From a virus (taxonomy: Duplodnaviria; Caudoviricetes), in the IMG/VR virus record IMGVR_UViG_3300020439_002263, positions 1 through 57,981 of that record: a DNA stretch of 57,981 nt; one strand, given 5' to 3'. Of this stretch, positions 1 through 57,981 are shown piece by piece; positions within the stretch are counted from its first letter, which is position 1; each line of letters begins with the position of its first letter. The notes under the pieces are model-generated. The model made no database searches, had not been told where the DNA came from, and saw nothing but the letters and a program-made list of their open reading frames with translations. A program made the position numbers and the translations under genes.

Positions 1-896
1 GACGCAGCGGTGTGTCTCAGGATGTGGAGCGTCACGTCTTTAAGTCCAGCCGCATTTCTCATTATAGTGAAACGCTTGATACACCAATCCCGGGCAGACG
101 CGAGGCGAGATTGACTTTCGATAACACCCTCAGTTACTCGCTGCCAGCGTTCGTTTTGGAATAAAAACATCAGAGCCTCCTCGGCTTCTGGCGTCAAGGG
201 TACCCCCCGTGGGCGGTTATTCTTCGTCGCATGTAGTACGAGTGTGTGATTTATCACATCATCAGGACGGGCCTTAAGTACCTCAGAAAGACGGCAGCCC
301 GTTTGTATAAGAACATCTATTAGAGCGATCATTATAGCCCCGCTTTGTGTGGGCTTTTTATTTTTCTCGCGGTGCTGGTCTAACAGTACCGCTTTAGATT
401 TTAAAAGGTCTTCTTCTTCCTTAGTTAACCACCTGACCTTTGTATTATTAACGGGTAGCCGTGGTAGGAGAGGCATCGTCTCGATATAACCCATAGCAAC
501 CGCCTCTTTTAACGCTCTAGATAATGTCGACAGTGCGCTGTTTATTGAAGACGGCTTTAGTCCTGCTTTCTTCATTTTAGCCACCCACTCATCAGCCAGT
601 TTGTAGGAGACGGCGGCGGCAGGCGTCTCCTGCCAGTACCTCCGGACCCTCTCTACTTCGTATGACTTCTGCAACGCACTTTTGTCATACTTCCATTTTT
701 TTTCCCACATGGCATCCAGCGCGTTGCTTACACTATAAAATTCATCTTCCCGTATACGCTTTCCGGATACAATCCTTTGGGCCTCTATTAACGCCTCTGA
801 GCGGTCTCTACGACCCGTGCTACGTCGTTGACGTTTACCATTCTCATCCACCCACTCAACGGTATATATACCATTTGATCTTCTACGCAGTTTCAT
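1..896 (-). CDS. int: Tyrosine integrase (3' end truncated by window start; absent from ORF track)
   Basis: Translated by hand from ATG at 896: MKLRRRSNGIYTVEW...LIQTGCRLSEVL...TKNNRPRGVPL...TLHILRHTAA; catalytic R, K and HxxR motifs. Confidence 0.93.
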   Translation of the reverse strand, partial: MKLRRRSNGIYTVEWVDENGKRQRRSTGRRDRSEALIEAQRIVSGKRIREDEFYSVSNALDAMWEKKWKYDKSALQKSYEVERVRRYWQETPAAAVSYKLADEWVAKMKKAGLKPSSINSALSTLSRALKEAVAMGYIETMPLLPRLPVNNTKVRWLTKEEEDLLKSKAVLLDQHREKNKKPTQSGAIMIALIDVLIQTGCRLSEVLKARPDDVINHTLVLHATKNNRPRGVPLTPEAEEALMFLFQNERWQRVTEGVIESQSRLASARDWCIKRFTIMRNAAGLKDVTLHILRHTAA

Positions 897-1284
897 TCTC
901 TTCCTCTTCCAGTAAATGGTTAAGTTGCGGCCAAACGGCTTTATAGACTTCCTCCATGACCCGCCGTCCTTTATGCGAGAGACGGACGGGGCGGCGTCGA
1001 CGGTCCTTCCAGTCCGTTATCGTTTCGACCACCCCCAAGCCGGGTCTTTGGAGACGGTGCCACTCTCCTAATGCTTGAATATTTCGCGATACTGATGAAG
1101 TACTTAACCCCGTGACTCTAGCCATCTCTTTCATGTCGATACCTTCATCTTGATTTACTGTGGCGACCGTTAAAAAGATCACACCTTGATGCCACGGCAT
1201 GTTAGTATCGAGTTGTTCCCCCAGTACTCTAGTTGCGGTCAACATTAAACGCTCGAAGCCTTTTTTGTTTTTTCCTTTCTTCAT
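883..1284 (-). CDS. MarR-like winged-helix regulator, candidate prophage repressor
   Basis: MKEMARVTGLSTSSVSRNIQAL helix-turn-helix and DWKDRRRRPVRLSHKG wing motif; overlaps integrase start. Confidence 0.85.
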   Translation of the reverse strand: MKKGKNKKGFERLMLTATRVLGEQLDTNMPWHQGVIFLTVATVNQDEGIDMKEMARVTGLSTSSVSRNIQALGEWHRLQRPGLGVVETITDWKDRRRRPVRLSHKGRRVMEEVYKAVWPQLNHLLEEEENETA

Positions 1285-1459
1285 ACCTCTTCAATCCTTT
1301 CTTAGGTTTAATCCATATGGAAAGCATGAACTCCACCTTCCATAGAACTATATCTGTGGTGGTGACTTTATAGGGTGCAAGATGTTCCTCTTGCCATTTT
1401 TTAAAACTAAATAATTCGCGAGTAGTTAACACTGGACCTACATAAAGATCTAGCTTCAT
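1229..1459 (-). CDS. Hypothetical phage protein (start moved to ATG 1459)
   Basis: GGAG RBS before MKLDLY; overlaps MarR gene start. Confidence 0.5.
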   Translation of the reverse strand: MKLDLYVGPVLTTRELFSFKKWQEEHLAPYKVTTTDIVLWKVEFMLSIWIKPKKGLKRYEERKKQKRLRAFNVDRN

Positions 1460-1539
1460 ATTTTTACTCTCCAAGGCTATAAGTTGACTATAGCTCCCAT
1501 AAATGTTACATATTAAGCACAAACCAGCTAGCTGGTAAA

Positions 1540-1582
1540 ACGGGAGAAGGTCGTGTATTGGTAGTCCGCGACCCTCTCCCGT
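1540..1582. terminator. Hairpin (terminator or RNase III site) between early genes and repressor/integrase genes
   Basis: acgggagaaggtcg...cgaccctctcccgt inverted repeat; second hairpin at ~1631-1658. Confidence 0.45.
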
Positions 1583-1666
1583 TATCTACTGTTTCGCGCT
1601 TAATTTTTATTAACGCAAAATGTAGTTCTGGAAGTTACCCCTTTCTGGGGTTGCTTCTGTGTTTCT

Positions 1667-2347
1667 TTAAGCGGCTTGTAGCTCATGAGAGGATTCAAGC
1701 CAGTCGGGCATAAAAGACGGGTTAAAATTAACAGGCATCGCCACGCCTAAGAACTCCGGCACTTGTTCTGTTCGGACGAGGATAGCTCCTGATGCCTCGC
1801 TTTGATGAAGACATACGTGGTTGTCCACGCCTTTTAAACCCAGCTCTCCGAATGCCTTAAAAAACATGTCAAAGACCTTCTTCTGTACAGAGAAGCTTTG
1901 AGGCTGCTTCTCAGCGGGACGCGGGATTACCCTGCGCCATGCGGGAAAGCTCCAATCCATAAAAACGTCCCCAATGGCGGTTATCCAGTTCGGATGCTTA
2001 GCGCCCCGCTCAGCTACGTCTAGATAATCATTTAGACCGCCAGCCTTGATTTTTCGTACTAGCGTGGCTGCGCTATTGCCCGGCTCGCCCTCTAAGACAA
2101 CCACCGCTTCTTCCTGCTTCCGTATCTCAGCTAGGAAATTCTTATTCAATGAGACTAGAACATCTTTATCCGCGGAACCTTCGGCATCATAAAATACGCT
2201 CAAGGCTGCCCCATTTGTAGCAACGATATAGACGCCGCCCGAGGGGTGCGGTTCAATATATATCCCTTCTGTGTATGGTCGAGAACTGTCTTTCTCAGTG
2301 AAATGTTGAGAAGCGGCTATATATTTAGAATTTAAAACAGCGTACAT
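1667..2347 (-). CDS. Beta-sliding-clamp-like phage early protein
   Basis: KDSSRPYTEGIYIE...IVATNG and FPAWRRVIP resemble the DnaN middle domain (D.SRP.L.G...VATDG, FPDY.RVIP). Confidence 0.6.
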   Translation of the reverse strand: MYAVLNSKYIAASQHFTEKDSSRPYTEGIYIEPHPSGGVYIVATNGAALSVFYDAEGSADKDVLVSLNKNFLAEIRKQEEAVVVLEGEPGNSAATLVRKIKAGGLNDYLDVAERGAKHPNWITAIGDVFMDWSFPAWRRVIPRPAEKQPQSFSVQKKVFDMFFKAFGELGLKGVDNHVCLHQSEASGAILVRTEQVPEFLGVAMPVNFNPSFMPDWLESSHELQAA

Positions 2348-2359
2348 GTGACTTCTCCC

Positions 2360-2848
2360 TTAATGTGCTCTATATACTACTTTCATACCGCCTACTACTG
2401 TTTCCGTGTAGTCGTAGGATAGATATCGCCCCAGTTCTTCATAATCTATAAAAGGTGTTAGACTCGACGAAACGTCGCCGAATATTCCCTCTGCAACAAA
2501 TTCCTTCGCTAAGTCCTCTAGCGAGTACTCCATATATATATCTATGTATAAGTCGTTGGGATCATCTCTAGATAAATCCCAGCTTGAACCTAGTTCCCTT
2601 ATATAGATTATAACTCTTAACTTGTTGTAGTCGTCCCATTCTTCTACCGCGTTAAAGAATTCTGGAATAGTCTCTGGTCCGACGTCTAATACCTTGAACA
2701 GCTCACAGTCTAAATCTGAGCCGTCAATAAATTGAACGTTATAATCTTGATTCTTCGATGCCTTTTTTTCAAATTCTTCGGGTTCTTCAAAATAAAAACC
2801 CCGAACCGGGTCTGCAACTGGTTCAGCATACAAACAAATCGTAGTCAT
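2360..2848 (-). CDS. ardA: ArdA-family antirestriction protein (DNA mimic)
   Basis: Very acidic; GFYFE, QFIDG.DLDCELF and FIDYEELGRYL motifs typical of ArdA-like proteins. Confidence 0.75.
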   Translation of the reverse strand: MTTICLYAEPVADPVRGFYFEEPEEFEKKASKNQDYNVQFIDGSDLDCELFKVLDVGPETIPEFFNAVEEWDDYNKLRVIIYIRELGSSWDLSRDDPNDLYIDIYMEYSLEDLAKEFVAEGIFGDVSSSLTPFIDYEELGRYLSYDYTETVVGGMKVVYRAH

Positions 2849-2975
2849 CTTGGTAGTCCTCTTGGTAGTCCTCTTTAAAATGTTCTAGTATTTCGGCATA
2901 TTCTTCAGCCCAGTAATCAGGGCTGAAGAATTCTAGGAACTCAAACTCTTGAATGCTCATCAATGGACTATGCAT
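2823..2975 (-). CDS. Small, highly acidic protein (50 aa; below ORF-track cutoff)
   Basis: MHSPLMSIQEFEFLEFFSPDYWAEEYAEILEHFKEDYQEDYQDDYDLFVC; overlaps both neighbours; GAGGG RBS. Confidence 0.5.
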   Translation of the reverse strand: MHSPLMSIQEFEFLEFFSPDYWAEEYAEILEHFKEDYQEDYQDDYDLFVC

Positions 2976-3174
2976 TCCGTTTACCCTCTTGGGAGTAATC
3001 CGCTAGAACTCCCTCGCCCAGCCAGTAACACTTTAGGATGTGTAAAAGCTCTTGTTTTCTAAACGAGGGACTCTTTAGGCAGTCTCTGACATCGTCATAA
3101 ACATCATTCCATGCGTCAGAACCTTCAGGATAACGACGCCGTACGGTATCAACTATATGAAATAAATCTGTCAT
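2968..3174 (-). CDS. Hypothetical early protein
   Basis: 68-aa ORF tightly packed in early operon. Confidence 0.65.
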   Translation of the reverse strand: MTDLFHIVDTVRRRYPEGSDAWNDVYDDVRDCLKSPSFRKQELLHILKCYWLGEGVLADYSQEGKRNA

Positions 3175-3180
3175 GGTAGT

Positions 3181-3564
3181 CTAACCTTTTCTAGCTTTCT
3201 TTCTTTCTTGGGCACCTCGGCATTTAGAGCATTCACATTGTATAGATCCGATAAAAGCTTCTATGTCTGCATCTGAGTATCCAAACAGACGTCCCATTTT
3301 CCTGTGGTACTCTTTTAGACCATAAGTTTTTACACCTTCGTACAGTAAAAACAGATATTCCCGAATTAATCTCGCTCTTCGGGATATTATTACTTCAGGA
3401 CCTTCCTCACCTGTCCTGTAAACGGTGATTACCCCTTCCAAAGACCCCGCTTTAGTATAGGCTTCGGGATTCTTCCTTTTTTCAATCACTGCCAGCGGTT
3501 TTTTTCCTGTCAGCACTAGTTCAATCTCTCTTCCTTCATGAGGTGCGATTTGTCCTTTAGTCAT
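3181..3564 (-). CDS. First early gene, hypothetical (start moved to ATG 3564)
   Basis: AAGGA RBS before MTKGQIAPHEGREIELVL; C-terminal GRLFGYS and CECSKC. Confidence 0.7.
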   Translation of the reverse strand: MTKGQIAPHEGREIELVLTGKKPLAVIEKRKNPEAYTKAGSLEGVITVYRTGEEGPEVIISRRARLIREYLFLLYEGVKTYGLKEYHRKMGRLFGYSDADIEAFIGSIQCECSKCRGAQERKKARKG

Positions 3565-3824
3565 TTTGGTAGTCCTTTCTCTCTCTCTTTTTTTCACAAA
3601 CCCAAAATCTAGACCTAATGACCTAGACCTTAGGTTTGCGCTGTTTTCCACAGAAAAAACAGAAAGAGGGCATCCACTCGGCCTGCTGGCTCTTGGCGGT
3701 TTTACTAGGTCTTATGCACTAGGCGCCTAGCCTTCCCGGCTGCCTCGGTTTAACCCTTAACCGGTGGGTTTATGAAACTCGGGTCTGCGTTCCCTCGGAA
3801 GCTCACCGCGTTTCGTTGATTCCT

Positions 3825-3853
3825 GTACTATCCCACATGTGGGAATATGTCAA
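3825..3853 (-). promoter_or_regulatory. Host sigma70-type early promoter with palindromic operator filling the spacer
   Basis: Minus strand TTGACA-[TATTCCCACATGTGGGA, 17 bp]-TAGTAC; AT-rich UP-like tract upstream. Confidence 0.75.
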
Positions 3854-3979
3854 CATGAAAAATAAAATTTTTAATTTTTTTTTTTTTAATCCATTATAAA
3901 CAAATAAATAGAATAAACATTTCCACATGATAATCTCTCTTTAAATGTATAAATTCCCTCTAGTGATACATTCTCAACG

Positions 3980-3996
3980 AAAAAAAAAAAACAGAT
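3980..3996 (-). terminator. T7-type class II pause/terminator (ATCTGTT + U tract) at the concatemer junction
   Basis: Minus strand TATCTGTTTTTTTTTTTT; in T7 ATCTGTT directly follows the terminal repeat. Confidence 0.7.
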
Positions 3997-4205
3997 AGAC
4001 AGAACCACATACACATAAAAATAAGACTGTGTTTTATAAAGCCTTGTCTAATGTTAGATTTAGATATTTAATTAGAAGAAAACGTTGATTTCCTGCTGAT
4101 TTCCGTGTATTGTGTGTCAGAAAGTGTGATATTTCTATTAATAAACTGTCTGACAAGAGCACAAGCATGGCCTATGGGGGGATTTTTGACCTCAATCACT
4201 TATCA
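3997..4205 (-). repeat. Predicted direct terminal repeat (single collapsed copy, ~209 bp)
   Basis: Minus strand AAAAATCTGA-N7 | N25-CCCCCATAGG at one edge and | ATCTGTT at the other, matching T7 end spacing as recalled from memory. Confidence 0.65.
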
Positions 4206-4529
4206 TGCCCCTTCAGATTTTTTTACCAAAAAATTCGGGCACCTAGAATAACCAAGATGTAGTTTTCTTGATGACTACGCTTGAGTAGTAGATCAGTGAT
4301 CGCTGGTAGAATAGACCAGAAGATCTGCTTACTTATGTTATGTTATGTTAACTTATCCATAAAGACCGTAAGATGCATAACAATATATACGGATGCCCCA
4401 TGTAGTTCTTAGTGATATTCTTAAAGAAACCACATGAGGCAACGCACAATGAATCATCTTTAGTAAATATCTATATTATAGATGTGTTATTATTATTATT
4501 ATTGTTATATAGGGGACTCTCTTAAAGGA

Positions 4530-4653
4530 TCTTTAGGATGTTCCTGAAGGATAAGCTTAACGATTATCCTTTAGGATGTTCCTAAAGGATAAGCTTAACG
4601 ATTATCCTTTAGGATGTTCCTAAAGGATAAGCTTAACGATTATCCTTTAGGAT
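4530..4653. repeat. Tandem 38-bp repeat x3 plus partial, containing CCTAAAG/CTTTAGG inverted pairs
   Basis: Unit cctttaggatgttcctaaaggataagcttaacgattat at 4530, 4568, 4606; partial at 4644. Confidence 0.9.
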
Positions 4654-4692
4654 TTATATGTCTATATAATATATCTTTGGAACCCCCCCTCT

Positions 4693-4709
4693 GTAAGGAT
4701 GCACCCTAA
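4693..4709 (-). promoter_or_regulatory. Phage RNAP promoter (phiOR-like, toward terminal repeat)
   Basis: TTAGGGTGCATCCTTAC, identical to 27110-27126; followed by AGAGGGGGGG. Confidence 0.8.
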
Positions 4710-6448
4710 TTGATCCAGAAAGAGACGTACTGCTTCCTGTCGCTACCGGGGCGTAGTGTCTTACACCTTTTCATGAATTCCTTGAGCCTCAGTCGCTGAA
4801 GCTTATCTTTATATTCTTCCTCCGTTTTCTGTATATCTCTATTCAAGGCATCCACCCAGTAACCCACAGCTTCCGCTAAAACATCAATCCTGTCGTCATG
4901 CCTGAGACATCCTCTATCCCTTGTGATGTGGGTAAACTGGTAGAAAAGTTTATATTCTCTATCAATGTCCTCTTTATAGTCCTTCTCAATTAAGGACTGA
5001 TCAACGACGAGGCGGTGGCCTTGAACGACGGGCTCTAGTTTATCTAAGATCCTAGCTTCTTTCTGTCCAGTAACCTTATATTCGGTAAGAGTTACCGGAT
5101 AAATACTTTTAAGAACGGGCGAGAAGAGTTGTAGATACATGCCGTCGCCGAAGTTTCCTTCCACATGGACTTCATTCACGGCCTCTTCTTTAGCAATTTG
5201 AGCTAGTTTTCTGAGGGTATCCGAGTCATAACCTCCAGAGAACCCCCCAGCCCTGGTGAGGTATATCATGCCGTTTAGCATTTTCGTTACTGCAAAGGCT
5301 GTTTCGTCACCGCCCCGGCCTGACGGATCTATGAACATTACCGCACCTTGATACTTATCGAAGTGCTCCTTTGAGATATACATAGGGCGGTGGTAACGGT
5401 CGCCGTCGAAGCCCAAGTTAGGTAATTCAGAGATTTCTTGATCCTTACCTGACGCCCACGTCACCTTTACAGGCGCCATTTCTTTATCAAGGGACATAAC
5501 GATAAGGTCTTTGAGTTTGAGAGGATACTTCTCCGCATCGCTTAGACGTGTGTCCAGCATGTACTGTAACATGAACCCCGACGCTTTATACTCCGCCTCT
5601 CGTTCGATCAGATCTAGGTCATTAAACCGAGCCGGGTCAGTCGGAGCGCCCCCTAGCGCTGAGCCTACGGGCTTGGTCAAATCTGGGTTATTTTTGATAT
5701 CGTCCTTTAGTAGGGGCGCTAAGTAGGGACCATAGTTAACTAAGGTCTCTTCAGTTGGGTACCTCGCCGGCCAGATCCGTATATCATACCCTTTGTCGGG
5801 TAAGTGTCTGTAGATACTCTCTTGAGATTGGGGGGTACCTAGATAGATAACTTCACCACTGCGGCCGTTCTTTTCAGCGGGTTTAACGATAGCCGCGAAC
5901 TCTTTAGTGCGGTCTTCTAGCTTCTCCCTCATCGCCTCTGTTTCCGAGTTCTTAGGGACTTCGACATCATCCGCTATTAAAAGATAGGCGCGGGCTCCTG
6001 TTATCTGTCCAAAAATACCGTCACAACGGACCGACGGCGCTATGTTAGGACCGGCAGGACCAACGTCAAAACTTAACACACTGTCGCGTCTTCCGCCCCG
6101 TAATGGGGATAATAAATCTACTGTCTCGATTAGCTGCTTAATAAACATGGCATTTTCGGCAGCTTTTTTCTCGTTCGCAGACACGATTAGAATGAGTAGG
6201 TGAGGATCACGCCAGAGGCGCCAACACACATAAGCACAGGTAATCCATGATTTACCTACACCACGGAATGCCTGAATCATACGCTTTCTAGGACCGTTTT
6301 GTAGGTAATCAGCGATATCGTACTGAATACGCGTAGGTCGCGGTAAGGACAGACACTTTGTCCATAGGTACCATAAGAACGCTGCGAACGAATTATACAT
6401 CACCTTATCAGACTTGGTGACGATCCATTCAGGTATGTTATTCTTCAT
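4706..6448 (-). CDS. Terminase large subunit (T7 gp19-like)
   Basis: IQAFRGVGKSWIT Walker A, LLIADDVEVP Walker B, IDPSGRGGDET and HDDRIDVLA nuclease motifs. Confidence 0.96.
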   Translation of the reverse strand: MKNNIPEWIVTKSDKVMYNSFAAFLWYLWTKCLSLPRPTRIQYDIADYLQNGPRKRMIQAFRGVGKSWITCAYVCWRLWRDPHLLILIVSANEKKAAENAMFIKQLIETVDLLSPLRGGRRDSVLSFDVGPAGPNIAPSVRCDGIFGQITGARAYLLIADDVEVPKNSETEAMREKLEDRTKEFAAIVKPAEKNGRSGEVIYLGTPQSQESIYRHLPDKGYDIRIWPARYPTEETLVNYGPYLAPLLKDDIKNNPDLTKPVGSALGGAPTDPARFNDLDLIEREAEYKASGFMLQYMLDTRLSDAEKYPLKLKDLIVMSLDKEMAPVKVTWASGKDQEISELPNLGFDGDRYHRPMYISKEHFDKYQGAVMFIDPSGRGGDETAFAVTKMLNGMIYLTRAGGFSGGYDSDTLRKLAQIAKEEAVNEVHVEGNFGDGMYLQLFSPVLKSIYPVTLTEYKVTGQKEARILDKLEPVVQGHRLVVDQSLIEKDYKEDIDREYKLFYQFTHITRDRGCLRHDDRIDVLAEAVGYWVDALNRDIQKTEEEYKDKLQRLRLKEFMKRCKTLRPGSDRKQYVSFWIN

Positions 6449-6553
6449 GTTTTGGTGTATAGGGTTTAAAGGCGATATAAGGCTCGTACAGCTTATGTAA
6501 GGTGTTTTTCTATGTAATATAGTCTGACTTAATTTTACCCCACTGTACGAGCT

Positions 6554-6838
6554 TTAAAACGGCTTGGAGAATGGAAAATGAGTGACATTATTACTATTGA
6601 ATTCCTCTTCTAACTCATCGGCCAGAAGGTCTTCAGGATCGCCCGGTTTTACCGCTCGATCTATGCCGTTATCCTTCAAGAACTTAATAGCCTGAGCAAT
6701 GAGCGATGCGGGTATAGGCTGAGGGTTCCCCTTATCGTCAAGTACCTCCCCGTTCCTATACCGCTTGATTTCATCGAGAAGAGTACAAGCCACGGTCCCG
6801 TGTAAGGCGTCTAGAAGATCGTCTGTAGCTCTACTCAT
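6554..6838 (-). CDS. Terminase small subunit (T7 gp18-like)
   Basis: LDALHG and AQAIKFLKDNGI motifs; position before gp19. Confidence 0.85.
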   Translation of the reverse strand: MSRATDDLLDALHGTVACTLLDEIKRYRNGEVLDDKGNPQPIPASLIAQAIKFLKDNGIDRAVKPGDPEDLLADELEEEFNSNNVTHFPFSKPF

Positions 6839-7073
6839 TTAGTTGTCTCTCCATGCGGTCGTTTAGTACGGCTAGATGCTTATTCGCTTCGTTCAGTTCT
6901 GTGGTGAAATCTTCCAGCGTCTCTTTAAGTTCGTCTAGTTGTTCTAACTTCACGTCTTGTCTGACGTTATCCATTTTATTAGAAATCACTGTACTTCCTC
7001 CGCCCAGTAGCGCAGCCATAGCGACAGCATAGGCGGCCTTAGCAAGCCAAGGATGTTGATCTGATAAAGCCAT
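6831..7073 (-). CDS. Small membrane-anchored coiled-coil protein (possible lysis function)
   Basis: N-terminal hydrophobic stretch plus heptad-rich C-terminus; at the gp17.5 position. Confidence 0.55.
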   Translation of the reverse strand: MALSDQHPWLAKAAYAVAMAALLGGGSTVISNKMDNVRQDVKLEQLDELKETLEDFTTELNEANKHLAVLNDRMERQLNE

Positions 7074-7114
7074 GCGTTAAGCCTGTTCTAGAGGGGGAGA
7101 GGCCCCCTCTGTTA

Positions 7115-7261
7115 TTAATATCGCTTCAAGTTACGGTCTTTAAAAGTGCGGGAACCGCGGACTCTGTTCGTCCCGCCTTTCCCCACTTTAGAGCGTCGGA
7201 AGAGGCTCACACCGAAGGCGATAGCGAACAGGCAAAACACGATGCCTAGGAAATAAACCAT
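7115..7261 (-). CDS. Small single-TM protein with basic tail (48 aa)
   Basis: AAGGAG RBS; MVYFLGIVFCLFAIAFGVSLFRRSKVGKGG...; followed by hairpin at 7090-7110. Confidence 0.6.
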   Translation of the reverse strand: MVYFLGIVFCLFAIAFGVSLFRRSKVGKGGTNRVRGSRTFKDRNLKRY

Positions 7262-7272
7262 AAAACTCTCCT

Positions 7273-7677
7273 TTATTGTAGTGTAGTTACGTTCAGTAGA
7301 ACGGTTACTGTCTTAGAGATCCCGTTGTAACTAGCTGTAACTAGATACTGAGCGTCTGCGTCCTGACCATTAAATGACAGAGTGATATATGTAGACGTAC
7401 CTGAAGCAGGACCTGTGACACACGTCGTTCCTTGTACCTTCTGAAAAGTCCATAAGACACTCTTGTCTGCGTAAATGTTCACACGGGCGTCTGAGTTTAC
7501 GGAATACTGAACGCCGTTTGGTGGGTCCATCCAGACCGTCAGGGGCGCATGTACAAGCTTCCAAACCCCACCGTCCCTGACGTATACTTCCGGCTGCTTC
7601 CAAACCCCACCGTCCCTGACGTAGACCTCGGGGATCTTCCATGTCCCACCGTCTCTCACATAGAATGACATAGTCAC
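7273..7677 (-). CDS. Tail fibre-associated protein with three YVRDGGxWK repeats
   Basis: 39-bp tandem repeats at 7558, 7597, 7636; beta-rich C-terminus; overlaps fibre stop codon. Confidence 0.65.
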   Translation of the reverse strand: MTMSFYVRDGGTWKIPEVYVRDGGVWKQPEVYVRDGGVWKLVHAPLTVWMDPPNGVQYSVNSDARVNIYADKSVLWTFQKVQGTTCVTGPASGTSTYITLSFNGQDADAQYLVTASYNGISKTVTVLLNVTTLQ

Positions 7678-10220
7678 ACCTTAAGCCAGATGTCCCCATC
7701 TGTCCCTCCTGTCGGTGCGGCGGTGGAGACAGTTACGGCTCCGCCAGTGCGTGATCCAGAATTGTGATAGAGGTACCCTCCCTGCTGATACCTACGAATA
7801 CCACCGCCATCGACAAACAGTGGTTTATTCATATAGAACGCTGGTCGGTCTGTTTGGAAGTGGCACCAAAGAGTGTTTCTAGGTCCAACGTCTACGTACC
7901 CTGAGTTTGTCGTAATGCGGGCTGTATTGTAGTCCCCTTTAGATATAGTACTGTTGGAGTCCCTGAGGCGGAATCCGAACCTAGCATATATATAACCTTC
8001 GCCGGTGATCTGGGCAGCGGCCTCAGAACTATGGTAGAGGTTGTGAAACACCCAACCCCTATTACTGCTATGCATACGGAAGTACATGTTGTAATCCGCA
8101 GATGTGTCTAGAGGTGTAACTGTCACGGGGGTGTAGTCTTTATGGCTCATGTAGATCTTATAATAGTCTGAGCCCCAGAAACGTAGTCCTTTACCGTGAC
8201 CGTCTGCTATACTGAAGCCACCCACACTATAAACAGCATCAGGTCCTGTATTACTGACGTAGAAGCGCTTACCACCATAAACGCGAACCCACACAGAGTC
8301 TGCCATGTGGATCCCACCGCCATAGGTCTGGTTATACCATCCTGTCGTCCCAGAAGATCTAAACCAACCGCTACAGCTTATTGAGTCTGCTACTCCGCTA
8401 TCGAACCCGGCAAAGACGCGATCCCCTGAGATAGAACCAACTGTATTCAGGTCCCCTGAAGTATTAATTGTCATAAGAGCGTTAATACTATCAGCGGTTT
8501 GCTTATCATGTTCTACTGTTGCATACCGACATACTGCAAATTTATCGCTACCGGAGTAGGGCCGGCCCCAGAACCATTCATTACCACCGCCAGCGTCATG
8601 AGCGTATGTACCTAACGCCCGTTGGTTTACGGAGTCTTGGGCTTTCAGAACGATAGCCCCATTATGATAGGAAGGACCGTTACCTGTAATTATCAACTCT
8701 GTGGATCCACCTGAGTCTAGCTGTAAATCCGATTTGATATAAGACAGCCCACCGTCGGAACGGAGGTTAACTTTTAGCGCTCCTGCTGAGTCCCTGAGGT
8801 ACATGTTCCAGTTGGAACTTGTTGACCAGAAGCCGGACCAGTTAGATAAACTGGTAGACGATACTCTCACCCCCCACCGATCAGATGATGTATTCACGTC
8901 TACGTTAACTTGACCGGAAAGAGTGCCCCCCGTTACAGGGAGGTAATCATTAGGGTTTAAGTTCCCGGTATGCCAAAGCTTCTCCCAACCTGTCCATGTG
9001 CCGTTATTTTGCGTACGGACATACCACTCGTTTTGCCGCCAATCTCCGGCTAGTTGTGTGGACCATAAACCGTTGTACCGGAGCGTTAGCAAGGACGTGT
9101 CCACGACGCCTATGGGTTTATCGCCGGCAGGAGAGGCCAGATGATGTACTTCAATTCCTGATGAGACCGCCCCTCCAGCACTCTCAAGTCTTCGGTTTAC
9201 TAGATAATCAGTGGAGAGATAATTGTGAGTATGACTCACGTCAGCTTTATTAGAGAGAAAAGCGTCAATCTCCGCTTCGGTATAGTACAGGTCGTTGTGC
9301 GAATGCGTCTTCTGAGCATAAACTGCGTCGTGATCATGAGCGTTGGTGGCGAAATCAGACGGATTAAAGTTCGCAGACGTCCATAAGCGTCCGCCGTTTG
9401 CTTGCCACTCGCCCACGGCTTCATTCCAAAGTAGCGTAGCTAACGGTAGGGTACCCCGGTTGACGTGAATGCCTGCGTTTTCTGTAGGTGTAGAACCGTT
9501 ATAATCAGCGTTCAGTGTAAGAATACTGTCGCCGATGTCGACGACGTTAGAATTTATGAAGTTGATGTCGCCGGTGACTGTAAGGTTGCCAGAGATGCCC
9601 ACATCGCCTGTGATCTGCCCACCAGACTTTGCGAAGTATAACGTAGGGTCAAATGTCTGAGCTAACGCAGCCGAATTAGCTGCGTCTAGTGCCCAGCTCG
9701 CTGCGCTCTGTTCAGCCGCCGCCGCAGCCTGAGCCGACGCCTCAGCATTCTGTTCGCTGGTCGCAGCGGCCGCTGCCGAAGCGGCCGCGTTCTGTCGGTG
9801 CGTCAAAGATGAGGCTGCGTTAGCTTCTGCATTAGTCTGTGCGTTTTCAGCCCCTAACTTTGCCGCCAGCGCCGCGTCACGGTAGCTAGCAGCGTTGTCC
9901 CTATGCTGTAGCGAGAGGGATTCATAAGCGGCAGCCAGAGATTCGCTAGAAGCCGCGTTACTCGCTGCAATTTCTGCCGATTCTTTATAAGAAAAAGCTG
10001 AGGAGACCAGCCCAGAGACGTCCTGCTCAAGCTGGGCAGGGGATTTAGTATACCTGACGTTACCGTTAAAATCGGTCAGTGGGTATTTACCGTCTGACGC
10101 ATCACCTCCGCCGGCAGGCCCTGAGAGCCAAGTTTGAAACTCCGCTTCCCTAGAATTGAAGAACTCGATTAGATCACTTATTTTCTTAGCGAGCTGAGCG
10201 TTGGTGATGTTTATCGTCAT
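7674..10220 (-). CDS. Second tail fibre / receptor-binding protein
   Basis: Ala/Ser-rich coiled shaft, HxH motifs (HDHD, HSHNDLYY, HTHNY), W.GW.KLWH.GN knob-like segment, GWFRS.G.TGWYN..YGGGI repeat. Confidence 0.85.
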   Translation of the reverse strand: MTINITNAQLAKKISDLIEFFNSREAEFQTWLSGPAGGGDASDGKYPLTDFNGNVRYTKSPAQLEQDVSGLVSSAFSYKESAEIAASNAASSESLAAAYESLSLQHRDNAASYRDAALAAKLGAENAQTNAEANAASSLTHRQNAAASAAAAATSEQNAEASAQAAAAAEQSAASWALDAANSAALAQTFDPTLYFAKSGGQITGDVGISGNLTVTGDINFINSNVVDIGDSILTLNADYNGSTPTENAGIHVNRGTLPLATLLWNEAVGEWQANGGRLWTSANFNPSDFATNAHDHDAVYAQKTHSHNDLYYTEAEIDAFLSNKADVSHTHNYLSTDYLVNRRLESAGGAVSSGIEVHHLASPAGDKPIGVVDTSLLTLRYNGLWSTQLAGDWRQNEWYVRTQNNGTWTGWEKLWHTGNLNPNDYLPVTGGTLSGQVNVDVNTSSDRWGVRVSSTSLSNWSGFWSTSSNWNMYLRDSAGALKVNLRSDGGLSYIKSDLQLDSGGSTELIITGNGPSYHNGAIVLKAQDSVNQRALGTYAHDAGGGNEWFWGRPYSGSDKFAVCRYATVEHDKQTADSINALMTINTSGDLNTVGSISGDRVFAGFDSGVADSISCSGWFRSSGTTGWYNQTYGGGIHMADSVWVRVYGGKRFYVSNTGPDAVYSVGGFSIADGHGKGLRFWGSDYYKIYMSHKDYTPVTVTPLDTSADYNMYFRMHSSNRGWVFHNLYHSSEAAAQITGEGYIYARFGFRLRDSNSTISKGDYNTARITTNSGYVDVGPRNTLWCHFQTDRPAFYMNKPLFVDGGGIRRYQQGGYLYHNSGSRTGGAVTVSTAAPTGGTDGDIWLKV

Positions 10221-10436
10221 CTATTCCTCTTGGATATTTTCGTTCTCAGTTTTGTTAGCAGGATGTGGTGCCGTCTGTGCTAGCGCGATACCAGCCAGAA
10301 TGTTGCGTAGAGCTGTGATTTCTTTATTGACTACTTTTAGGTCAGCTCTAAGTCGCTCCTTCCTGAGCAGTGCTTCGTGTAAAGATTTCTCCAACTGGAC
10401 GGTATGCTGAGAAAGAGGGACACTGTTCTGATCCAT
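10221..10436 (-). CDS. Small coiled-coil protein between the fibre genes
   Basis: AGGAG RBS; heptad pattern. Confidence 0.65.
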   Translation of the reverse strand: MDQNSVPLSQHTVQLEKSLHEALLRKERLRADLKVVNKEITALRNILAGIALAQTAPHPANKTENENIQEE

Positions 10437-10468
10437 AAGTTTCTCCTATTATTTATGGAGTTTAATCC

Positions 10469-12856
10469 TTACTCTTCGGTCGCTAGAAGAGTTAATACTT
10501 GTGACCTATTCTGGACTCCCGTAGGGAAGGCGGGAACATTCTCTGCGGTGAGCTTTAACGTTCTATCGTCGGTACCTCCAGCAGTATCAGTCCATGTAAA
10601 AGAACCACTCATGCTATAGTCATATCTAGACCCCGTTCCGAGTTCCTGATCGTCGCTGAGCCTTTCCCTTACATAACCCTGAAATGACCCAGTAGCGACT
10701 TGGGTCCAAGACGATCCGCTCAGCTTATAAAGTCGGGCGGTTACGGGGCCTCCCCAAGGACTAGTTCTATCACTATAAACATTAAACATGTTGAAGTTCC
10801 CTAAAACCTGATACCCGCCCATGGCTAGGCTACAAACAACGCTAATGGGGTTTCCTCTAGTACCGAACGGTCCCACCTCGACTGACGGACTAGATGTGAT
10901 TGTAGTTGACGACGCGCCGTTCTTATAGACACCGGCGCTGAGCGACCCGCCATAGTATGCCGAGCCGTCGGTCTTTAGATAGCGAATGGCATCAGCTTCT
11001 GAGCATAATGAAGGGGAAGGCTTTGAAGGACCGAACCATTCAATGAATTGATTGTTCGTACCGAAGCCTAGTCCCTCTACCATCATAACGGTACCGTTAT
11101 CCCATATAATTCGTCCGGTACCAACAGTAATGTCACCATTCTGTGTGATGTTTGCGTTGAGGGCACCCCCCGTGAGTTTGTCCACCTTTAGGTCAGAAAT
11201 CCAAGCATTTGATATGTATGCGTTTTGCATATAGACGTTACCATTGGACACCGAGAAGACAGGCTTAGGGGTTGTCAACCCCTTCGAGGGGTCCACGATA
11301 TGAAATTTATCGGCAAGTATCGCGAAGGTACCAGACTCCCCGTCATTGTTCTGCACAAAGCCGGTGATGTACCCGTTTACGTCTAGGGACACTCCATACC
11401 GGGCTTCAAGACCGCTTATGGAGCTGGCAAATTGTGTTATTGAAGATGAGTGACCGTTTACGGTCGTGGTGAGTTGTGTAATGTCCTGCGCTAGCGCGGA
11501 ATCAGCTGCGGTCCGTGCCGTCTGCTCAGAGACGATAGAAGCTTGTACACCAGTGATTTGGGAATCTAAACCGGAAAGCCGAGAGGCTAAGCTTGTTGAG
11601 CCACTATCGACCAGTACTTTGTTTTCGTCCAGAATAAATGCTGTATTAGTACCGTTCTTCGCCCCTAACAGATGAAGCTCGTCAGCTATGGCCTGATCCG
11701 CCGCGATACGGGCGCTCTGTTCGGTAAGTATATCTGCCTCAAGAGTGGCCTTTATATCTCCGTCCTGAGCTACGACCCATTGTGAGCCATTCCAAACATA
11801 TGGCTTATTATTCTCAGCAGTATTAAACCACAAATCCCCCACACCGCCTGCCTCAGGGGCTGTCCCCTGATGCCACACGCGGTTTTTTGTATCTACCTTT
11901 GCCTCAAGAACCTGTCTAGCAGCGGCCTCCGCCGATAGGGCGTCAGCTCGCGTAGTTTGTTCGTTAAGGATAGCCGCCTGGTTGGCCGCCACATCGCCCT
12001 CGACTGTATCAACACGTGCCTCCAGCAGGGAGATGTTCTGTGCTAGAGCGTTGTCTGCGTTTGTCCTTGTAGAAGCCTCTTGAGCTATTAAAGAGTTGAC
12101 GCCATCGACCGATGCGTCAAGAGCTGTAAAACGCTCGGCTAGTGATGTCGTTGGGTCGACTCGGACAGTATTCGTGTCTATAATAAAAGCCGTATTATCG
12201 GCCGATTTCGCGCCTAATAATCTTAAATCTTCAGCTAAAGCAGCATCGCCCGCAATACGCTCGTTCTGTTCATTTTGGATGAATGTCACGATACCTGTGC
12301 CGTTTACATCGGCTAGGGAATCTACAGTAGCTTTTAAGTCCTGTAGTCTAGAAGCTACATCTAGAATTGTTTCAGAAGCTACGTCTATGTCTGTGACTCT
12401 CTGTCTCAGTTCCGCAGCAAGTTCATGGTTTAGGGTCTCATTAACCAGCTGTTGAATAATGGCGTCAGCGTCGGTAGGTACCCAACCTTTGTCACTCGCG
12501 ATCTTTGTTAAACCATTCTCTAGCGTTTCTACATATATATCTCTAATCTCTTGAGAGATATAGAAGTTTTGAAGGTGAGCCAGATCGAGCTCAGCCTCCG
12601 TTAAAACAGCCCCATTTTGAAAATCAACCAAACGTCTTTCGTAAGGCGTTTCCCTATGAATCGTTATAGCGTCGCCTTGTTTTGGGATAGTCTTAATGCG
12701 GATGCTGCTGTCTGATAACCATTCATACTCATATGGGTAGAGTTCGGTGTTGTTAATCTTTACCTTAACATGAGTACGGGAAATATACGGGAACGGAATA
12801 GAAAATATGCTGGTAGATCCGTCCCCCGTGTAGGAGACGCGGGAATTTAAAGCCAT
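10469..12856 (-). CDS. Tail fibre with T7 gp17-type N-terminal adaptor
   Basis: SYTGDGSTSIFSIPFPYISRTHVKV...RRLVDFQNGAVLTEAELD adaptor; coiled coil; YGVSLDVNGYITG...FAILADKF segment like central-tip (J-type) proteins. Confidence 0.9.
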   Translation of the reverse strand: MALNSRVSYTGDGSTSIFSIPFPYISRTHVKVKINNTELYPYEYEWLSDSSIRIKTIPKQGDAITIHRETPYERRLVDFQNGAVLTEAELDLAHLQNFYISQEIRDIYVETLENGLTKIASDKGWVPTDADAIIQQLVNETLNHELAAELRQRVTDIDVASETILDVASRLQDLKATVDSLADVNGTGIVTFIQNEQNERIAGDAALAEDLRLLGAKSADNTAFIIDTNTVRVDPTTSLAERFTALDASVDGVNSLIAQEASTRTNADNALAQNISLLEARVDTVEGDVAANQAAILNEQTTRADALSAEAAARQVLEAKVDTKNRVWHQGTAPEAGGVGDLWFNTAENNKPYVWNGSQWVVAQDGDIKATLEADILTEQSARIAADQAIADELHLLGAKNGTNTAFILDENKVLVDSGSTSLASRLSGLDSQITGVQASIVSEQTARTAADSALAQDITQLTTTVNGHSSSITQFASSISGLEARYGVSLDVNGYITGFVQNNDGESGTFAILADKFHIVDPSKGLTTPKPVFSVSNGNVYMQNAYISNAWISDLKVDKLTGGALNANITQNGDITVGTGRIIWDNGTVMMVEGLGFGTNNQFIEWFGPSKPSPSLCSEADAIRYLKTDGSAYYGGSLSAGVYKNGASSTTITSSPSVEVGPFGTRGNPISVVCSLAMGGYQVLGNFNMFNVYSDRTSPWGGPVTARLYKLSGSSWTQVATGSFQGYVRERLSDDQELGTGSRYDYSMSGSFTWTDTAGGTDDRTLKLTAENVPAFPTGVQNRSQVLTLLATEE

Positions 12857-13016
12857 ACTTTCTCCGTTAATTTAGGGGAAATTAAGTAACCCGCCGGGGT
12901 GCGCAGTGCGAAACCGAAGCTTCGCCCGAGGCGTGGCGGGTCTTGTTATTCGGTTACTTAATAATCTAGATTTATACGAGTGGATACCTAAAATGATATC
13001 CACTCCGTTCATTCAT

Positions 13017-16000
13017 TCATTCATCTAGTAACCACTTATCGTCGTCCTCTGGGAATGCCTCTACAAGTGGGTTTAGGAGCCAGCCTAGATACCAAGCGTT
13101 TTGGAAGGGTACCGCCCCTGACATGATCTTTTCGATGTCGTTTCGCTCAATTTCACCGTCACGGGTTATTCCCTGTATACCTCTTAGTAAATCGTTAAGT
13201 CCTTTAAATACAGGGGTTGTCCCTAGAGGATCAATAAGATCGCCTCGCATGGTAGAGGCGCGTACTGTAGCAACCCTGAGTTCGTAGCCGGGAACGAATT
13301 CAGCAAGTGTATCATGAGCGAAGGGTATAATTGAAGAATGTCCGCTATAATAAAAAGCAGCCTTACCTATCTCAGAAGGTGTAGCCTTACGGGATAAGAA
13401 CTCTTCTTTTTCTTTCTCGCTCATACTTGTAGATATCGCATATACCCGGGCCATGTACCCTATACCACCGAATATAGTCATCATGAGAAATTCATGAAGG
13501 ACCTTATAATCTCGGATGTTTAATCCAAACAATGTGTGCTTGGTATAGGCGTTCGTAGTGAAGTTAAGGAACTGAAGCGCAATGCTTACTATCGGATTTT
13601 CTTCCATCCAACGAGCGCGGCCCCCTAAATCACCCTCTAGAACAACTCGACGGGAGTTACGGTCTATAGCGTTTATGAAGGCCATAGCAGCCTCTTGATC
13701 GTCCCACTCGTCTATTCTAACGTCACGGACACGACCACCATGCGGTGTTTTAATTAATGGTGCTTTCTCTAAATTTCGGTGAATAGCTTCCATAGTATTC
13801 TCGTCTAGACCTAGATAGGCCATTCGCCGTTTACTAAAGTTCCGGCCTCCAGATCTAGCAGCTTGCGCCCACCACTCAATCTCGCCAGAAATGAGGGTCA
13901 GCCGCATTAACTCAGTCAGAGGACTAAGGCCAGAGAGTTTAGCAGCAACGTTAGTAACACGTTTAGTTACGTCATCTATTCTCTCGACCAGACTACCTGT
14001 CTGTACGACGCCGTTTATGTCAGCAGACTCATTAGTACCTTCTCTGAAGGCCAGCCGATTCCTCACTTGCAACGAGCCTGCTCCATACATCGCATCAGCG
14101 AAAGCAACCAGCCCTTCAGGTTCCTCTCCCCGCCGCAATTGACGGTACATTTTCCAAACAGCGGGGATTTGACGGATCGTTCTAGTGAAGCCTATTTGAG
14201 ATATTACGGCACCGAGCTCAGACAACTGAGAGAAACCCACATTGTTCAGGTAACGAGTGAAGGCCCATCTCTTAAGCCAGTTGGCTCCCATCTCTACAGC
14301 TTCGTCAAAGGGAGTCATTTTCTTGGTCCGACGTCCCATAATGGAGTTGAGTACGTAATCTAGGTGGTCAAGCTCCTCAGTGACTTTCTTCAGTCCTGTG
14401 TTGGACTTCTGCTCAGCGGATATCCTGATGTCATTCATGACGGCTCTTACCTCGCTTTCCGACCGGAAACCGGCCCTTAGCAGGCCCGCAAGGCCCGACA
14501 TGTGCCGCCCATACGCACGTGTTACATGACGCGCATCCCACTCCCAGAGCCTCATCAAGTCCCCGTCTTCGTCTGCCCTTAGGCGAAGAGCGAGACGTCT
14601 CCGCGCCCGTGCGCTTTCTGCTTTATCCTGTTCAGGCATAAGCATGTTAATGACGTCGTCTATAATGTCATCATCCATGTCATCAGGCTTACCCTTATAG
14701 TCGTACATCTCCGCTGCAAGCTCTTTAGCACGTTCTCTCAACGAAGCCCTCTGTGCCTTTGAAACGGCTACAGACTGCTCACCGCCTCTGGGAATGTCTG
14801 CACGTAGTGCCCTTACTGTAGCTAGATAAGCCTGAGCAACCCTCACCGCCTCATCCCAGACAGAAGTTCCACGCTCAGAAGCCCGTGCTCTTAGCTCTTC
14901 AAGGTTAGCCCGTTGAATAGGTACAGCAAGCGCCCTAGCAACCTCCATGTCCCCTCCCAGCCTCTCGCGAATACGTCCGTATTCTTCGTAATTAACGAGG
15001 CGTGGGAAGTAATTTCGGTCTGCCTTTACATCTTCGAAGTCAGCGTTGGACACACCACCACCGCCTACTTCGAATCGACTATCCTTTACGTGGTTCAGGT
15101 GGTACTCAATTAGATCTCGATAAGCATCCGCCGCTTTATTGATATGTACATCGTCAGTTTCTAAAGCCCCGTCGATGACCATGCCCACCTGTCGATAGAA
15201 CTCAGCCTCACTGTTCATCCCCGGGAACCGTCTACCACGCTCGGCCCAGTAATCTCGCATCGCCTGCTCTGCCTTCCTATGGTAGCGGGACCCACCTTCG
15301 TTAATCCTACGAGCGGCTTCGAACGCAGAATGACGGTTGACTGCGCCATCCGCTAGACCTGTTTGCGAAGGGATTAACCGTTGAGTGAGCTCCCTAACAG
15401 CCGCCTCGTCTGAGTTGTTAAGACGGGCCTCTAGATCGAAGCGGACACTGGGCGCAAAAGCCCTTCCGGGGTTATAAGATGCCTCCAACATATCAACCCG
15501 TCGCTGCGCTGCGTCACTTAAAGGCTCTGAAACAACGGTACCGGGAACCCTAGCAGCACCTACTGATTGGTAATCCGCGCCGGTTTGCTTTTTAGGGATA
15601 AAACCTCCCGCCTCTGCCGCTTTCATACGCTCATCCGGTGTCAGTTTACCGCCGAATTGGTTCAACAGACCCCCGAAAATAGCAGAGCCAAGTAGGGAGT
15701 AGGCCAAGGTTTCAGAGTCTTCCACGGGATTAAGACCTACCCTGACGGCCTCAAGAGGTCCATCTACGGCTAGACTTGTCGCAGCTCCCTGTCCGAATCT
15801 ACCTATGAATGTACCGGCCTTAGTTACGTTACCAATCCCAGCGCCTGCGATCAGCGTTACTGGGTCGACGGCGTTGACTGCTAACCGGGCTGGGTTGAGG
15901 ACACCCGGCAGGGCTTTACTGATCTGATCATAAGCATCTAACCTCTCCCTTAAGTTCTGCGCAATCCACACCATATGCTCAGGGGAGCCCGCTGCTGCCA

Positions 16001-16328
16001 GTTCGTTTAAGAGGTCTGAGGGTATCCCGTATTCTGAAGCGACTGCCGTCAGCTCCTCTGGCGTAGGGTCGTAGCTAAAACGATCAGTCGTTACTCCGCG
16101 TTTTTCAAGATCTAACTTATCTCTAGCCGATCTGATAAGTTCAGAAGTGAACCAATCGTGTTTAACAGCGAGTAACATGCCCTGAAGCATGCCCGGCGTA
16201 GATGACCCTGGCTCCGCGTCGAAACGCCGGGCGTCCGTTCCATTAGCTACTACGCTATCACCCGGTACGGGACTTAAAGCCTCATCCAGCGTAGCGTTAA
16301 AAGCGTCTTCCATCAAATTCAGCCTCAT
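13017..16328 (-). CDS. Internal virion (ejection) protein, gp16-like
   Basis: 1103 aa, position before tail fibre, LQFLNF motif. Confidence 0.75.
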   Translation of the reverse strand: MRLNLMEDAFNATLDEALSPVPGDSVVANGTDARRFDAEPGSSTPGMLQGMLLAVKHDWFTSELIRSARDKLDLEKRGVTTDRFSYDPTPEELTAVASEYGIPSDLLNELAAAGSPEHMVWIAQNLRERLDAYDQISKALPGVLNPARLAVNAVDPVTLIAGAGIGNVTKAGTFIGRFGQGAATSLAVDGPLEAVRVGLNPVEDSETLAYSLLGSAIFGGLLNQFGGKLTPDERMKAAEAGGFIPKKQTGADYQSVGAARVPGTVVSEPLSDAAQRRVDMLEASYNPGRAFAPSVRFDLEARLNNSDEAAVRELTQRLIPSQTGLADGAVNRHSAFEAARRINEGGSRYHRKAEQAMRDYWAERGRRFPGMNSEAEFYRQVGMVIDGALETDDVHINKAADAYRDLIEYHLNHVKDSRFEVGGGGVSNADFEDVKADRNYFPRLVNYEEYGRIRERLGGDMEVARALAVPIQRANLEELRARASERGTSVWDEAVRVAQAYLATVRALRADIPRGGEQSVAVSKAQRASLRERAKELAAEMYDYKGKPDDMDDDIIDDVINMLMPEQDKAESARARRRLALRLRADEDGDLMRLWEWDARHVTRAYGRHMSGLAGLLRAGFRSESEVRAVMNDIRISAEQKSNTGLKKVTEELDHLDYVLNSIMGRRTKKMTPFDEAVEMGANWLKRWAFTRYLNNVGFSQLSELGAVISQIGFTRTIRQIPAVWKMYRQLRRGEEPEGLVAFADAMYGAGSLQVRNRLAFREGTNESADINGVVQTGSLVERIDDVTKRVTNVAAKLSGLSPLTELMRLTLISGEIEWWAQAARSGGRNFSKRRMAYLGLDENTMEAIHRNLEKAPLIKTPHGGRVRDVRIDEWDDQEAAMAFINAIDRNSRRVVLEGDLGGRARWMEENPIVSIALQFLNFTTNAYTKHTLFGLNIRDYKVLHEFLMMTIFGGIGYMARVYAISTSMSEKEKEEFLSRKATPSEIGKAAFYYSGHSSIIPFAHDTLAEFVPGYELRVATVRASTMRGDLIDPLGTTPVFKGLNDLLRGIQGITRDGEIERNDIEKIMSGAVPFQNAWYLGWLLNPLVEAFPEDDDKWLLDE

Positions 16329-18580
16329 AATGTTGCCGGGTAGCGGTAACGCATCCCGTTAGCTGTGAAAGTGCCCCGTTCTTTCAGATACTTTTCTGTA
16401 TTTTTGGATCTTTCTACAGCCTTCCCGGCCTCTTCACTCAGTTTTAAATCCTCCATAGCGCGTCTCTCGTTCCTGATCACACTAGCTGCTCGCTGAATCT
16501 GACCCACCGAAAGTATGGGATAATCGCCTACTGCCGTTCCATCAGAAGTAGACACCAAGTAGAGGTCCCCCGGTAAGGGGGTTACTTCTATATCGTCATC
16601 ACCCACGCCGTACCGCCGAACGAGAGCCTCTAGAGCGTCCTCCATAGTGGCCTGCCACTCAGTCGGTGTATAATCATGGGGTACGGGGATTATCCTACCT
16701 TTAACCGGAACGTGCGTCCGCTTAAACTCGTCAACAGCCCGCTCTACTAAAGTTTTATCCACGGGACGTCCTGTTGTTTGAGCCAGTAGGCGGGTTCTAT
16801 CTCTAACCCAGTCTTCAGCCATGCGACTGTCCTCATCAGGAATATCCTCAGTTTTCACCCCGAACCAGCCATCTCTTAAACGGTCCACGACGTCAATTCC
16901 AGAAATAGCAGCTTCTACTTGGTTGTCCAGCCTACGCTTCTCTAGCGGTGGCCGGGTCATGGCCTGTGCAGCGTTAACAAGCGCTGTCTCCACATCCTCA
17001 CCGGAATCAATGCCCAGTAAGGTGTACTCTATAAAAGTACGGGACCTCTCATCATTTACGTGCCTAAATGCGGTATCATCTCCGATTGTCCTGATGAACT
17101 TCACCCGCTCGACGAGCTCTTCAGGGACTTCACCCCGCTCAGCTATGTTCTTAATAGTCCCGAGATTATACATACCAGTAAGTCTAGACCGCCACGCAGG
17201 GTCTACGATATTATTACCGTCTAAGAACCTCGCATATTCGTTTAGACTCTTTTCAGGGCTATCCGGATAACGGTCCGAGAAATACTTTTGAGCAACCTCC
17301 AAGGCACCCTCGATCACCGCAGTTCTTGTTAGGGTTATATCGCTGCCGTCCACCGGATTCTGGAAGGTCATATCCTGAATCTCCCACCCCCGGCTACTGA
17401 GAAGCGCTTGAAAAGCCTTATTAATAACATCTGAACGTAGGAATTCCTCAGCAGCCTGAGCCTTGAGATGCATTTCCTCCCGCTCTTGGCGTTGCTGCGT
17501 CGCTCTCATGTTAATCAAAAGCGCACGGCGATCGCTCTCGCGAAGTCTTGTATCATTCAAGATCGCGGTCTCTGAAGTCGATCCTTCCGCGATAGCTGTA
17601 TCGTAAGGGATTAGGACGTTCTTTATGTATTCGTCCCTAGCTTCGCGCATGGCAGCTGTTAGATCTTCAGTAGCCCTTCTGCCAGCTTTAAGTCGTGCCG
17701 TATTCAGGGCGTCAGCGTATTGGGGAATATGTCGAATAGAAGGGGTACCGTTCTCCCACCGGTCAGGGATAGCGTCAATCAACTCCGGTAAGCCGTTATC
17801 TATAGCTACCCGTGTCAGGACTTCTGTCATCGCCGCGTTGACACGCGAGCCGTCCCCTCCGTACAAGGCGAAAAGTTGTTCCCGCCAAGCTTTCCAATTT
17901 ATAGCACCCCTAACGGCGTTAGCCCTTAATGTCTCTACCCCTACCTGATCACCGTCCCGAATTAATTCAGCTAGCTGGTCGGCCTGTTCTTCCAACGCAG
18001 CGTCTACCTCCGATTTAAGGTCAATAGAGAGATTCGCCAGTCTGTTTTGCTCAACAACAACCTGCTGCTTCTCTACTAATTCTTTACGTTTTCTCTCCCT
18101 ATACTCAGCCATTCTGGGGACGAGAACTTCAGCAGCGAACTCATCATCTAAACCGCCATACCTAAGCATGAACTGCTCGTCTAATACTGCGTCAAGCTCA
18201 TCAGGCGTTAACTCATCGAGACCTAGCGAGTTTATATGATCATCAATGTCCTTAACATCCTGCGCCCAAGCCGCCTTAGCTTCTAATTGCGATACAGCCT
18301 TTGCGTAGGCAAGATCTTCACTGACACGCTCTCTATCTACTTCACCTATTTGATAATCTGTTACGCCCTGTTTAAATGCGTCGAGATCCGCCCGCTCCGT
18401 TTCCCTTTGTACAATCTTCCGGGCCAGACCAAAAGCGGAAGCCAGAGCTTCTGCGGCGACGGAAGCGTCGTTAGTAGACCTCACATTAAGAGGTGCCACC
18501 GCCTGCAACGCAGGGATTCCTCGCGACTCCTGTACGTTTACCCTGCGTGTTTTAAGCTTAACATCACGACTCATGTTCAT
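16325..18580 (-). CDS. Internal virion protein, gp15-like
   Basis: Size, helical composition, synteny. Confidence 0.7.
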   Translation of the reverse strand: MNMSRDVKLKTRRVNVQESRGIPALQAVAPLNVRSTNDASVAAEALASAFGLARKIVQRETERADLDAFKQGVTDYQIGEVDRERVSEDLAYAKAVSQLEAKAAWAQDVKDIDDHINSLGLDELTPDELDAVLDEQFMLRYGGLDDEFAAEVLVPRMAEYRERKRKELVEKQQVVVEQNRLANLSIDLKSEVDAALEEQADQLAELIRDGDQVGVETLRANAVRGAINWKAWREQLFALYGGDGSRVNAAMTEVLTRVAIDNGLPELIDAIPDRWENGTPSIRHIPQYADALNTARLKAGRRATEDLTAAMREARDEYIKNVLIPYDTAIAEGSTSETAILNDTRLRESDRRALLINMRATQQRQEREEMHLKAQAAEEFLRSDVINKAFQALLSSRGWEIQDMTFQNPVDGSDITLTRTAVIEGALEVAQKYFSDRYPDSPEKSLNEYARFLDGNNIVDPAWRSRLTGMYNLGTIKNIAERGEVPEELVERVKFIRTIGDDTAFRHVNDERSRTFIEYTLLGIDSGEDVETALVNAAQAMTRPPLEKRRLDNQVEAAISGIDVVDRLRDGWFGVKTEDIPDEDSRMAEDWVRDRTRLLAQTTGRPVDKTLVERAVDEFKRTHVPVKGRIIPVPHDYTPTEWQATMEDALEALVRRYGVGDDDIEVTPLPGDLYLVSTSDGTAVGDYPILSVGQIQRAASVIRNERRAMEDLKLSEEAGKAVERSKNTEKYLKERGTFTANGMRYRYPATL

Positions 18581-19053
18581 CCTTCCGGTATTGACAGTCT
18601 CTTCAACCGCTCCGATGTATTAAAATTATTATATGCAGTATACCCGGCATCGGCTATTTGAAGACCTGCTGACAGGACGTTCGGTTTTCTAATACTAGCG
18701 AAGGCCGAGCCGATAGAAGCTTCAGAAGCACGATTATTGAAGAAGCCTTGCTTCCTTATAGTAGCTAAGTCTTGATTCTGCTGGCTAAATGAATTCATGA
18801 GTTGAGCCTCAAAGGAAGGCCCCCGGACACCAGCCTCGCCAGCAGCAACTAGCATTCGCGCCCTCTCCTTCCGCGCTTGTTTAACCCGCTCTCCCATTTG
18901 CTGTTGTTCTCGGGCATGGAGCTCCTCAGCTTGAGCCTTACGCTGCGCGTTAAGCGCCGCCGCCTGCGTATTTGCCGCTTGAATCTGCGAATACGTGCTC
19001 GCCCCCGCGCCCGCGATAGCTAAAGCGGTCATGACTGTAGAGACTTCACACAC
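18577..19053 (-). CDS. Internal virion protein, gp14-like
   Basis: MCEV start, Ala/Gln-rich, AAGEAGVRG motif. Confidence 0.8.
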   Translation of the reverse strand: MCEVSTVMTALAIAGAGASTYSQIQAANTQAAALNAQRKAQAEELHAREQQQMGERVKQARKERARMLVAAGEAGVRGPSFEAQLMNSFSQQNQDLATIRKQGFFNNRASEASIGSAFASIRKPNVLSAGLQIADAGYTAYNNFNTSERLKRLSIPEG

Positions 19054-19535
19054 GGCGATAACTCCCTAAACGATGCGTATTGAATGAATAAACAACGGCC
19101 GTGACCGAACTCAGGATCAGCGTGTATGGGGTGGAACCCGAGCCGCGTCAACCACCGTAGCGACCTTACGTTTCTGTAATCTATGAAGTTAGTCAAGATA
19201 CGATACCTTCCATGCATAACACGGATGTACTCGGTAGAATACTTCCAGACCTGAACCTTGTATTCATGCATCCGTGGAGTTCCAAGCAACCAGACAGCTC
19301 CTGACTCTACTGAGCCTTGGATAAGAGGCGCCGCACCGAACATGCACAGGGGGGTATCGTCTAACAACCCTGTCCATCTTAAATCATGATCTGAATACGA
19401 AAACGAGCTAAGTAAAGCCTCATAAGGCGTAAGCCCCGACGAGGCTTTTACTTCATCCACATCCTGCTGTCTTAAATTATGCGCTAGGTATTCAACATGC
19501 TCATACTCCGCAGGGACTACCTCGACACGCATCAC
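19029..19535 (-). CDS. gp13-like virion assembly protein (GNAT-like fold)
   Basis: LRQQDVDEV, VWLLGT and N..S.RWL..LGF motifs. Confidence 0.8.
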   Translation of the reverse strand: MMRVEVVPAEYEHVEYLAHNLRQQDVDEVKASSGLTPYEALLSSFSYSDHDLRWTGLLDDTPLCMFGAAPLIQGSVESGAVWLLGTPRMHEYKVQVWKYSTEYIRVMHGRYRILTNFIDYRNVRSLRWLTRLGFHPIHADPEFGHGRCLFIQYASFRELSPCVKSLQS

Positions 19536-21733
19536 AAGCTCCGCGCCCGGTTGTAGTAAAACGCCTCGAACTCGGCGCTTTGAAACACTGATTGTACATG
19601 TGCGTCATTTATTAAACTTACTTTAGCTACCTTGGAATCGCCGTATACTTGAAAGGCATAACGGCCTGTATGAAAGACGGGCTCCCCAATCTTGAGGGAG
19701 CTCTCCCCCAAGGACTTACCAGTAAATTCAGAGAGCTGGGCAGGTACAACGCTCTCAACAAGCGGGTCAGTACCGTAAGGGGCGACCTCCGTTTTAAAAA
19801 ACGCGGTGTCTGTATAATATACAACGAAAGTCCTCAGCATCAATCTCCCGGTTGTTACCGCCTTATCGCCGTTCATCATGAACTGCTCGGAGAATGTATA
19901 CCTCATGGTATAGCCTTGGCCGGCCCATACAACTTTATCTGCATGGTTTCCCGGTGCTCGAATAGTTGTAGGACTAATCCACTGATACTGAGAAGGGTCA
20001 ACCAGGGAAAGAACTTGACCAGCGAACCCAGAACCACGTACCAGTCGAAATCCCGGCTGGTTAACAGGATCTACCTGATAAGGAAGTCTCCATTCTGTAT
20101 AGTCCCCAGATGAATAATATGTACCAACGACAGCCGTCAGCCGGTCTAGAAGAACCTGTCTATTCAAATCTCCTGTGGTGGCACCAGACTGAAGATCGGC
20201 TTTCTCTAAGAAAACACCCTCGCTTCTCTCTATCAAGAGATACAGTTCATTGTCCAGAACCTCTATAGAAAGGATTTTATCTGTAGAAGGTAGTTCCCAG
20301 TAGGACCACGCCGATTGGGCTTTTCCCCCTTCATTCCAGAAGAATTTATAGACATACAGGCGGTTAGGTGTATCGGCTGATAGAGCGAACAATACATCCT
20401 CGTTCGCGTTTCCTGTCATTTTAATAACATTCTTAGGTAAATAACGAGGGACATGGGCGGTGATGTCGGCAGCATCTGTGGAGTTCGTATCACCGTCATC
20501 TACGAAATACTCACGGACCCGACTGTAGTTACCGGATTCTGTCACGAAGTAGACGTCGTTACCTATAGGCACAGGACGTACTTTAGTGGACATCTCATAG
20601 TCCGTAACCGTGTCGATAGAAACACTGGAAGGCGTGAGTAACTGATCAACGTTCAGGGCGAACTGTGTCTGATCTGCAAACAACATCATGTTATTGTTAA
20701 AGGGTACTGCGTACTTCAGAAGTGAGACTTTAGTTGATGAAACAGCTACATCAACCACGTCTGAGTCAAGTAGGTCCGTGACGGTGTTGCGCCAGAAGTT
20801 TCCGAAGTCGCCCGCACATGAGAACACCACGTTCTCGTCAGTAACAAAGCCCAGCCTGTTCTTATAGTAAAAAACGTCTTGTATAGTCCTCCCAGCGAAA
20901 GACGGGACGGGATTAGATACTTCGTCCCCGTACCGGCGGACGTCCCAAGCGAACGGTCTGAAAGAGAACGTACCGTCGCTCTCCCTGACTAGAGCATGAG
21001 GCATGGTAGTTTCGTCAAACGCAGTGCTGTTACCCGGGGCATGTGTTTCTTCCCATACACCTCCCCGGCGAACGACATAGTAGGCTCCAAAAGAATCCTC
21101 GTCGTAACCGGCAACTTTCCAAAGATCCCCTTCCATAGGTGCCGGATTATCGCCCGGCTTAGGTAGATCATTGAAAGTTTGAACTACACCCCGGTAGGTA
21201 CCGTAAGCGGGGTTGTAATACCTTAGTTGATTTATAAGAGATGCTTCTAGCCGACCAAGTACTCCATCCCGTCTTGGGGATACCCATTCATTAAGGTTGG
21301 CAGGGACGCCTGTGGGAGCATCCTTAGTCTCTACCTTTATAGTCTTATTAACGACGAACGTATAATCAGCGATAGAAACCAACGCGAACGACTGGGATAC
21401 ATCGGTATTCCCTGTAACCAGATAGCTTTTACCTAGTGGGAAACTGACAACTTTTTCACTACCGTTGGTGTCGAAGACTTTTAAGTCCCCCTCAAATACA
21501 ACAACAATGTAACGCTCGGCTGTGTCGCGATTAATCGTGTGTATAAAAGCGCCATTAAACGGCGTCGCGCCCACTTTAGCGATATGCTCCAGCGGTGGAC
21601 GCTTCCGCAGTCCATCTGCTACTGTTCCGTAGGCATTTATCTGCTCTTCACACTGCGAGGGAAGTCTCAGTGTCGCAGGCTGCTGACTGACGCCATTGAA
21701 CAACGCAGGTAGCTGACGGCTAATAAGGGCCAT
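19532..21733 (-). CDS. Tail tubular protein B (nozzle, gp12)
   Basis: GVSQQP..LR, GLRKRPP, FYYKNRLGF, DITAHVPRYLP, QSAWSYW. Confidence 0.95.
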   Translation of the reverse strand: MALISRQLPALFNGVSQQPATLRLPSQCEEQINAYGTVADGLRKRPPLEHIAKVGATPFNGAFIHTINRDTAERYIVVVFEGDLKVFDTNGSEKVVSFPLGKSYLVTGNTDVSQSFALVSIADYTFVVNKTIKVETKDAPTGVPANLNEWVSPRRDGVLGRLEASLINQLRYYNPAYGTYRGVVQTFNDLPKPGDNPAPMEGDLWKVAGYDEDSFGAYYVVRRGGVWEETHAPGNSTAFDETTMPHALVRESDGTFSFRPFAWDVRRYGDEVSNPVPSFAGRTIQDVFYYKNRLGFVTDENVVFSCAGDFGNFWRNTVTDLLDSDVVDVAVSSTKVSLLKYAVPFNNNMMLFADQTQFALNVDQLLTPSSVSIDTVTDYEMSTKVRPVPIGNDVYFVTESGNYSRVREYFVDDGDTNSTDAADITAHVPRYLPKNVIKMTGNANEDVLFALSADTPNRLYVYKFFWNEGGKAQSAWSYWELPSTDKILSIEVLDNELYLLIERSEGVFLEKADLQSGATTGDLNRQVLLDRLTAVVGTYYSSGDYTEWRLPYQVDPVNQPGFRLVRGSGFAGQVLSLVDPSQYQWISPTTIRAPGNHADKVVWAGQGYTMRYTFSEQFMMNGDKAVTTGRLMLRTFVVYYTDTAFFKTEVAPYGTDPLVESVVPAQLSEFTGKSLGESSLKIGEPVFHTGRYAFQVYGDSKVAKVSLINDAHVQSVFQSAEFEAFYYNRARSL

Positions 21734-21749
21734 ATCTCACCTCACCTCA

Positions 21750-22349
21750 CTAATTACGGTAGAAGAACACCCCGTTGGTGTCGCTGCTGTTTCTGAAGAT
21801 ATTCCTATCTTTAGTTCTGGCCTCCATCCGCGTTAAAAGGGCGAATGCTTCGGTCTCGTGGAGATCGGTAAACCTAAACAGGATATCCGACCCGATCACC
21901 TGAGACTGGAAGATCCTAGCCGCTCTAGTAGCGATGTAAGTCCGAGCTGCCTGCGGGATAGCCTCAAAATCCATAGCCCAAATTATATCACATTCGACCG
22001 GGCTTTTATTTATTTTAAACGTATGATTCTTACGATCATACAACATTAACTGCCCGCCGTTGTCTCTAACCACTAGATCTAGACTGGGATCACTAGGATC
22101 TACGCTGAGCGAACCTGTGGGGACGTTTATATAACCGTTGACGTCCACAGAGAGTGGATAACGTTTATCTGTATTAAAAGACCACCCCCGGTTGAGGACT
22201 TCGCGGGTTGTGTTGTCCAAGGCCAGCGTGGCAATGTTTACATCCCGAATGCCTGTGACATCTAGAGAGTTCACTGGGGCTTGACCAATACTCGCCAACA
22301 TACCGTTGACAGCATCTAACTTAGTCATAGGGGAAAGGGGGTTGATCAC
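21750..22349 (-). CDS. Tail tubular protein A (gatekeeper, gp11); GTG start likely
   Basis: TKLDAVNGMLASIGQAPV, GWSFNT, YIATRAARIF. Confidence 0.93.
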   Translation of the reverse strand: MINPLSPMTKLDAVNGMLASIGQAPVNSLDVTGIRDVNIATLALDNTTREVLNRGWSFNTDKRYPLSVDVNGYINVPTGSLSVDPSDPSLDLVVRDNGGQLMLYDRKNHTFKINKSPVECDIIWAMDFEAIPQAARTYIATRAARIFQSQVIGSDILFRFTDLHETEAFALLTRMEARTKDRNIFRNSSDTNGVFFYRN

Positions 22350-22362
22350 AGTAGCTCTCTCC

Positions 22363-22391
22363 AAAAATAAAGGGGGGCTATAAACCCCCCA
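22363..22391 (-). terminator. T-phi-like terminator after capsid gene
   Basis: Minus strand GGGGGGTTTATAGCCCCCC followed by TTTATTTTT. Confidence 0.8.
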
Positions 22392-22402
22392 GTACTAAAG
22401 TG

Positions 22403-23350
22403 TTACAGTATTTTAATCTCAACAGCACACTTAGTGAGAATAGGTCCATGACCGACAGCATATTCGGCGATCATCAGCGTCCCACGACGGCGTGGATCCC
22501 ATGCCGTCTCGAACCCGAGTCCCATGAGCTGTACGGTACCTACAGCCGCTTCAGTAAACACGACTGCCACAGTGTTTGTCATGTCAATACGATAGTCTAC
22601 AGGCAAGCTCGTGTTCGTGCTGTCGTTAACCCCCCAAGGGAAGGCATTAGATTTAACAACTTCAACCCCACCAATCATGGAGAACTTGCCCTTACTATAA
22701 GAGCCGTCTCCGTCAACGTCACGGTTGAGGATGAGTGTCGGTTCCTGCGCGAGCAGATACCACTGAGCAGGACGCACAGCGCAGTTGACCTTCACGTTAT
22801 CAACGGGGACGTCTTTTTCCTCCATCGTCTGTTTAGCTGTCCAAATGGAGCCAGCAAGAGACAGAGCATTAGAGTTTGCGTCGGCGTCAACGATAGCGCT
22901 CCCTCCCTGATCCCCCGTAAAGAGGGCGGCGCCGCGAGCAGCACGAATGAGGTTACGTGCGATGTTCTTATCATACTGGGTAGCAAGGAATTGACCCTGC
23001 TCATCAGAATAAACACTGCGCACATCATAGTGATTCATCGCCTCATCAATAGAAGCAATGAAGACGTCCGACACGAGCAGGTCGTCGATGTTGATCACTA
23101 CTTCAGTGTGGGAGATAGCCCGCCCAGTGAGTTCCTCACCGGGGGTATGATACCCACCAGATGCCTTAAATACAGCAGGGAAGCTCGCGCTCTTCCCGTG
23201 CGTAATCGTACGCTGGCGAGTCAGTTCTTTCAAAACAACGTTAGTTTCAAAAGCAGTAAGCACTTCGCCAGCGTATACTTTTTCAAAAAGGGCTTTATCG
23301 TCGCCTGTTTTATCGACTTGGCCCAAGCGAGATGCAGTTGCGTTAGCCAT
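22403..23350 (-). CDS. Major capsid protein (gp10); start moved to ATG 23350
   Basis: ALFEKVYAGEVLTAF, RTITHGKSASFP, IDDLL, NHYDVRSVYS. Confidence 0.96.
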   Translation of the reverse strand: MANATASRLGQVDKTGDDKALFEKVYAGEVLTAFETNVVLKELTRQRTITHGKSASFPAVFKASGGYHTPGEELTGRAISHTEVVINIDDLLVSDVFIASIDEAMNHYDVRSVYSDEQGQFLATQYDKNIARNLIRAARGAALFTGDQGGSAIVDADANSNALSLAGSIWTAKQTMEEKDVPVDNVKVNCAVRPAQWYLLAQEPTLILNRDVDGDGSYSKGKFSMIGGVEVVKSNAFPWGVNDSTNTSLPVDYRIDMTNTVAVVFTEAAVGTVQLMGLGFETAWDPRRRGTLMIAEYAVGHGPILTKCAVEIKIL

Positions 23351-23628
23351 GTGTGATTCCGTTATTGTTGTTATAAGGTTGGAACAATTATAAATGCCCG
23401 AAATTTTCTCCACACCACGCTAAGGTTATCCTCCGCAGAGGGCCTAAGATGTCGTGTTGTCTGTGGGGCTTCTGGTGCGGGTGATCAGTCCGCATTAATG
23501 TGAGAGTAAAAAGTAAGCGGCCCTTCGTATATTGTCATAGGGCCGCCAGAGTCCCGGTAAAGAGTCAACCGAGACAGGAAGAGAGAGAGAGATTTTTATA
23601 TCAACTAGAGGGTTCGTTATCGCTAATA

Positions 23629-24516
23629 CTAACTACTGAAGAGATCAATACCAGCCTTCGCTGAGCGGTCAATTTTAGCGGCTACCTCATGCCTAAACGC
23701 CGGGTCCGTTTTATACTTCGGACTCCGCATATCCTCCATCATCTCCGCTCGGCTCTTATATACCGATATAGGTCCACTTCCGCCTGTGATATAATTATCA
23801 GGCTCCACATCAGCCTCGTTTCTGTAACGAGCGAGTAACCCTTTAACGGCGAAAATAGCGCTATCAGTATTCACGAGTGCATTATTATACGAAGAGATCT
23901 CTTCTGGGGATAGGTTCTCAGACGCCCATTTCACCAGCTTATCATACTGATCTGCGTCAACGCCGGCGGCTCTAAATACCACGTCGACTTGAGCATCAGT
24001 CTGAGCTTTTGCTCCTGCAATATACTGATCCACCATTGCACGAGAGAAGCCAGTCTTCTCAAGCGCCGCATAGGTCTCTTCGGAAAGAGCCCCCGTGTCG
24101 GCGAACTCCGCCTCCGCAGCGGCTCGTAACTCGTCAAAGGATGAGACTACTTTCCCCGGGGCGTCCCCTTTATTCTGATCGACCCCCGCACCGTCATCTC
24201 TAGAGCTGTTTTGTGATTGCTTAGAGCGGGCACTCTCCAACTCAATATAAGACTTCAATAAGGCATCTACGTTTATAGTACCCTTCTCTGCGTCCCAAAA
24301 CTTATCGGGCACGTGATCCGGCTTTGTGGACTTGTTCTCTTCAGTATTTGTTGATTGCTCACCCTCCGACTTGGTCACAACGACTGTGTTACTATCCTTA
24401 TCCGTTCTACGGAAGGTGATATCTGCCTCTTCAGCCTTTTTTACCATTACAGTCTCGTGCTCATCGGCGTCGCCAATAGAGCGGCCTTCACCCATCGGGA
24501 TGTTCATCTTAGCCAT
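23629..24516 (-). CDS. Capsid scaffolding protein (gp9)
   Basis: VPDKFWD, LLKSYIELE, MRSPKYKTDPAFR. Confidence 0.9.
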   Translation of the reverse strand: MAKMNIPMGEGRSIGDADEHETVMVKKAEEADITFRRTDKDSNTVVVTKSEGEQSTNTEENKSTKPDHVPDKFWDAEKGTINVDALLKSYIELESARSKQSQNSSRDDGAGVDQNKGDAPGKVVSSFDELRAAAEAEFADTGALSEETYAALEKTGFSRAMVDQYIAGAKAQTDAQVDVVFRAAGVDADQYDKLVKWASENLSPEEISSYNNALVNTDSAIFAVKGLLARYRNEADVEPDNYITGGSGPISVYKSRAEMMEDMRSPKYKTDPAFRHEVAAKIDRSAKAGIDLFSS

Positions 24517-24525
24517 TTACAACCC

Positions 24526-24726
24526 CTAACTACCTCTACGAGTACGTAGGAACTTAGGATCAACATCGACCCTAGTCTCGATAGCATCCCCATTCGCTAA
24601 TTTACTGACTACATATTCGCTACCGTCATCTCTTTTCTCAGGTTTGGATGTTGACACAATGGGGTTGGGTTCTAGGACAGGTGCGTCCAAGCTACGTACT
24701 TTACGCGAAGGTTTAGCGTTAGCCAT
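24526..24726 (-). CDS. Hypothetical virion-module protein
   Basis: GAGGAG RBS; packed between portal and scaffold. Confidence 0.65.
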   Translation of the reverse strand: MANAKPSRKVRSLDAPVLEPNPIVSTSKPEKRDDGSEYVVSKLANGDAIETRVDVDPKFLRTRRGS

Positions 24727-26272
24727 TAGATTCTCCTCTAGTTACTAAATCTGATATATTTTTAGCCAGAGCTCCAGACACTGGCCCGACTGCTTTATCC
24801 ATAATCTGTGCCGCCATCTGAGCCTGCTGTTCCTCAGCGATTAAACCCTCATCTTTCAGTAAACCATCGACGTCAACGTTATGTGCGGTAGCAAGCGTTT
24901 TAGCCACCTTCTCAACGTCGAAACGCTGAAGCGCCTGCGGACCCACAACCTGAGCCAGATCAGTAAAATAAGCGCGTAGTCGGTTGAGCTCATGGCCCCG
25001 TCCTAACGCGTCAAATCCCGTGACTATAACCGGCTCTATAGTATCCTGACCGTTCACTTTAGGAAGTATAGGGAACTCACCTGCTCGCCTCATCTGGGCT
25101 ATAAGCCGTTTAACGATAGGAAGCTGTAGTTCGCGAGAGAGAACTGTATATACACCGCCAAGGACGTCCTCTAGTTCCTGTGCCATAGCCCTAATTTCCT
25201 GAGCAGTCACACGCTCAGCATCGCGGATCATACCGCTTTGGAGAAGAAACGCGTTAGAAAGCCGTGACGTCAGCTCATCAGCGACCTCTTTAGAGACCCT
25301 GAAATCGGCGTATTTATCAAGCTGTAAGACGTCCACATCTTCTATTTTACCTGTAATTACGTCCCCCGACTCCGCTTCAACTAAGGCATCAACATCCGTC
25401 GTTGCGTTTGGGTGGACAAACAGTACGATTTTTCCGGCGGCAGCAGAGAAAGATAGAATAGCCTTGGAAATAACGTCTAAACCATGTAAATCTCCTATAT
25501 ACTCTTCTACTAGGCCCCGCCCATAGTCTTCATTCTCGACGGCAGTCCAACGAAGAAAAATAAAAGGTGACTCACTTACTTTATTCCGGCCTCTCGATTC
25601 AGGAACTTCGATGTCGTTGATCTCCTGAAAATACTCAACGAACTTGCCCCCATTTTTAAGCTCTATCTTTGTATAAACATCAACTTCTTCTCTACCGCTC
25701 TTCGGGCTCGGATCTACGGCACATGCCTTTCGCACGTCTTCTTTCAATGTAGAAGGATGTACAGTCTCCTTAATCACCGCTTCGGTAACGACCCCGTAGG
25801 CATCACGAACAACGCAATACTGATTCAGGCTATACATCCGCGCAGGCCCCTCAGTGGGGATAAGAAGTAAAGCGTTGCCGGTGACTATTAAGTGTTTAAG
25901 TACTTGGTGAAGGGTCACCCTGAAGTTGCTACTCTCGATGCGGCTCATGGCTCTGTTTTCAAGCTTTCGCAGCGCTTCCTCTACAGCATCGCGCTCAGCG
26001 CCTAACTCCTCTACCACTGAATCCGCGATCTGTAATCTAAAGAAAGACGTACCGGGCGGTAGCAGAGCCAGAAGAAGCTTAGACGCCAGATTATTCACTC
26101 CGAACGAGCCCAAAGACTGGTATGGAGTGGGTAGACTCGAATTTTCGTCAGAACCTTCCGGAGGCATAAGCGCCGGAATCGTTAAACGAGCGGCCTCCCG
26201 TGCCCGCCTTAGAACCCCACCCCGTTTGGTCTGTAAACTCTCCCACCGACTTTTTATACTAGCCATGTACAA
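24719..26272 (-). CDS. Portal / head-tail connector (gp8)
   Basis: PYQSLGSFGVNNLASKLLLALLPP, EDYGRGLVEE, RDAERVTAQEIR. Confidence 0.96.
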   Translation of the reverse strand: MYMASIKSRWESLQTKRGGVLRRAREAARLTIPALMPPEGSDENSSLPTPYQSLGSFGVNNLASKLLLALLPPGTSFFRLQIADSVVEELGAERDAVEEALRKLENRAMSRIESSNFRVTLHQVLKHLIVTGNALLLIPTEGPARMYSLNQYCVVRDAYGVVTEAVIKETVHPSTLKEDVRKACAVDPSPKSGREEVDVYTKIELKNGGKFVEYFQEINDIEVPESRGRNKVSESPFIFLRWTAVENEDYGRGLVEEYIGDLHGLDVISKAILSFSAAAGKIVLFVHPNATTDVDALVEAESGDVITGKIEDVDVLQLDKYADFRVSKEVADELTSRLSNAFLLQSGMIRDAERVTAQEIRAMAQELEDVLGGVYTVLSRELQLPIVKRLIAQMRRAGEFPILPKVNGQDTIEPVIVTGFDALGRGHELNRLRAYFTDLAQVVGPQALQRFDVEKVAKTLATAHNVDVDGLLKDEGLIAEEQQAQMAAQIMDKAVGPVSGALAKNISDLVTRGESNG

Positions 26273-26275
26273 CTC

Positions 26276-26635
26276 CTAGTACAGTCTTAGTCTCCCCAAA
26301 CCCGTGTCTTTACGATTTCCCCGACTGCGGCTATTGGGGTTACCTGAAGCAGGGACAGGTGTGGGTGATAGGGATTTTATTGGTTTGTTAACTAGAGGAT
26401 TAGAGCCCGGACGAGCGTTCCCTCGCGGCCCCAATGTCTGTGTACCCCTCTGCACCCCACCTCTACTACTAAAACCTACACCTAAACCTGTGTCGAGGGG
26501 GATGCGGAGAGAATTCCTACCGCTTCTCAGTGATCGTACTAGGGCTAGATCGCTTCTAGTATCATCCAAGTAGGGGTTCCTCATATACTGAGGCTCAGGG
26601 ATTTCTATCTTCTGTGGTTTCGGAGCGCCACACAT
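26276..26635 (-). CDS. Virion assembly protein (gp6.7/7.3-like); start moved to MCGAPKP
   Basis: MC..PK start, GRNSLRIPL motif, position before portal. Confidence 0.65.
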   Translation of the reverse strand: MCGAPKPQKIEIPEPQYMRNPYLDDTRSDLALVRSLRSGRNSLRIPLDTGLGVGFSSRGGVQRGTQTLGPRGNARPGSNPLVNKPIKSLSPTPVPASGNPNSRSRGNRKDTGLGRLRLY

Positions 26636-26819
26636 GTCGTTTCCTTGTGTTTTTATTTGTAGCTTCAAACCATTCTTGAAGGAACTCCACGACATCCACA
26701 GCCCCAGAGTACCTTAAATGTTCCTCATAACTTTCGTTAGATTTAATCCGTCTATCAGGATAAATCTTGACCAGTGTCGCTATTAAATCTTCAGTGTTCA
26801 AGGGGATAGGGTTCTGCAT
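26595..26819 (-). CDS. Hypothetical (gp6.5-like position)
   Basis: LI..L...YPD and G...VVEFL pattern; first gene of late operon. Confidence 0.65.
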   Translation of the reverse strand: MQNPIPLNTEDLIATLVKIYPDRRIKSNESYEEHLRYSGAVDVVEFLQEWFEATNKNTRKRHVWRSETTEDRNP

Positions 26820-26829
26820 GAAATCACCA

Positions 26830-27105
26830 TGTCTACGGGCCGCTGTCCGATCACGAACCGGCCTTTAAACACACCGCCATATAGTTCAATATCGAAGCCT
26901 ACTTGAGCTGGCGGAGACCTCGCGATGATACCTACCGTCAGTAGGCTAATACGCGTGTAGATGTTGATTTAGGCTACTAACAAAAGAAACGCCGCCCAAA
27001 GTCGGCGTCGGGCCGGAGATGTTATCTCCGGCGGGGTTTATAACCGTAGCCTAGGTAAGATAACCCGTTAATAAAAACCCAGCTACTAACTAGCAGTTTC
27101 GTGAG
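26830..27105 (-). ncRNA. Putative structured RNA leader of the late operon
   Basis: Two multibranch domains of nested inverted repeats directly downstream of a phage promoter; no ORF in the track. Confidence 0.5.
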
Positions 27106-27109
27106 GGTT

Positions 27110-27126
27110 GTAAGGATGCACCCTAA
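27110..27126 (-). promoter_or_regulatory. Phage RNAP promoter (late/structural operon)
   Basis: TTAGGGTGCATCCTTAC immediately after the exonuclease stop. Confidence 0.8.
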
Positions 27127-27897
27127 TTAATAAAGAAAGAAGGGTTCCCACAATTTAATCGTCTTCGTCTTGTAGTTATAATCATACCACCTGAGAATTC
27201 GGGAAAGCCTCGCTTGGTGTATGGCGTCAGCTTCAGTGAAGCCCTTAAGGCAATAAGCTTCAACGACAATATCCCACAGCTCTTCTCGCTCCGCACTTAT
27301 AACCTCCTCAGCGTAAACAGACTTAGGGCCTATTCCCGGACACCCGGGGTAACCATCAGTGCTATCTCCACACAGCGTCTGCCACATATGAAACCTATCC
27401 GCGTCCAGTTCACTAACCTCGATAACCCCTAGCTCCGCGTAGTTTGGGTTGTAAATCTTGGCCGGAATCGTGCGCATATCCTTATCCTCAGAGACTATTA
27501 CCTTCTCCCCCGGTATGATCCTAGGGTGCGTGGCGAGAATCCCCATAACGTCATCAGCCTCTAACCTAGGTCTGACGTATGATTCATATTTCTGGCCTAA
27601 GTAATCTTTAACGTAACTTAAGAGCACAGGCTTACTGATCTTCTCCCTGTTCTTTTTATAACTCGGTTCGAGCTGCTTACGGAAGTTCTGATGTGGATCC
27701 GTAAAACATATAACCACGGAGTCGGCTTTTAACACATCTGAGTATTCTTCAATCAGCTCATCCACACGTGCTCGTGCCGCTTGTTCGTCCACCGCGACCG
27801 CGAAGTCGCCATCCCCATTAAAATCATAGCGCTCTTCAGCGACTGCCGCTGTCTTATAAGCTATAATATCGGCGTCGAGAAGGATCGTCCTTCTCAT
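27127..27897 (-). CDS. 5'-3' exonuclease (gp6)
   Basis: LLDADIIAY, YKKNR, LEADDVMGI, SEDKDM, GDSTDGYPGCPGIG. Confidence 0.93.
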   Translation of the reverse strand: MRRTILLDADIIAYKTAAVAEERYDFNGDGDFAVAVDEQAARARVDELIEEYSDVLKADSVVICFTDPHQNFRKQLEPSYKKNREKISKPVLLSYVKDYLGQKYESYVRPRLEADDVMGILATHPRIIPGEKVIVSEDKDMRTIPAKIYNPNYAELGVIEVSELDADRFHMWQTLCGDSTDGYPGCPGIGPKSVYAEEVISAEREELWDIVVEAYCLKGFTEADAIHQARLSRILRWYDYNYKTKTIKLWEPFFLY

Positions 27898-28304
27898 TTG
27901 CGGCCTCCGCCCAGTTGATTCATCCGCCACTCACCATATGCACGGTAGCCATAAACCGCAGCAATCATAACGGCTATCGCTGCCTGATACCAAACCGGAG
28001 TCTGCTCCAGGATCTGAAAGCCCCGCAGTATGTAATCGCTCAATCCGGGGATAAAACAGCCTATCATAGGAATTGAGAGTACAAGAGTCATATACTCATC
28101 TTTCCATCCGTTATTATTAAGAGCGTGTTGCTCCCACTTAGCTTCCTCAATTTTCCCCTGCTGAATTAAGTCCATAGCTCGGTTAAATCTAGCCTCCTCT
28201 AGTTTGTCCGCACGCTCTTTCTCCTTAGCTTTTTGTTCTTGTCTTTTTAGAAAATATTGTGGAACATAGCCTATAATACTACGAACAAGACTCAACCATC
28301 CCAT
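27894..28304 (-). CDS. Putative holin (3TM/GTA-holin-like)
   Basis: WKDEY..LVLSIP...FIP and P.WYQ....AAVYGYR motifs, hydrophobic segments. Confidence 0.65.
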   Translation of the reverse strand: MGWLSLVRSIIGYVPQYFLKRQEQKAKEKERADKLEEARFNRAMDLIQQGKIEEAKWEQHALNNNGWKDEYMTLVLSIPMIGCFIPGLSDYILRGFQILEQTPVWYQAAIAVMIAAVYGYRAYGEWRMNQLGGGRK

Positions 28305-28827
28305 GGCTTTCTCCTATAGCACCTATTAAACGTCCCTTAGTGTTAGCTTTAATGTGTTTTAATTGAGCCGAGACAGAAGGGGCCTCTTCCTTCCGCCGAG
28401 TACTAGGTAAGTTACACCAATAATAGAGGATAGAAGCTTGGTCCCGCTTGAGCATTAAATGAGGTAAAACAGTGTATAATACGCTCCTCAAGTCGCGGAG
28501 AGCAGCAACTTCCCAAGTATGGACTACCTGTCCTGTAGAACGACGGTAGGTATAGAATCTGCCTCCATAAAGCTGCGCTATAAGCGACAATAACGCGTGC
28601 TCCCGTTTACCGATCATACTAACTGCCAATCGAGGGCGGTAGGAAGTCTTCGATTTATACAATCCCAGACTTCCTTCCCCGTCTATTAACCCACCTAAAT
28701 ACGCATTAGTGAGTCTCAGCCCACGAGGTCCCGATAGCGTAATCTCCTGCAAGGGGACACCGTAAGTTAAAATGCCTTCCGGCCTCCCTGATCGAGGCGG
28801 CCGCCATTCGTCCGACAAACTCGGCAA
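28279..28827 (-). CDS. Single-motif LAGLIDADG homing endonuclease; start uncertain, overlaps pol 3' end
   Basis: AYLGGLIDGEGSL motif, LYGGRF, VLPHLMLKRDQA. Confidence 0.85.
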   Translation of the reverse strand: MPSLSDEWRPPRSGRPEGILTYGVPLQEITLSGPRGLRLTNAYLGGLIDGEGSLGLYKSKTSYRPRLAVSMIGKREHALLSLIAQLYGGRFYTYRRSTGQVVHTWEVAALRDLRSVLYTVLPHLMLKRDQASILYYWCNLPSTRRKEEAPSVSAQLKHIKANTKGRLIGAIGESHGMVESCS

Positions 28828-30691
28828 CGTCTTCGTCTACCTCCATTTGAAATTCGTCGTGAATATTGCCACAGAACTCGTATTCTTCTCCGGGCGTTAA
28901 ACCTACCCGCTGGAGCAAATCGTCAAGAATAATAAGAGCTTTCTTCATCACCACGGCTCCTCCGCTTTGTAGTAAAGCGTTGGGCGCCGAATGCTCAGAC
29001 CTAATGTGGATATGACGGCCATCAAGCCCGATGAGGTATCCGCGCCGTGCGGCCTTCTTAACGGCCTCAATGAAATTACCCAGTGCCGGTAGGTTCTTCG
29101 CTACATTATCTCTAGTTTTCTTCCCCATACGCGCAATCGCGGCATCCCGCTTCTTACCTTTAGGGTAGGTTTCATAGAACCTCTTACGTCCCTCTTCGCT
29201 TAAGTCACCGAGCGCGATACGGCCCAGTTTATGATTACCCGCACCGTAGATCATAGCGTAAAACCATGTCTTCGCGTTGTCCCTCGAATTGAAGCCTAAC
29301 GCCTTTTGGTTTAGCGTATGAGCATCCGTGCCATCCTCTTTATTACCTTCGGTCACTGCTCTAACGTAGTCACCATTATCCCACTTAGCCATGTAGTGCG
29401 CGAGTAGCCGGAGCTCTAGTCCTTCCGCATCACATCCTACCAGCTTTTTACCAGTAGGAACCGTGAACAACCTACGACAAGCTTCCCCGTAAGGCGCCCG
29501 TGAAGCCGGTACCTGAGCGATGTTAGGTTCAAAGTGTGTCATCCGACCGGTTACGGCGCCGTTAGGGTTTACTCGTCCATGTATACGAGAGTTCGGTTTC
29601 ACGACCTTCAACCACGCCTGCGTCCCCTCAGCAACTTGTCCTAAGCGTTTCTCAACCATAAGATACTCTGACAACAGTTTCGCCTCATCCCACGGAAGAG
29701 AGGACAAAACCGTCTCGTCTACTTTCGGTTTCCCTGACTCCGTGAATTCATCCGGTTTCCACTTGAAGAGTTTAATCAACCTATCGGCAATATGATCTCT
29801 GGACCCCGGATTAAACTCCACAAGTTTTAACTTAGTCATCGGACATCCTGTAGTGTACCCCAAACGGGCGTTATCCCGTTTTGGAATAAAAGGCTTTGAA
29901 CCTACACGGACATAAAAAGGGGGGAATGTCTCCCTGAGTATTTGCTCTAGCTCTAGCTTCTTAAGTTGAAGTTCTTTAGTCAACCGCTCCGCAGCTTCAA
30001 CATCAAATAACCAGCCGTTCCTCTCCTGCCGTGTAATAATCGAAGCAACGGCATGTTCGATACTTAAGCACTCTTCCGAATAGTTCTTTCCGTCGAAGTG
30101 TTTTAAAACATATACACTCGTTCTGACGTCTTGCATGCAGTATTCGTCCATGTCCTTGATGAACGGCACGGTCTTCCATGTATACTTCTTACCAGTCCGA
30201 GGGTTAATGTAATGATCAGGGCTAAAATCATCTTTCAGAGGTCCGCCTAGCCGCATTCCCCAAGCTTCGAGTTTATGTGATCCAGCTAACCCCTTCCCGA
30301 AGAACGCATCGCTGAGACGACCGCGACGTCTCATAGCGAAATCTAAATCTTTTAGGTTAGCATACATAACACGAGACATCACTAAGGTGTCTCTAATTGA
30401 GACGCCATCTTTAGGCTTCCAGTCGGGATAAACCGCCTTAATCGCTGGAATATCATAATTTATAATGTTATGTCCCGCTAAGACATCGCCAGAAGCTAAG
30501 TGTTTTAAGCCGTCGCATATCGTCCCAGTTCTAGCCGTAGGTTCTTCCGTAAATCCCCCGGCTAAATCCTGATAGTGACTATAATCTGTGTAACGATATT
30601 CTTCATCAGTGTTTAGGTCTATAATGTTTATACAATATATTTTTGTAATATCATCAATAAGGCCATCCGCCTCTATGTCAAACACCAACAC
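28706..30691 (-). CDS. DNA polymerase family A (gp5); GTG start at 30691 after AGGAG
   Basis: FDIEADG exo I, GHNIINYD, DAEGLELR, RDNAKTWFYAMIYGAG, IHDEFQ. Confidence 0.97.
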   Translation of the reverse strand: MLVFDIEADGLIDDITKIYCINIIDLNTDEEYRYTDYSHYQDLAGGFTEEPTARTGTICDGLKHLASGDVLAGHNIINYDIPAIKAVYPDWKPKDGVSIRDTLVMSRVMYANLKDLDFAMRRRGRLSDAFFGKGLAGSHKLEAWGMRLGGPLKDDFSPDHYINPRTGKKYTWKTVPFIKDMDEYCMQDVRTSVYVLKHFDGKNYSEECLSIEHAVASIITRQERNGWLFDVEAAERLTKELQLKKLELEQILRETFPPFYVRVGSKPFIPKRDNARLGYTTGCPMTKLKLVEFNPGSRDHIADRLIKLFKWKPDEFTESGKPKVDETVLSSLPWDEAKLLSEYLMVEKRLGQVAEGTQAWLKVVKPNSRIHGRVNPNGAVTGRMTHFEPNIAQVPASRAPYGEACRRLFTVPTGKKLVGCDAEGLELRLLAHYMAKWDNGDYVRAVTEGNKEDGTDAHTLNQKALGFNSRDNAKTWFYAMIYGAGNHKLGRIALGDLSEEGRKRFYETYPKGKKRDAAIARMGKKTRDNVAKNLPALGNFIEAVKKAARRGYLIGLDGRHIHIRSEHSAPNALLQSGGAVVMKKALIILDDLLQRVGLTPGEEYEFCGNIHDEFQMEVDEDVAEFVGRMAAASIREAGRHFNLRCPLAGDYAIGTSWAETH

Positions 30692-30728
30692 AACGTTTCT
30701 CCTATAAGAAAGCCGCCGTGAGGCGGCC

Positions 30729-31286
30729 TCAAGCTGCGCGTGTCTCACCCACGCCCAGTAAACGGGAGCTAGTAGCTAGAAACTCCTCTAAACTACCGTT
30801 ATTGTGGATATTAATGTCAACAAGACGATGTGATATTCCCAGCTCACTCACGTGAGCTGATGCGTGCGCCACGCCGATTCTATGGATCTGAACAATCGTA
30901 CCTCCTTTGCTCTTCAGCCACTGCGCCTCGTTAGAGAAGCGTATATCCGGCACAACGATTTTTAAACCGGTCTTATTAATTAGATCTCGGTTAATTCGAT
31001 CTTCAAGTAGTCTGATCCATAGATCCTCACCCACCAAACGACGACCCCATTCAGTACCTAACGTCTGAGCTAGCTGACGTGGGGACACCCCCGTAAGGCG
31101 GTGCTTCGTCTCTTTCCATTTCCTATCTTCCCACATGGCCATGTTCCACCCAAACATGGCGTTAATGGCCTGCTTCAATGGCGTAGAAAGGGTGTATTTA
31201 GTAAATCCATGCTTAGCCACTAAGTAATCCGCGAGCGTGTCTTTACCAGACCCCGCCCGGCCAGTTATCCCAACGAATTTATCCAT
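30729..31286 (-). CDS. Deoxynucleoside monophosphate kinase
   Basis: GITGRAGSGKDT, SPRQLAQTLGTEWGR, DIRFSNE, HVSE. Confidence 0.92.
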   Translation of the reverse strand: MDKFVGITGRAGSGKDTLADYLVAKHGFTKYTLSTPLKQAINAMFGWNMAMWEDRKWKETKHRLTGVSPRQLAQTLGTEWGRRLVGEDLWIRLLEDRINRDLINKTGLKIVVPDIRFSNEAQWLKSKGGTIVQIHRIGVAHASAHVSELGISHRLVDINIHNNGSLEEFLATSSRLLGVGETRAA

Positions 31287-31297
31287 GCTATATCACC

Positions 31298-32962
31298 TTA
31301 ATATTCTAAGATACTATCGCTTCCCATGGGATGCTTACCTTTGGACACCGCGCTAAATGAACCGTCTGGAAGTAGTCTACCAGTACCACGATCGTAGACT
31401 AAGCGGTCTGCCAATCCTAAGTCGCCGAACATCCTATTCTTAAGAACCCTGGCTCTGCTTATATCGCACTCGTCTTCGTCTTGCTGATCACGCTCTAGGG
31501 CAATTATTGTGTCACTCAGTTGTTCGAGGGCTGCCGATCCCCGTAAGTCGCTGAGAGACACCTGTCCCCCCTCATTAAACGACTTTTTATTGTTTGGCCT
31601 CTTTAAGTGAACGATCGCAATTACACCTACGCCTGTACGCTCAATGAACGAGCGCAGTCTAGTCATTAAACGGTCGATATCTTTACGCTCTCCCTCCCCA
31701 GTACCTTCTTGATCAGCTACAACCATTGAGATATGGTCAAGGATAATAAAATCACACCTTTGACCTATCGCCATATAATTAAGCTTAGACACAAGTGTAT
31801 CGGACTCTAACGAGCCGAAGTGGTCATAAAAAAATACCCGCCCAGATAGTTTATCTATCGTCTCCCTGTACTGATCCGCCGTAAGCTTCTTAGGGTTAAT
31901 CATCAGTTCGCCCAGCGGTACTGCATGATCAATAGCTACATATCCGCGAGCGGTCTTCTGCACCGACTCTTCCAAATAGACATTTCCTACGTTAAGACCA
32001 TGAACAGCCGTTAGGTGATACCCCAGCTCCCTAGCCATCGTGGATTTCCCAATACCAGAACCTGCTGTTAAGAGAAGAAGTTCCCTCTTCCGTATCCCCC
32101 TAGTCTTTTCATTTATAACCGGGTAGGGAGTGGGATACCCCTGATCACCTTCATCCATCAGGTAATCAACACTAATTTCATCCAACGCCACTATACCGTC
32201 TGGACGATACTCTTTAGCCTCCCAGAGCGCGTTTATGAGCTCTTTAGCGAGTCCCTGTAACAAACATTCATTAGGGTCCTTCTCCGGTAAATAAGCGATA
32301 TAACCCTTCCCCGGCGAGAGAAGAGAGGCGCACTCTCTAGCTGCCGCAGCTCCCGGTTCATCCATATCAAATGCAAAGATAACTCGGTCAAACCGCTCTA
32401 CCCATTCTATCTCTTTAGCAATCGCCTTGGCTGCGGCCTGAGCGCCGTTCGGCACTGAGACCACTGGCCATTTATTACCCTGCAATTGCGACACGGTCAA
32501 AGCGTCTATCTCGCCTTCAGTAATGACTAGACGTTTACCTCCATTCCCCCAGAGATGTTGGCCGAACAAGCCTACCTCTTTGGGCTGCCCCAAAAACTTA
32601 AACCTTTTACCGGGAAATCTAAGCTTCTGAGCTATCACACCGGAGTCTTTCCTGTAATTAGCTATTTGGACAGGCTTACCCTCATACTTACCTACTTGAT
32701 AGCCAAAAAGGCGACATGTTTCCTCCGAAATACCGCGCTTAGCGAGGGAGCGGTATTCGCCGTCCACGATTAACCTCTTACCCATCTTCCCGCTGTGGCG
32801 AGTTTTAGTCCGACCGCCATCTAAACTGTTAATATGATAGCCGCAAGCAAAACAGTGAGCATGGCCGTCGCTGTAGACGACCAGATTATCCCCACTGCTA
32901 TCGCCACCCTTTGATGCACACTCAGGACATTGCTCCTTCCAACTAACGACTGAATCAATCAT
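31298..32962 (-). CDS. Primase-helicase (gp4)
   Basis: CPEC...HCFAC zinc ribbon, ITEGEIDA TOPRIM, AGSGIGKST, ILDHIS, DLRGS. Confidence 0.97.
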   Translation of the reverse strand: MIDSVVSWKEQCPECASKGGDSSGDNLVVYSDGHAHCFACGYHINSLDGGRTKTRHSGKMGKRLIVDGEYRSLAKRGISEETCRLFGYQVGKYEGKPVQIANYRKDSGVIAQKLRFPGKRFKFLGQPKEVGLFGQHLWGNGGKRLVITEGEIDALTVSQLQGNKWPVVSVPNGAQAAAKAIAKEIEWVERFDRVIFAFDMDEPGAAAARECASLLSPGKGYIAYLPEKDPNECLLQGLAKELINALWEAKEYRPDGIVALDEISVDYLMDEGDQGYPTPYPVINEKTRGIRKRELLLLTAGSGIGKSTMARELGYHLTAVHGLNVGNVYLEESVQKTARGYVAIDHAVPLGELMINPKKLTADQYRETIDKLSGRVFFYDHFGSLESDTLVSKLNYMAIGQRCDFIILDHISMVVADQEGTGEGERKDIDRLMTRLRSFIERTGVGVIAIVHLKRPNNKKSFNEGGQVSLSDLRGSAALEQLSDTIIALERDQQDEDECDISRARVLKNRMFGDLGLADRLVYDRGTGRLLPDGSFSAVSKGKHPMGSDSILEY

Positions 32963-33117
32963 TTTCTACTAACGCCCTTTGATAATCTACGCCCCCTGAG
33001 AACAGTCCAAGCAGGTTCCTTAACAATACCTAAACCCTTCCTAGGTTTAAAACCTACCGCCTCGAATGCTAATCGCAACGCCGTAGGACGCCGCAAAATG
33101 TATTTACGCTGTGCCAT
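32959..33117 (-). CDS. Small basic hypothetical protein (52 aa)
   Basis: Fills the gap; ATGA overlap with primase start. Confidence 0.45.
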   Translation of the reverse strand: MAQRKYILRRPTALRLAFEAVGFKPRKGLGIVKEPAWTVLRGRRLSKGVSRK

Positions 33118-33118
33118 G

Positions 33119-33337
33119 TCAACAACCCTCTCCCTCGAATGCCAACGAGTATCTAGCGTAGCGCTGACCTAGCAAGTCGCGTTTTAGTACCCGCTGTATC
33201 TTATGTCCTTCCTGTCGTAGAACAGAGATACGTTTCGGAAGATCACGAATTCTATATAAATCTTCTGCTTCCCTCCCGGATAGGCTACCAACCTCTTTGA
33301 GATGTCTTAATACAATCTCTTCCTGTCTCATACACAA
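33119..33337 (-). CDS. Small helix-turn-helix protein
   Basis: VLRHLKEVGSLSGREA..LYRIRDLPKRISVLRQEGH...YARYSL. Confidence 0.75.
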   Translation of the reverse strand: MCMRQEEIVLRHLKEVGSLSGREAEDLYRIRDLPKRISVLRQEGHKIQRVLKRDLLGQRYARYSLAFEGEGC

Positions 33338-33351
33338 CTCCTTAGCGAAGA

Positions 33352-33786
33352 TTAACTGTTAGACTTCCACCATTCCCTAACGTCAAAGGACGGACATGCT
33401 TTATAAACATGTGGAAGATCCCTATGACCCAGTACTTCTGCATCCGGGTAAGATGCCTTCAAACCTCTAAGTAAACTCTTAAGAGAACTAAACTGAGCTT
33501 CTGTGAAATTATTCTCGGCTGTTTTACCGTCTCCAGCGACACCGCCTACGAGACATACACCTAAAGAGATATGGTTAAACCCCCGGGCGTGTGCTCCGGG
33601 CCTGTCAATAGAACGGCCAGCTTCTACAGTCCCATCACGGCGGATCACAAAATGATACCCAATATCGAACCACCCACGGTTCCTGTGCCATTTCCTGATT
33701 TCAGCAGCTCCAATATCCTGACTGGATCTGGTAGCCGAGCAGTGGACCACAAGATATTCCACCGAGCGAATTGTTTTATGCTTCAT
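33352..33786 (-). CDS. N-acetylmuramoyl-L-alanine amidase (T7 lysozyme gp3.5-like)
   Basis: VVHCSAT, DIGYHFVI, GAHARG, GHRD, KACPSF. Confidence 0.95.
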   Translation of the reverse strand: MKHKTIRSVEYLVVHCSATRSSQDIGAAEIRKWHRNRGWFDIGYHFVIRRDGTVEAGRSIDRPGAHARGFNHISLGVCLVGGVAGDGKTAENNFTEAQFSSLKSLLRGLKASYPDAEVLGHRDLPHVYKACPSFDVREWWKSNS

Positions 33787-34207
33787 ACTCTCCTATTTCT
33801 ATATCAACACGAGGCGCTTCTTCGGGACAGACGAAGCGCTTCTCCCAGCAGGCTTTAACAATCTGGTCGTCATCCTCCCAGTAACCTTTTTTAGTGATCA
33901 CATCATAAACAGCCTTTTCAAAGTTATCGCCATCCCCTCTGGGGTAGGACCGTTTAGTAGTCCTAGGTCGGTGACACACGAAGCTCACACGAACTACAAC
34001 AGGTCCTTGTAAAGGCCCTCTTGTGTTCTGCGGTACAACGTCCTCCGCAACCTGCATCCACTCTTTATAGTTTTTACCGTAGTAAACCCCCCAACGACTA
34101 ACCCGGGGACGCGACGCTGGAACGGGCGGCCATAAAAGGGAGAGAGAGACCTGCCCCCTCTCCCCCCATTCAACCGCACACCCGGGACTAGAAATCGACT
34201 TCGTCAT
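33776..34207 (-). CDS. RusA-family Holliday junction resolvase (start probably ATG 34207)
   Basis: PVPASRPR, DGDNFEKAVYD, WEDDDQIV. Confidence 0.85.
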   Translation of the reverse strand: MTKSISSPGCAVEWGERGQVSLSLLWPPVPASRPRVSRWGVYYGKNYKEWMQVAEDVVPQNTRGPLQGPVVVRVSFVCHRPRTTKRSYPRGDGDNFEKAVYDVITKKGYWEDDDQIVKACWEKRFVCPEEAPRVDIEIGEYEA

Positions 34208-34877
34208 CTTCGTCCACGTCAGGTTCAGTATCGCATAAGTCTTCTTCGCATACAGGATCCGCTGTATACCCCCCTTCAATAGCCTCGAAGCCATAGGCTT
34301 CCGCTGAAGGACCGCTTCTCCCCGGGCCTTTAAGATCTACTACCTGTACAGCTTGGATCTTAAGCGAAGGACCAAATTCTTTGAGACTTGAATTCTCATA
34401 GAAGTAAATAAAGCCGGCAATTCGTAGCTTAGAACCGCCCCATATATCATCAACCGCAATGGGCTTGTTGTTACTGTCAAACAAAAGAGGCGCCGCCTGC
34501 GGCATACCCTTACTGTCAAACGCCTTCTTGGAAAAGCTCAATAGGATGTTCCCCGTGGGGTTACCCTCGCTGTCTTCCTCTTCTACCCACAGGTCTTTAA
34601 TAGACCAATTCTTGTCGTATTCCCTACGTTTCCTAAGACTCGCTTCTTCATATTTTTGTTTATAAAAATCCTCTAGAAGCAGTTTAATCTCCCCGATGAA
34701 CTCCTCAGCCTCCTCAGCTGGAACAGCTAGTTTAACTTTCCACGCTTTAGTACCCTTGAATTCATCATACTTTACAAGCTTCGGGAATACTGCTGTACCC
34801 AGTGGGCTTATGAAATTAAAGAAAGTCTTGTTTCTAGATTTACGAACCGTGATATACTTATGCTTTTTACCCTTCAT
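34188..34877 (-). CDS. ssDNA-binding protein (gp2.5)
   Basis: SPLGTAVFPKL, IWGGSKL, LKIQAVQVVDL, acidic tail ending in F. Confidence 0.9.
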   Translation of the reverse strand: MKGKKHKYITVRKSRNKTFFNFISPLGTAVFPKLVKYDEFKGTKAWKVKLAVPAEEAEEFIGEIKLLLEDFYKQKYEEASLRKRREYDKNWSIKDLWVEEEDSEGNPTGNILLSFSKKAFDSKGMPQAAPLLFDSNNKPIAVDDIWGGSKLRIAGFIYFYENSSLKEFGPSLKIQAVQVVDLKGPGRSGPSAEAYGFEAIEGGYTADPVCEEDLCDTEPDVDEDDEVDF

Positions 34878-35266
34878 CTGTCTTCCTCAACAATGGTGTA
34901 AATCAGATCAAGCAATGGACCCGCGAAAGTAGGCAATCCGCGTCCGTCAAAGCCCAGCTTCCCTCGTTCTATATCCGTTCTAATCCTTTTAAAATCAGTC
35001 TTAACAGGGTCCCAGACGTACCTATAGCCATATTTTTTATCTAGAAACCCACGTACTTCGAATAGTCCATCCTCCACACGGAAAAGTACAAAAACTTGAG
35101 CATCGTTGGGATCTCTAGAACAGTAGCCAAATAGAATTTCAACGGAGTCTGGATCTATGAAGTCAGACTCCTCAAACACTTCCATTAATTCATCTACTGT
35201 TACACATTCTCCCATGATCAGAGGCGGACTAACGGTGTCCCCAGTCGATTTAAATCTACCCGTCAT
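34874..35266 (-). CDS. Hypothetical protein
   Basis: 130-aa ORF, ATGA overlap with SSB start. Confidence 0.7.
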   Translation of the reverse strand: MTGRFKSTGDTVSPPLIMGECVTVDELMEVFEESDFIDPDSVEILFGYCSRDPNDAQVFVLFRVEDGLFEVRGFLDKKYGYRYVWDPVKTDFKRIRTDIERGKLGFDGRGLPTFAGPLLDLIYTIVEEDR

Positions 35267-35313
35267 GTCTACCCTTCATGTCTACCCTTCATGTCTACCC
35301 GTCATGTCTACCT
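35255..35313. repeat. 13-bp tandem repeat x4 plus partial at a gene junction
   Basis: tctaccc(g/t)tcatg at 35255, 35268, 35281, 35294. Confidence 0.9.
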
Positions 35314-35567
35314 ATCTCGTGTTTCGCGTACTCCTTAATAGCTTTAATCGTGGAGCTAAAAGGACCGTCGACATCAGCCGCTGCCCTAGATGCAATCTCA
35401 AGTAAGTGTTTAATGTCAGTCCCTGTCGCTTCACACATACTCAACAACGCTAGCGCTGTTCCCAGGATCTGGTGTTCAGGTTTATCTTGTGTCCTATCAA
35501 TAACCCTGAACGCAGCTCTACGCAGGTCCGCGTTCGTAATGCCTAGCGAAAATCTATACCCGTCCAT
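35295..35567 (-). CDS. Hypothetical protein, first gene after RNAP
   Basis: GGAGGAG RBS; 90-aa ORF. Confidence 0.75.
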   Translation of the reverse strand: MDGYRFSLGITNADLRRAAFRVIDRTQDKPEHQILGTALALLSMCEATGTDIKHLLEIASRAAADVDGPFSSTIKAIKEYAKHEIGRHDG

Positions 35568-35595
35568 GACTCCTCCGATCAGCGTTCTGGTTTCT

Positions 35596-35612
35596 GTAAG
35601 GATGAGTCCTAA
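35596..35612 (-). promoter_or_regulatory. Phage RNAP promoter (replication operon), variant
   Basis: TTAGGACTCATCCTTAC, 3 mismatches to consensus. Confidence 0.65.
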
Positions 35613-35647
35613 ACAGAGGGTTATGGATATATAACTCTATGTGTAAT

Positions 35648-35666
35648 TATCCCATAAGTGGGAATA
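35648..35666. promoter_or_regulatory. Palindromic operator copy
   Basis: tatcccataagtgggaata, abutting RNAP stop codon. Confidence 0.7.
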
Positions 35667-38114
35667 TTATGAGAAGAAAAAAACACTCTCCTTAACGCCT
35701 TCGAGGTTTAACGAACCTTTAGGCGGAATCTCAGGAATCTTCTCCGCTGTTTCTGGGGATAACTGAGTCAACAACTCCTTTTTAAAAGACATAAGAATAT
35801 CCTCACTGTACATAGCTATAAACTCCTCTCGCAGAATTGCGTTCATCAGCGGTATATCGCAAGCATGCGTTCCGAATGAATCATGAATCATGGCGAATGA
35901 GGTTATACCGCACCGCGTACATGTGTTGACTGTCCGCATTAAATGCGCTGCGTCCATGCTATGAATAAAGTTAGGCGCAATACCAGAACGCTGAGCGTTT
36001 GCATCTATCTTTTCGGTGTCGCAAGCTAAACTGAGCTGTCGCTTTTTACCCTGAAACCAGACTTTCACGCGTTTTGATGTATATTTCCTCTCATCTTGTA
36101 ATACGGGCATCCCTACAGGGGTTGTCCAGTATAGGGGAACGCCGTCTCTTGCCGTTAAAGTGGCTACTTCCTGTAACCACTCCATCGCACCTGATGCTGC
36201 GATAACTGTCTCCCGAATGCAACGCTCTACGATCGGAGAAAGGTAATTCGCAGCCTCAAAATAACTAAGCCCGTCAAGGTAGTTACCTGAGTCGTCTAGC
36301 TTTTTAAGCGCATCAATTATTTGGTCACGGATCCCCCGGCTAGTTACCGAGTAGGCAAACGTCATACAGGGCTGTTTAACGATTTTACGTACTACTTTAC
36401 CTCGCCACCGCCTTGCTGCCTCATCGGTGGCTCTTTTAATATATTCCTCAACCCTCTTCGCCACCTCACTATAAATATCGTGACATTCATCACTCGGTGT
36501 TAAATTGACCGCAGTACCACCTATCTCATCTCTAAGCATCGCGCTAAAATGTTGAAGCCCGGAGCAAGAACCATCCACCGCCACCGGTATGTGGCACATA
36601 TAGTTGGGATCAAGACCGGATTCTACATACCCACTCCACTCAAAACATGCAGCCAAGGCTGTCCATGCACTGTCCCCTCCATTCGCGCTGGTCCAGAACC
36701 GCTCACCGTCAAGGGGATTCCGAGCTGAGTCCAGTATTAATTCTTCATGATCTAGAGTCCACCGTACCCTCTCAGATAACGGTAGCTTATCCGCTTCACC
36801 AAAACAATTAGCGACGTGGACTGCTAACCAGAAAGCTCCGGCATCACCCAAGGGCTTCCCCCTAGCAAATTCCAAAAGGGATTTTGCTTTATCATCCCCT
36901 TGAGGGTTTAGACCTGTGGGTTGGGCATAAATCCTGCCTCTGAAGTCCATTGTATAAGGGAAATAAATCTCCTCCTCATCTACATAGCGAGATGCCACAA
37001 ACATTTGTTGTGCAAACGCCAGTCGTTTCGAAATCTTCTTCGCGTTGTTTGTATAAACCTCTGCCGCAGCCGCCTTCCATTGCTTAAGTCGCTTCTGCTC
37101 CTCCTTAGATAAAGAGGACAGAGGAACATCTTCAGGTATATCTGAAGGTCTTGGTGGTACAGGATCATCATCATCTATAGGAAGACCGCCTAATGAGCTA
37201 CGCTGATCTCTAAGTGTTTTCATGACGTCATAAACCTTCCGGTTAATTCTCCACGCTGTCCTCTGGATAGCGTTAACCGCGTTGTAAACTTCAGGCATCT
37301 CCACCGAGAATAGCTCATCCAGTGTATCCCGTCGTTTAGTTTTAATTAAATACATACTTTTAAACAGGCCCCGGTTCAGATACCCGCCGTCCTTGGGGTT
37401 CGTCCAATCTCTAGGTTTGAGAATCATAGGCATATAAACAGGGGCGAGTAATGAAGCTTCCTCATGCCTTTTCTCCAACCACTCTTTAACCTTATCAGTG
37501 GGCCGTATGACAGCACGCTTCATTTTCCCTTTAAGATCTAAATGGACAGTAGCTAGCCCTGTTGCTTCGATAAAAAGTTCGACCAGTTTACTACCTACTA
37601 GTAGTTTATCCCTGTTAGTCCAGCCGAGACCCACAGCTTCCGGTACAAGTTTTAGTGCATGTTTCAGGACTCCCTGTCGATATCTAGCATGTGTGGACTT
37701 CTTAATTTTATCTTCGGTATGCCTCAGCAAACCAGGCGCATGTTTGGAGAATTGCACAAATCTGACGTGATCCTCTAATGATGTCCCTATAGAGATAGAG
37801 ACTTTAGTCAACGTCTCGTTCTTAATCATACTGTTGATTACCCAACGTGATGTAACGAAAGCAGCTACATCAGGTATAAAACACTCAAGGTACTGAGCCG
37901 CTGTGTGTCTTCTGCCTGCTTTACCGCTTGAACACTCCTTCACGAATTCCTCGATTTTTGAGGAAAGTTTAGGAACTGAGCGGTGGACTAAAGACTTCCC
38001 GGGAGGTAGCTCAGCTTCTTCACCGCCCTCACGGCTTTTATTATACCGGTCGACTCCTAAACCCACCATTATTTCTTCTAAAAGATGTTCTCTCTGAACT
38101 TTATCCATTTCCAT
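35667..38114 (-). CDS. Single-subunit T7-type RNA polymerase (start moved to ATG 38114)
   Basis: DFRGRIY, DGSCSGLQH, RKIVKQPCMTFAY, APNFIHSMDA, IHDSFGTH; AGGAG upstream of 38114. Confidence 0.97.
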   Translation of the reverse strand: MEMDKVQREHLLEEIMVGLGVDRYNKSREGGEEAELPPGKSLVHRSVPKLSSKIEEFVKECSSGKAGRRHTAAQYLECFIPDVAAFVTSRWVINSMIKNETLTKVSISIGTSLEDHVRFVQFSKHAPGLLRHTEDKIKKSTHARYRQGVLKHALKLVPEAVGLGWTNRDKLLVGSKLVELFIEATGLATVHLDLKGKMKRAVIRPTDKVKEWLEKRHEEASLLAPVYMPMILKPRDWTNPKDGGYLNRGLFKSMYLIKTKRRDTLDELFSVEMPEVYNAVNAIQRTAWRINRKVYDVMKTLRDQRSSLGGLPIDDDDPVPPRPSDIPEDVPLSSLSKEEQKRLKQWKAAAAEVYTNNAKKISKRLAFAQQMFVASRYVDEEEIYFPYTMDFRGRIYAQPTGLNPQGDDKAKSLLEFARGKPLGDAGAFWLAVHVANCFGEADKLPLSERVRWTLDHEELILDSARNPLDGERFWTSANGGDSAWTALAACFEWSGYVESGLDPNYMCHIPVAVDGSCSGLQHFSAMLRDEIGGTAVNLTPSDECHDIYSEVAKRVEEYIKRATDEAARRWRGKVVRKIVKQPCMTFAYSVTSRGIRDQIIDALKKLDDSGNYLDGLSYFEAANYLSPIVERCIRETVIAASGAMEWLQEVATLTARDGVPLYWTTPVGMPVLQDERKYTSKRVKVWFQGKKRQLSLACDTEKIDANAQRSGIAPNFIHSMDAAHLMRTVNTCTRCGITSFAMIHDSFGTHACDIPLMNAILREEFIAMYSEDILMSFKKELLTQLSPETAEKIPEIPPKGSLNLEGVKESVFFFS

Positions 38115-38165
38115 ATCCCCGTCTCCTACGTAGGAACTAAAGAAATATCTAAGGGATCCCCCCAT

Positions 38166-38182
38166 GTAAGGACGCACCCTAA
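38166..38182 (-). promoter_or_regulatory. Phage RNAP promoter upstream of the RNAP gene itself
   Basis: TTAGGGTGCGTCCTTAC, 1 mismatch to consensus, followed by ATGGGGGG. Confidence 0.75.
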
Positions 38183-38200
38183 CTGCTATTTTTGAAGGGA

Positions 38201-38220
38201 CATTCCCACTAGAGGGAATA
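38201..38220. promoter_or_regulatory. Palindromic operator copy upstream of RNAP
   Basis: cattcccactagagggaata. Confidence 0.7.
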
Positions 38221-38275
38221 ATTGGGTAAAAATAGATTAACCCTCAAGATTAATTAAGAGGTGTTAGATTATTCG

Positions 38276-38305
38276 GCTATATAATTATCTGTAAAATACT
38301 GTCAA
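38276..38305 (-). promoter_or_regulatory. Possible host sigma70 promoter for RNAP gene
   Basis: TTGACA at 38300-38305 with TATATA/TATAGC 16-18 bp downstream. Confidence 0.5.
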
Positions 38306-38394
38306 TGTGGAATGTTATCATATGTGTTAGTTTTAGGCTTTAGGTCTTAGCACAGAGTTTAACTAAGTCATTGAATCTCAAAGACGCCCAGCTC

Positions 38395-38440
38395 ATTTGT
38401 AATCAGTAGGTCCGCGGTTCGAGTCCGTGTGGGGGCACCA
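38395..38440 (+). tRNA. 3' half of tRNA-Thr(UGU) = prophage att junction (not a full tRNA)
   Basis: atttgtaatcagtaggtccgcggttcgagtccgtgtgggggcacca: anticodon loop, T-arm, acceptor strand and CCA; no D-arm or 5' acceptor strand upstream. Confidence 0.9.
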
Positions 38441-38444
38441 TCTA

Positions 38445-38490
38445 AAAAAACCTTTGGTACCAATGCGTTATCAGGTATCAAAGGTTTTTT
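38445..38490. terminator. Bidirectional terminator-like hairpin after the tRNA fragment
   Basis: aaaaaacctttggtacc...ggtatcaaaggtttttt. Confidence 0.65.
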
Positions 38491-38510
38491 ATTTGAGGTT
38501 TCCCCCCCTT

Positions 38511-38599
38511 GTGGTACAAAATCTCTGCTTTTCCAAGCTGTTGAAAACATTGGGAAACTTTTTTGAGCGTTTTTCAGCTTTGTACCAATTTTGTACCAA
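38511..38599. repeat. Integrase arm-type binding repeats
   Basis: tttgtaccaa at 38579 and 38590, inverted copy tggtacaaa at 38512. Confidence 0.55.
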
Positions 38600-39743
38600 G
38601 GAGGCCCTCCATAGCCTGATTCACGGCCTGTTTATAGGACCCATCGTCAGGGAACAAATTCCCGTATAGGTCGTAAGTCACATTAATGGTGCTGTGTCCC
38701 ATATATTGCATGATTTCCTTTGGATTGGCTCCTTGTTTGATCATTAACGAGGCATAGGCGTGCCTGAGGTGGCGGAAGAGGTATTTTTTATGAACTTTCT
38801 TTGTTGAGTGGTCTATCTTGGCCAATCCTTTGGAGAGAAGGTGAGATGTCCAGACGCGTTTGTCCCAATTGCTTCTGTCGAGAGGCGTTCCCGCTGTTGT
38901 CGGGAAAACCAGATCATGGATAGCTTGCGGACACTCTTTCTGCCACGCCCGCAATAACTCCAGGGCGGGGACTGGAATGGGGATATTCCTGCGAGAGTTT
39001 TTGGTTTTCGGTGGGCCTAACTTCTTGAAACGATCCATGCGCTGTCGGATCAGAAGTTCCTCATTGCTAAAATCAACGTGTTTCCAGGAAAGACCCATTG
39101 TTTCTGAGACGCGGGTGCCGCACATGGCGGCGAGAGTGATCATTGTATGGTCTCGTAAGCTCAGGTTCCCGCGATCTAGGATCTTTTTTAAGTCCTCCAT
39201 GCTAGGGATAACGACCTCTTCATCCTCAACCTCCTTGATGGTCCGAGGAAAGCGCAGGCGGATATCTTTGACGGGGTTGGTGGCTGCGTACTCTTCCTCG
39301 ACTGCGAAGGTCAGGAGAGCCCCGAAAACGACCTTCACTCTGTTTAAGAGTACGGGGGAATATTGGTTATGTTTTAAATGCTGAAAGAAACGTTTTAATT
39401 CCGGGGTAGTGAATGTATTGGGGTCCCGATGGGCGAATTCAGGGTAGATGTGGTTTCTGAGTATCCCCCCGTAGTCTTTATATGTGACTTCCTCCAACCC
39501 CCGGGCCTTACATTCCTCGATGTAAAGTTTCCCGATTTGCTCAAGGGATAAGTGTCCAGCACCAGGTAAGAATTCACGCCGTTCAACTTTAAGGGTAACC
39601 TCGTCACGGAACTTCTGGGCTTCTTTGCGAGTTCTGAAGAACTTGGATCTCCACTTTCCATTCAGATCTTTATAAGAAACGCGGTACCGAGTTTGTGAAG
39701 CCCCGCTTGGCAAGATTCTGGTTTGTTTGGATAAAGAGGCCAT
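38574..39743 (-). CDS. int: Tyrosine integrase of a second integrative element
   Basis: GTRVSETMGL, KTKNSRRNIP, FRHLRHAYAS, MGHSTINVTYDLY. Confidence 0.95.
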   Translation of the reverse strand: MASLSKQTRILPSGASQTRYRVSYKDLNGKWRSKFFRTRKEAQKFRDEVTLKVERREFLPGAGHLSLEQIGKLYIEECKARGLEEVTYKDYGGILRNHIYPEFAHRDPNTFTTPELKRFFQHLKHNQYSPVLLNRVKVVFGALLTFAVEEEYAATNPVKDIRLRFPRTIKEVEDEEVVIPSMEDLKKILDRGNLSLRDHTMITLAAMCGTRVSETMGLSWKHVDFSNEELLIRQRMDRFKKLGPPKTKNSRRNIPIPVPALELLRAWQKECPQAIHDLVFPTTAGTPLDRSNWDKRVWTSHLLSKGLAKIDHSTKKVHKKYLFRHLRHAYASLMIKQGANPKEIMQYMGHSTINVTYDLYGNLFPDDGSYKQAVNQAMEGLLGTKLVQS

Positions 39744-39799
39744 TTTAATGATTTTTTTTTGAAGTTTATGTTAGAAGAATTCTGAGAAAGTGACTGAAA

Positions 39800-40270
39800 T
39801 CACTTCAAACTCTCCCAAATTGGAAATTTCCCGGTCTTCAAGGCAGCTCTGTAATACTCCCTTGGGTAGAACGGATTCATGATATATAACTCTTCTAGGT
39901 TGTTTAAATGAAGAGGATATAAACCTTCAAGGTACTCTATGACGATCTCCAAAGAAGGTTTAGGAAACTTTGTGCGGAGATGATGAATTGGATTTATGCA
40001 ACCATTGGTATAACATCTCCTGTAAAGGCGTTGACGTGAATACAGCTTGTCACCGTAGTGCTGGTGTAAAAGTCGAGGGATACTCTGGTAAGCTTTTCCG
40101 CCAGCGTTCAGGCGGGGATGACCATTCCAAAAAGGACCAGACCAGACCCAACAACGCTTCCTGTCCATGAGTGGCCATTCGGTGGGATGGGTGCCTAAAA
40201 GACGGTCCAAGTCCAAGTCTTTTGGCAAGTTCTTCTTCAAAGCGAGAAGGATTTTCTCATCCATAATCAT
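39800..40270 (-). CDS. HNH-endonuclease-like protein, possibly inactive
   Basis: CWVWSG...C...GCINPIHH resembles phage HNH (CW.W.G...HTCDN..CVNP.HL); expected first His replaced. Confidence 0.55.
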   Translation of the reverse strand: MIMDEKILLALKKNLPKDLDLDRLLGTHPTEWPLMDRKRCWVWSGPFWNGHPRLNAGGKAYQSIPRLLHQHYGDKLYSRQRLYRRCYTNGCINPIHHLRTKFPKPSLEIVIEYLEGLYPLHLNNLEELYIMNPFYPREYYRAALKTGKFPIWESLK

Positions 40271-40966
40271 GCTCCTTTATAAAAAGAGGGTGGTTTTACC
40301 GGTATTTTTAAGGGCCCAGGACCGGGAGGGGGAAGGGGTGAATCTTGCGTATTTAGGATATTCGCAAATAAAACTTTTAAGTGTGTATTTATGTAGTTTT
40401 TCACTCATAGATTCTACAGTACACAAAAATACTGTAAAATAGGGGGGTCTGCGAGAGACCTATTGTACATATATTCTTGTGTACAATAGGGTGTGCTGGA
40501 ATCCGATATTATGGAAAATTTTGGGAAATTGGTTTAGAAGTTCCTAATTAAGCGATTTCTAATATACCGCAGAAATCCTCGATTTTTTTATATTAGAAAA
40601 TTCTAATACGCGTATAAAGCCTTATATATCTATCTATCTTTTCTATATTATTTATTTATTTATAATTATTTAAATTACCTTATAAATAAATAAAGGAAAT
40701 AAGGGTTTATACTAGGAAAGAAAAAAACCAGTTTTACCCCCCCGGTCTCGGAGCCCCCCCAATTCTGGTCAAACCCCACCCCCCGGTCTCGAAGCAATAT
40801 ACGCCTCTGGTTTTGGGGCCCCAATTCTGGATCTTCACCTCACCTCTGCCCCTAATATGCCTCTTAATCGGCCTAGAACACCCCTACAATTAACGAAACC
40901 ACCTCTCAGAGGGTTAAGGTAGCGGACAGGACCCTTTCGTTAATTCTGGGCCATCTGTGGGCTTTA

Positions 40967-41191
40967 TTAGTTTTTTCTAATATAATCCCCCTCGATTGAC
41001 ACCTGACCGTCGCAGGAAGCACAAAAACCGTTCTTGAGAAACACGTCCTGAACTTCCCACCTCTGCCGTTCGGGGTCCCACTCAGCGTAAGCATCCGCCA
41101 GGACATCCTCTCCATTCCTTTCAGTCATTGGGTGGGGAAGAGGAAAACCATGACAAAAACCCCTCCCCCACCCCGGCCTAGGCTTGGACAA
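40967..41191 (-). CDS. Small hypothetical protein with CxxC
   Basis: DVLADAYAEWD...WEV...FCASCDG; overlaps upstream gene; may be degraded. Confidence 0.5.
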   Translation of the reverse strand: MSKPRPGWGRGFCHGFPLPHPMTERNGEDVLADAYAEWDPERQRWEVQDVFLKNGFCASCDGQVSIEGDYIRKN

Positions 41192-41630
41192 AGCCTAGGT
41201 GCTTGAACCTATTGGTTTTTGTTACGGTTCCGTCGGGGTTTTTCACTTCGACGCTTTCCCGCCTTGAGAAGGCGTAAAGGGGCTTGATTCCCCTCAGTTT
41301 CAGGGCCTTTTCAAGGTGGGGCATCAGGTAGGGTGCTCCCCCGATCATGGCATAGGCACAGCCCTGTCCCGCGGCTATAGCCGCGAGCTCTCGGGCCCGA
41401 TCCTTCAATTCCCTCTTTGAGGGAATAGCCGTAAACGTGAGCAGATTAACAACCTGCTTCCCCAACCCGGTCCCCAACCCGCTTCCGGACCCCACCGGGT
41501 CATAGATTTCGATCACGGGAATTTCCCCGTTCCGTTGGTCATCCGTCACCTGATGCTGGGTCAGGTTCAGGACGGCGTTCTGGCGGGTTGCAATACGCAA
41601 CCCTTTGAAATCAATGAACTTTTTCAACAC
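41178..41630 (-). CDS. Csx20-like minimal Rossmann/CARF protein (candidate ring nuclease)
   Basis: LNLTQH..T.DQ, AMIGGAP, GIKPLYAFSRRESVE..NPDG.V.K...FKH.GF resembles Csx20 as recalled; TTG start after GGAG. Confidence 0.55.
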   Translation of the reverse strand: MLKKFIDFKGLRIATRQNAVLNLTQHQVTDDQRNGEIPVIEIYDPVGSGSGLGTGLGKQVVNLLTFTAIPSKRELKDRARELAAIAAGQGCAYAMIGGAPYLMPHLEKALKLRGIKPLYAFSRRESVEVKNPDGTVTKTNRFKHLGFVQA

Positions 41631-41645
41631 TATTCTTCTCCATTA

Positions 41646-41729
41646 TTAGGCGAGTACATACCAGTAAACAATCACCCAGGCCAGATAGATCCACCCCGCC
41701 CAGGTCAGTCTCCACAGCCACTTATCCAT
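41646..41729 (-). CDS. 27-aa Trp-rich membrane peptide
   Basis: MDKWLWRLTWAGWIYLAWVIVYWYVLA; overlaps upstream stop. Confidence 0.4.
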   Translation of the reverse strand: MDKWLWRLTWAGWIYLAWVIVYWYVLA

Positions 41730-42042
41730 GGACCTTTGCCCCCCATTTTTCGGCCAGATCCAGGACCTGTTTTCGGTCCGCCCTGCTGAATTTCTGGTAC
41801 TCAACGGTTCCGTCCCGGTGGCGAATGATTACATCTCGCCCCAATTTGTCGGCGAGCGTAATTCCCCTCACAGGACCGTCAAGGGGTCTGGGTCCAACCC
41901 AATCTTCAGGGTGAACCATACAACCCAAAGTAGAACAGTAAATTCTTTCGCTGGACCCGGATCTGGCCCTGGGCCGTTTCGGGGTCAATTCAACCGAAAG
42001 TTGCTCGAATATTTCATCGGCCCATTTCTCCACCGTTTCCAT
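41722..42042 (-). CDS. Hypothetical protein (start probably METVEKW)
   Basis: Co-oriented with element genes; start uncertain. Confidence 0.5.
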   Translation of the reverse strand: METVEKWADEIFEQLSVELTPKRPRARSGSSERIYCSTLGCMVHPEDWVGPRPLDGPVRGITLADKLGRDVIIRHRDGTVEYQKFSRADRKQVLDLAEKWGAKVHG

Positions 42043-42663
42043 GCGAGAAACAAGCTTCTTGTCTCCAAACACATCAAATGTGCTGGAGTTATGGTTATGT
42101 TTCAGATCTACTTTGCCGGGCCAGGTCTGGTTCAGGATCAAGGGATTTGGCGCCGGTATGGTCAAGCTGAATCCCGCAGAGGTTGCGCCAGAAGACTGTG
42201 GAGAGATCGGCCGGCAGGCCTTTGGACTGGCGGTTTGTGGCCATTCACTTTGCAAACATTTGGGTCAAACGCCCGGCCCGATACCCCACCACATCGCGCG
42301 GCACCGTCTTCCGCTACGCTCCATACGGCTCATGAGAGAACATCACGAGATTGCGACTGGACCTAAAATCGGGGGGATCAAGCAACACATCCATTCGCCA
42401 ACCTTCGCACTGAGCCGGGCCGCCCCATAACACCCCATAACAATGGACCAGGCAGTAACGATGACGATGATCCCAGCCTAGTCTTCTGCCTCTGAAATTC
42501 GTATCATATTTGTATCAGACTATTTGAATTTCAGAGTCAACAAGAAGACTGGTTAATTATCTGACTCTAGTGTGATTTTTAGTGTGATTTTTAAATTTGA
42601 AGTTCCTAAGTCGTATGACATAGTCAATGACAGGAACTTCAAATTCACCACACTAGGTCCAGC

Positions 42664-43977
42664 CTAGGTGATGATCGCTTCCAGCTGGCGCAGGCGGCGG
42701 TGGTAGCCGCCGATGATCGACTCGGTGAGGCCATGTGGGAAACCGCTCGGCAGCGCGGCCAGCGTTTTGTCGATAGCTTTGTCGCTGCGATCCAGCAGCT
42801 CTGCGAACAGCTCCTGGACGATGTTTTTGCCCATGCCGCAAGCTTCGGCCGTTTCCAGAAAGTGCCGGGGAGCAATTCTATGCACGAGGTAATGCCGACT
42901 TTTACCGATGGCCATTGCCATTTTCATCTGACGTTGCTGCAGCTGCTTCGCGTCATAGAGTGGCTGGACCGACATGACATCGTAAAACGGCGTTAGAGAA
43001 AACCGGCTGCGTGGGTACAGGAACAGGCTGAAATTCTTGGCGTGACCGTCGGTCGCGGCGAGCAACCAGAACACAATCGCGGCCTTCATGATCCGCCGCT
43101 GATCCTCAAGGGGCGTATCGCTGCTGGTGAACAGGCCAATCAGCCCAGCCAGGCCCGGGCCACCATCGCTTTCATATTTCCGGGCCGGCGGAACCGACAA
43201 CGCCTGGCAGCAATCTTCCTGCGGCAGGCGCAGCAGCCGTTTATCCGTGGTCCAGAGCCGGTCGAACCGCTTGACGACGAGCACTTTCCTGTTGCCAAAG
43301 CGCGTGATTGCAGTTTCGGCAGCCGGCAGGCCGAGCGCATTCATCAGCGTCATGCACAGATGCTCGTTCTCGACCGAGAGTGAAAGGTCGATGCCGTCCG
43401 GCCGCTTGCCGATCTCCGGTTTGAAGATGTGGGTGGTCGCCGTTGTGCCGTGCGGGATATGCCACTGGTCCTTCCAATGCAGCAGGGCGGTTTTTTCCTG
43501 CGCGCCCGCCAATGAAATCCGGAATTCTTCATCCGCGCCAATGCCGAGCGGACTGTTGCCAAGGTCTCCTAGCAGCGCGGCGATCTCATCGTCACTCACG
43601 GGCCTTGCGTCGATCCCGCCGGGCGGTCCCGGGGCAATGTCTTCGGGCAAGAACTGCAGGGCGCCGACGCAGTCGCGGCCGATTGCGCTCAGCAGGTTGA
43701 AGGCATCGGTGCCATCGGCCCGGGCGCGTTCGGCAAGCTTGCGGCGGATATCGGGATTATCCGGGAGCAGATTATCGAACACCGCGATCACCGGCGCGCC
43801 GATATAGCGATCCTCGCGCAGCGGCAGCGAGAGGGAGATCGGGAAAGTATCCTCCCAGGACAGCCAGCTGTCATCATACTGGAAATCGACGGCGCCGCTC
43901 GCGGCCTTGCGCAGCTGGCCGACCAACCGGCTGTTCAGATAAACCGCAAGCGGGGCATGTCTTTTGCGGCGGGCCAT
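42664..43977 (-). CDS. hipA: HipA kinase toxin (start moved to ATG 43977)
   Basis: FDNLLPD, IGRDCVGA, ISLAGAQEK, TTHIFKP, QEDCCQAL, DGHAKNFS, PFYDVMS. Confidence 0.95.
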   Translation of the reverse strand: MARRKRHAPLAVYLNSRLVGQLRKAASGAVDFQYDDSWLSWEDTFPISLSLPLREDRYIGAPVIAVFDNLLPDNPDIRRKLAERARADGTDAFNLLSAIGRDCVGALQFLPEDIAPGPPGGIDARPVSDDEIAALLGDLGNSPLGIGADEEFRISLAGAQEKTALLHWKDQWHIPHGTTATTHIFKPEIGKRPDGIDLSLSVENEHLCMTLMNALGLPAAETAITRFGNRKVLVVKRFDRLWTTDKRLLRLPQEDCCQALSVPPARKYESDGGPGLAGLIGLFTSSDTPLEDQRRIMKAAIVFWLLAATDGHAKNFSLFLYPRSRFSLTPFYDVMSVQPLYDAKQLQQRQMKMAMAIGKSRHYLVHRIAPRHFLETAEACGMGKNIVQELFAELLDRSDKAIDKTLAALPSGFPHGLTESIIGGYHRRLRQLEAIIT

Positions 43978-44231
43978 CAGAACAGCCCCTCGATATCCTC
44001 GGGCTTGGCCTGGCTGCGCGGCCGGACGACAAGCTCCAGATCGAGCGCGGCCAGGGCGGCAATGACCGTGGCAAGCTGCGTGGCCGGGGCGCCGTCCTCC
44101 AGCTTGGAAATGGTCGCCTGGCGCAGATGGATTTTTTCGCCGAGCTGGGATTGCGTCAGGCCCCGTTGCTTGCGGACCCGGCGCAGGATGGCGCCCAGCT
44201 GCTTTTCTGATCTGGCAATCTGTTCGGTCAT
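43977..44231 (-). CDS. hipB: HipB antitoxin (XRE HTH)
   Basis: RKQRGLTQSQLGEK..LRQATISKLE; TGATG overlap with hipA. Confidence 0.92.
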   Translation of the reverse strand: MTEQIARSEKQLGAILRRVRKQRGLTQSQLGEKIHLRQATISKLEDGAPATQLATVIAALAALDLELVVRPRSQAKPEDIEGLF

Positions 44232-44251
44232 GATCCTGTCCTTTTATAGCC

Positions 44252-44325
44252 AATATACGCAAATGCGTATAAAATGTCAATATACGCGAAAGCGTATAAG
44301 TTATTTTTATGCGCGAACGCGTATA
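44252..44325 (-). promoter_or_regulatory. hipBA promoter with three palindromic operators
   Basis: TATACGC-N4-GCGTATA at 44254, 44281 and (1 mismatch) 44308, 27-bp period; TTGACA-17-TATATT. Confidence 0.85.
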
Positions 44326-44499
44326 AATGGTGTTCTATAAATGATGTTCTGGGTAAAGGAGGCAAGAACGGGTGATGAGAGATGCCCGCGTCGATGCCTG
44401 ATGACAACGAGGATAGCTGCCGAGCGACCCGGGTGCTGTTGGATGGCATCAAAGCGCTGAGTCAGGCGCTGAGTTTCCAGAAGGTGACGAGGCGTCCCA

Positions 44500-44945
44500 G
44501 GAGCAGCTGGCGGCCAAGTACGCAGAGCCCGGGATGTTCCACTGAGAGATCCTGTACATCTCCCGCGACCAGTTTGCCACCCTGCAGGCGGAGCTCTGGG
44601 AACTGACCCAGGCTTTCCTCGACGCCAGACGGCGGGGTGTTTTCTACCAGAACACCGCGTTCTGTTTCCACTACCGGCGCCCCTGCGCCTGCTTCCCGCT
44701 CGACCGTTCCGGCGGAAGCACCAACGTCATCGAGAACCTGTACCGGAAAGTCCCCCCGCGTGAAGAGCTGCAGGCCGGGGTCTCGTGCGAAGAAGCCCTG
44801 GCTTTCTGAGGATACGAAGAAGGAGGAACAAAAATGCTGCCCAAGAAGAAAACCCCGCTCAAGTAGGACTTGGCCGGTCTCACGGTGCTGGTCTACGGCC
44901 CGAGCAAGATCGGCTAGTCGACCTGGTGTTCGCAGGCCGACGGCC
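44500..44945 (+). pseudogene. Phage recombination-module relics (PD-(D/E)XK exonuclease C-terminus; AAA_24/Sak4-like N-terminus)
   Basis: ...ELWELTQAFLDARRRGVFYQNTAFCFHYRRPC... then MLPKKKTPLK*DLAGLTVLVYGPSKIG*STWCSQAD with in-frame stops. Confidence 0.6.
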
Positions 44946-45175
44946 GCGCCCAAGGCGGGTGCCTCGCAGACGAGTGTGGAGGGCTCGCCGACTTACCGCA
45001 AAGCAGTCTCCAATCCCGCGCTCCTCGTAACTCCTTGATAATAAACGCCGAAGTCATCTCGCACAAGCATTTCCCGCCAAGCCGACCAGAGAAACGATTT
45101 TCTCCCTAGATTTCCCACCACCGGACGAGGGTGACGGGTTTGCAGTAAAACGTAAGCGATCCATAACCCCCCCCG

Positions 45176-46783
45176 TCAGGTGGCGGGGCTCATATTCCAG
45201 GGCAGCAGTGCATCCAGGGCTTCGTCACAATCTGCCTGAGGCAGCCTTGCAAAGAGCCGGCTCAGGTAGGCATAAGGCTCATGGCCATTGGCCTTGGCGG
45301 TTTCAATCAGCGAGTAAAGTCGCGCACTGGCTTCGGCACCCCTGACCGTATCCGCAAACAGCCAGTTCTTCCTGCCCACCACGAATGGCCGGATACCGTT
45401 TTCAGCACCATTGTTGTCTATTGGCAGGTGGCCGTTGCGCAAGTAAGTGGTGAGCGTCTTCCAGTGCTTCAGGGTGTAACCAATGGCTTCGCCGAATTTG
45501 CTCTTCGGGGTGACCTGTATGGATTTCTTTTCCAGATGCGCCCGCAACTGTTCCAGCACCGGGCCCGCCTGACGCTTGCGCTCGGCCTGTCTTTTTCCGG
45601 GTGAGGCACCCGCCAGCTTTTTTTCGATGGCGTAGAGCTTGCGGATCCGGTTGAGAATGGCAGTGATGGCCGGTGACTTCCGCCCTTTGGGCAAGGCCTT
45701 TTCCGCTTCCACAAACTTGCGCCGCGCGTGTGCCCAGCAGGTGGCATGCTGCAGATTGTATTTTTCAACAGCCGCCGGATAGCCGGCATAGCCGTCCGTC
45801 ATCAGCGCACCGTGATAACCTGACAGCAGATCCACGGCGACCTCTCCGGCACGTGTCGGGCTGTAGTGGTAAAGGGTGATGTCCCGGCCCCGGGGGCAGG
45901 TCTCATCCGGCGGCGACAGGCCGCGCCGGATCCACATGTACGAGGTGCTGCTGGCTTTTCTGCCCGGCTCCCGGTTGACCTGCACGCGGGTTTCGTCCAT
46001 CAGGATCACCGGCACACGACGTATGGCGGTCTCCATGCGGGCCATGAGGGGAATCAGGGCCTGACTGCACTGTATCACCCAGCGTGCCAGGGTGTTGCGC
46101 GGCAGCTCAACACCCTGACGCGCAAAGATCCGGCTCTGCCGGTACAGGGGCAGCGAATCCTGATATTTGGCGACAATCACTGCCGCCAGCAGGCGATTGC
46201 CGGCGTTGCTGCCGGGAATCATTGAAGCAGGTTTCCGGGCAACCTGCACACCCGCCTCGCATTGCGGGCAGGCATACTTGTGACGGACGTGCCGCTCCAC
46301 GTACAGGCGGGCCGGGATGTACTCCAGACGCTCGCTGACATCTTTGCCGGTGCGCTGCTTGCGACACCCGCAGTCACAGACCTTGTCGGCTTCGTCAATG
46401 TCATGCTCGATCACTTCACGCGGCAGGCTTTCCGGCAGTTTCCTGCGGCCGGATGTACGGCGCGCACGGCCCCTGACTTCTGTGGGTTCAGAGGATTCAG
46501 AAGCGCTGTCCGGTTCTGCTGCCACCCGTTCTTCAGCTTCATTGAACAGGTCAGCCTGGGGATCGTCCTCTGTGCGGCGCTCACTGCGACGGCCGTACTG
46601 CTGAGCAAGGGTCAGGCGCAGCTGCTCTTCCAGATAGTGAATCCGTTGTGCCTGACGTCGGGCTTTCTGCTCCAGAGAGACAGCTTTCTGCTCACGCTCA
46701 ACCAGCGCCTGCTGCTGCTTTTTCAGCAGGGCAATCAGTTCTTTTTTGCCAAGAGATTCAACAGGTTGAGCGTATTCATTCAT
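45176..46783 (-). CDS. tnpC: IS66 transposase TnpC
   Basis: LPLYRQ, MDETRV, TDGYAGY, CWAHARRKF, DNNGAENGIR, RKNWLF. Confidence 0.96.
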   Translation of the reverse strand: MNEYAQPVESLGKKELIALLKKQQQALVEREQKAVSLEQKARRQAQRIHYLEEQLRLTLAQQYGRRSERRTEDDPQADLFNEAEERVAAEPDSASESSEPTEVRGRARRTSGRRKLPESLPREVIEHDIDEADKVCDCGCRKQRTGKDVSERLEYIPARLYVERHVRHKYACPQCEAGVQVARKPASMIPGSNAGNRLLAAVIVAKYQDSLPLYRQSRIFARQGVELPRNTLARWVIQCSQALIPLMARMETAIRRVPVILMDETRVQVNREPGRKASSTSYMWIRRGLSPPDETCPRGRDITLYHYSPTRAGEVAVDLLSGYHGALMTDGYAGYPAAVEKYNLQHATCWAHARRKFVEAEKALPKGRKSPAITAILNRIRKLYAIEKKLAGASPGKRQAERKRQAGPVLEQLRAHLEKKSIQVTPKSKFGEAIGYTLKHWKTLTTYLRNGHLPIDNNGAENGIRPFVVGRKNWLFADTVRGAEASARLYSLIETAKANGHEPYAYLSRLFARLPQADCDEALDALLPWNMSPAT

Positions 46784-46807
46784 GGCTCCATGATACCATA
46801 TCCGGGA

Positions 46808-47176
46808 CTAAAAAGCGCCCGAGACGGAAGAAAAATGCAGGGTTTTGTGGGGCGTGAGGCGGTCCACATCAATGCCATCGAGCAGCCAGGACAACTGCTC
46901 AGGCGAGAGGCTGCGGACCGCTGCTGTGCCGGCATCAGGCCAGCAGAAGCGCTGCTTCTCCAGCCGCTTGTACCAGAGCACAAATCCGTTGCGCTCCCAG
47001 TACAGCAGTTTGACCTTGTCCCGTTGCCGGTTGGTGAAGGCAAACAGGGTGGGTGCAAAGGGGCTGCGTTCCAGCTCGGCCTCGACAATGGCGGCCAGTC
47101 CGTCAATACTCTTGCGAAAGTCGACCGGGTGCAGATACAGGCAAATCTCCCGCACCGGCCAGCGCCGGATCCTCAT
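46808..47176 (-). CDS. tnpB: IS66 accessory protein TnpB
   Basis: PVDFRKSIDGL, KLLYWERNGFVLWYKRLE. Confidence 0.95.
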   Translation of the reverse strand: MRIRRWPVREICLYLHPVDFRKSIDGLAAIVEAELERSPFAPTLFAFTNRQRDKVKLLYWERNGFVLWYKRLEKQRFCWPDAGTAAVRSLSPEQLSWLLDGIDVDRLTPHKTLHFSSVSGAF

Positions 47177-47484
47177 GACGAGAGCACGCCGAGCACGGCA
47201 GACAGCTGTGCGGCCGGCACCCGCATTCGGACAGGCAGGCCATTGGCAAGTTGAGTATCCAGTTCGATGCAGTCATCAGCTTCATTACCAACCGGTACGC
47301 GGACGAAACCACTTTGGCTGCGATTGCCTTCCCCATAACCCTTGCGCCTGAGGGTATGGGCGGCATTGTACAGGGTGGCTGGGCTGACACCATGTTCGGT
47401 GGCTACCTGCTTCAGGGGTTTGCCATCGGCCCTGGCTTGTTCGATCAGGGACAGGTAGAAGGATTGCTTATCGGTGAGCGACAT
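47173..47484 (-). CDS. tnpA: IS66 accessory protein TnpA (HTH)
   Basis: HTH (VATEHGVSPATLY), GFVRV; ATGA overlap with tnpB. Confidence 0.85.
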   Translation of the reverse strand: MSLTDKQSFYLSLIEQARADGKPLKQVATEHGVSPATLYNAAHTLRRKGYGEGNRSQSGFVRVPVGNEADDCIELDTQLANGLPVRMRVPAAQLSAVLGVLSS

Positions 47485-47675
47485 GTCGGACTCCTGTGCA
47501 ATGGACAGGAGTACCTTAGCTGATCCGCCGGGCGGTTTTTAGATGGGGGTTTTGGATCGCTTACAGTAAAACCGCACACCTCGCGCTGAGCTGAAACAAC
47601 TTGCCATCCAGATTTTCGGACGCCGGTTCAGTTCCCAAACCGGGAATCGAATTGGCTGTAGGTGGCAGCCACTTA

Positions 47676-47909
47676 TTACCCCTTTGGAGGATAAGGGTCG
47701 TTCCCGTGACTGTCCTTATTCTGGATCTTCCCGTCCTTACCATGGATGTAAAACTCAGTACCTTGGTTTCGGCTGATCTTCCGCCCGGCATCGATAGCAT
47801 CCTGCTTTTTGTCGAAGTAGCCACTGCTGCGGCTTGCACCACCTTTTTTGACATCCCAACCGCCGTCGGCATTGGGCACTACGTGATGTGATCCGGTTTT
47901 CTTTGGCAT
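47676..47909 (-). CDS. DUF2188-family protein
   Basis: HHVVPN..GGW.VK..GASR.S, IHGKDGKIQ..DSHGNDP.PPKG. Confidence 0.88.
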   Translation of the reverse strand: MPKKTGSHHVVPNADGGWDVKKGGASRSSGYFDKKQDAIDAGRKISRNQGTEFYIHGKDGKIQNKDSHGNDPYPPKG

Positions 47910-47922
47910 GTTGACCTCCCGC

Positions 47923-48882
47923 TTACGCGTTTTTTTCTGAAATCAGCCGGCTTGCCAGATCCAGGGCATCGACCGGCCAGAAACACTCCGGACGTGGGCG
48001 CTGTACGCCGGGATGTCCGGCCTCAGGGCGGCAGTTCAGCAGGCAGTCGAGCCACTGGGCTGGAATAGCCTCCCGGCCGTACACAGCACCCAACAAAGCC
48101 CCACAAATCGCCGCGTTGGTATCGGTGTCGCCACCGCGCATAATGGTATCGACCACACCTTCCTCAAGGTTTGCCGCATGGAGCAGTTGCCAGAGGGCAT
48201 TGCGAAACGCGATCAGAACCCAGCCTTGCTGTTGGACATAGTCCGTTGGGCGAGCTTCGGCGGCCTCTTGGATGGCAGCCAGCAGTTTCGGTTCGACATC
48301 CATCTCGGCAGCCCAGGTCTGAATGGACTGATAGAGCGACTGCTGGTCAGCACCAGTATTGATGGCATGGGCAATCGCCATAGCGAAAAGCGCGTTGGCC
48401 TGTTGGCACACCAGGTTGGGATGGGTCAGGGAAGCATCGATCCGAGCCCAATCCGCAACCTGGTTCAGCTCGTAATTGGCACCGAAAATTCCCAGAGGGC
48501 TTACCCGCATCATCGCTCCGTTTGCCTGACTGTCATGGTTCGGGCGTCCACGGAGGCCTGCGGCGATGGTCATGCCGCAGTCGAATGGATCGGAGTCCAG
48601 CCAGAAAGTATAGGCTTCGCGAGCGGCCTCTGGAACATAGGTCCCGTGCTCAACCAACAGCCGGGCGAGCAGCAGTGCCATTTCTGAGTCATCGGTGGGC
48701 TGCCCCGCGATAGTGTTCCAAGTACCGCCATCGGCCAACTCCCGAACGCCATCGGGATAGCTATGCCGGATTTCCTCTGGCGACTGAAACTCAACCAGGC
48801 TACCTAGGGCATCACCTGCGAGCTGGCCGATAAGGCAGCCTTGGGCTCTGGATAGTTTATCTATGTGGCATTTGAAATTCAT
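47923..48882 (-). CDS. ADP-ribosylglycohydrolase (DraG/ARH family)
   Basis: GDALG, TDDSEM, ANGAMMR, LTHP, GGDTDTNAAICGAL; start probably ATG 48882. Confidence 0.93.
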   Translation of the reverse strand: MNFKCHIDKLSRAQGCLIGQLAGDALGSLVEFQSPEEIRHSYPDGVRELADGGTWNTIAGQPTDDSEMALLLARLLVEHGTYVPEAAREAYTFWLDSDPFDCGMTIAAGLRGRPNHDSQANGAMMRVSPLGIFGANYELNQVADWARIDASLTHPNLVCQQANALFAMAIAHAINTGADQQSLYQSIQTWAAEMDVEPKLLAAIQEAAEARPTDYVQQQGWVLIAFRNALWQLLHAANLEEGVVDTIMRGGDTDTNAAICGALLGAVYGREAIPAQWLDCLLNCRPEAGHPGVQRPRPECFWPVDALDLASRLISEKNA

Positions 48883-48889
48883 CACCAGC

Positions 48890-50662
48890 TCACCCATTGC
48901 ATTGATGGACAACATCTGAAATCATTTTCTTGATAATTGGATTAGCTAATTTAGCCACAATTGAAATTGTATTGTCCCGGTTATGATTCCAGTGTAAGCC
49001 GTCATCGAATATCACCCTTAAGAGATAGTGCGATTCCGGAACTGAAGCACCACGTTGAGATGCCCAGTCAAGCTTTGGCCCGGTTTTGTGGGTTGTAAAA
49101 AATTCTTCGGAATCGGGGTGCTCGGAAATCTGTCTATAAGCGAGTTCCTCGATGGATCGTCGGGTTATTGCGCATATTGCGAGAGGGTCATACTGTTGTC
49201 CAGTTTCGTACTTGTTAAACTCTTCTGTTAGAAATTTTTGAAATCTGCCATGCTTTCCCCAACTCGATCTTACCCCTGAAATTACCTTCAAATCATCCGA
49301 GAAATCGTATTCGTCAACATGGTAGTGAACGAGGTATTTTGATATTTTGTTTTTCAGCTCTTCATCGCATCCAGTTTGCGAGCGTGCACCAATGAGCTTT
49401 TTCATTGCGTCGATAGAATCAAATGCTGATCCCTTGTCCAGGTAGACAGTATTTTGATTGCTAAATACATAGTTCCTGAAGAAGGCCGGGTTCAGATGTG
49501 TGAGGATTATAGTATAAATGGATCTGCCCTGCCGTTTATAATCTTCAATAAGCTGGGATATGTAATATTGAGCAACGGTTAGGTTAGCGTCATCCAAATA
49601 ATCGAAAACTTCATCAATTATTACAATTGCTCGGGATTTGGTCAGGTTGTGTCTAGCAATGTGAAGCAAAGAAAGAAGTACCATTACATCTCGTTGTCCA
49701 TTGGATATATGTGTCGGGTCGGGCATTTCGACGATTAATTTTCCTTTTGTTTCTTTCAGGGATGGAATTTTCCATGAAGTATTGAGGTCGTTTAAACCGT
49801 CCCGAAGCGATTGCTTTATAGCTGAATAGCGAAGCCACTCAAGATGGCTTTTGAGGGTGTCACTATTGCTTCTTGCAACCAACAGCATTTGCCAAAGAGC
49901 TAAGAATGCTTCGGCTTGATTTAGCTTGGTTGTCTGGGTGACAATAGTAAGAGCTCCTCTTGCTTCCTGCATGTTTCTGCATAATTCAACAATGCTGGAC
50001 TGAGCGTTTTCCAATGCTTCAGTTGTATCCCCATCGAAGTCGGATATCTGCTGCCTTACCTTTTCAATTTGACTCCATTTTCTGGTTTTTACAAGAGAGT
50101 TTATATATTGAAAAATCTCAGGCGATCTCATGATGAATTCATGAGATCGGAAAAGTTCATCATCTATATTGGGCAATAAGACATTGTGAGCGCCAAAAGC
50201 TCGTTTGGCTTCAGAAATCCTGTAGGGACTGGCAACTCGGGTGGTTTTATTACAAATGACAATCGGGTCGATAATCATTTTTGCTTCGGCTCTAGAAAAT
50301 CCCCCAAAGTTTCTAGATTGCGCCTTGATTCGTCTCAGATCTGATATCACATGAATATCAAAATTTTTGCGAATATCATTGGAATGAGCATCCTCTGAGG
50401 CGCTCAATTTTGAAAGGGTACCGTCCTCTTCCAATTCGAGTTTAATTTTTGACTTTCTCGTTTCATCATGTTGATGACGGTCTCCATCGCATATTTTGAT
50501 GAATGTTTGATGTGCTGCATTTCTGAATGCCGCAGCAATTGAGGTCTTCCCGAAGCCATTAGGAGCAACCAGAATATTAGGTCGATTTTTCAAGATATCA
50601 GCATTGATTGTGAGCAGATCAATTCCGCGCGTGTTTTCAATGCAGATATTTTTTATGGTCAC
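48890..50662 (-). CDS. ABC-type ATPase with HEPN-like C-terminus (PrrC/RloC-like architecture)
   Basis: APNGFGKT Walker A, ISNGQRD signature, IVIIDEVFDYLD Walker B/D-loop, ILTH; C-terminal RRSIEE...IFDDGLH. Confidence 0.7.
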   Translation of the reverse strand: MTIKNICIENTRGIDLLTINADILKNRPNILVAPNGFGKTSIAAAFRNAAHQTFIKICDGDRHQHDETRKSKIKLELEEDGTLSKLSASEDAHSNDIRKNFDIHVISDLRRIKAQSRNFGGFSRAEAKMIIDPIVICNKTTRVASPYRISEAKRAFGAHNVLLPNIDDELFRSHEFIMRSPEIFQYINSLVKTRKWSQIEKVRQQISDFDGDTTEALENAQSSIVELCRNMQEARGALTIVTQTTKLNQAEAFLALWQMLLVARSNSDTLKSHLEWLRYSAIKQSLRDGLNDLNTSWKIPSLKETKGKLIVEMPDPTHISNGQRDVMVLLSLLHIARHNLTKSRAIVIIDEVFDYLDDANLTVAQYYISQLIEDYKRQGRSIYTIILTHLNPAFFRNYVFSNQNTVYLDKGSAFDSIDAMKKLIGARSQTGCDEELKNKISKYLVHYHVDEYDFSDDLKVISGVRSSWGKHGRFQKFLTEEFNKYETGQQYDPLAICAITRRSIEELAYRQISEHPDSEEFFTTHKTGPKLDWASQRGASVPESHYLLRVIFDDGLHWNHNRDNTISIVAKLANPIIKKMISDVVHQCNG

Positions 50663-51711
50663 TTTTCGACTCCTGTGATCGGCAGTTCCTCCAACTCGAA
50701 AAGGTCATGAGACATACGGCGGACGCCTATGTTGTATTCAATGAGCTGTGTGACCAGTTGTTCGCCGTTCATAAGAGCCACTGGAATCTTATCTGATTGG
50801 CTGGCTTCTTCTATGGCTCCCTTGCTGAAATCACTGGTGGTGATAATCAGGCCTTGCTCATGTGCTCCTAGGCTGCCGCGCACCTGCTGCACGACAGGAG
50901 CTTGGATGTTGTTCTTGAGCTTCCACTTCTTGACCTGGACGGCCATCTTGATGCGGACGACATCGCCCACCACCAGGGTGCCCCGGACATCGATGCCGCC
51001 ATCGCCACTGAGCTTGGTCACCTCGACCATCTCGAAACCCATCTCCGCCAGCAGTTGTGAGACGAGCTCCTCAAACTCGCCAGGCTTCATGGTTAATAGC
51101 CGCTCGAGCAGGGCCTTCCGAACCTGGTGGTTGTGCTGTTCTATCTGGAATGCCAGGCCGCGCCCCATCCACTGGCTCAGACCGACATAGCCTCGGCCGT
51201 GCTGGACAAAACGCGGGCGTTCGCCGCGCTTCTGTTGGCGTTTGATCTCGGTGATAACTTGCGCGTACATGGTGGCCTCAGGTGTTTTCCCACTCGTGAC
51301 CAGCCAGCCTTTTGCGAGAGCCTTTTCGGTGATCTCTTTGTAGTGCATCGGTTTCTTGCCACCGAATTCCTCAAGCACCTTCTGGGCGCAGTTCGTAAAG
51401 GAAAACCCTGCTATCGTCGAGCTGATCTTCTGATCTGTTGCAGCCTTGGATGGTTTCGCATGTAGGGCCTTCGCAGATTCCTCAGTGGAGTTTTCCCGTA
51501 GGGCAAATGTCTGCGGGGCCACCTTTATAAAAGGTGAGTTGTCGCCATTCTTCTTAATGTTCGAATATAGGCTGGCGCTGACGGTGGCTTCAGGGGTCTT
51601 TCCTGCAGACCTCCAGAGACCAGCTGCAATGATCTGTTCAGCGATATCTTTCGCATGAAGGGGTTTGCCTGCTCCTCGGAGAACTTCTATTGCTGCAGTC
51701 TGAACATTCAT
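50659..51711 (-). CDS. Mrr-family restriction endonuclease with two HARE-HTH domains
   Basis: Two PLH/PMH.K.I....L..G.....GKTPEAT repeats; DGGIDV...VQVKKW catalytic domain. Confidence 0.9.
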   Translation of the reverse strand: MNVQTAAIEVLRGAGKPLHAKDIAEQIIAAGLWRSAGKTPEATVSASLYSNIKKNGDNSPFIKVAPQTFALRENSTEESAKALHAKPSKAATDQKISSTIAGFSFTNCAQKVLEEFGGKKPMHYKEITEKALAKGWLVTSGKTPEATMYAQVITEIKRQQKRGERPRFVQHGRGYVGLSQWMGRGLAFQIEQHNHQVRKALLERLLTMKPGEFEELVSQLLAEMGFEMVEVTKLSGDGGIDVRGTLVVGDVVRIKMAVQVKKWKLKNNIQAPVVQQVRGSLGAHEQGLIITTSDFSKGAIEEASQSDKIPVALMNGEQLVTQLIEYNIGVRRMSHDLFELEELPITGVEK

Positions 51712-51716
51712 AGTCG

Positions 51717-53762
51717 TTACTCCACCATTGCCTTGAGCAAGGCATCCCTGGCATCGGAATAGAATTGAATGTCGATCTTGGTCGCCATGTCATCCGATAG
51801 ATCAAACAATTGGCGGCGGCAGGCGACCGGCATCAGAAGTGCTGTCGCGCCTTTTTCAACAGCGATCTCTGCGATGGTTACCGGATTGTGGATTGGCTCA
51901 ATCGAGCCTCCAAGATTGATTTCACCAACAATAACGAGGCCACCGCGCACGCTTTTTTTCAGGAGAGATGTACAGAGCGCAACCAACGATGCCATGCCAA
52001 GCTTGGCACCGGATTTTGAGGCATCAAACGCTCGTAGCTGTGTCGTAAATTCATGATGGCGTGGGTCTTTGTCGCCAACCAATTGCATTGACCGCGCATA
52101 AAGGTTCTGTTCTGCGTAGCCCATGCTTTCTTTGAATGCAGGTGGCACAGGTTTGTTTAGGATCTTGACCCCCGAGCCAGGGCCTTCATTGATCTCTATG
52201 CGGTAGAGTCCTGGGTGTTCCTCTCCATCACCGGGTGAAATGCTCCAGACTTGTCCTGGCTCCAGGGGGTCACCGCCAATACTATTCTCGCTCTGTAATT
52301 CCGGTGTAGAAACGAATTTTTCAACGCCATCTGTACCCATTACATAGCTGAAATGGGTATTTCGGAATTCCGTCGCACCAATGCGTTTTTGCTGCTCTTT
52401 AACGCGCCTTCTGGATTCCATCGCAATCCGGACAGCCCATTCAATATCCTCATCAGAAACTTCATCGCCACCCGGATAAAGTAGCTTGAGCAATCCGCTG
52501 GCAGTTTTATTGACGGCATTGGTATCCCGTCCAGAGAGAGCTCCTCCGAAGAAGACACGGTTTTGCAGAACACTTACTCGGCTCTGATTGCGAAGCTGGC
52601 TCCAGCATTCGGAGAGGAAGTCACTCACCAATCCGAAGTGGTTAGTCAGCAATTCCTTGCTAATCTTGGGCACATCCCAGCCTGGCAAGAACGCATGGAT
52701 GCGATCCATGAATGCAGTATCATCCTTCATTTCCTGAGGCATGGGGCCGAACAAGTGTCCGATTCGTTGCTGGTGCTCAACATCGACCTCAAAGTTACCC
52801 ACCAGGACAATACTTCCATCAGCACGAATGCTCTCTTTGCCCCGGCTAAACTCGCCAGACTCCATGTAGCCTTTCATGATATTCACGCCGTCCTTTTGAT
52901 CGAAGGATATGCCAGACACCTCATCGAAGCAGACCACATCGTATTGGCAAACTAAACCACGTTGGCCTGTCGCGTTGTTGACAAACATCCTTGCAACGGT
53001 CGCCTTTCCACCAGAAATTAGATGTGCGTAGGGTGAAACTTGTTGGAAAAGGTGGCTCTTGCCTGTTCCTCTGGGGCCGAGCTCCACAAGGTTGTAATTG
53101 CGTTCGACAAAGGGAACCATGCGCAGCATAAAGGCATCTCGTTGCCGATCAGACAACCCGCTCGGTTCAATGCCGATGGAGCGCATGAGGAAGTCTTTCC
53201 ACTCCTCGGTCGAGAACGCTTTTCTGGCCTCGCACAACGTATCCAGCACATCTCTTTTGGAAAGCTGTATTTCTCGAAGTGACTCGATACCAAACGGACG
53301 TCCTTTGCTTTCCTGCGCGATAGCCGCGTCGTAATTGAGGCTGATCTCGGCGTAGAAACCTCCCGTCAGCATTCGTTCGTGTTCGTTAACCAGTTCTGGA
53401 CTGATGCGGACATCGGTTAGTCTCAAACTGGGCAGCGTGGCCACATATGAATCGGTCTTGGCGTCCAAGCGGGCAGTGATGAGGTCTATGATTTTGACGT
53501 CACCATTCTCTCTGGCCCTGGCTTTGAAGAGTTCTTCTTCTCCAGCCTTCACTGTTCGTGATTTGAGTTGGCGCTGGACAATTTCCAGGCCTTCTTCGAT
53601 TTCCTCCTGATCGGTACTCGCACAGTAACGGCCAAGCAAAAACTCGACGACGTATGTCGGCACCGGAAACTGGCGGCTGAACGTCCTGACCAGATCCTTC
53701 CGGACCAGGTAGCCCTCAAGCGAGGAGGCCGCCTTTCTGTCGATCTGATCCAATTCAATCAT
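51717..53762 (-). CDS. brxL: BREX Lon-like protein BrxL
   Basis: VPTYVVEFLLGRYCA, NYNLVELGPRGTGKSH, DVVCFDEV, MKGYMESGEFSRG, C-terminal Lon-like domain. Confidence 0.93.
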   Translation of the reverse strand: MIELDQIDRKAASSLEGYLVRKDLVRTFSRQFPVPTYVVEFLLGRYCASTDQEEIEEGLEIVQRQLKSRTVKAGEEELFKARARENGDVKIIDLITARLDAKTDSYVATLPSLRLTDVRISPELVNEHERMLTGGFYAEISLNYDAAIAQESKGRPFGIESLREIQLSKRDVLDTLCEARKAFSTEEWKDFLMRSIGIEPSGLSDRQRDAFMLRMVPFVERNYNLVELGPRGTGKSHLFQQVSPYAHLISGGKATVARMFVNNATGQRGLVCQYDVVCFDEVSGISFDQKDGVNIMKGYMESGEFSRGKESIRADGSIVLVGNFEVDVEHQQRIGHLFGPMPQEMKDDTAFMDRIHAFLPGWDVPKISKELLTNHFGLVSDFLSECWSQLRNQSRVSVLQNRVFFGGALSGRDTNAVNKTASGLLKLLYPGGDEVSDEDIEWAVRIAMESRRRVKEQQKRIGATEFRNTHFSYVMGTDGVEKFVSTPELQSENSIGGDPLEPGQVWSISPGDGEEHPGLYRIEINEGPGSGVKILNKPVPPAFKESMGYAEQNLYARSMQLVGDKDPRHHEFTTQLRAFDASKSGAKLGMASLVALCTSLLKKSVRGGLVIVGEINLGGSIEPIHNPVTIAEIAVEKGATALLMPVACRRQLFDLSDDMATKIDIQFYSDARDALLKAMVE

Positions 53763-56113
53763 TATTTTCCTCCACCAATTACTGTGGCGATCTGCGCTAC
53801 CAGTGAGCCATTCGCATCAATCAAGACCACTATGGCGTCACGCCCCTCCATGTCTTCATCTTCGACGACTACGGAGGCTGTTCCGTTATCTTTGAGAGGC
53901 TTGACCCCAACGACCACACTGGACAATGAATTGCCAGCTTGGGTGCGAACATCAAGTGATAAACCCGAGAAGTTTCCATCTACTGCAACGGTGCAGCGCA
54001 ACCCTCTCCAGACCACATCGGTGACCTCAATAGAGGCCGTCTCCTGAAGAGAAGATCCTCGAGTGACAGTCATCTGCAAGGTCAGGCATTCCTGCAGGCT
54101 TAATCCGCCGTGTGTGTATTCTTCGCCTTTCTTAAAGCAGCTAATGCCATCAGCCAGGACAAAGTGTTGGTTCGGGTTCCAGTACCAGGGATAGAGTCGT
54201 TCATCCGTTGATGCGCCTGGCTTCAGAGAAGCGCAGCGGCCCCACTTGTTGTCCGCCAGGGCGCTGGGCAATTCGACCTTTGGCAGCCCACCGGGGAGGA
54301 GTAACCATCCGTGATCGGTGACTACCCGAACACGTTTCCACCCAGCAGCCAAGAGAGCAGCTATGCGGTCGGCAATCTCTGAGAGCAGACCATCAAGGTG
54401 TTTGGCCAGCTTCCATCCACGATCATGACCCTCGTGGTCAATGTCACCAAATTCACACCATGCTTGTCCTTGCCCGTTGCCGTTATCCGAGCGTTCGAGA
54501 ATCGTCCAGCCTGCATCAGCCAACAATTTCTTCAGGTGATAACCACCTTTTAGCGATTGGCCGGTTTCAGCAACAGCAGGCTCAAAGTCAACACTACCGT
54601 CTTGCCCGCGAATCTTGTCACGCACCGGAGTCACGGCTGCCTTCCCCGTTGCGGTGACACTAGGGAGTGCCGTCCAGGTCGGCTCGTCTGCAACATCAAA
54701 GCCTTTGCGTTCTAACATATCAACGAGTCGCTTGGCGGCATCAAAACGAAGACCGTCAACGAACAGAATGCAAACACCAGAACTGTTGGTCAGGGGGGAG
54801 GCCGACAGGCAGGTCCCCCCTGGATAAGACGCACCATCGATAATTTTCTGTAAGTGGCGTGCTGATTCTTCCGCCCAGGGCAGATAAACCGAGCGTATGG
54901 CCGTGGAGATGGCCTCAAAGTCGTCAGGTGTTTTAACCTGAGCCAAGGCACTGATTACGGCATCATCGACCTTCCAGCCGTGGCTGCGATACCCGTGAGC
55001 AAGATCATCAATGGTACCAGCAGCAAGACTTGTCTTGGTAACCTCGGCGAGTATGGCCAGATGTTCTAAGGCGCATGCAAGCGGCGCTTCACCCAACTCA
55101 GCCCATACGAGAGAGCGCCTGCGGCCATGCTGCTTTTCCAGCTCCAGCAGCTTTTTTCTACCCTCATGGGCGGGAGCGTTTCCAAGTGCCATCAGGTCAC
55201 GGTGAAGCAGCTTTTCTTGATCCTCGTTCCATTGAGGCCAGCCATCGAATGAGCTATCTCCCGCGTGCCAAAAAATGGTGTCGCTGGGCGGTCGGCATTT
55301 GTGAATCTGGGCAGGAATATTCGGATACCGCTTAGGAGCCTCGCAGAAGCGCTCCCATACCGCATGCCAGGGGCCTTCCTGGGCAGCTAATTTGGCTGCT
55401 CCGGCAAGCACCCCCTCATTTTGCGGGTTAAAGGCAAGCTGAGACTTGCATACCTCAACAAAAGCTTTCCATTCGTGCTCGCCGCGACTGGCCTGAAACG
55501 CATCACCCTGGTCGAGCCATTGCAACAAGTCACGTATTGGGTCCCCACCAGTGAGCAGGGTATTGAAATAATCTTTGTCCAGGCGCTTGCCTTTGAGCAG
55601 CTCCAGCTCCTCATCCAGCAACCGATACAGCGCCAGCTGCATCGCATTCTTGGCATCGTTGTCCTGAGCCACATCCAGCCCAAGGCCTCCCTGGTCTGAT
55701 TTGAGATAGGCCAGAATCGTCCAATCCTTGGCATTGATCTGTGACCAGATAACCCCTCGGTATTGAAGCTCCGCCAGGGGTTTTAGATGATCCGGGCAGC
55801 TTTCAACAGCGCGTAAATCCTGGCGGCTGACGCCTGGCAGATAGAATATCGGAGTGCGATCCTTAGGAAGGGATACATCATCAGTGTTGCCAGCGATAAC
55901 ACAACGCAGCCAGATTGCCGGGCCGGTTCTTTTATCCGGTGCGTAGTCACCCAGTATCAGCAACTCTGGCAGTTCAGCCTGGAGCAATGGGACAACTGCT
56001 TCCCACTGGCGATTACGATCCGGCCAAAGGATGCACGCCGGAGCGACCTGGACTTCCGGGTTGTGTACGGCGGCATCACGAACGGCTTTCAGAAGGTGTT
56101 CTATCACTCTCAT
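53762..56113 (-). CDS. pglZ: BREX PglZ phosphodiesterase-domain protein
   Basis: FVDGLRFD, LPSVTATGK, DIDHEGH, VVTDHG, HGGLSLQE. Confidence 0.92.
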   Translation of the reverse strand: MRVIEHLLKAVRDAAVHNPEVQVAPACILWPDRNRQWEAVVPLLQAELPELLILGDYAPDKRTGPAIWLRCVIAGNTDDVSLPKDRTPIFYLPGVSRQDLRAVESCPDHLKPLAELQYRGVIWSQINAKDWTILAYLKSDQGGLGLDVAQDNDAKNAMQLALYRLLDEELELLKGKRLDKDYFNTLLTGGDPIRDLLQWLDQGDAFQASRGEHEWKAFVEVCKSQLAFNPQNEGVLAGAAKLAAQEGPWHAVWERFCEAPKRYPNIPAQIHKCRPPSDTIFWHAGDSSFDGWPQWNEDQEKLLHRDLMALGNAPAHEGRKKLLELEKQHGRRRSLVWAELGEAPLACALEHLAILAEVTKTSLAAGTIDDLAHGYRSHGWKVDDAVISALAQVKTPDDFEAISTAIRSVYLPWAEESARHLQKIIDGASYPGGTCLSASPLTNSSGVCILFVDGLRFDAAKRLVDMLERKGFDVADEPTWTALPSVTATGKAAVTPVRDKIRGQDGSVDFEPAVAETGQSLKGGYHLKKLLADAGWTILERSDNGNGQGQAWCEFGDIDHEGHDRGWKLAKHLDGLLSEIADRIAALLAAGWKRVRVVTDHGWLLLPGGLPKVELPSALADNKWGRCASLKPGASTDERLYPWYWNPNQHFVLADGISCFKKGEEYTHGGLSLQECLTLQMTVTRGSSLQETASIEVTDVVWRGLRCTVAVDGNFSGLSLDVRTQAGNSLSSVVVGVKPLKDNGTASVVVEDEDMEGRDAIVVLIDANGSLVAQIATVIGGGK

Positions 56114-57948
56114 GCGGCACCTCCTTGAAGCTTGAACAGCGCCATCACTTGTTCGACCAACTTCGTAGTTCTGGCATCAATCTGGGCTACGCTCCAGCTC
56201 TGCGCGGCTGCCAGGTCTTCATTGAGCTTGAGGCCATTTTTATAGCCGACCGCACGGCCTTGCCGGTCGGTTCGGTCTCGCTTCTCTTCAAAACTCTTGT
56301 TACCAAGGGCACTGTTGAATCCGGATATGGTCAGATTGCCCAATTTGTGAACATGAGTTTGTTGAACTTCCTTCGCCACCTGCTTGTCTCCATCGGCAAT
56401 CATGGCAACCCAGGACTGAGGAATGTTCTCGCCTTGCGGGAAGATATGCTCAATGGTCCAAACGAACTGTTTGTTCTCGAAGCGCCAGAGATCTACCCAG
56501 GTTTCCTTGGTCATGGTTTGTTCTGCCAAGGCGCACAGAATGAACCGTGTAACACCGGAGTTTTCTTCGTAAATCGGCCCTTCCAATTTTCGTTGGAACG
56601 ATTCATCAGAGGCTGAAATCTCGACGAGCTGATCTTGAATGGCCTGTGGGATTGCAGCGCCGGTAAGGCCATTCAGCTTATCGATGGTCGTCATGAACAG
56701 TCTGGTCAGATCCCGGGTTGGCGGGGTGTCCGTGAGATTACGACGAACAAAGAAGCGCACCAGCAAAGAGGCGATTGCCGAAAGATGATCGTTATTCAGT
56801 TGCAGCTCTTCCTTTCGAACCAAGAGATAGAGCATCAGCAGGTATGACGGCGCACCTTGAATTCGTTCCAGATCCTTAAGGGGTTTTTCCAGGCCGTTGA
56901 GTGCATCGTCCTGATTGCGCGACAGAATCAGCGCATAAAGTCGACCTGCTGAGCTGATCTTTTGCAGACAATCCTTCGCGTCATGATTGATAAGCTTTTC
57001 ATAGATCTGGATCAGGTTCGAACGAGTAGCCACGGGGACCTGATACACTGCTTTCAGCTCATCCTTGAAGGCGTTGTAGTATTGTCGGAAGAAACGCTCC
57101 TGAATGGAATAATCGTCCCCCAGGTAGCCGAGGAGACGATTCCAGTGGCCAAAGTAGTGATCGACCTTCCCCGGTTCAATGGATTCTAACCTAGCCAGCA
57201 GTTTATTTTTGATTAGGTCGATGGCTGTCAGGGGCATACCGCGATTGTTCAGCGATTCAAATAAGGTGTATGCGTCGGCGTGACTTGCCACCTCGATCTT
57301 GACCAGGCTCGCGTGGCTTACGTTGTCGAGGAACTCCATGATGGTCCCGAGCCGGTTATCCCACCCGTCAGTCATTTCATTGATGCGGTCCTGAAAATAC
57401 CGATAGGCACGGAATATCTTCCGGTTCCCGGCATAGGCGGGCACATCACACTCGCTGATAATGCCGGTCTCTGCTAGGACGGCCCGGTAATCGTTGTAGT
57501 TGTTGTTCTGGATCTGTGGAATCAGGCGAATCTGCTCGTCACCTTTTTTCAGGACCAACTTGCGTTTCAGGTTGATCAGTTCTACCCGTTGTTCGTCGTC
57601 CAGATCTGATTCATGGCTTTTGAAGGCGTGATAGATCGCAGCGAACAGCAGTGACAACGTAGTCAACCGCTGTTGGCCATCGACCAGCTCGAGTTTTTGC
57701 ACCGACAGCGCATCGGTCGATTGGTTGATGCAAATGATCGAGCCAAGAAAGTATCCTGGGTTATTCTCCAGCACATCGTCAAACAGGCTCTCCCACTGGT
57801 TTTTGCCCCAGGTGTATTCACGTTGGTAGCGAGGGATCGCGTACACCACACCCGCTTCGATATCGAAAAGCTGAGAGACCGGATAGTTATTTACGGATTT
57901 AATCTGTCCGTCTTCAAAGAAAGTTGGACTTTTTGCGGTCTGTGACAA
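56110..57948 (-). CDS. GmrSD-like DUF262 + DUF1524 (HNH) nuclease
   Basis: IPRYQREYTW, DGQQRLTT, FESLNNRG, IEHIFPQ, LGNLT...NSALGN. Confidence 0.92.
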   Translation of the reverse strand: MSQTAKSPTFFEDGQIKSVNNYPVSQLFDIEAGVVYAIPRYQREYTWGKNQWESLFDDVLENNPGYFLGSIICINQSTDALSVQKLELVDGQQRLTTLSLLFAAIYHAFKSHESDLDDEQRVELINLKRKLVLKKGDEQIRLIPQIQNNNYNDYRAVLAETGIISECDVPAYAGNRKIFRAYRYFQDRINEMTDGWDNRLGTIMEFLDNVSHASLVKIEVASHADAYTLFESLNNRGMPLTAIDLIKNKLLARLESIEPGKVDHYFGHWNRLLGYLGDDYSIQERFFRQYYNAFKDELKAVYQVPVATRSNLIQIYEKLINHDAKDCLQKISSAGRLYALILSRNQDDALNGLEKPLKDLERIQGAPSYLLMLYLLVRKEELQLNNDHLSAIASLLVRFFVRRNLTDTPPTRDLTRLFMTTIDKLNGLTGAAIPQAIQDQLVEISASDESFQRKLEGPIYEENSGVTRFILCALAEQTMTKETWVDLWRFENKQFVWTIEHIFPQGENIPQSWVAMIADGDKQVAKEVQQTHVHKLGNLTISGFNSALGNKSFEEKRDRTDRQGRAVGYKNGLKLNEDLAAAQSWSVAQIDARTTKLVEQVMALFKLQGGAA

Positions 57949-57981
57949 GGTGACGTTTCGGTCCTTTGTTGAGTTTAACCG

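What the first reader, a model, noticed from the sequence alone, without database searches (positions are those of the whole stretch)
3829..38220. Readable lysogeny circuit: one palindromic operator at the host promoter, the RNAP autopromoter and the replication promoter
Seen: tatcccacatgtgggaata (3829-3847) fills the -35/-10 spacer of the early promoter. tatcccataagtgggaata (35648-35666) precedes the replication-operon phage promoter. cattcccactagagggaata (38201-38220) lies between a host-type promoter and the phage promoter of the RNAP gene. Partial copies occur at ~3919, ~3953 and ~1494. I saw none beside the late (27110) or packaging (4693) promoters. Inference: the MarR-like protein (883-1284) binds these sites and silences both host-RNAP and phage-RNAP entry points, a CI/Cro-independent switch. 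MarR folds often sense small ligands, so induction may be SOS-independent.
Basis: partly seen in the sequence, partly recalled or inferred. Interest (0 to 1): 0.85.

Follow-up and report, generated by a model that had tools for sequence, protein, structure and literature searches.

The report
Repressor operators in a T7-like prophage
Three copies of one short palindrome sit at the key transcription entry points of an integrated T7-like phage and are most likely the binding sites of its small MarR-type repressor, an arrangement that recurs in related phages and gives a testable picture of how such phages stay dormant.

Summary
TCCCAYNNNNGGGAA occurs exactly three times in 57,981 b (0.05 expected; 0 of 100 shuffles), at the stated coordinates, all intergenic. 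Window 1-38.4 kb is a temperate T7-like prophage. Op1 fills the spacer after a perfect TTGACA. Op2 starts at the base after the RNAP stop codon, inside a sigma70-like promoter. Op3 lies between host-like promoters and the phage promoter of the RNAP gene.

The 133-aa protein is a MarR-fold protein. It is homologous to the gp0.7/"MarR" regulators of integrase-bearing T7-like phages.

Relatives support the reading. The closest one (L042) has the same motif twice. LUZ100, five IMG/VR genomes, HTVC019P and L054 carry a related box right after the RNAP stop. In LUZ100 the box also sits inside the mapped host promoters P1 and P2. CTATCCAC is the most over-represented 8-mer in 33 de-duplicated MarR loci. 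It is absent from 5 MarR-less T7-likes.

Binding itself is untested. Direct blocking of the phage promoters is not supported by the geometry. Ligand or SOS claims are speculation. The MarR-represses-RNAP idea is already published (Boeckman 2022, as cited in PMC10134795). This is a new member of a known kind.

The parts
3829..3847 (.). Op1, a 19-bp palindrome (gene strand TATTCCCACATGTGGGATA) in the spacer of the early host-type promoter
3825..3853 (-). Putative early sigma70 promoter: -35 TTGACA 3853-3848; -10 candidates TGgGATAGT (3835-3827) or TAGTAC (3830-3825); A/T-rich UP-like tract 3854-3890 just upstream
   Evidence: Read. Not called by the scanner. Analogous to LUZ100 P1/P2.
3947..3965 (-). 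Partial, inverted operator copy sharing the 13-mer CACTAGAGGGAAT with Op3; the left arm is missing
   Evidence: (2 hits vs 0.10 expected)
35648..35666 (.). Op2, a palindrome that starts at the base after the RNAP stop codon (35669-35667)
35646..35675 (-). Sigma70-like promoter overlapping Op2: TTCTCA-18-GATAAT with TG before the -10
35595..35612 (-). Phage-type promoter of the replication operon (TTAGGACTCATCCTTACA); its core starts 35 bp downstream of Op2
38201..38220 (.). Op3, an imperfect palindrome between host-like promoters and the phage promoter of the RNAP gene
38268..38311 (-). Two overlapping sigma70-like promoter predictions upstream of Op3 (TTTACA-16-AATAAT, TCCACA-16-GATAAT) plus a TTGACA at 38305-38300
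38165..38182 (-). Phage-type promoter directly upstream of the RNAP gene (TTAGGGTGCGTCCTTACA)
35667..38114 (-). T7-like single-subunit RNA polymerase; the likely start is ATG 38114 after AGGAG, while the listed ORF starts at GTG 38177 inside the promoter
   Evidence: (PF00940, 5e-118)
883..1284 (-). 133-aa MarR-fold regulator (gp0.7-type, PHROG 9665), the proposed repressor
1229..1459 (-). 76-aa ORF with a GGAG RBS, overlapping the MarR start; a syntenic small ORF exists in L042 (22% id, E 0.002)
1487..1516 (-). Sigma70-like promoter for the small ORF-MarR-Int unit (TTAATA-18-TATAGT), with an operator half-site (TTATGGGAG) in its spacer
1536..1583 (-). Strong hairpin plus U-tract (-33.5 kcal/mol, z -4.8) that ends the early operon before the MarR promoter; RNA contigs of 4 runs end at 1527-1542
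3..896 (-). Prophage tyrosine integrase, cut by the end of the record
4692..4709 (-). Phage-type promoter after the terminase gene, with no operator nearby
27109..27126 (-). Phage-type late promoter, with no operator nearby
38400..38440 (+). 3' fragment of a tRNA (T-arm, acceptor strand, CCA) followed by a terminator hairpin: the likely attR and right end of the prophage
   Evidence: reading. (aligns with the 3' part of two phage-linked tRNA-Leu genes). No whole tRNA found.

Best explanation
Window 1 to about 38.4 kb is a temperate T7-like prophage. In free-phage order its genes run: early host promoter, early genes, terminator, small ORF-MarR-Int, attP, RNAP, replication genes, structural genes, terminase.

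The three TTCCCA-N4-TGGGAA palindromes are operators for a dimer of the 133-aa MarR-fold protein. When bound, they shut the places where the host RNA polymerase can enter:
- Op1 sits in the spacer/-10 of the strong early promoter.
- Op2 sits in a sigma70-like promoter placed immediately after the RNAP stop codon.
- Op3 acts as a block, or weak-promoter operator, between upstream host-type promoters and the RNAP gene.

With no phage RNAP made, the four phage-type promoters stay silent without needing to be occluded. MarR-Int has its own promoter behind a terminator and carries only a half-site.

What is shown: the motif, its statistics and its positions; the fold and family of the protein; conservation of motif and placement in relatives.

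What is inferred: that this protein binds these sites, that binding represses, and the promoter assignments in the window.
For: Motif statistics:
- 3 exact sites against 0.05 expected. These are the only 3 hits at up to 2 mismatches. All three are intergenic.

Protein:
- A profile of 70 homologues hits MarR-family PDB chains (best 2eth, 7e-8).
- The AF2 model has pLDDT 94.9. Its top Foldseek hits are MepR, PcaV, MarR and ST1710, including DNA complexes.
- PHROG 9665 matches at 3.7e-21.
- tblastn finds 37 phage records. The listed ones are pelagiphages, cyanopodoviruses, LUZ100 and a Limnohabitans phage, most annotated as a MarR regulator next to int.
- No other HTH was found in 29 ORFs.

Closest relative, L042:
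- Terminase is 71% identical. MarR is 59% identical with a near-identical recognition helix. GC is 0.60 against 0.49 in the window.
- It has the exact motif twice. One copy lies just upstream of small ORF-MarR-Int.
- 116 of 118 loci have no exact match.

LUZ100:
- The unit CTATCCACYAGYGCATARG lies inside the ONT-cappable-seq-mapped host promoters P1 and P2, over the -10.
- It also lies just after the RNAP stop, upstream of phi2.
- Degenerate copies flank terminator T4 upstream of phi1/RNAP.

Placement after the RNAP stop:
- A related box starts 0-4 nt after the RNAP stop in 9 of 11 MarR-bearing genomes where that junction was read: window, LUZ100, G001-G005, HTVC019P and L054.

Box statistics:
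- CTATCCAC ranks first of all 8-mers on the gene strand of 33 de-duplicated MarR loci (27 observed, 4.1 expected, z 11.4).
- It has 0 copies in 5 MarR-less T7-likes, against 8 in LUZ100 and 4 in P-SSP7.
- S2B has no MarR homologue and carries a different repeated element at the same places.

Window details:
- Op2 overlaps a scanner-called promoter.
- RNA contigs from 4 metatranscriptome runs of one sample cover the MarR gene.
Against: - No binding data of any kind.
- The Pfam MarR_2 and HTH_24 hits are below the gathering scores (19.2 bits against 27 and 21.9).
- The scanner did not call the Op1 promoter.
- Op3 overlaps no predicted promoter. It ends 18 bp upstream of the phage-promoter core, so its mode of action is unclear.
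- In relatives the box is strongly strand-biased: 27 to 7 in the de-duplicated loci, 8 to 0 in LUZ100, 4 to 0 in P-SSP7.
- Only 16 of 108 unique boxes have a good inverted partner at the 4-bp spacer. That is unexpected for a symmetric homodimer site. I explain it by overlap of the right arm with a -10 element, which is inference.
- Many boxes in relatives sit at ordinary gene junctions, not at known promoters.
- All test genomes were chosen for having the MarR gene, so co-occurrence rests on 5 negative controls plus S2B.
- HTVC019P and YIMV22061 lack the exact 8-mer.
- TATCCAC itself is at chance level in the window (6 against 6.25). The window uses the TTCCCA variant.
Confidence: 0.7

Rival explanations
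1. The palindromes are operators, but they are bound by another factor. Candidates are the 76-aa product upstream of MarR, another small early protein, or a host regulator.
For: Binding is untested. A small ORF is syntenic in the window and L042. Several early ORFs have no family.
Against: No other HTH was detected in 29 ORFs. The box family tracks MarR-bearing phages and is absent from 5 MarR-less ones. The conserved recognition helix S-x-S-S-x-S-R-N parallels the conserved half-site. The small ORF is poorly conserved (22% id).
Confidence: 0.1
2. The repeats are duplicated host-promoter modules (spacer plus extended -10) with no dedicated repressor. The symmetry is incidental to promoter sequence.
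For: Op1 and Op2 overlap sigma70-like promoters, and their right arms read TGgGATAGT and TGgGATAAT. The LUZ100 boxes lie in P1 and P2. The boxes are strand-biased and most lack a clear partner arm.
Against: In the window and L042 both arms are about equally conserved. Perfect palindromes occur in L054, G003 and HTVC019P. Sigma70 spacers are not normally sequence-conserved across hosts as distant as Prochlorococcus and Pseudomonas (established knowledge). The box is absent from MarR-less T7-likes, which also use host promoters.
Confidence: 0.08
3. The element works in RNA, as a small hairpin after stop codons that serves as a processing, stability or termination signal.
For: The element sits immediately after stop codons. 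It has a fixed orientation in relatives. Boxes in LUZ100 lie at junctions that recall the positions of T7 RNase III sites (my recollection).
Against: The predicted hairpins are weak: -6.3, -6.7 and -8.8 kcal/mol, with z of -0.1 to -2.6. Op1 and the LUZ100 P1 box lie upstream of the transcription start. No U-tract follows. LUZ100 terminator mapping lists none at 6691 or 11571.
Confidence: 0.07
4. Chance similarity.
For: The motif is short, and looser patterns reach chance levels.
Against: 0 of 100 shuffles reach 3 exact hits. The motif recurs in L042 and the placement is conserved in relatives.
Confidence: 0.01

Closest known systems
Lysogeny cassette of Pseudomonas phage LUZ100 (Putzeys et al. 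2023, PMC10134795; passages read)
   Same: The gene order is the same: host early promoters, early genes, own promoter, MarR-like regulator, integrase (with a tRNA-linked att), phage promoter, RNAP, phage promoter. RNAP is 40% identical and MarR 36%. I find a repeated box in P1, in P2, after the RNAP stop, and flanking T4.
   Different: The operator sequence differs: CTATCCACYAGYGCATARG against TTCCCA-N4-TGGGAA. LUZ100 has 8 exact box cores spread over the genome, while the window has 3 sites plus partial copies. The paper does not contain the words operator or palindrome and left open whether the MarR binding sequences might be defective. LUZ100 is a free phage for which no stable lysogens were obtained, whereas the window is an integrated copy.
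MarR-based repression model for temperate T7-like phages (Boeckman et al. 2022, Virology 568:86; not held, known only through citing passages)
   Same: A MarR-like repressor encoded upstream of int is proposed to keep the phage RNAP off through binding sites flanking the promoter upstream of the RNAP.
   Different: I could not read which sites they defined. Here additional sites are seen at the early host promoter and directly after the RNAP stop. The window's phage is an uncultured marine relative.
Classical MarR-family repressor-operator pairs (E. coli MarR/marO, S. aureus MepR, S. tokodaii ST1710)
   Same: Winged-helix fold. Short (pseudo)palindromic sites of about 16-20 bp overlapping -35/-10 elements (established knowledge of the family).
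   Different: The protein is shorter (133 aa, with one long C-terminal helix). It scores below the Pfam threshold. It is phage-encoded, its targets are a phage genome, and no ligand is known.
Lambda CI/Cro switch
   Same: It works alike in outline: a repressor dimer on palindromic operators inside early promoters maintains lysogeny.
   Different: All genes are on one strand, so there is no divergent PR/PRM pair. There is no S24 peptidase domain and no Cro-like HTH. Lytic genes depend on a phage RNAP, so silencing its synthesis suffices.
Caulobacter phage S2B (MN857473.1), the closest RNAP in the phage collection
   Same: int lies upstream of RNAP. A repeated element lies after the RNAP stop and twice upstream of RNAP, next to phage-type promoters.
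   Different: The element is CTTGCGTCAG(T/A)CC, not the CTATCCAC/TTCCCAC type. The 146-aa protein upstream of int has no MarR, PHROG or Pfam match. CTATCCAC is absent from the genome.

Membership tests
MarR family of transcription regulators | Winged helix-turn-helix fold with N- and C-terminal helices forming the dimer interface | tested here: met
   The AF2 model (pLDDT 94.9, pTM 0.86) has helices 4-24, 31-41, 51-58, 62-72, a wing at 86-102 and a helix at 104-132. All top Foldseek hits are MarR-family chains (MepR, PcaV, MarR, ST1710), with TM about 0.5-0.65.
MarR family of transcription regulators | Sequence membership (curated Pfam threshold, or profile similarity) | tested here: inconclusive
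   Pfam MarR_2 scores 19.2 bits against a cutoff of 27, and HTH_24 scores 19.2 against 21.9, so neither is met. A profile of 70 homologues hits MarR-family PDB chains from E 7e-8, so profile similarity is met.
MarR family of transcription regulators | Homodimer binding a 16-20 bp (pseudo)palindrome | not testable with these tools
   The site geometry fits (7+4+7 bp), but neither dimerisation nor DNA binding was tested.
MarR family of transcription regulators | Release from DNA by a small ligand or oxidation | not tested
No evidence either way.
gp0.7-type MarR-like regulators of integrase-bearing T7-like phages (PHROG 9665) | Homology to the phage family | tested here: met
   PHROG 9665 at 3.7e-21. 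tblastn finds 37 phage records, including LUZ100, HTVC019P-type pelagiphages, P-SSP7 and S-CBP3.
gp0.7-type MarR-like regulators of integrase-bearing T7-like phages (PHROG 9665) | Gene lies directly upstream of a tyrosine integrase, between the early genes and the RNAP | tested here: met
   MarR at 883-1284 overlaps int at 3-896. In free-phage order attP and the RNAP follow. The order is the same in LUZ100, HTVC019P, P-SSP7 and YIMV22061.
Temperate T7-like lysogeny module (LUZ100 / Boeckman model) | Phage-specific promoter directly upstream of the RNAP gene, with repressor sites nearby | tested here: met
   Phage promoter at 38182-38165 with Op3 at 38220-38201. Comparable arrangements occur in LUZ100, G003 and L054.
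Temperate T7-like lysogeny module (LUZ100 / Boeckman model) | MarR-int transcribed as its own unit from a host promoter | tested here: inconclusive
   There is a predicted promoter at 1516-1487 behind a strong terminator at 1583-1536. RNA contigs cover 845-1345, and separate contigs end at 1527-1542. Contigs cannot show starts or strand.
Lambda-type CI/Cro switch | CI with an S24 peptidase domain, and divergent promoters sharing tripartite operators | tested here: not met
   No peptidase domain. All prophage genes are on one strand. No Cro-like HTH was found.

The most novel reading that the evidence does not exclude
The window's palindrome is one dialect of a family-wide operator code (CTATCCAC-N4-GGATAG and its variants). 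The code is read by the conserved S-x-S-S-x-S-R-N helix of gp0.7-type MarR proteins in T7-like phages of Prochlorococcus, SAR11, Pseudomonas and uncultured marine bacteria.

The boxes have a fixed orientation and are built into compact sigma70-type promoter modules at gene junctions, with the stop codon TGA lying inside the -35-like hexamer. One small repressor would therefore close every host-RNAP entry point of the genome.

Because genome entry of T7-like phages is transcription-driven (established for T7), the same sites could also give superinfection immunity by stalling DNA internalisation.
Probability: 0.25. Interest if true: 0.75.

Novelty: new member of a known kind. Interest (0 to 1): 0.55.

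Why it matters
How integrase-bearing T7-like phages maintain lysogeny is still only a hypothesis. The LUZ100 authors could not obtain lysogens and left open whether its MarR sites are defective.

This work gives explicit candidate operators in an integrated copy. It also gives candidates in LUZ100, where P1, P2 and phi2 are already mapped. The model therefore becomes directly testable by EMSA and reporter assays in a cultured system.

It matters for phage therapy screening, because T7-likes are usually assumed to be strictly lytic. It also matters for orthogonal RNAP-promoter-repressor parts and for reading the many marine T7-like prophages.

Tried and rejected
- Mis-spaced patterns. Searches used one N too many. 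Their chance-level results say nothing about the motif.
- Relatives from single proteins. Searching with the MarR protein alone found none. Searching with the RNAP found one partial locus.
- Alignment A1 was too diverse for the locus search. The 7-sequence A2 was used instead.
- Exact 5-bp-arm palindrome grouping missed imperfect sites such as Op3. Anchoring on the post-RNAP sequence worked better.
- The helix-versus-box table failed, because my pattern excluded Q. The co-variation statement therefore rests only on the eight sequences aligned and is qualitative.
- The sigma70 scanner did not call the Op1 promoter, nor any promoter over Op3.
- Rfam and ARAGORN found no tRNA at 38.4 kb.
- RNA contigs. 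No contig lay on 1-844 or 2174-4119. Late-gene pieces are present, so the sample is not a pure lysogen.
- Small shares are not used for habitat claims.
- Complex prediction (MarR dimer) was not run. A pass would mostly reflect likeness to solved MarR dimers.
- The LexA-box search found nothing, but the host is unknown.
- Literature. Boeckman 2022 is not held. Searches found no paper in the library that defines these operators or reports binding.
- Supplements are closed. LUZ100 Table 1, Table S5 and Fig. S3 may hold promoter sequences that bear on my reading of P1, P2 and P3.

Full report
WHAT IS IN THE WINDOW

The window is a whole IMG/VR record of 57,981 b. From 1 to about 38.4 kb every long ORF is on the minus strand, and these ORFs make a T7-like phage. 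Its parts are:
- a single-subunit RNAP (PF00940, 5e-118; best phage matches Caulobacter S2B 41.5% and LUZ100 40.1%);
- primase/helicase, DNA polymerase, exonuclease, portal, capsid, tail proteins, internal virion protein and large terminase;
- SSB-like, RusA, amidase and dNMP kinase.

At the low-coordinate end lie early genes, including an ArdA-like anti-restriction protein. After them come a 133-aa regulator (883-1284) and a tyrosine integrase cut by the record end (3-896).

At 38.40-38.44 kb the plus strand carries the T-arm, acceptor strand and CCA of a tRNA, followed by a terminator hairpin. This stretch aligns with the 3' part of two phage-linked tRNA-Leu genes. No whole tRNA is found. 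I read it as attR.

Beyond it lies host DNA, a defence island with a second integrase, HipA, IS66, an ADP-ribosylglycohydrolase, an Mrr-like enzyme, BrxL, PglZ and GmrSD.

In free-phage order the genome therefore reads: early promoter, early genes, MarR, Int, attP, RNAP, replication, structure, terminase. This is the order of LUZ100.

THE OBSERVATION

The three quoted sequences are at the quoted places.
- TCCCAYNNNNGGGAA gives 3 exact hits against 0.05 expected, and 0 of 100 shuffles reach 3.
- With TTCCCANNNNTGGGAA and up to 2 mismatches they remain the only 3 hits in the window.
- The phage-type promoter TTAGGGTGCATCCTTACA occurs 4 times at up to 3 mismatches, all on the gene strand, against 0.01 expected. 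The copies are at 4709, 27126, 35612 and 38182.
- The partial copy at 3953-3965 shares an exact 13-mer with Op3 in inverted orientation (2 hits against 0.10 expected).
- The partial copies at ~3919 and ~1494 are half-site resemblances only.

POSITIONS OF THE THREE SITES

Op1 begins at the base after a perfect TTGACA (3853-3848), which is preceded by a long A/T tract. Its right arm reads TGgGATAGT, an extended -10-like sequence 15 bp from the -35. This is my reading, because the scanner did not call the promoter.

Op2 begins at the base after the RNAP stop codon. It lies in a scanner-called promoter, TTCTCA-18-GATAAT with TG. The phage-promoter core starts 35 bp further on.

Op3 lies about 41-60 nt downstream of where the predicted host-type promoters at 38311-38268 would start. 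It ends 18 bp upstream of the phage-promoter core.

So two sites are placed like classical operators inside host-type promoters. The third is placed like a roadblock or a weak-promoter operator. None overlaps a phage-promoter core.

THE PROTEIN

- Pfam alone is weak: MarR_2 scores 19.2 bits against a cutoff of 27.
- PHROG 9665 matches at 3.7e-21.
- An exhaustive search finds 802 relatives at E up to 0.001.
- A 70-sequence profile hits MarR-family PDB chains from 7e-8.
- The AF2 model is confident (pLDDT 94.9). Its Foldseek matches are MepR, PcaV, MarR and ST1710, several of them in DNA complexes.
- tblastn against phage records finds 37 records (22 Pelagibacter, plus Synechococcus, Prochlorococcus, Pseudomonas, Limnohabitans, uncultured and other records by organism name). 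The 37 rows listed include LUZ100, HTVC019P-type pelagiphages and P-SSP7 (there named gp0.7), and most are annotated as a MarR regulator, several next to int.
- No other HTH regulator was seen in 29 prophage ORFs.

THE CLOSEST RELATIVE

L042 is a marine scaffold with GC 0.60, against 0.49 in the window. Its terminase is 71% identical. Its MarR is 59% identical, with the helix LSTSSVSRNIAALGEW against LSTSSVSRNIQALGEW in the window.

It holds the exact motif twice. One copy lies about 25 nt before the terminase start. The other lies directly after a stop codon and 30 nt before a small ORF-MarR-Int unit.

Of 118 loci held at that point, 116 had no exact match. The overall DNA is not alike, so the shared motif is not carried by general sequence identity.

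MORE DISTANT RELATIVES

In LUZ100 a repeated unit, CTATCCACYAGYGCATARG, occupies four kinds of place:
- the mapped host promoters P1 and P2, where its centre is the -10 TAAGAT;
- the site just after the RNAP stop (the box core ATCCAC begins 4 nt after the stop codon), just upstream of phi2;
- in degenerate form, both sides of terminator T4 upstream of phi1 and the RNAP;
- further gene junctions.

The LUZ100 paper has no occurrence of "operator" or "palindrom", and the passages read do not define MarR sites.

In five complete IMG/VR relatives (G001-G005) the RNAP stop is followed within 0-3 nt by one of these:
- CTATCCACCAG...
- CTATGCACCC...
- ATATCCACATGTGGGTTATA
- CTTCCACTAGCGGGAATA
- CTATCCGACATCGGAAC

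Each is followed by a repeated ATTACC-type phage-promoter-like sequence. G003 repeats its site exactly upstream of the RNAP, and variants of it occur in the early region.

HTVC019P has CTATGCACACCTGCATAG 2 nt after the stop. L054 has box, terminator, box, phage promoter, RNAP, and then TGAtCTATCCACCTACGGATAG.

In total 9 of 11 MarR-bearing genomes read at this junction carry such a box. The two exceptions are YIMV22061, which has another palindrome there, and P-SSP7, which has no gap after the RNAP but has CTATCCAC upstream of both RNAP and gp0.7.

UNBIASED CHECK AND CONTROLS

- In 33 de-duplicated MarR loci (312,697 b), CTATCCAC is the most over-represented of all 8-mers on the gene strand. 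It is seen 27 times against 4.1 expected (z 11.4), with 7 copies on the other strand.
- It is absent from both strands of 5 MarR-less T7-likes: S2B, BB8, RsoP1EGY, jiawei and T7.
- It is present 8 times in LUZ100 and 4 times in P-SSP7, always forward, and 0 times in HTVC019P and YIMV22061.
- S2B's protein upstream of int has no MarR, PHROG or Pfam match. It carries a different repeated element at the same places.

WHAT DOES NOT FIT NEATLY

The family box is strongly oriented. Only 16 of 108 unique boxes have a partner arm matching TGGATAG at 5 or more of 7 positions at the 4-bp spacer. That offset is nevertheless the clear maximum, since the nine other offsets give 0-7.

Many boxes sit at ordinary junctions directly after stop codons. 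My explanation is that the box is usually built into a compact promoter module. In that module the right arm doubles as a -10 (TAAGAT, TATAGT, GATAGT, GATAAT), and the stop codon TGA lies in the -35-like hexamer. This is inference.

An RNA-level role is less likely. The hairpins are weak (-6.3 to -8.8 kcal/mol), and Op1 and the P1 box lie upstream of the transcription start.

In the window and in L042 the two arms are about equally conserved, as expected for a dimer.

TRANSCRIPTION UNITS AND RNA

A 15-bp-stem hairpin with a U-tract (-33.5 kcal/mol, z -4.8) ends the early operon at 1583-1536. It lies just before a predicted promoter (1516-1487) that carries a half-site.

Four metatranscriptome runs from one sample hold contigs 99-100% identical to the window. 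They cover:
- the MarR gene (845-1345, depth 3.6-7);
- a much deeper piece whose low-coordinate end is at 1527-1542 in all four runs (depth 27-106);
- the non-coding stretch downstream of the 4709 promoter;
- scattered late genes.

Contigs show neither strand nor ends, and the sample evidently includes lytic expression. This shows only that the phage, including the regulator gene, is represented in RNA libraries.

COMPARISON WITH WHAT IS KNOWN

The idea that a MarR-like repressor next to int keeps the RNAP of temperate T7-like phages off, through sites flanking the promoter upstream of the RNAP, is attributed to Boeckman et al. 2022 by PMC10134795 and PMC11321410. I could not read that paper.

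No paper in the held library reports binding or defines these boxes.

The finding is therefore a new, well-resolved member of a known, still hypothetical kind of switch. The claims about direct silencing of phage promoters, ligand sensing and SOS-independence are not supported by anything here.

VERDICT

- Observation: confirmed.
- Interpretation: right in its core (probability about 0.7) and over-extended in its details.
- Novelty: new member of a known kind.
- Interest: 0.55. The main reason is that the sites, especially those I find in LUZ100's mapped promoters, make the model directly testable.

Noticed in passing
window 38574-57981: The right flank is a host defence island next to the tRNA fragment. 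It holds a second tyrosine integrase (38574-39743), a HipA-like kinase (42664-44280), an IS66 transposase (45176-46783), an ADP-ribosylglycohydrolase, an Mrr/HARE-HTH endonuclease, BREX BrxL and a PglZ-like protein, and GmrSD. GC rises to 0.57-0.60 at 42-48 kb.
   Followed up: partly
window 4540-4660 (minus strand): About three tandem copies of a ~38-bp unit (catcctaaaggataatcgttaagcttatcctttaggaa) lie just downstream of the phage promoter at 4709, between the terminase gene and the early promoter. They probably belong to the genome-end or packaging region. RNA contigs cover 4120-4478, 4547-4614 and 4624-4982.
   Followed up: partly
window 1527-1844: This is by far the deepest RNA contig piece in 4 metatranscriptome runs (depth 27-106, against 2.5-12 elsewhere). 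It covers the 3' end of the 226-aa gene and ends at the strong terminator hairpin. It may be a stable 3' fragment or a small RNA. The strand is unknown.
   Followed up: partly
window 41409-41425: A perfect palindrome, TTCCCTCTTTGAGGGAA, resembles Op3 but has a different spacing. It lies inside an ORF of the neighbouring island, outside the prophage. It may be chance.
   Followed up: no
window 12978-13005 (minus strand): A 9-bp-stem hairpin, GAGTGGATA-N10-TATCCACTC, lies directly after the internal-virion-protein gene. The arms are everted relative to the operator family, so it is probably a transcript-end structure.
   Followed up: no
window 35270-35330 (minus strand): Four tandem 12-nt repeats (gggtagacatga-like) lie at the end of the first ORF after the replication promoter and run into the next start.
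   Followed up: no
LUZ100 (OP329100.1) 6965, 11569, 13195, 22150, ~34511: Further forward-oriented CTATCCAC boxes lie at or near gene junctions: after gp14, after primase/helicase, within the DNA polymerase region, after the capsid gene by terminator T16, and after small terminase. G003 likewise has a box before a terminator in mid-genome at 22536.
   Followed up: partly
L139 (Caulobacter phage S2B) 6040-6150 and 8770-8810: S2B has its own repeated element, CTTGCGTCAG(T/A)CC, with palindromic extensions. It lies twice upstream of the RNAP and once after the RNAP stop, next to ATTACCCCATG-type promoters. A 146-aa protein of no known family lies upstream of int.
   Followed up: partly
L045 about 700-1100: A more distant MarR locus carries about five copies of TTGTCGGCA upstream of its MarR gene. 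This looks like another operator dialect.
   Followed up: no
window 28279-28827: A 182-aa ORF with a weak LAGLIDADG hit (E 0.0024, below threshold) overlaps the 3' part of the listed DNA polymerase ORF (28706-30748). It may be a homing-endonuclease remnant.
   Followed up: no

Follow-up and report, generated by a model that had tools for sequence, protein, structure and literature searches.

A candidate promoter-proximal terminator and folded leader at the boundary between DNA-metabolism and virion genes of a temperate T7-like prophage

What is the role of the long gap without open reading frames (ORFs) that separates the exonuclease gene from the virion genes in this phage? An earlier note on this DNA had read it as a highly structured RNA of about 280 nt, serving either as a phage ncRNA or as an attenuator of the late genes. 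We found the gap to contain a known kind of phage control element, and not a new 280-base RNA or RNA class. The best-supported account is that the gap controls the boundary at which the DNA-metabolism genes of a marine, temperate T7-like prophage give way to its virion genes. With moderate confidence, we regard it as a promoter-proximal leaky terminator followed by a leader at the middle/late boundary.

Gene order and promoter copies

The window analysed here is the whole stretch of 57,981 bases, an IMG/VR record rated 99% complete. All phage genes are on the minus strand, in the order listed below.

38574-39743, minus strand: tyrosine integrase
35667-38177, minus strand: single-subunit RNA polymerase (RNAP)
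28706-30748, minus strand: DNA polymerase (DNAP)
28279-28827, minus strand: HNH endonuclease
27127-27930, minus strand: 5'-3' exonuclease of 267 aa, the last DNA-metabolism gene (Pfam PF02739, E 9.3e-12)
between the exonuclease and the first late ORF, minus strand: ORF-free gap of 303-307 nt
26595-26819, minus strand: first late ORF, 74 aa, product starting with MQNP (phrog_25618, E 1.1e-4)
after the 74-aa ORF and before the portal, minus strand: ORF of 139 aa
24719-26272, minus strand: portal (PF12236, E 1.7e-88)
22403-23413, minus strand: major capsid, preceded by the scaffold
between capsid and large terminase, minus strand: tail and internal proteins
4706-6448, minus strand: large terminase

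The GC content is higher above position 42000, and that region looks like a host flank. Based on this rise and on the content and order of the genes, the record was identified as an integrase-encoding T7-like prophage. Among named phages, the closest are HTVC-type pelagiphages, CRP roseophages, Rhizobium RHEph phages and Pseudomonas LUZ100, with a portal identity of at most 46%. Portal-based scans gave 61 related loci (30 viral, 2 genome and 29 metagenome loci), the best having 58% portal identity. Exonuclease homologues in the relatives are 40-61% identical, and homologues of the 74-aa ORF were found directly 5' of the portal in loci L002, L003, L005, L007, L024, L034, L037, L041 and L055. 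Between the RNAP and terminase genes, the gap studied here is the longest stretch free of ORFs (303 nt).

The 18-nt sequence TTAGGGTGCATCCTTACA or a near copy of it was detected four times in the window, always on the minus strand, where 0.04 copies are expected. This count bears out the phage promoter that had been proposed ahead of the structured RNA, and together with the gene order it places that RNA, as claimed, at the head of the virion-gene block, on the transcribed strand and right after the promoter. The motif is a putative promoter judged from its sequence, and its copies are located as follows.

38182-38165, minus strand: P1, before the RNAP gene
35612-35595, minus strand: P2, after the RNAP gene
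27126-27109, minus strand: P3, abutting the exonuclease stop codon; candidate promoter of the gap
4709-4692, minus strand: P4, after the terminase gene

Transcription from P3 would start at about position 27108. ACCCUC is found 3' of P3, in contrast to the G-rich start after P1 and P4; P3 may for this reason be a weak promoter, which counts against the leaky-terminator reading. No match to the motif with up to three mismatches was detected in the 61 related loci.

P1 lies about 50 nt 5' of the RNAP start codon. With this arrangement the polymerase would be able to raise its own expression, as has been suggested for Pseudomonas phage LUZ100, in which a phage promoter is also described ahead of the RNAP gene (PMC10134795). 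Operator-like palindromes of one family occur in three places (38202-38219, 35650-35663 and 3831-3844): P1 and P2 are each closely preceded by one, ATTCCC-N6-GGGAAT and TCCCATAAGTGGGA respectively, and TCCCACATGTGGGA is found at 3831. A stricter form of the pattern gave two matches compared to 0.24 expected. These palindromes are candidate repressor sites for the control of lysogeny; the three copies in the window are all elsewhere than near P3.

Folding of the gap and the terminator-type hairpin

On the minus strand the whole 307-nt gap had a minimum free energy (MFE) of -105.4 kcal/mol (z -3.0, with 0 of 100 shuffles as good), and on the plus strand -97.3 kcal/mol (z -2.09, 2 of 100 shuffles as good). 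The parts of the gap, with MFE values and the number of shuffles that folded as well, are listed below.

27054-27108, minus strand: first 55 nt of the putative leader; -9.6 kcal/mol, z +0.12, 106 of 200 shuffles
26970-27053, minus strand: domain 1, a four-way junction of 84 nt; -39.0 kcal/mol, z -4.06, 0 of 200 shuffles
26970-27053, plus strand: domain 1 on the opposite strand; -38.0 kcal/mol, z -4.07, 0 of 200 shuffles
27032-27012, minus strand: perfect 9-bp hairpin GCCGGAGAU-AAC-AUCUCCGGC; -15.6 kcal/mol, z -5.55, 0 of 200 shuffles
26979-27009, minus strand: terminator-type hairpin GACGCCG-8 nt-CGGCGUU (stem-loop 27009-26988) and its tail UCUUUUGUU, identified by a terminator scan
26831-26961, minus strand: domain 2, a run of separate hairpins up to the ribosome-binding site; -43.1 kcal/mol, z -0.99, 31 of 200 shuffles

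The first 55 nt showed no structure beyond chance, and the structure signal of the gap is carried by domain 1. Here an 8-bp clamp, formed by UAGGCUAC (27053-27046) and GUAGCCUA (26977-26970), encloses three hairpins with loops of 3, 3 and 8 nt: GGUU-AUA-AACC, the 9-bp hairpin and, beginning two bases after it, the terminator-type hairpin. Pair probabilities of the four helices were 0.55-1.0, mostly above 0.84. Domain 1 appeared in the MFE fold of the whole gap and also in the centroid fold, and it held in the leader as well as in read-through RNA from the exonuclease gene. The second hairpin and the terminator hairpin are predicted to form in nascent RNA too, the terminator stem with a probability of 0.74-0.98 when the transcript reaches no further than that stem. 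The U-tract precedes the 3' strand of the clamp, so that the four-way junction would close only on read-through RNA. The most unusual single element is the 9-bp hairpin with the AAC loop, which in DNA is a 21-bp palindrome; it is unique in the window, and a search of IMG/VR for the exact 21-nt palindrome gave 0 matches.

Domain 2 is not a closed domain and its stability is at chance level. The closing stem (UCUAC at 26961-26957 with GUAGA at 26836-26832) had a probability of 0.03, and the three hairpins taken singly had probabilities of 0.5-1.0. No ORF of at least 30 aa was found in domain 2, and the best tblastx match of the gap had an E value of 0.22.

The pairings listed in the earlier note were all found in the minus strand at the coordinates given there, including the pair AGCCUACU/AGUAGGCU, but one RNA of about 280 nt comprising two closed domains was not supported, given that domain 2 folds at shuffle level and its closing stem is not predicted. 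A switch by alternative pairings had also been proposed. The pairings in question (c:d and a:c), built on the words TAGGCT/AGCCTA, had a probability of about 0 at equilibrium. Two copies of a 6-mer together with two of its complement were seen in 171 of 5000 dinucleotide shuffles, and the pattern is weak given its post hoc choice. The preference of G-U wobbles for the minus strand turned out to be negligible: the strand difference is small for domain 1 (-39.0 on the minus and -38.0 kcal/mol on the plus strand) and for domain 2 (-43.1 and -38.1 kcal/mol), and for domain 1 either strand folds as well as the other, so that the palindromes could act at the DNA level, a further point against the leaky-terminator reading. 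That no known RNA family is represented was confirmed with Rfam, which gave no match at gathering score in the whole window and nothing up to E = 10 around the gap (26700-27250). The suggested cloverleaf-like decoy found no support, as ARAGORN detected 0 tRNA genes in the whole window, Rfam gave nothing to the same limit and the sizes of arms and loops are not tRNA-like. A translated micro-ORF, raised as a possible objection, was not found either, the coding strand of the gap having no ORF of at least 30 aa.

In a scan of 670 windows of 150 nt (positions 1-42000) the one with domain 1 had a z of -3.73 and ranked 16th lowest; domain 1 is structured, yet it is not the most structured place of the phage, and several other gaps surpass it. 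The most structured 150-nt window in the scan was 1501-1650 on the minus strand (-54.4 kcal/mol, z -6.63; 0 of 200 shuffles folded as well), a long near-perfect hairpin in the gap between the ORFs 883-1284 and 1667-2347. The segment 40351-40500 (minus strand, z -5.32) has two long perfect hairpins of 11 and 12 bp with AT-rich stems, and belongs to a 635-nt stretch without ORFs upstream of the integrase module; these hairpins could be regulatory or related to an attachment site.

The terminator-type hairpin has a GC-rich stem-loop of 7 pairs, 5 of them G-C, with an 8-nt loop and -10.9 kcal/mol (z -1.93; 9 of 200 shuffles folded as well). Its stem ends with UU and is followed by UCUUUUGUU, a U-run broken by a C; the U-rich tail UCUUUUG (TCTTTTG in DNA) after the stem-loop is present on the coding strand only. 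In the terminator scan of positions 20001-40000 this site ranked third of 26. The rule of the scan was simple and its 26 sites in 20 kb compare with 16.7 expected from shuffles, and this argues against the leaky-terminator reading. Two of the top three sites are intergenic, namely this one and the second-ranked hairpin at 22390-22372 (-14.9 kcal/mol), which is located right after the capsid gene. Such a position is the classic one of a T7-type terminator. The post-capsid hairpin (22372-22390) is a strong GGGGGG...CCCCCC stem with a U-run. The gap before the capsid gene (23414-23628, minus strand) opens with the hairpin GGCGGCCC...GGGCCGCU and then a U-rich run, with a z of -3.2 for 23414-23560. 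With a hairpin and U-run both before and after the capsid gene, units bounded by hairpins are the rule in this phage.

The gap had further been proposed to be an attenuator controlling the late genes. A terminator-type hairpin is indeed present and fits this option; a switch built from the alternative pairings was not supported. No antiterminator overlapping the terminator stem was found, with no upstream segment complementary to GACGCCG when the sequence was read, and no helix competing with the terminator stem, as characterizes an attenuator or riboswitch, was found.

The corresponding gap in relatives

The earlier note suggested comparing the exonuclease-downstream regions of relatives. No match was obtained with blastn of the gap against 50,697 phage records. 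Against the 30 viral loci, blastn (word size 7) and nhmmer gave nothing below E 2.4, and against all 61 loci nothing at E ≤ 1. A single-sequence covariance model of domain 1, run on 43 sources (334 kb), detected no homologue; it matched itself, its own reverse strand, an off-locus site in L022 (E 0.03) and one more at E 1. The element is therefore not conserved in these relatives in sequence or in structure, and it has no support from covariation, which speaks against the leaky-terminator reading.

What recurs is the kind of element. A hairpin followed by a T-run within 450 nt of the exonuclease stop was detected by script in 9 of 22 distinct relatives with an exonuclease homologue, and bulged hairpins with a T-run were seen by eye in the post-exonuclease gap of L025 and L039. 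The other 11 of the 22 have no such gap, because an ORF abuts the exonuclease gene. The loci with a hairpin and U7-8, which belong to uncultured marine T7-like phages, are L002, L003, L005-L009, L037 and L041; CGAG is often next, and then the ribosome-binding site. The hairpin of the window thus resembles those of the relatives, being the same kind of element in the same gap, but it differs in three ways. In most relatives the hairpin abuts the ribosome-binding site, whereas about 160 nt separate it from the start codon in the window. The window hairpin is also weak compared to theirs (-14.6 to -22.3 kcal/mol with U7-8), an observation against the leaky-terminator reading, and it is flanked by two extra hairpins and the clamp.

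In L003, the second-closest relative, a promoter motif like that of the window lies directly 5' of the hairpin and U8, giving the same order of promoter and then hairpin; no second copy of this promoter-like motif was found in the loci searched. The order is not general, since in L037, L041 and L039 the terminator apparently comes first and the promoter second, as judged by eye, and this too weakens the leaky-terminator reading. An inverted partial copy of the window promoter core (TAGGGTGCGTC) adjoins the forward promoter-like motif of L003. The gap of L003 also contains a 49-codon ORF (3313-3462); its product as read by eye starts with MKRLPFLLLLSLAVTSC, a sequence that looks like a lipoprotein signal peptide.

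Some relatives have tRNA genes in the post-exonuclease gap, upstream of the hairpin and U-run: tRNA-Asn and tRNA-Met in L025 (3156-3311), and tRNA-Asn in L009 and L030 (3295-3370). In L009, genes for tRNA-His and two tRNA-Lys are found further upstream. From the anatomy of these gaps, a terminator-type hairpin is a regular occupant of the slot after the exonuclease gene, and small RNA genes are an occasional one.

A leaky terminator weighed against other readings

About 75 nt past P3 there are two adjacent stable hairpins, the second with a U-rich tail, and P3 and the terminator-like hairpin, both read from the sequence, would be about 120 nt apart. From the observed elements, their order, the repeated motif and the hairpin with U-run in the same gap of relatives, we infer promoter activity, termination, its leakiness and any stabilising role of the fold as follows. 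The U-tract hairpin would stop part of the transcription that arrives from the upstream genes. It would also stop part of the transcription started at P3, giving a short RNA of about 125 nt, and polymerases reading through would make the late mRNA. On this read-through mRNA the clamp would close the junction and produce a stable folded leader. Domain 2, the remaining 130 nt, would serve as a spacer, with ordinary hairpins that reach almost to the ribosome-binding site.

Several lines of evidence favour a leaky terminator here. The gene context fits, with RNAP, DNAP and exonuclease upstream and portal, scaffold and capsid downstream, and the gap is the longest ORF-free stretch from RNAP to terminase. 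The promoter count far exceeds expectation (4 vs 0.04), the stem-loop 27009-26988 with TCTTTTG ranks third of 26 in 20 kb, and domain 1 combines a z of -4.06 with high pair probabilities. Among relatives, a hairpin with a T-run is found in 9 of 22 by script, plus L025 and L039, and L003 repeats the order of promoter and then hairpin. In addition, T7 phi6.5/R6.5 occupies the equivalent boundary, and terminators are known within 5'UTRs of Pseudomonas phages.

Phage LUZ19 is presumably a member of the T7 family. In six Pseudomonas phages studied with ONT-cappable-seq, 42 termination sites are reported inside 5'UTRs, of which 34 lead either to a short RNA (less than 250 nt) or, by read-through, to a long mRNA; 29 ncRNA candidates are listed, two of them in LUZ19 (PMC10914365). 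The layout here is similar to that described there, with a putative promoter, then a candidate terminator less than 250 nt on and before the first gene; the expected products would share a 5' end, one being short and structured and the other a longer mRNA. In contrast to those mapped cases, start and termination are predicted here from the sequence, and the polymerase would be the phage single-subunit RNAP. Like T7 Tphi-type (class I) and bacterial intrinsic terminators, the element has a GC-rich stem-loop and a U-rich run, on the transcribed strand and intergenic; the same phage has a stronger example at 22390-22372 after the capsid gene. Unlike them, it has a 7-bp stem (-10.9 kcal/mol) with a broken U-run, follows a promoter instead of closing a transcription unit, and is enclosed by a clamp stem that would form only after read-through.

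The RNase III sites of T7 form irregular hairpins that span about two helical turns. At the class II/III boundary of this phage, the promoter phi6.5 and then the RNase III site R6.5 reportedly follow the exonuclease gene 6 (Dunn and Studier, 1983). Transcription from phi6.5 starts immediately upstream of R6.5, the processing site of this equivalent boundary (PMC6938266). The gap is like that region in following the exonuclease gene and preceding small ORFs and the portal, and in having a late promoter and then structured RNA. This raises the question whether the hairpins mark an RNase III-type or other endonuclease processing site, which would cut the polycistronic RNA and leave hairpin-protected ends as at R6.5. 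The position, just downstream of a late promoter and after the exonuclease gene, is that of R6.5, with the start site upstream of the cleavage as described for T7 (PMC6938266), and the hairpins are stable enough to protect new ends. However, the longest uninterrupted helix has 9 bp and the clamp 8 bp, far from an irregular duplex of two turns; the gap has short hairpins, one with a U-tract, in place of a long irregular duplex, and no sequence similarity to the T7 region. We consider such a site improbable.

The same promoter-to-terminator anatomy could also delimit a discrete small RNA of about 125 nt (27108-26982), a trans-acting or decoy ncRNA gene of the phage in the slot used by tRNA genes in relatives. 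The tRNA genes in the gap of L025 and of L009/L030 are in line with this, and short RNAs derived from 5'UTRs are listed as ncRNA candidates in other phages (PMC10914365). Nevertheless, neither Rfam nor the tRNA search gave a match, and blastn, nhmmer and the covariance model revealed no homologue in relatives. The 127-nt unit reached only z -2.10 (4 of 200 shuffles as good), its 5' 55 nt being unstructured. The longest antisense match in the window was 12 nt (E 0.33), and the best duplex with 44 translation-start regions was at chance, 62% of 200 shuffles being as good. A small RNA of this kind appears unlikely, if somewhat less so than a processing site. We give the same low weight to a more far-reaching proposal, by which P3 and the U-tract would bound a small RNA of about 125 nt made by the phage polymerase in the tRNA slot of the relatives, when or how strongly the virion genes are expressed would depend on its release or on read-through, and the clamp would mark the two fates of the transcript.

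Two further explanations dispense with a function of the folded RNA. The gap may be mostly a neutral spacer, in which nothing but the promoter is of importance and the hairpins are chance remnants of a rearrangement. This is plausible for domain 2, which is at chance level; there is no conservation in relatives, the closest relatives L002, L005 and L007 do with gaps of about 90 nt, and 15 other 150-nt windows of the phage have a lower z. For domain 1, on the other hand, 0 of 200 shuffles folded as well, a hairpin with a U-run recurs in the gap of relatives, and phage genomes are compact, this gap being the longest non-coding stretch in the core. As an explanation of the whole gap a neutral spacer is unlikely, although the least so among the alternatives. 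Alternatively, the 21-bp palindrome and four TAGGCT/AGCCTA words may form a protein-binding site in the DNA, for a roadblock repressor, replication or recombination. The palindrome is perfect, domain 1 scores alike on both strands (z -4.06 and -4.07), and 5 of 36 matches to TAGGCTAC with at most one mismatch cluster in 160 nt. Yet the palindrome has no second copy in the window, TAGGCTAC shows no overall enrichment (36 matches, 39 expected), the 2x2 word pattern arose in 171 of 5000 shuffles, the repeated operator-like palindromes of the phage differ in sequence and sit near P1 and P2, and the U-tract is on the transcribed strand only. We hold this to be the least probable of the readings.

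Temperate T7-like phages of marine bacteria are common, and their transcription has hardly been studied. The locus offers a candidate promoter consensus from four copies, one of them before the polymerase gene, and a candidate promoter-proximal terminator at the switch from DNA-metabolism to virion genes. If a leaky terminator were confirmed, it would add to the examples in which leaky termination sets the dose of phage late genes, and would provide a small orthogonal pair of promoter and terminator for synthetic biology.

Public sequencing runs were also considered. The stretch was almost complete in five DNA runs, and four metatranscriptome runs of one marine sample contained 6-8% of its sampled words. 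The metatranscriptome contigs are sparse, with 20 short pieces of at least 99% identity within 22659-30247, in the capsid, scaffold, portal, exonuclease and DNAP genes, and 0 over 26820-27126. The phage or a near-identical one is present in the RNA library of another study; DNA carry-over is possible.

Two further repeats were observed in the window. Right after P4 and the terminase gene, at 4531-4653, a 38-nt unit containing an inverted repeat (ATCCTAAAGGATAATCGTTAAGCTTATCCTTTAGGAAC-like) is repeated in tandem about three times, and an AT-rich tract is next; this may be a genome-end or packaging region. At 35255-35319, five tandem units of 13 nt (TCTACCCGTCATG-like) overlap the start of the 130-aa ORF 34874-35266.
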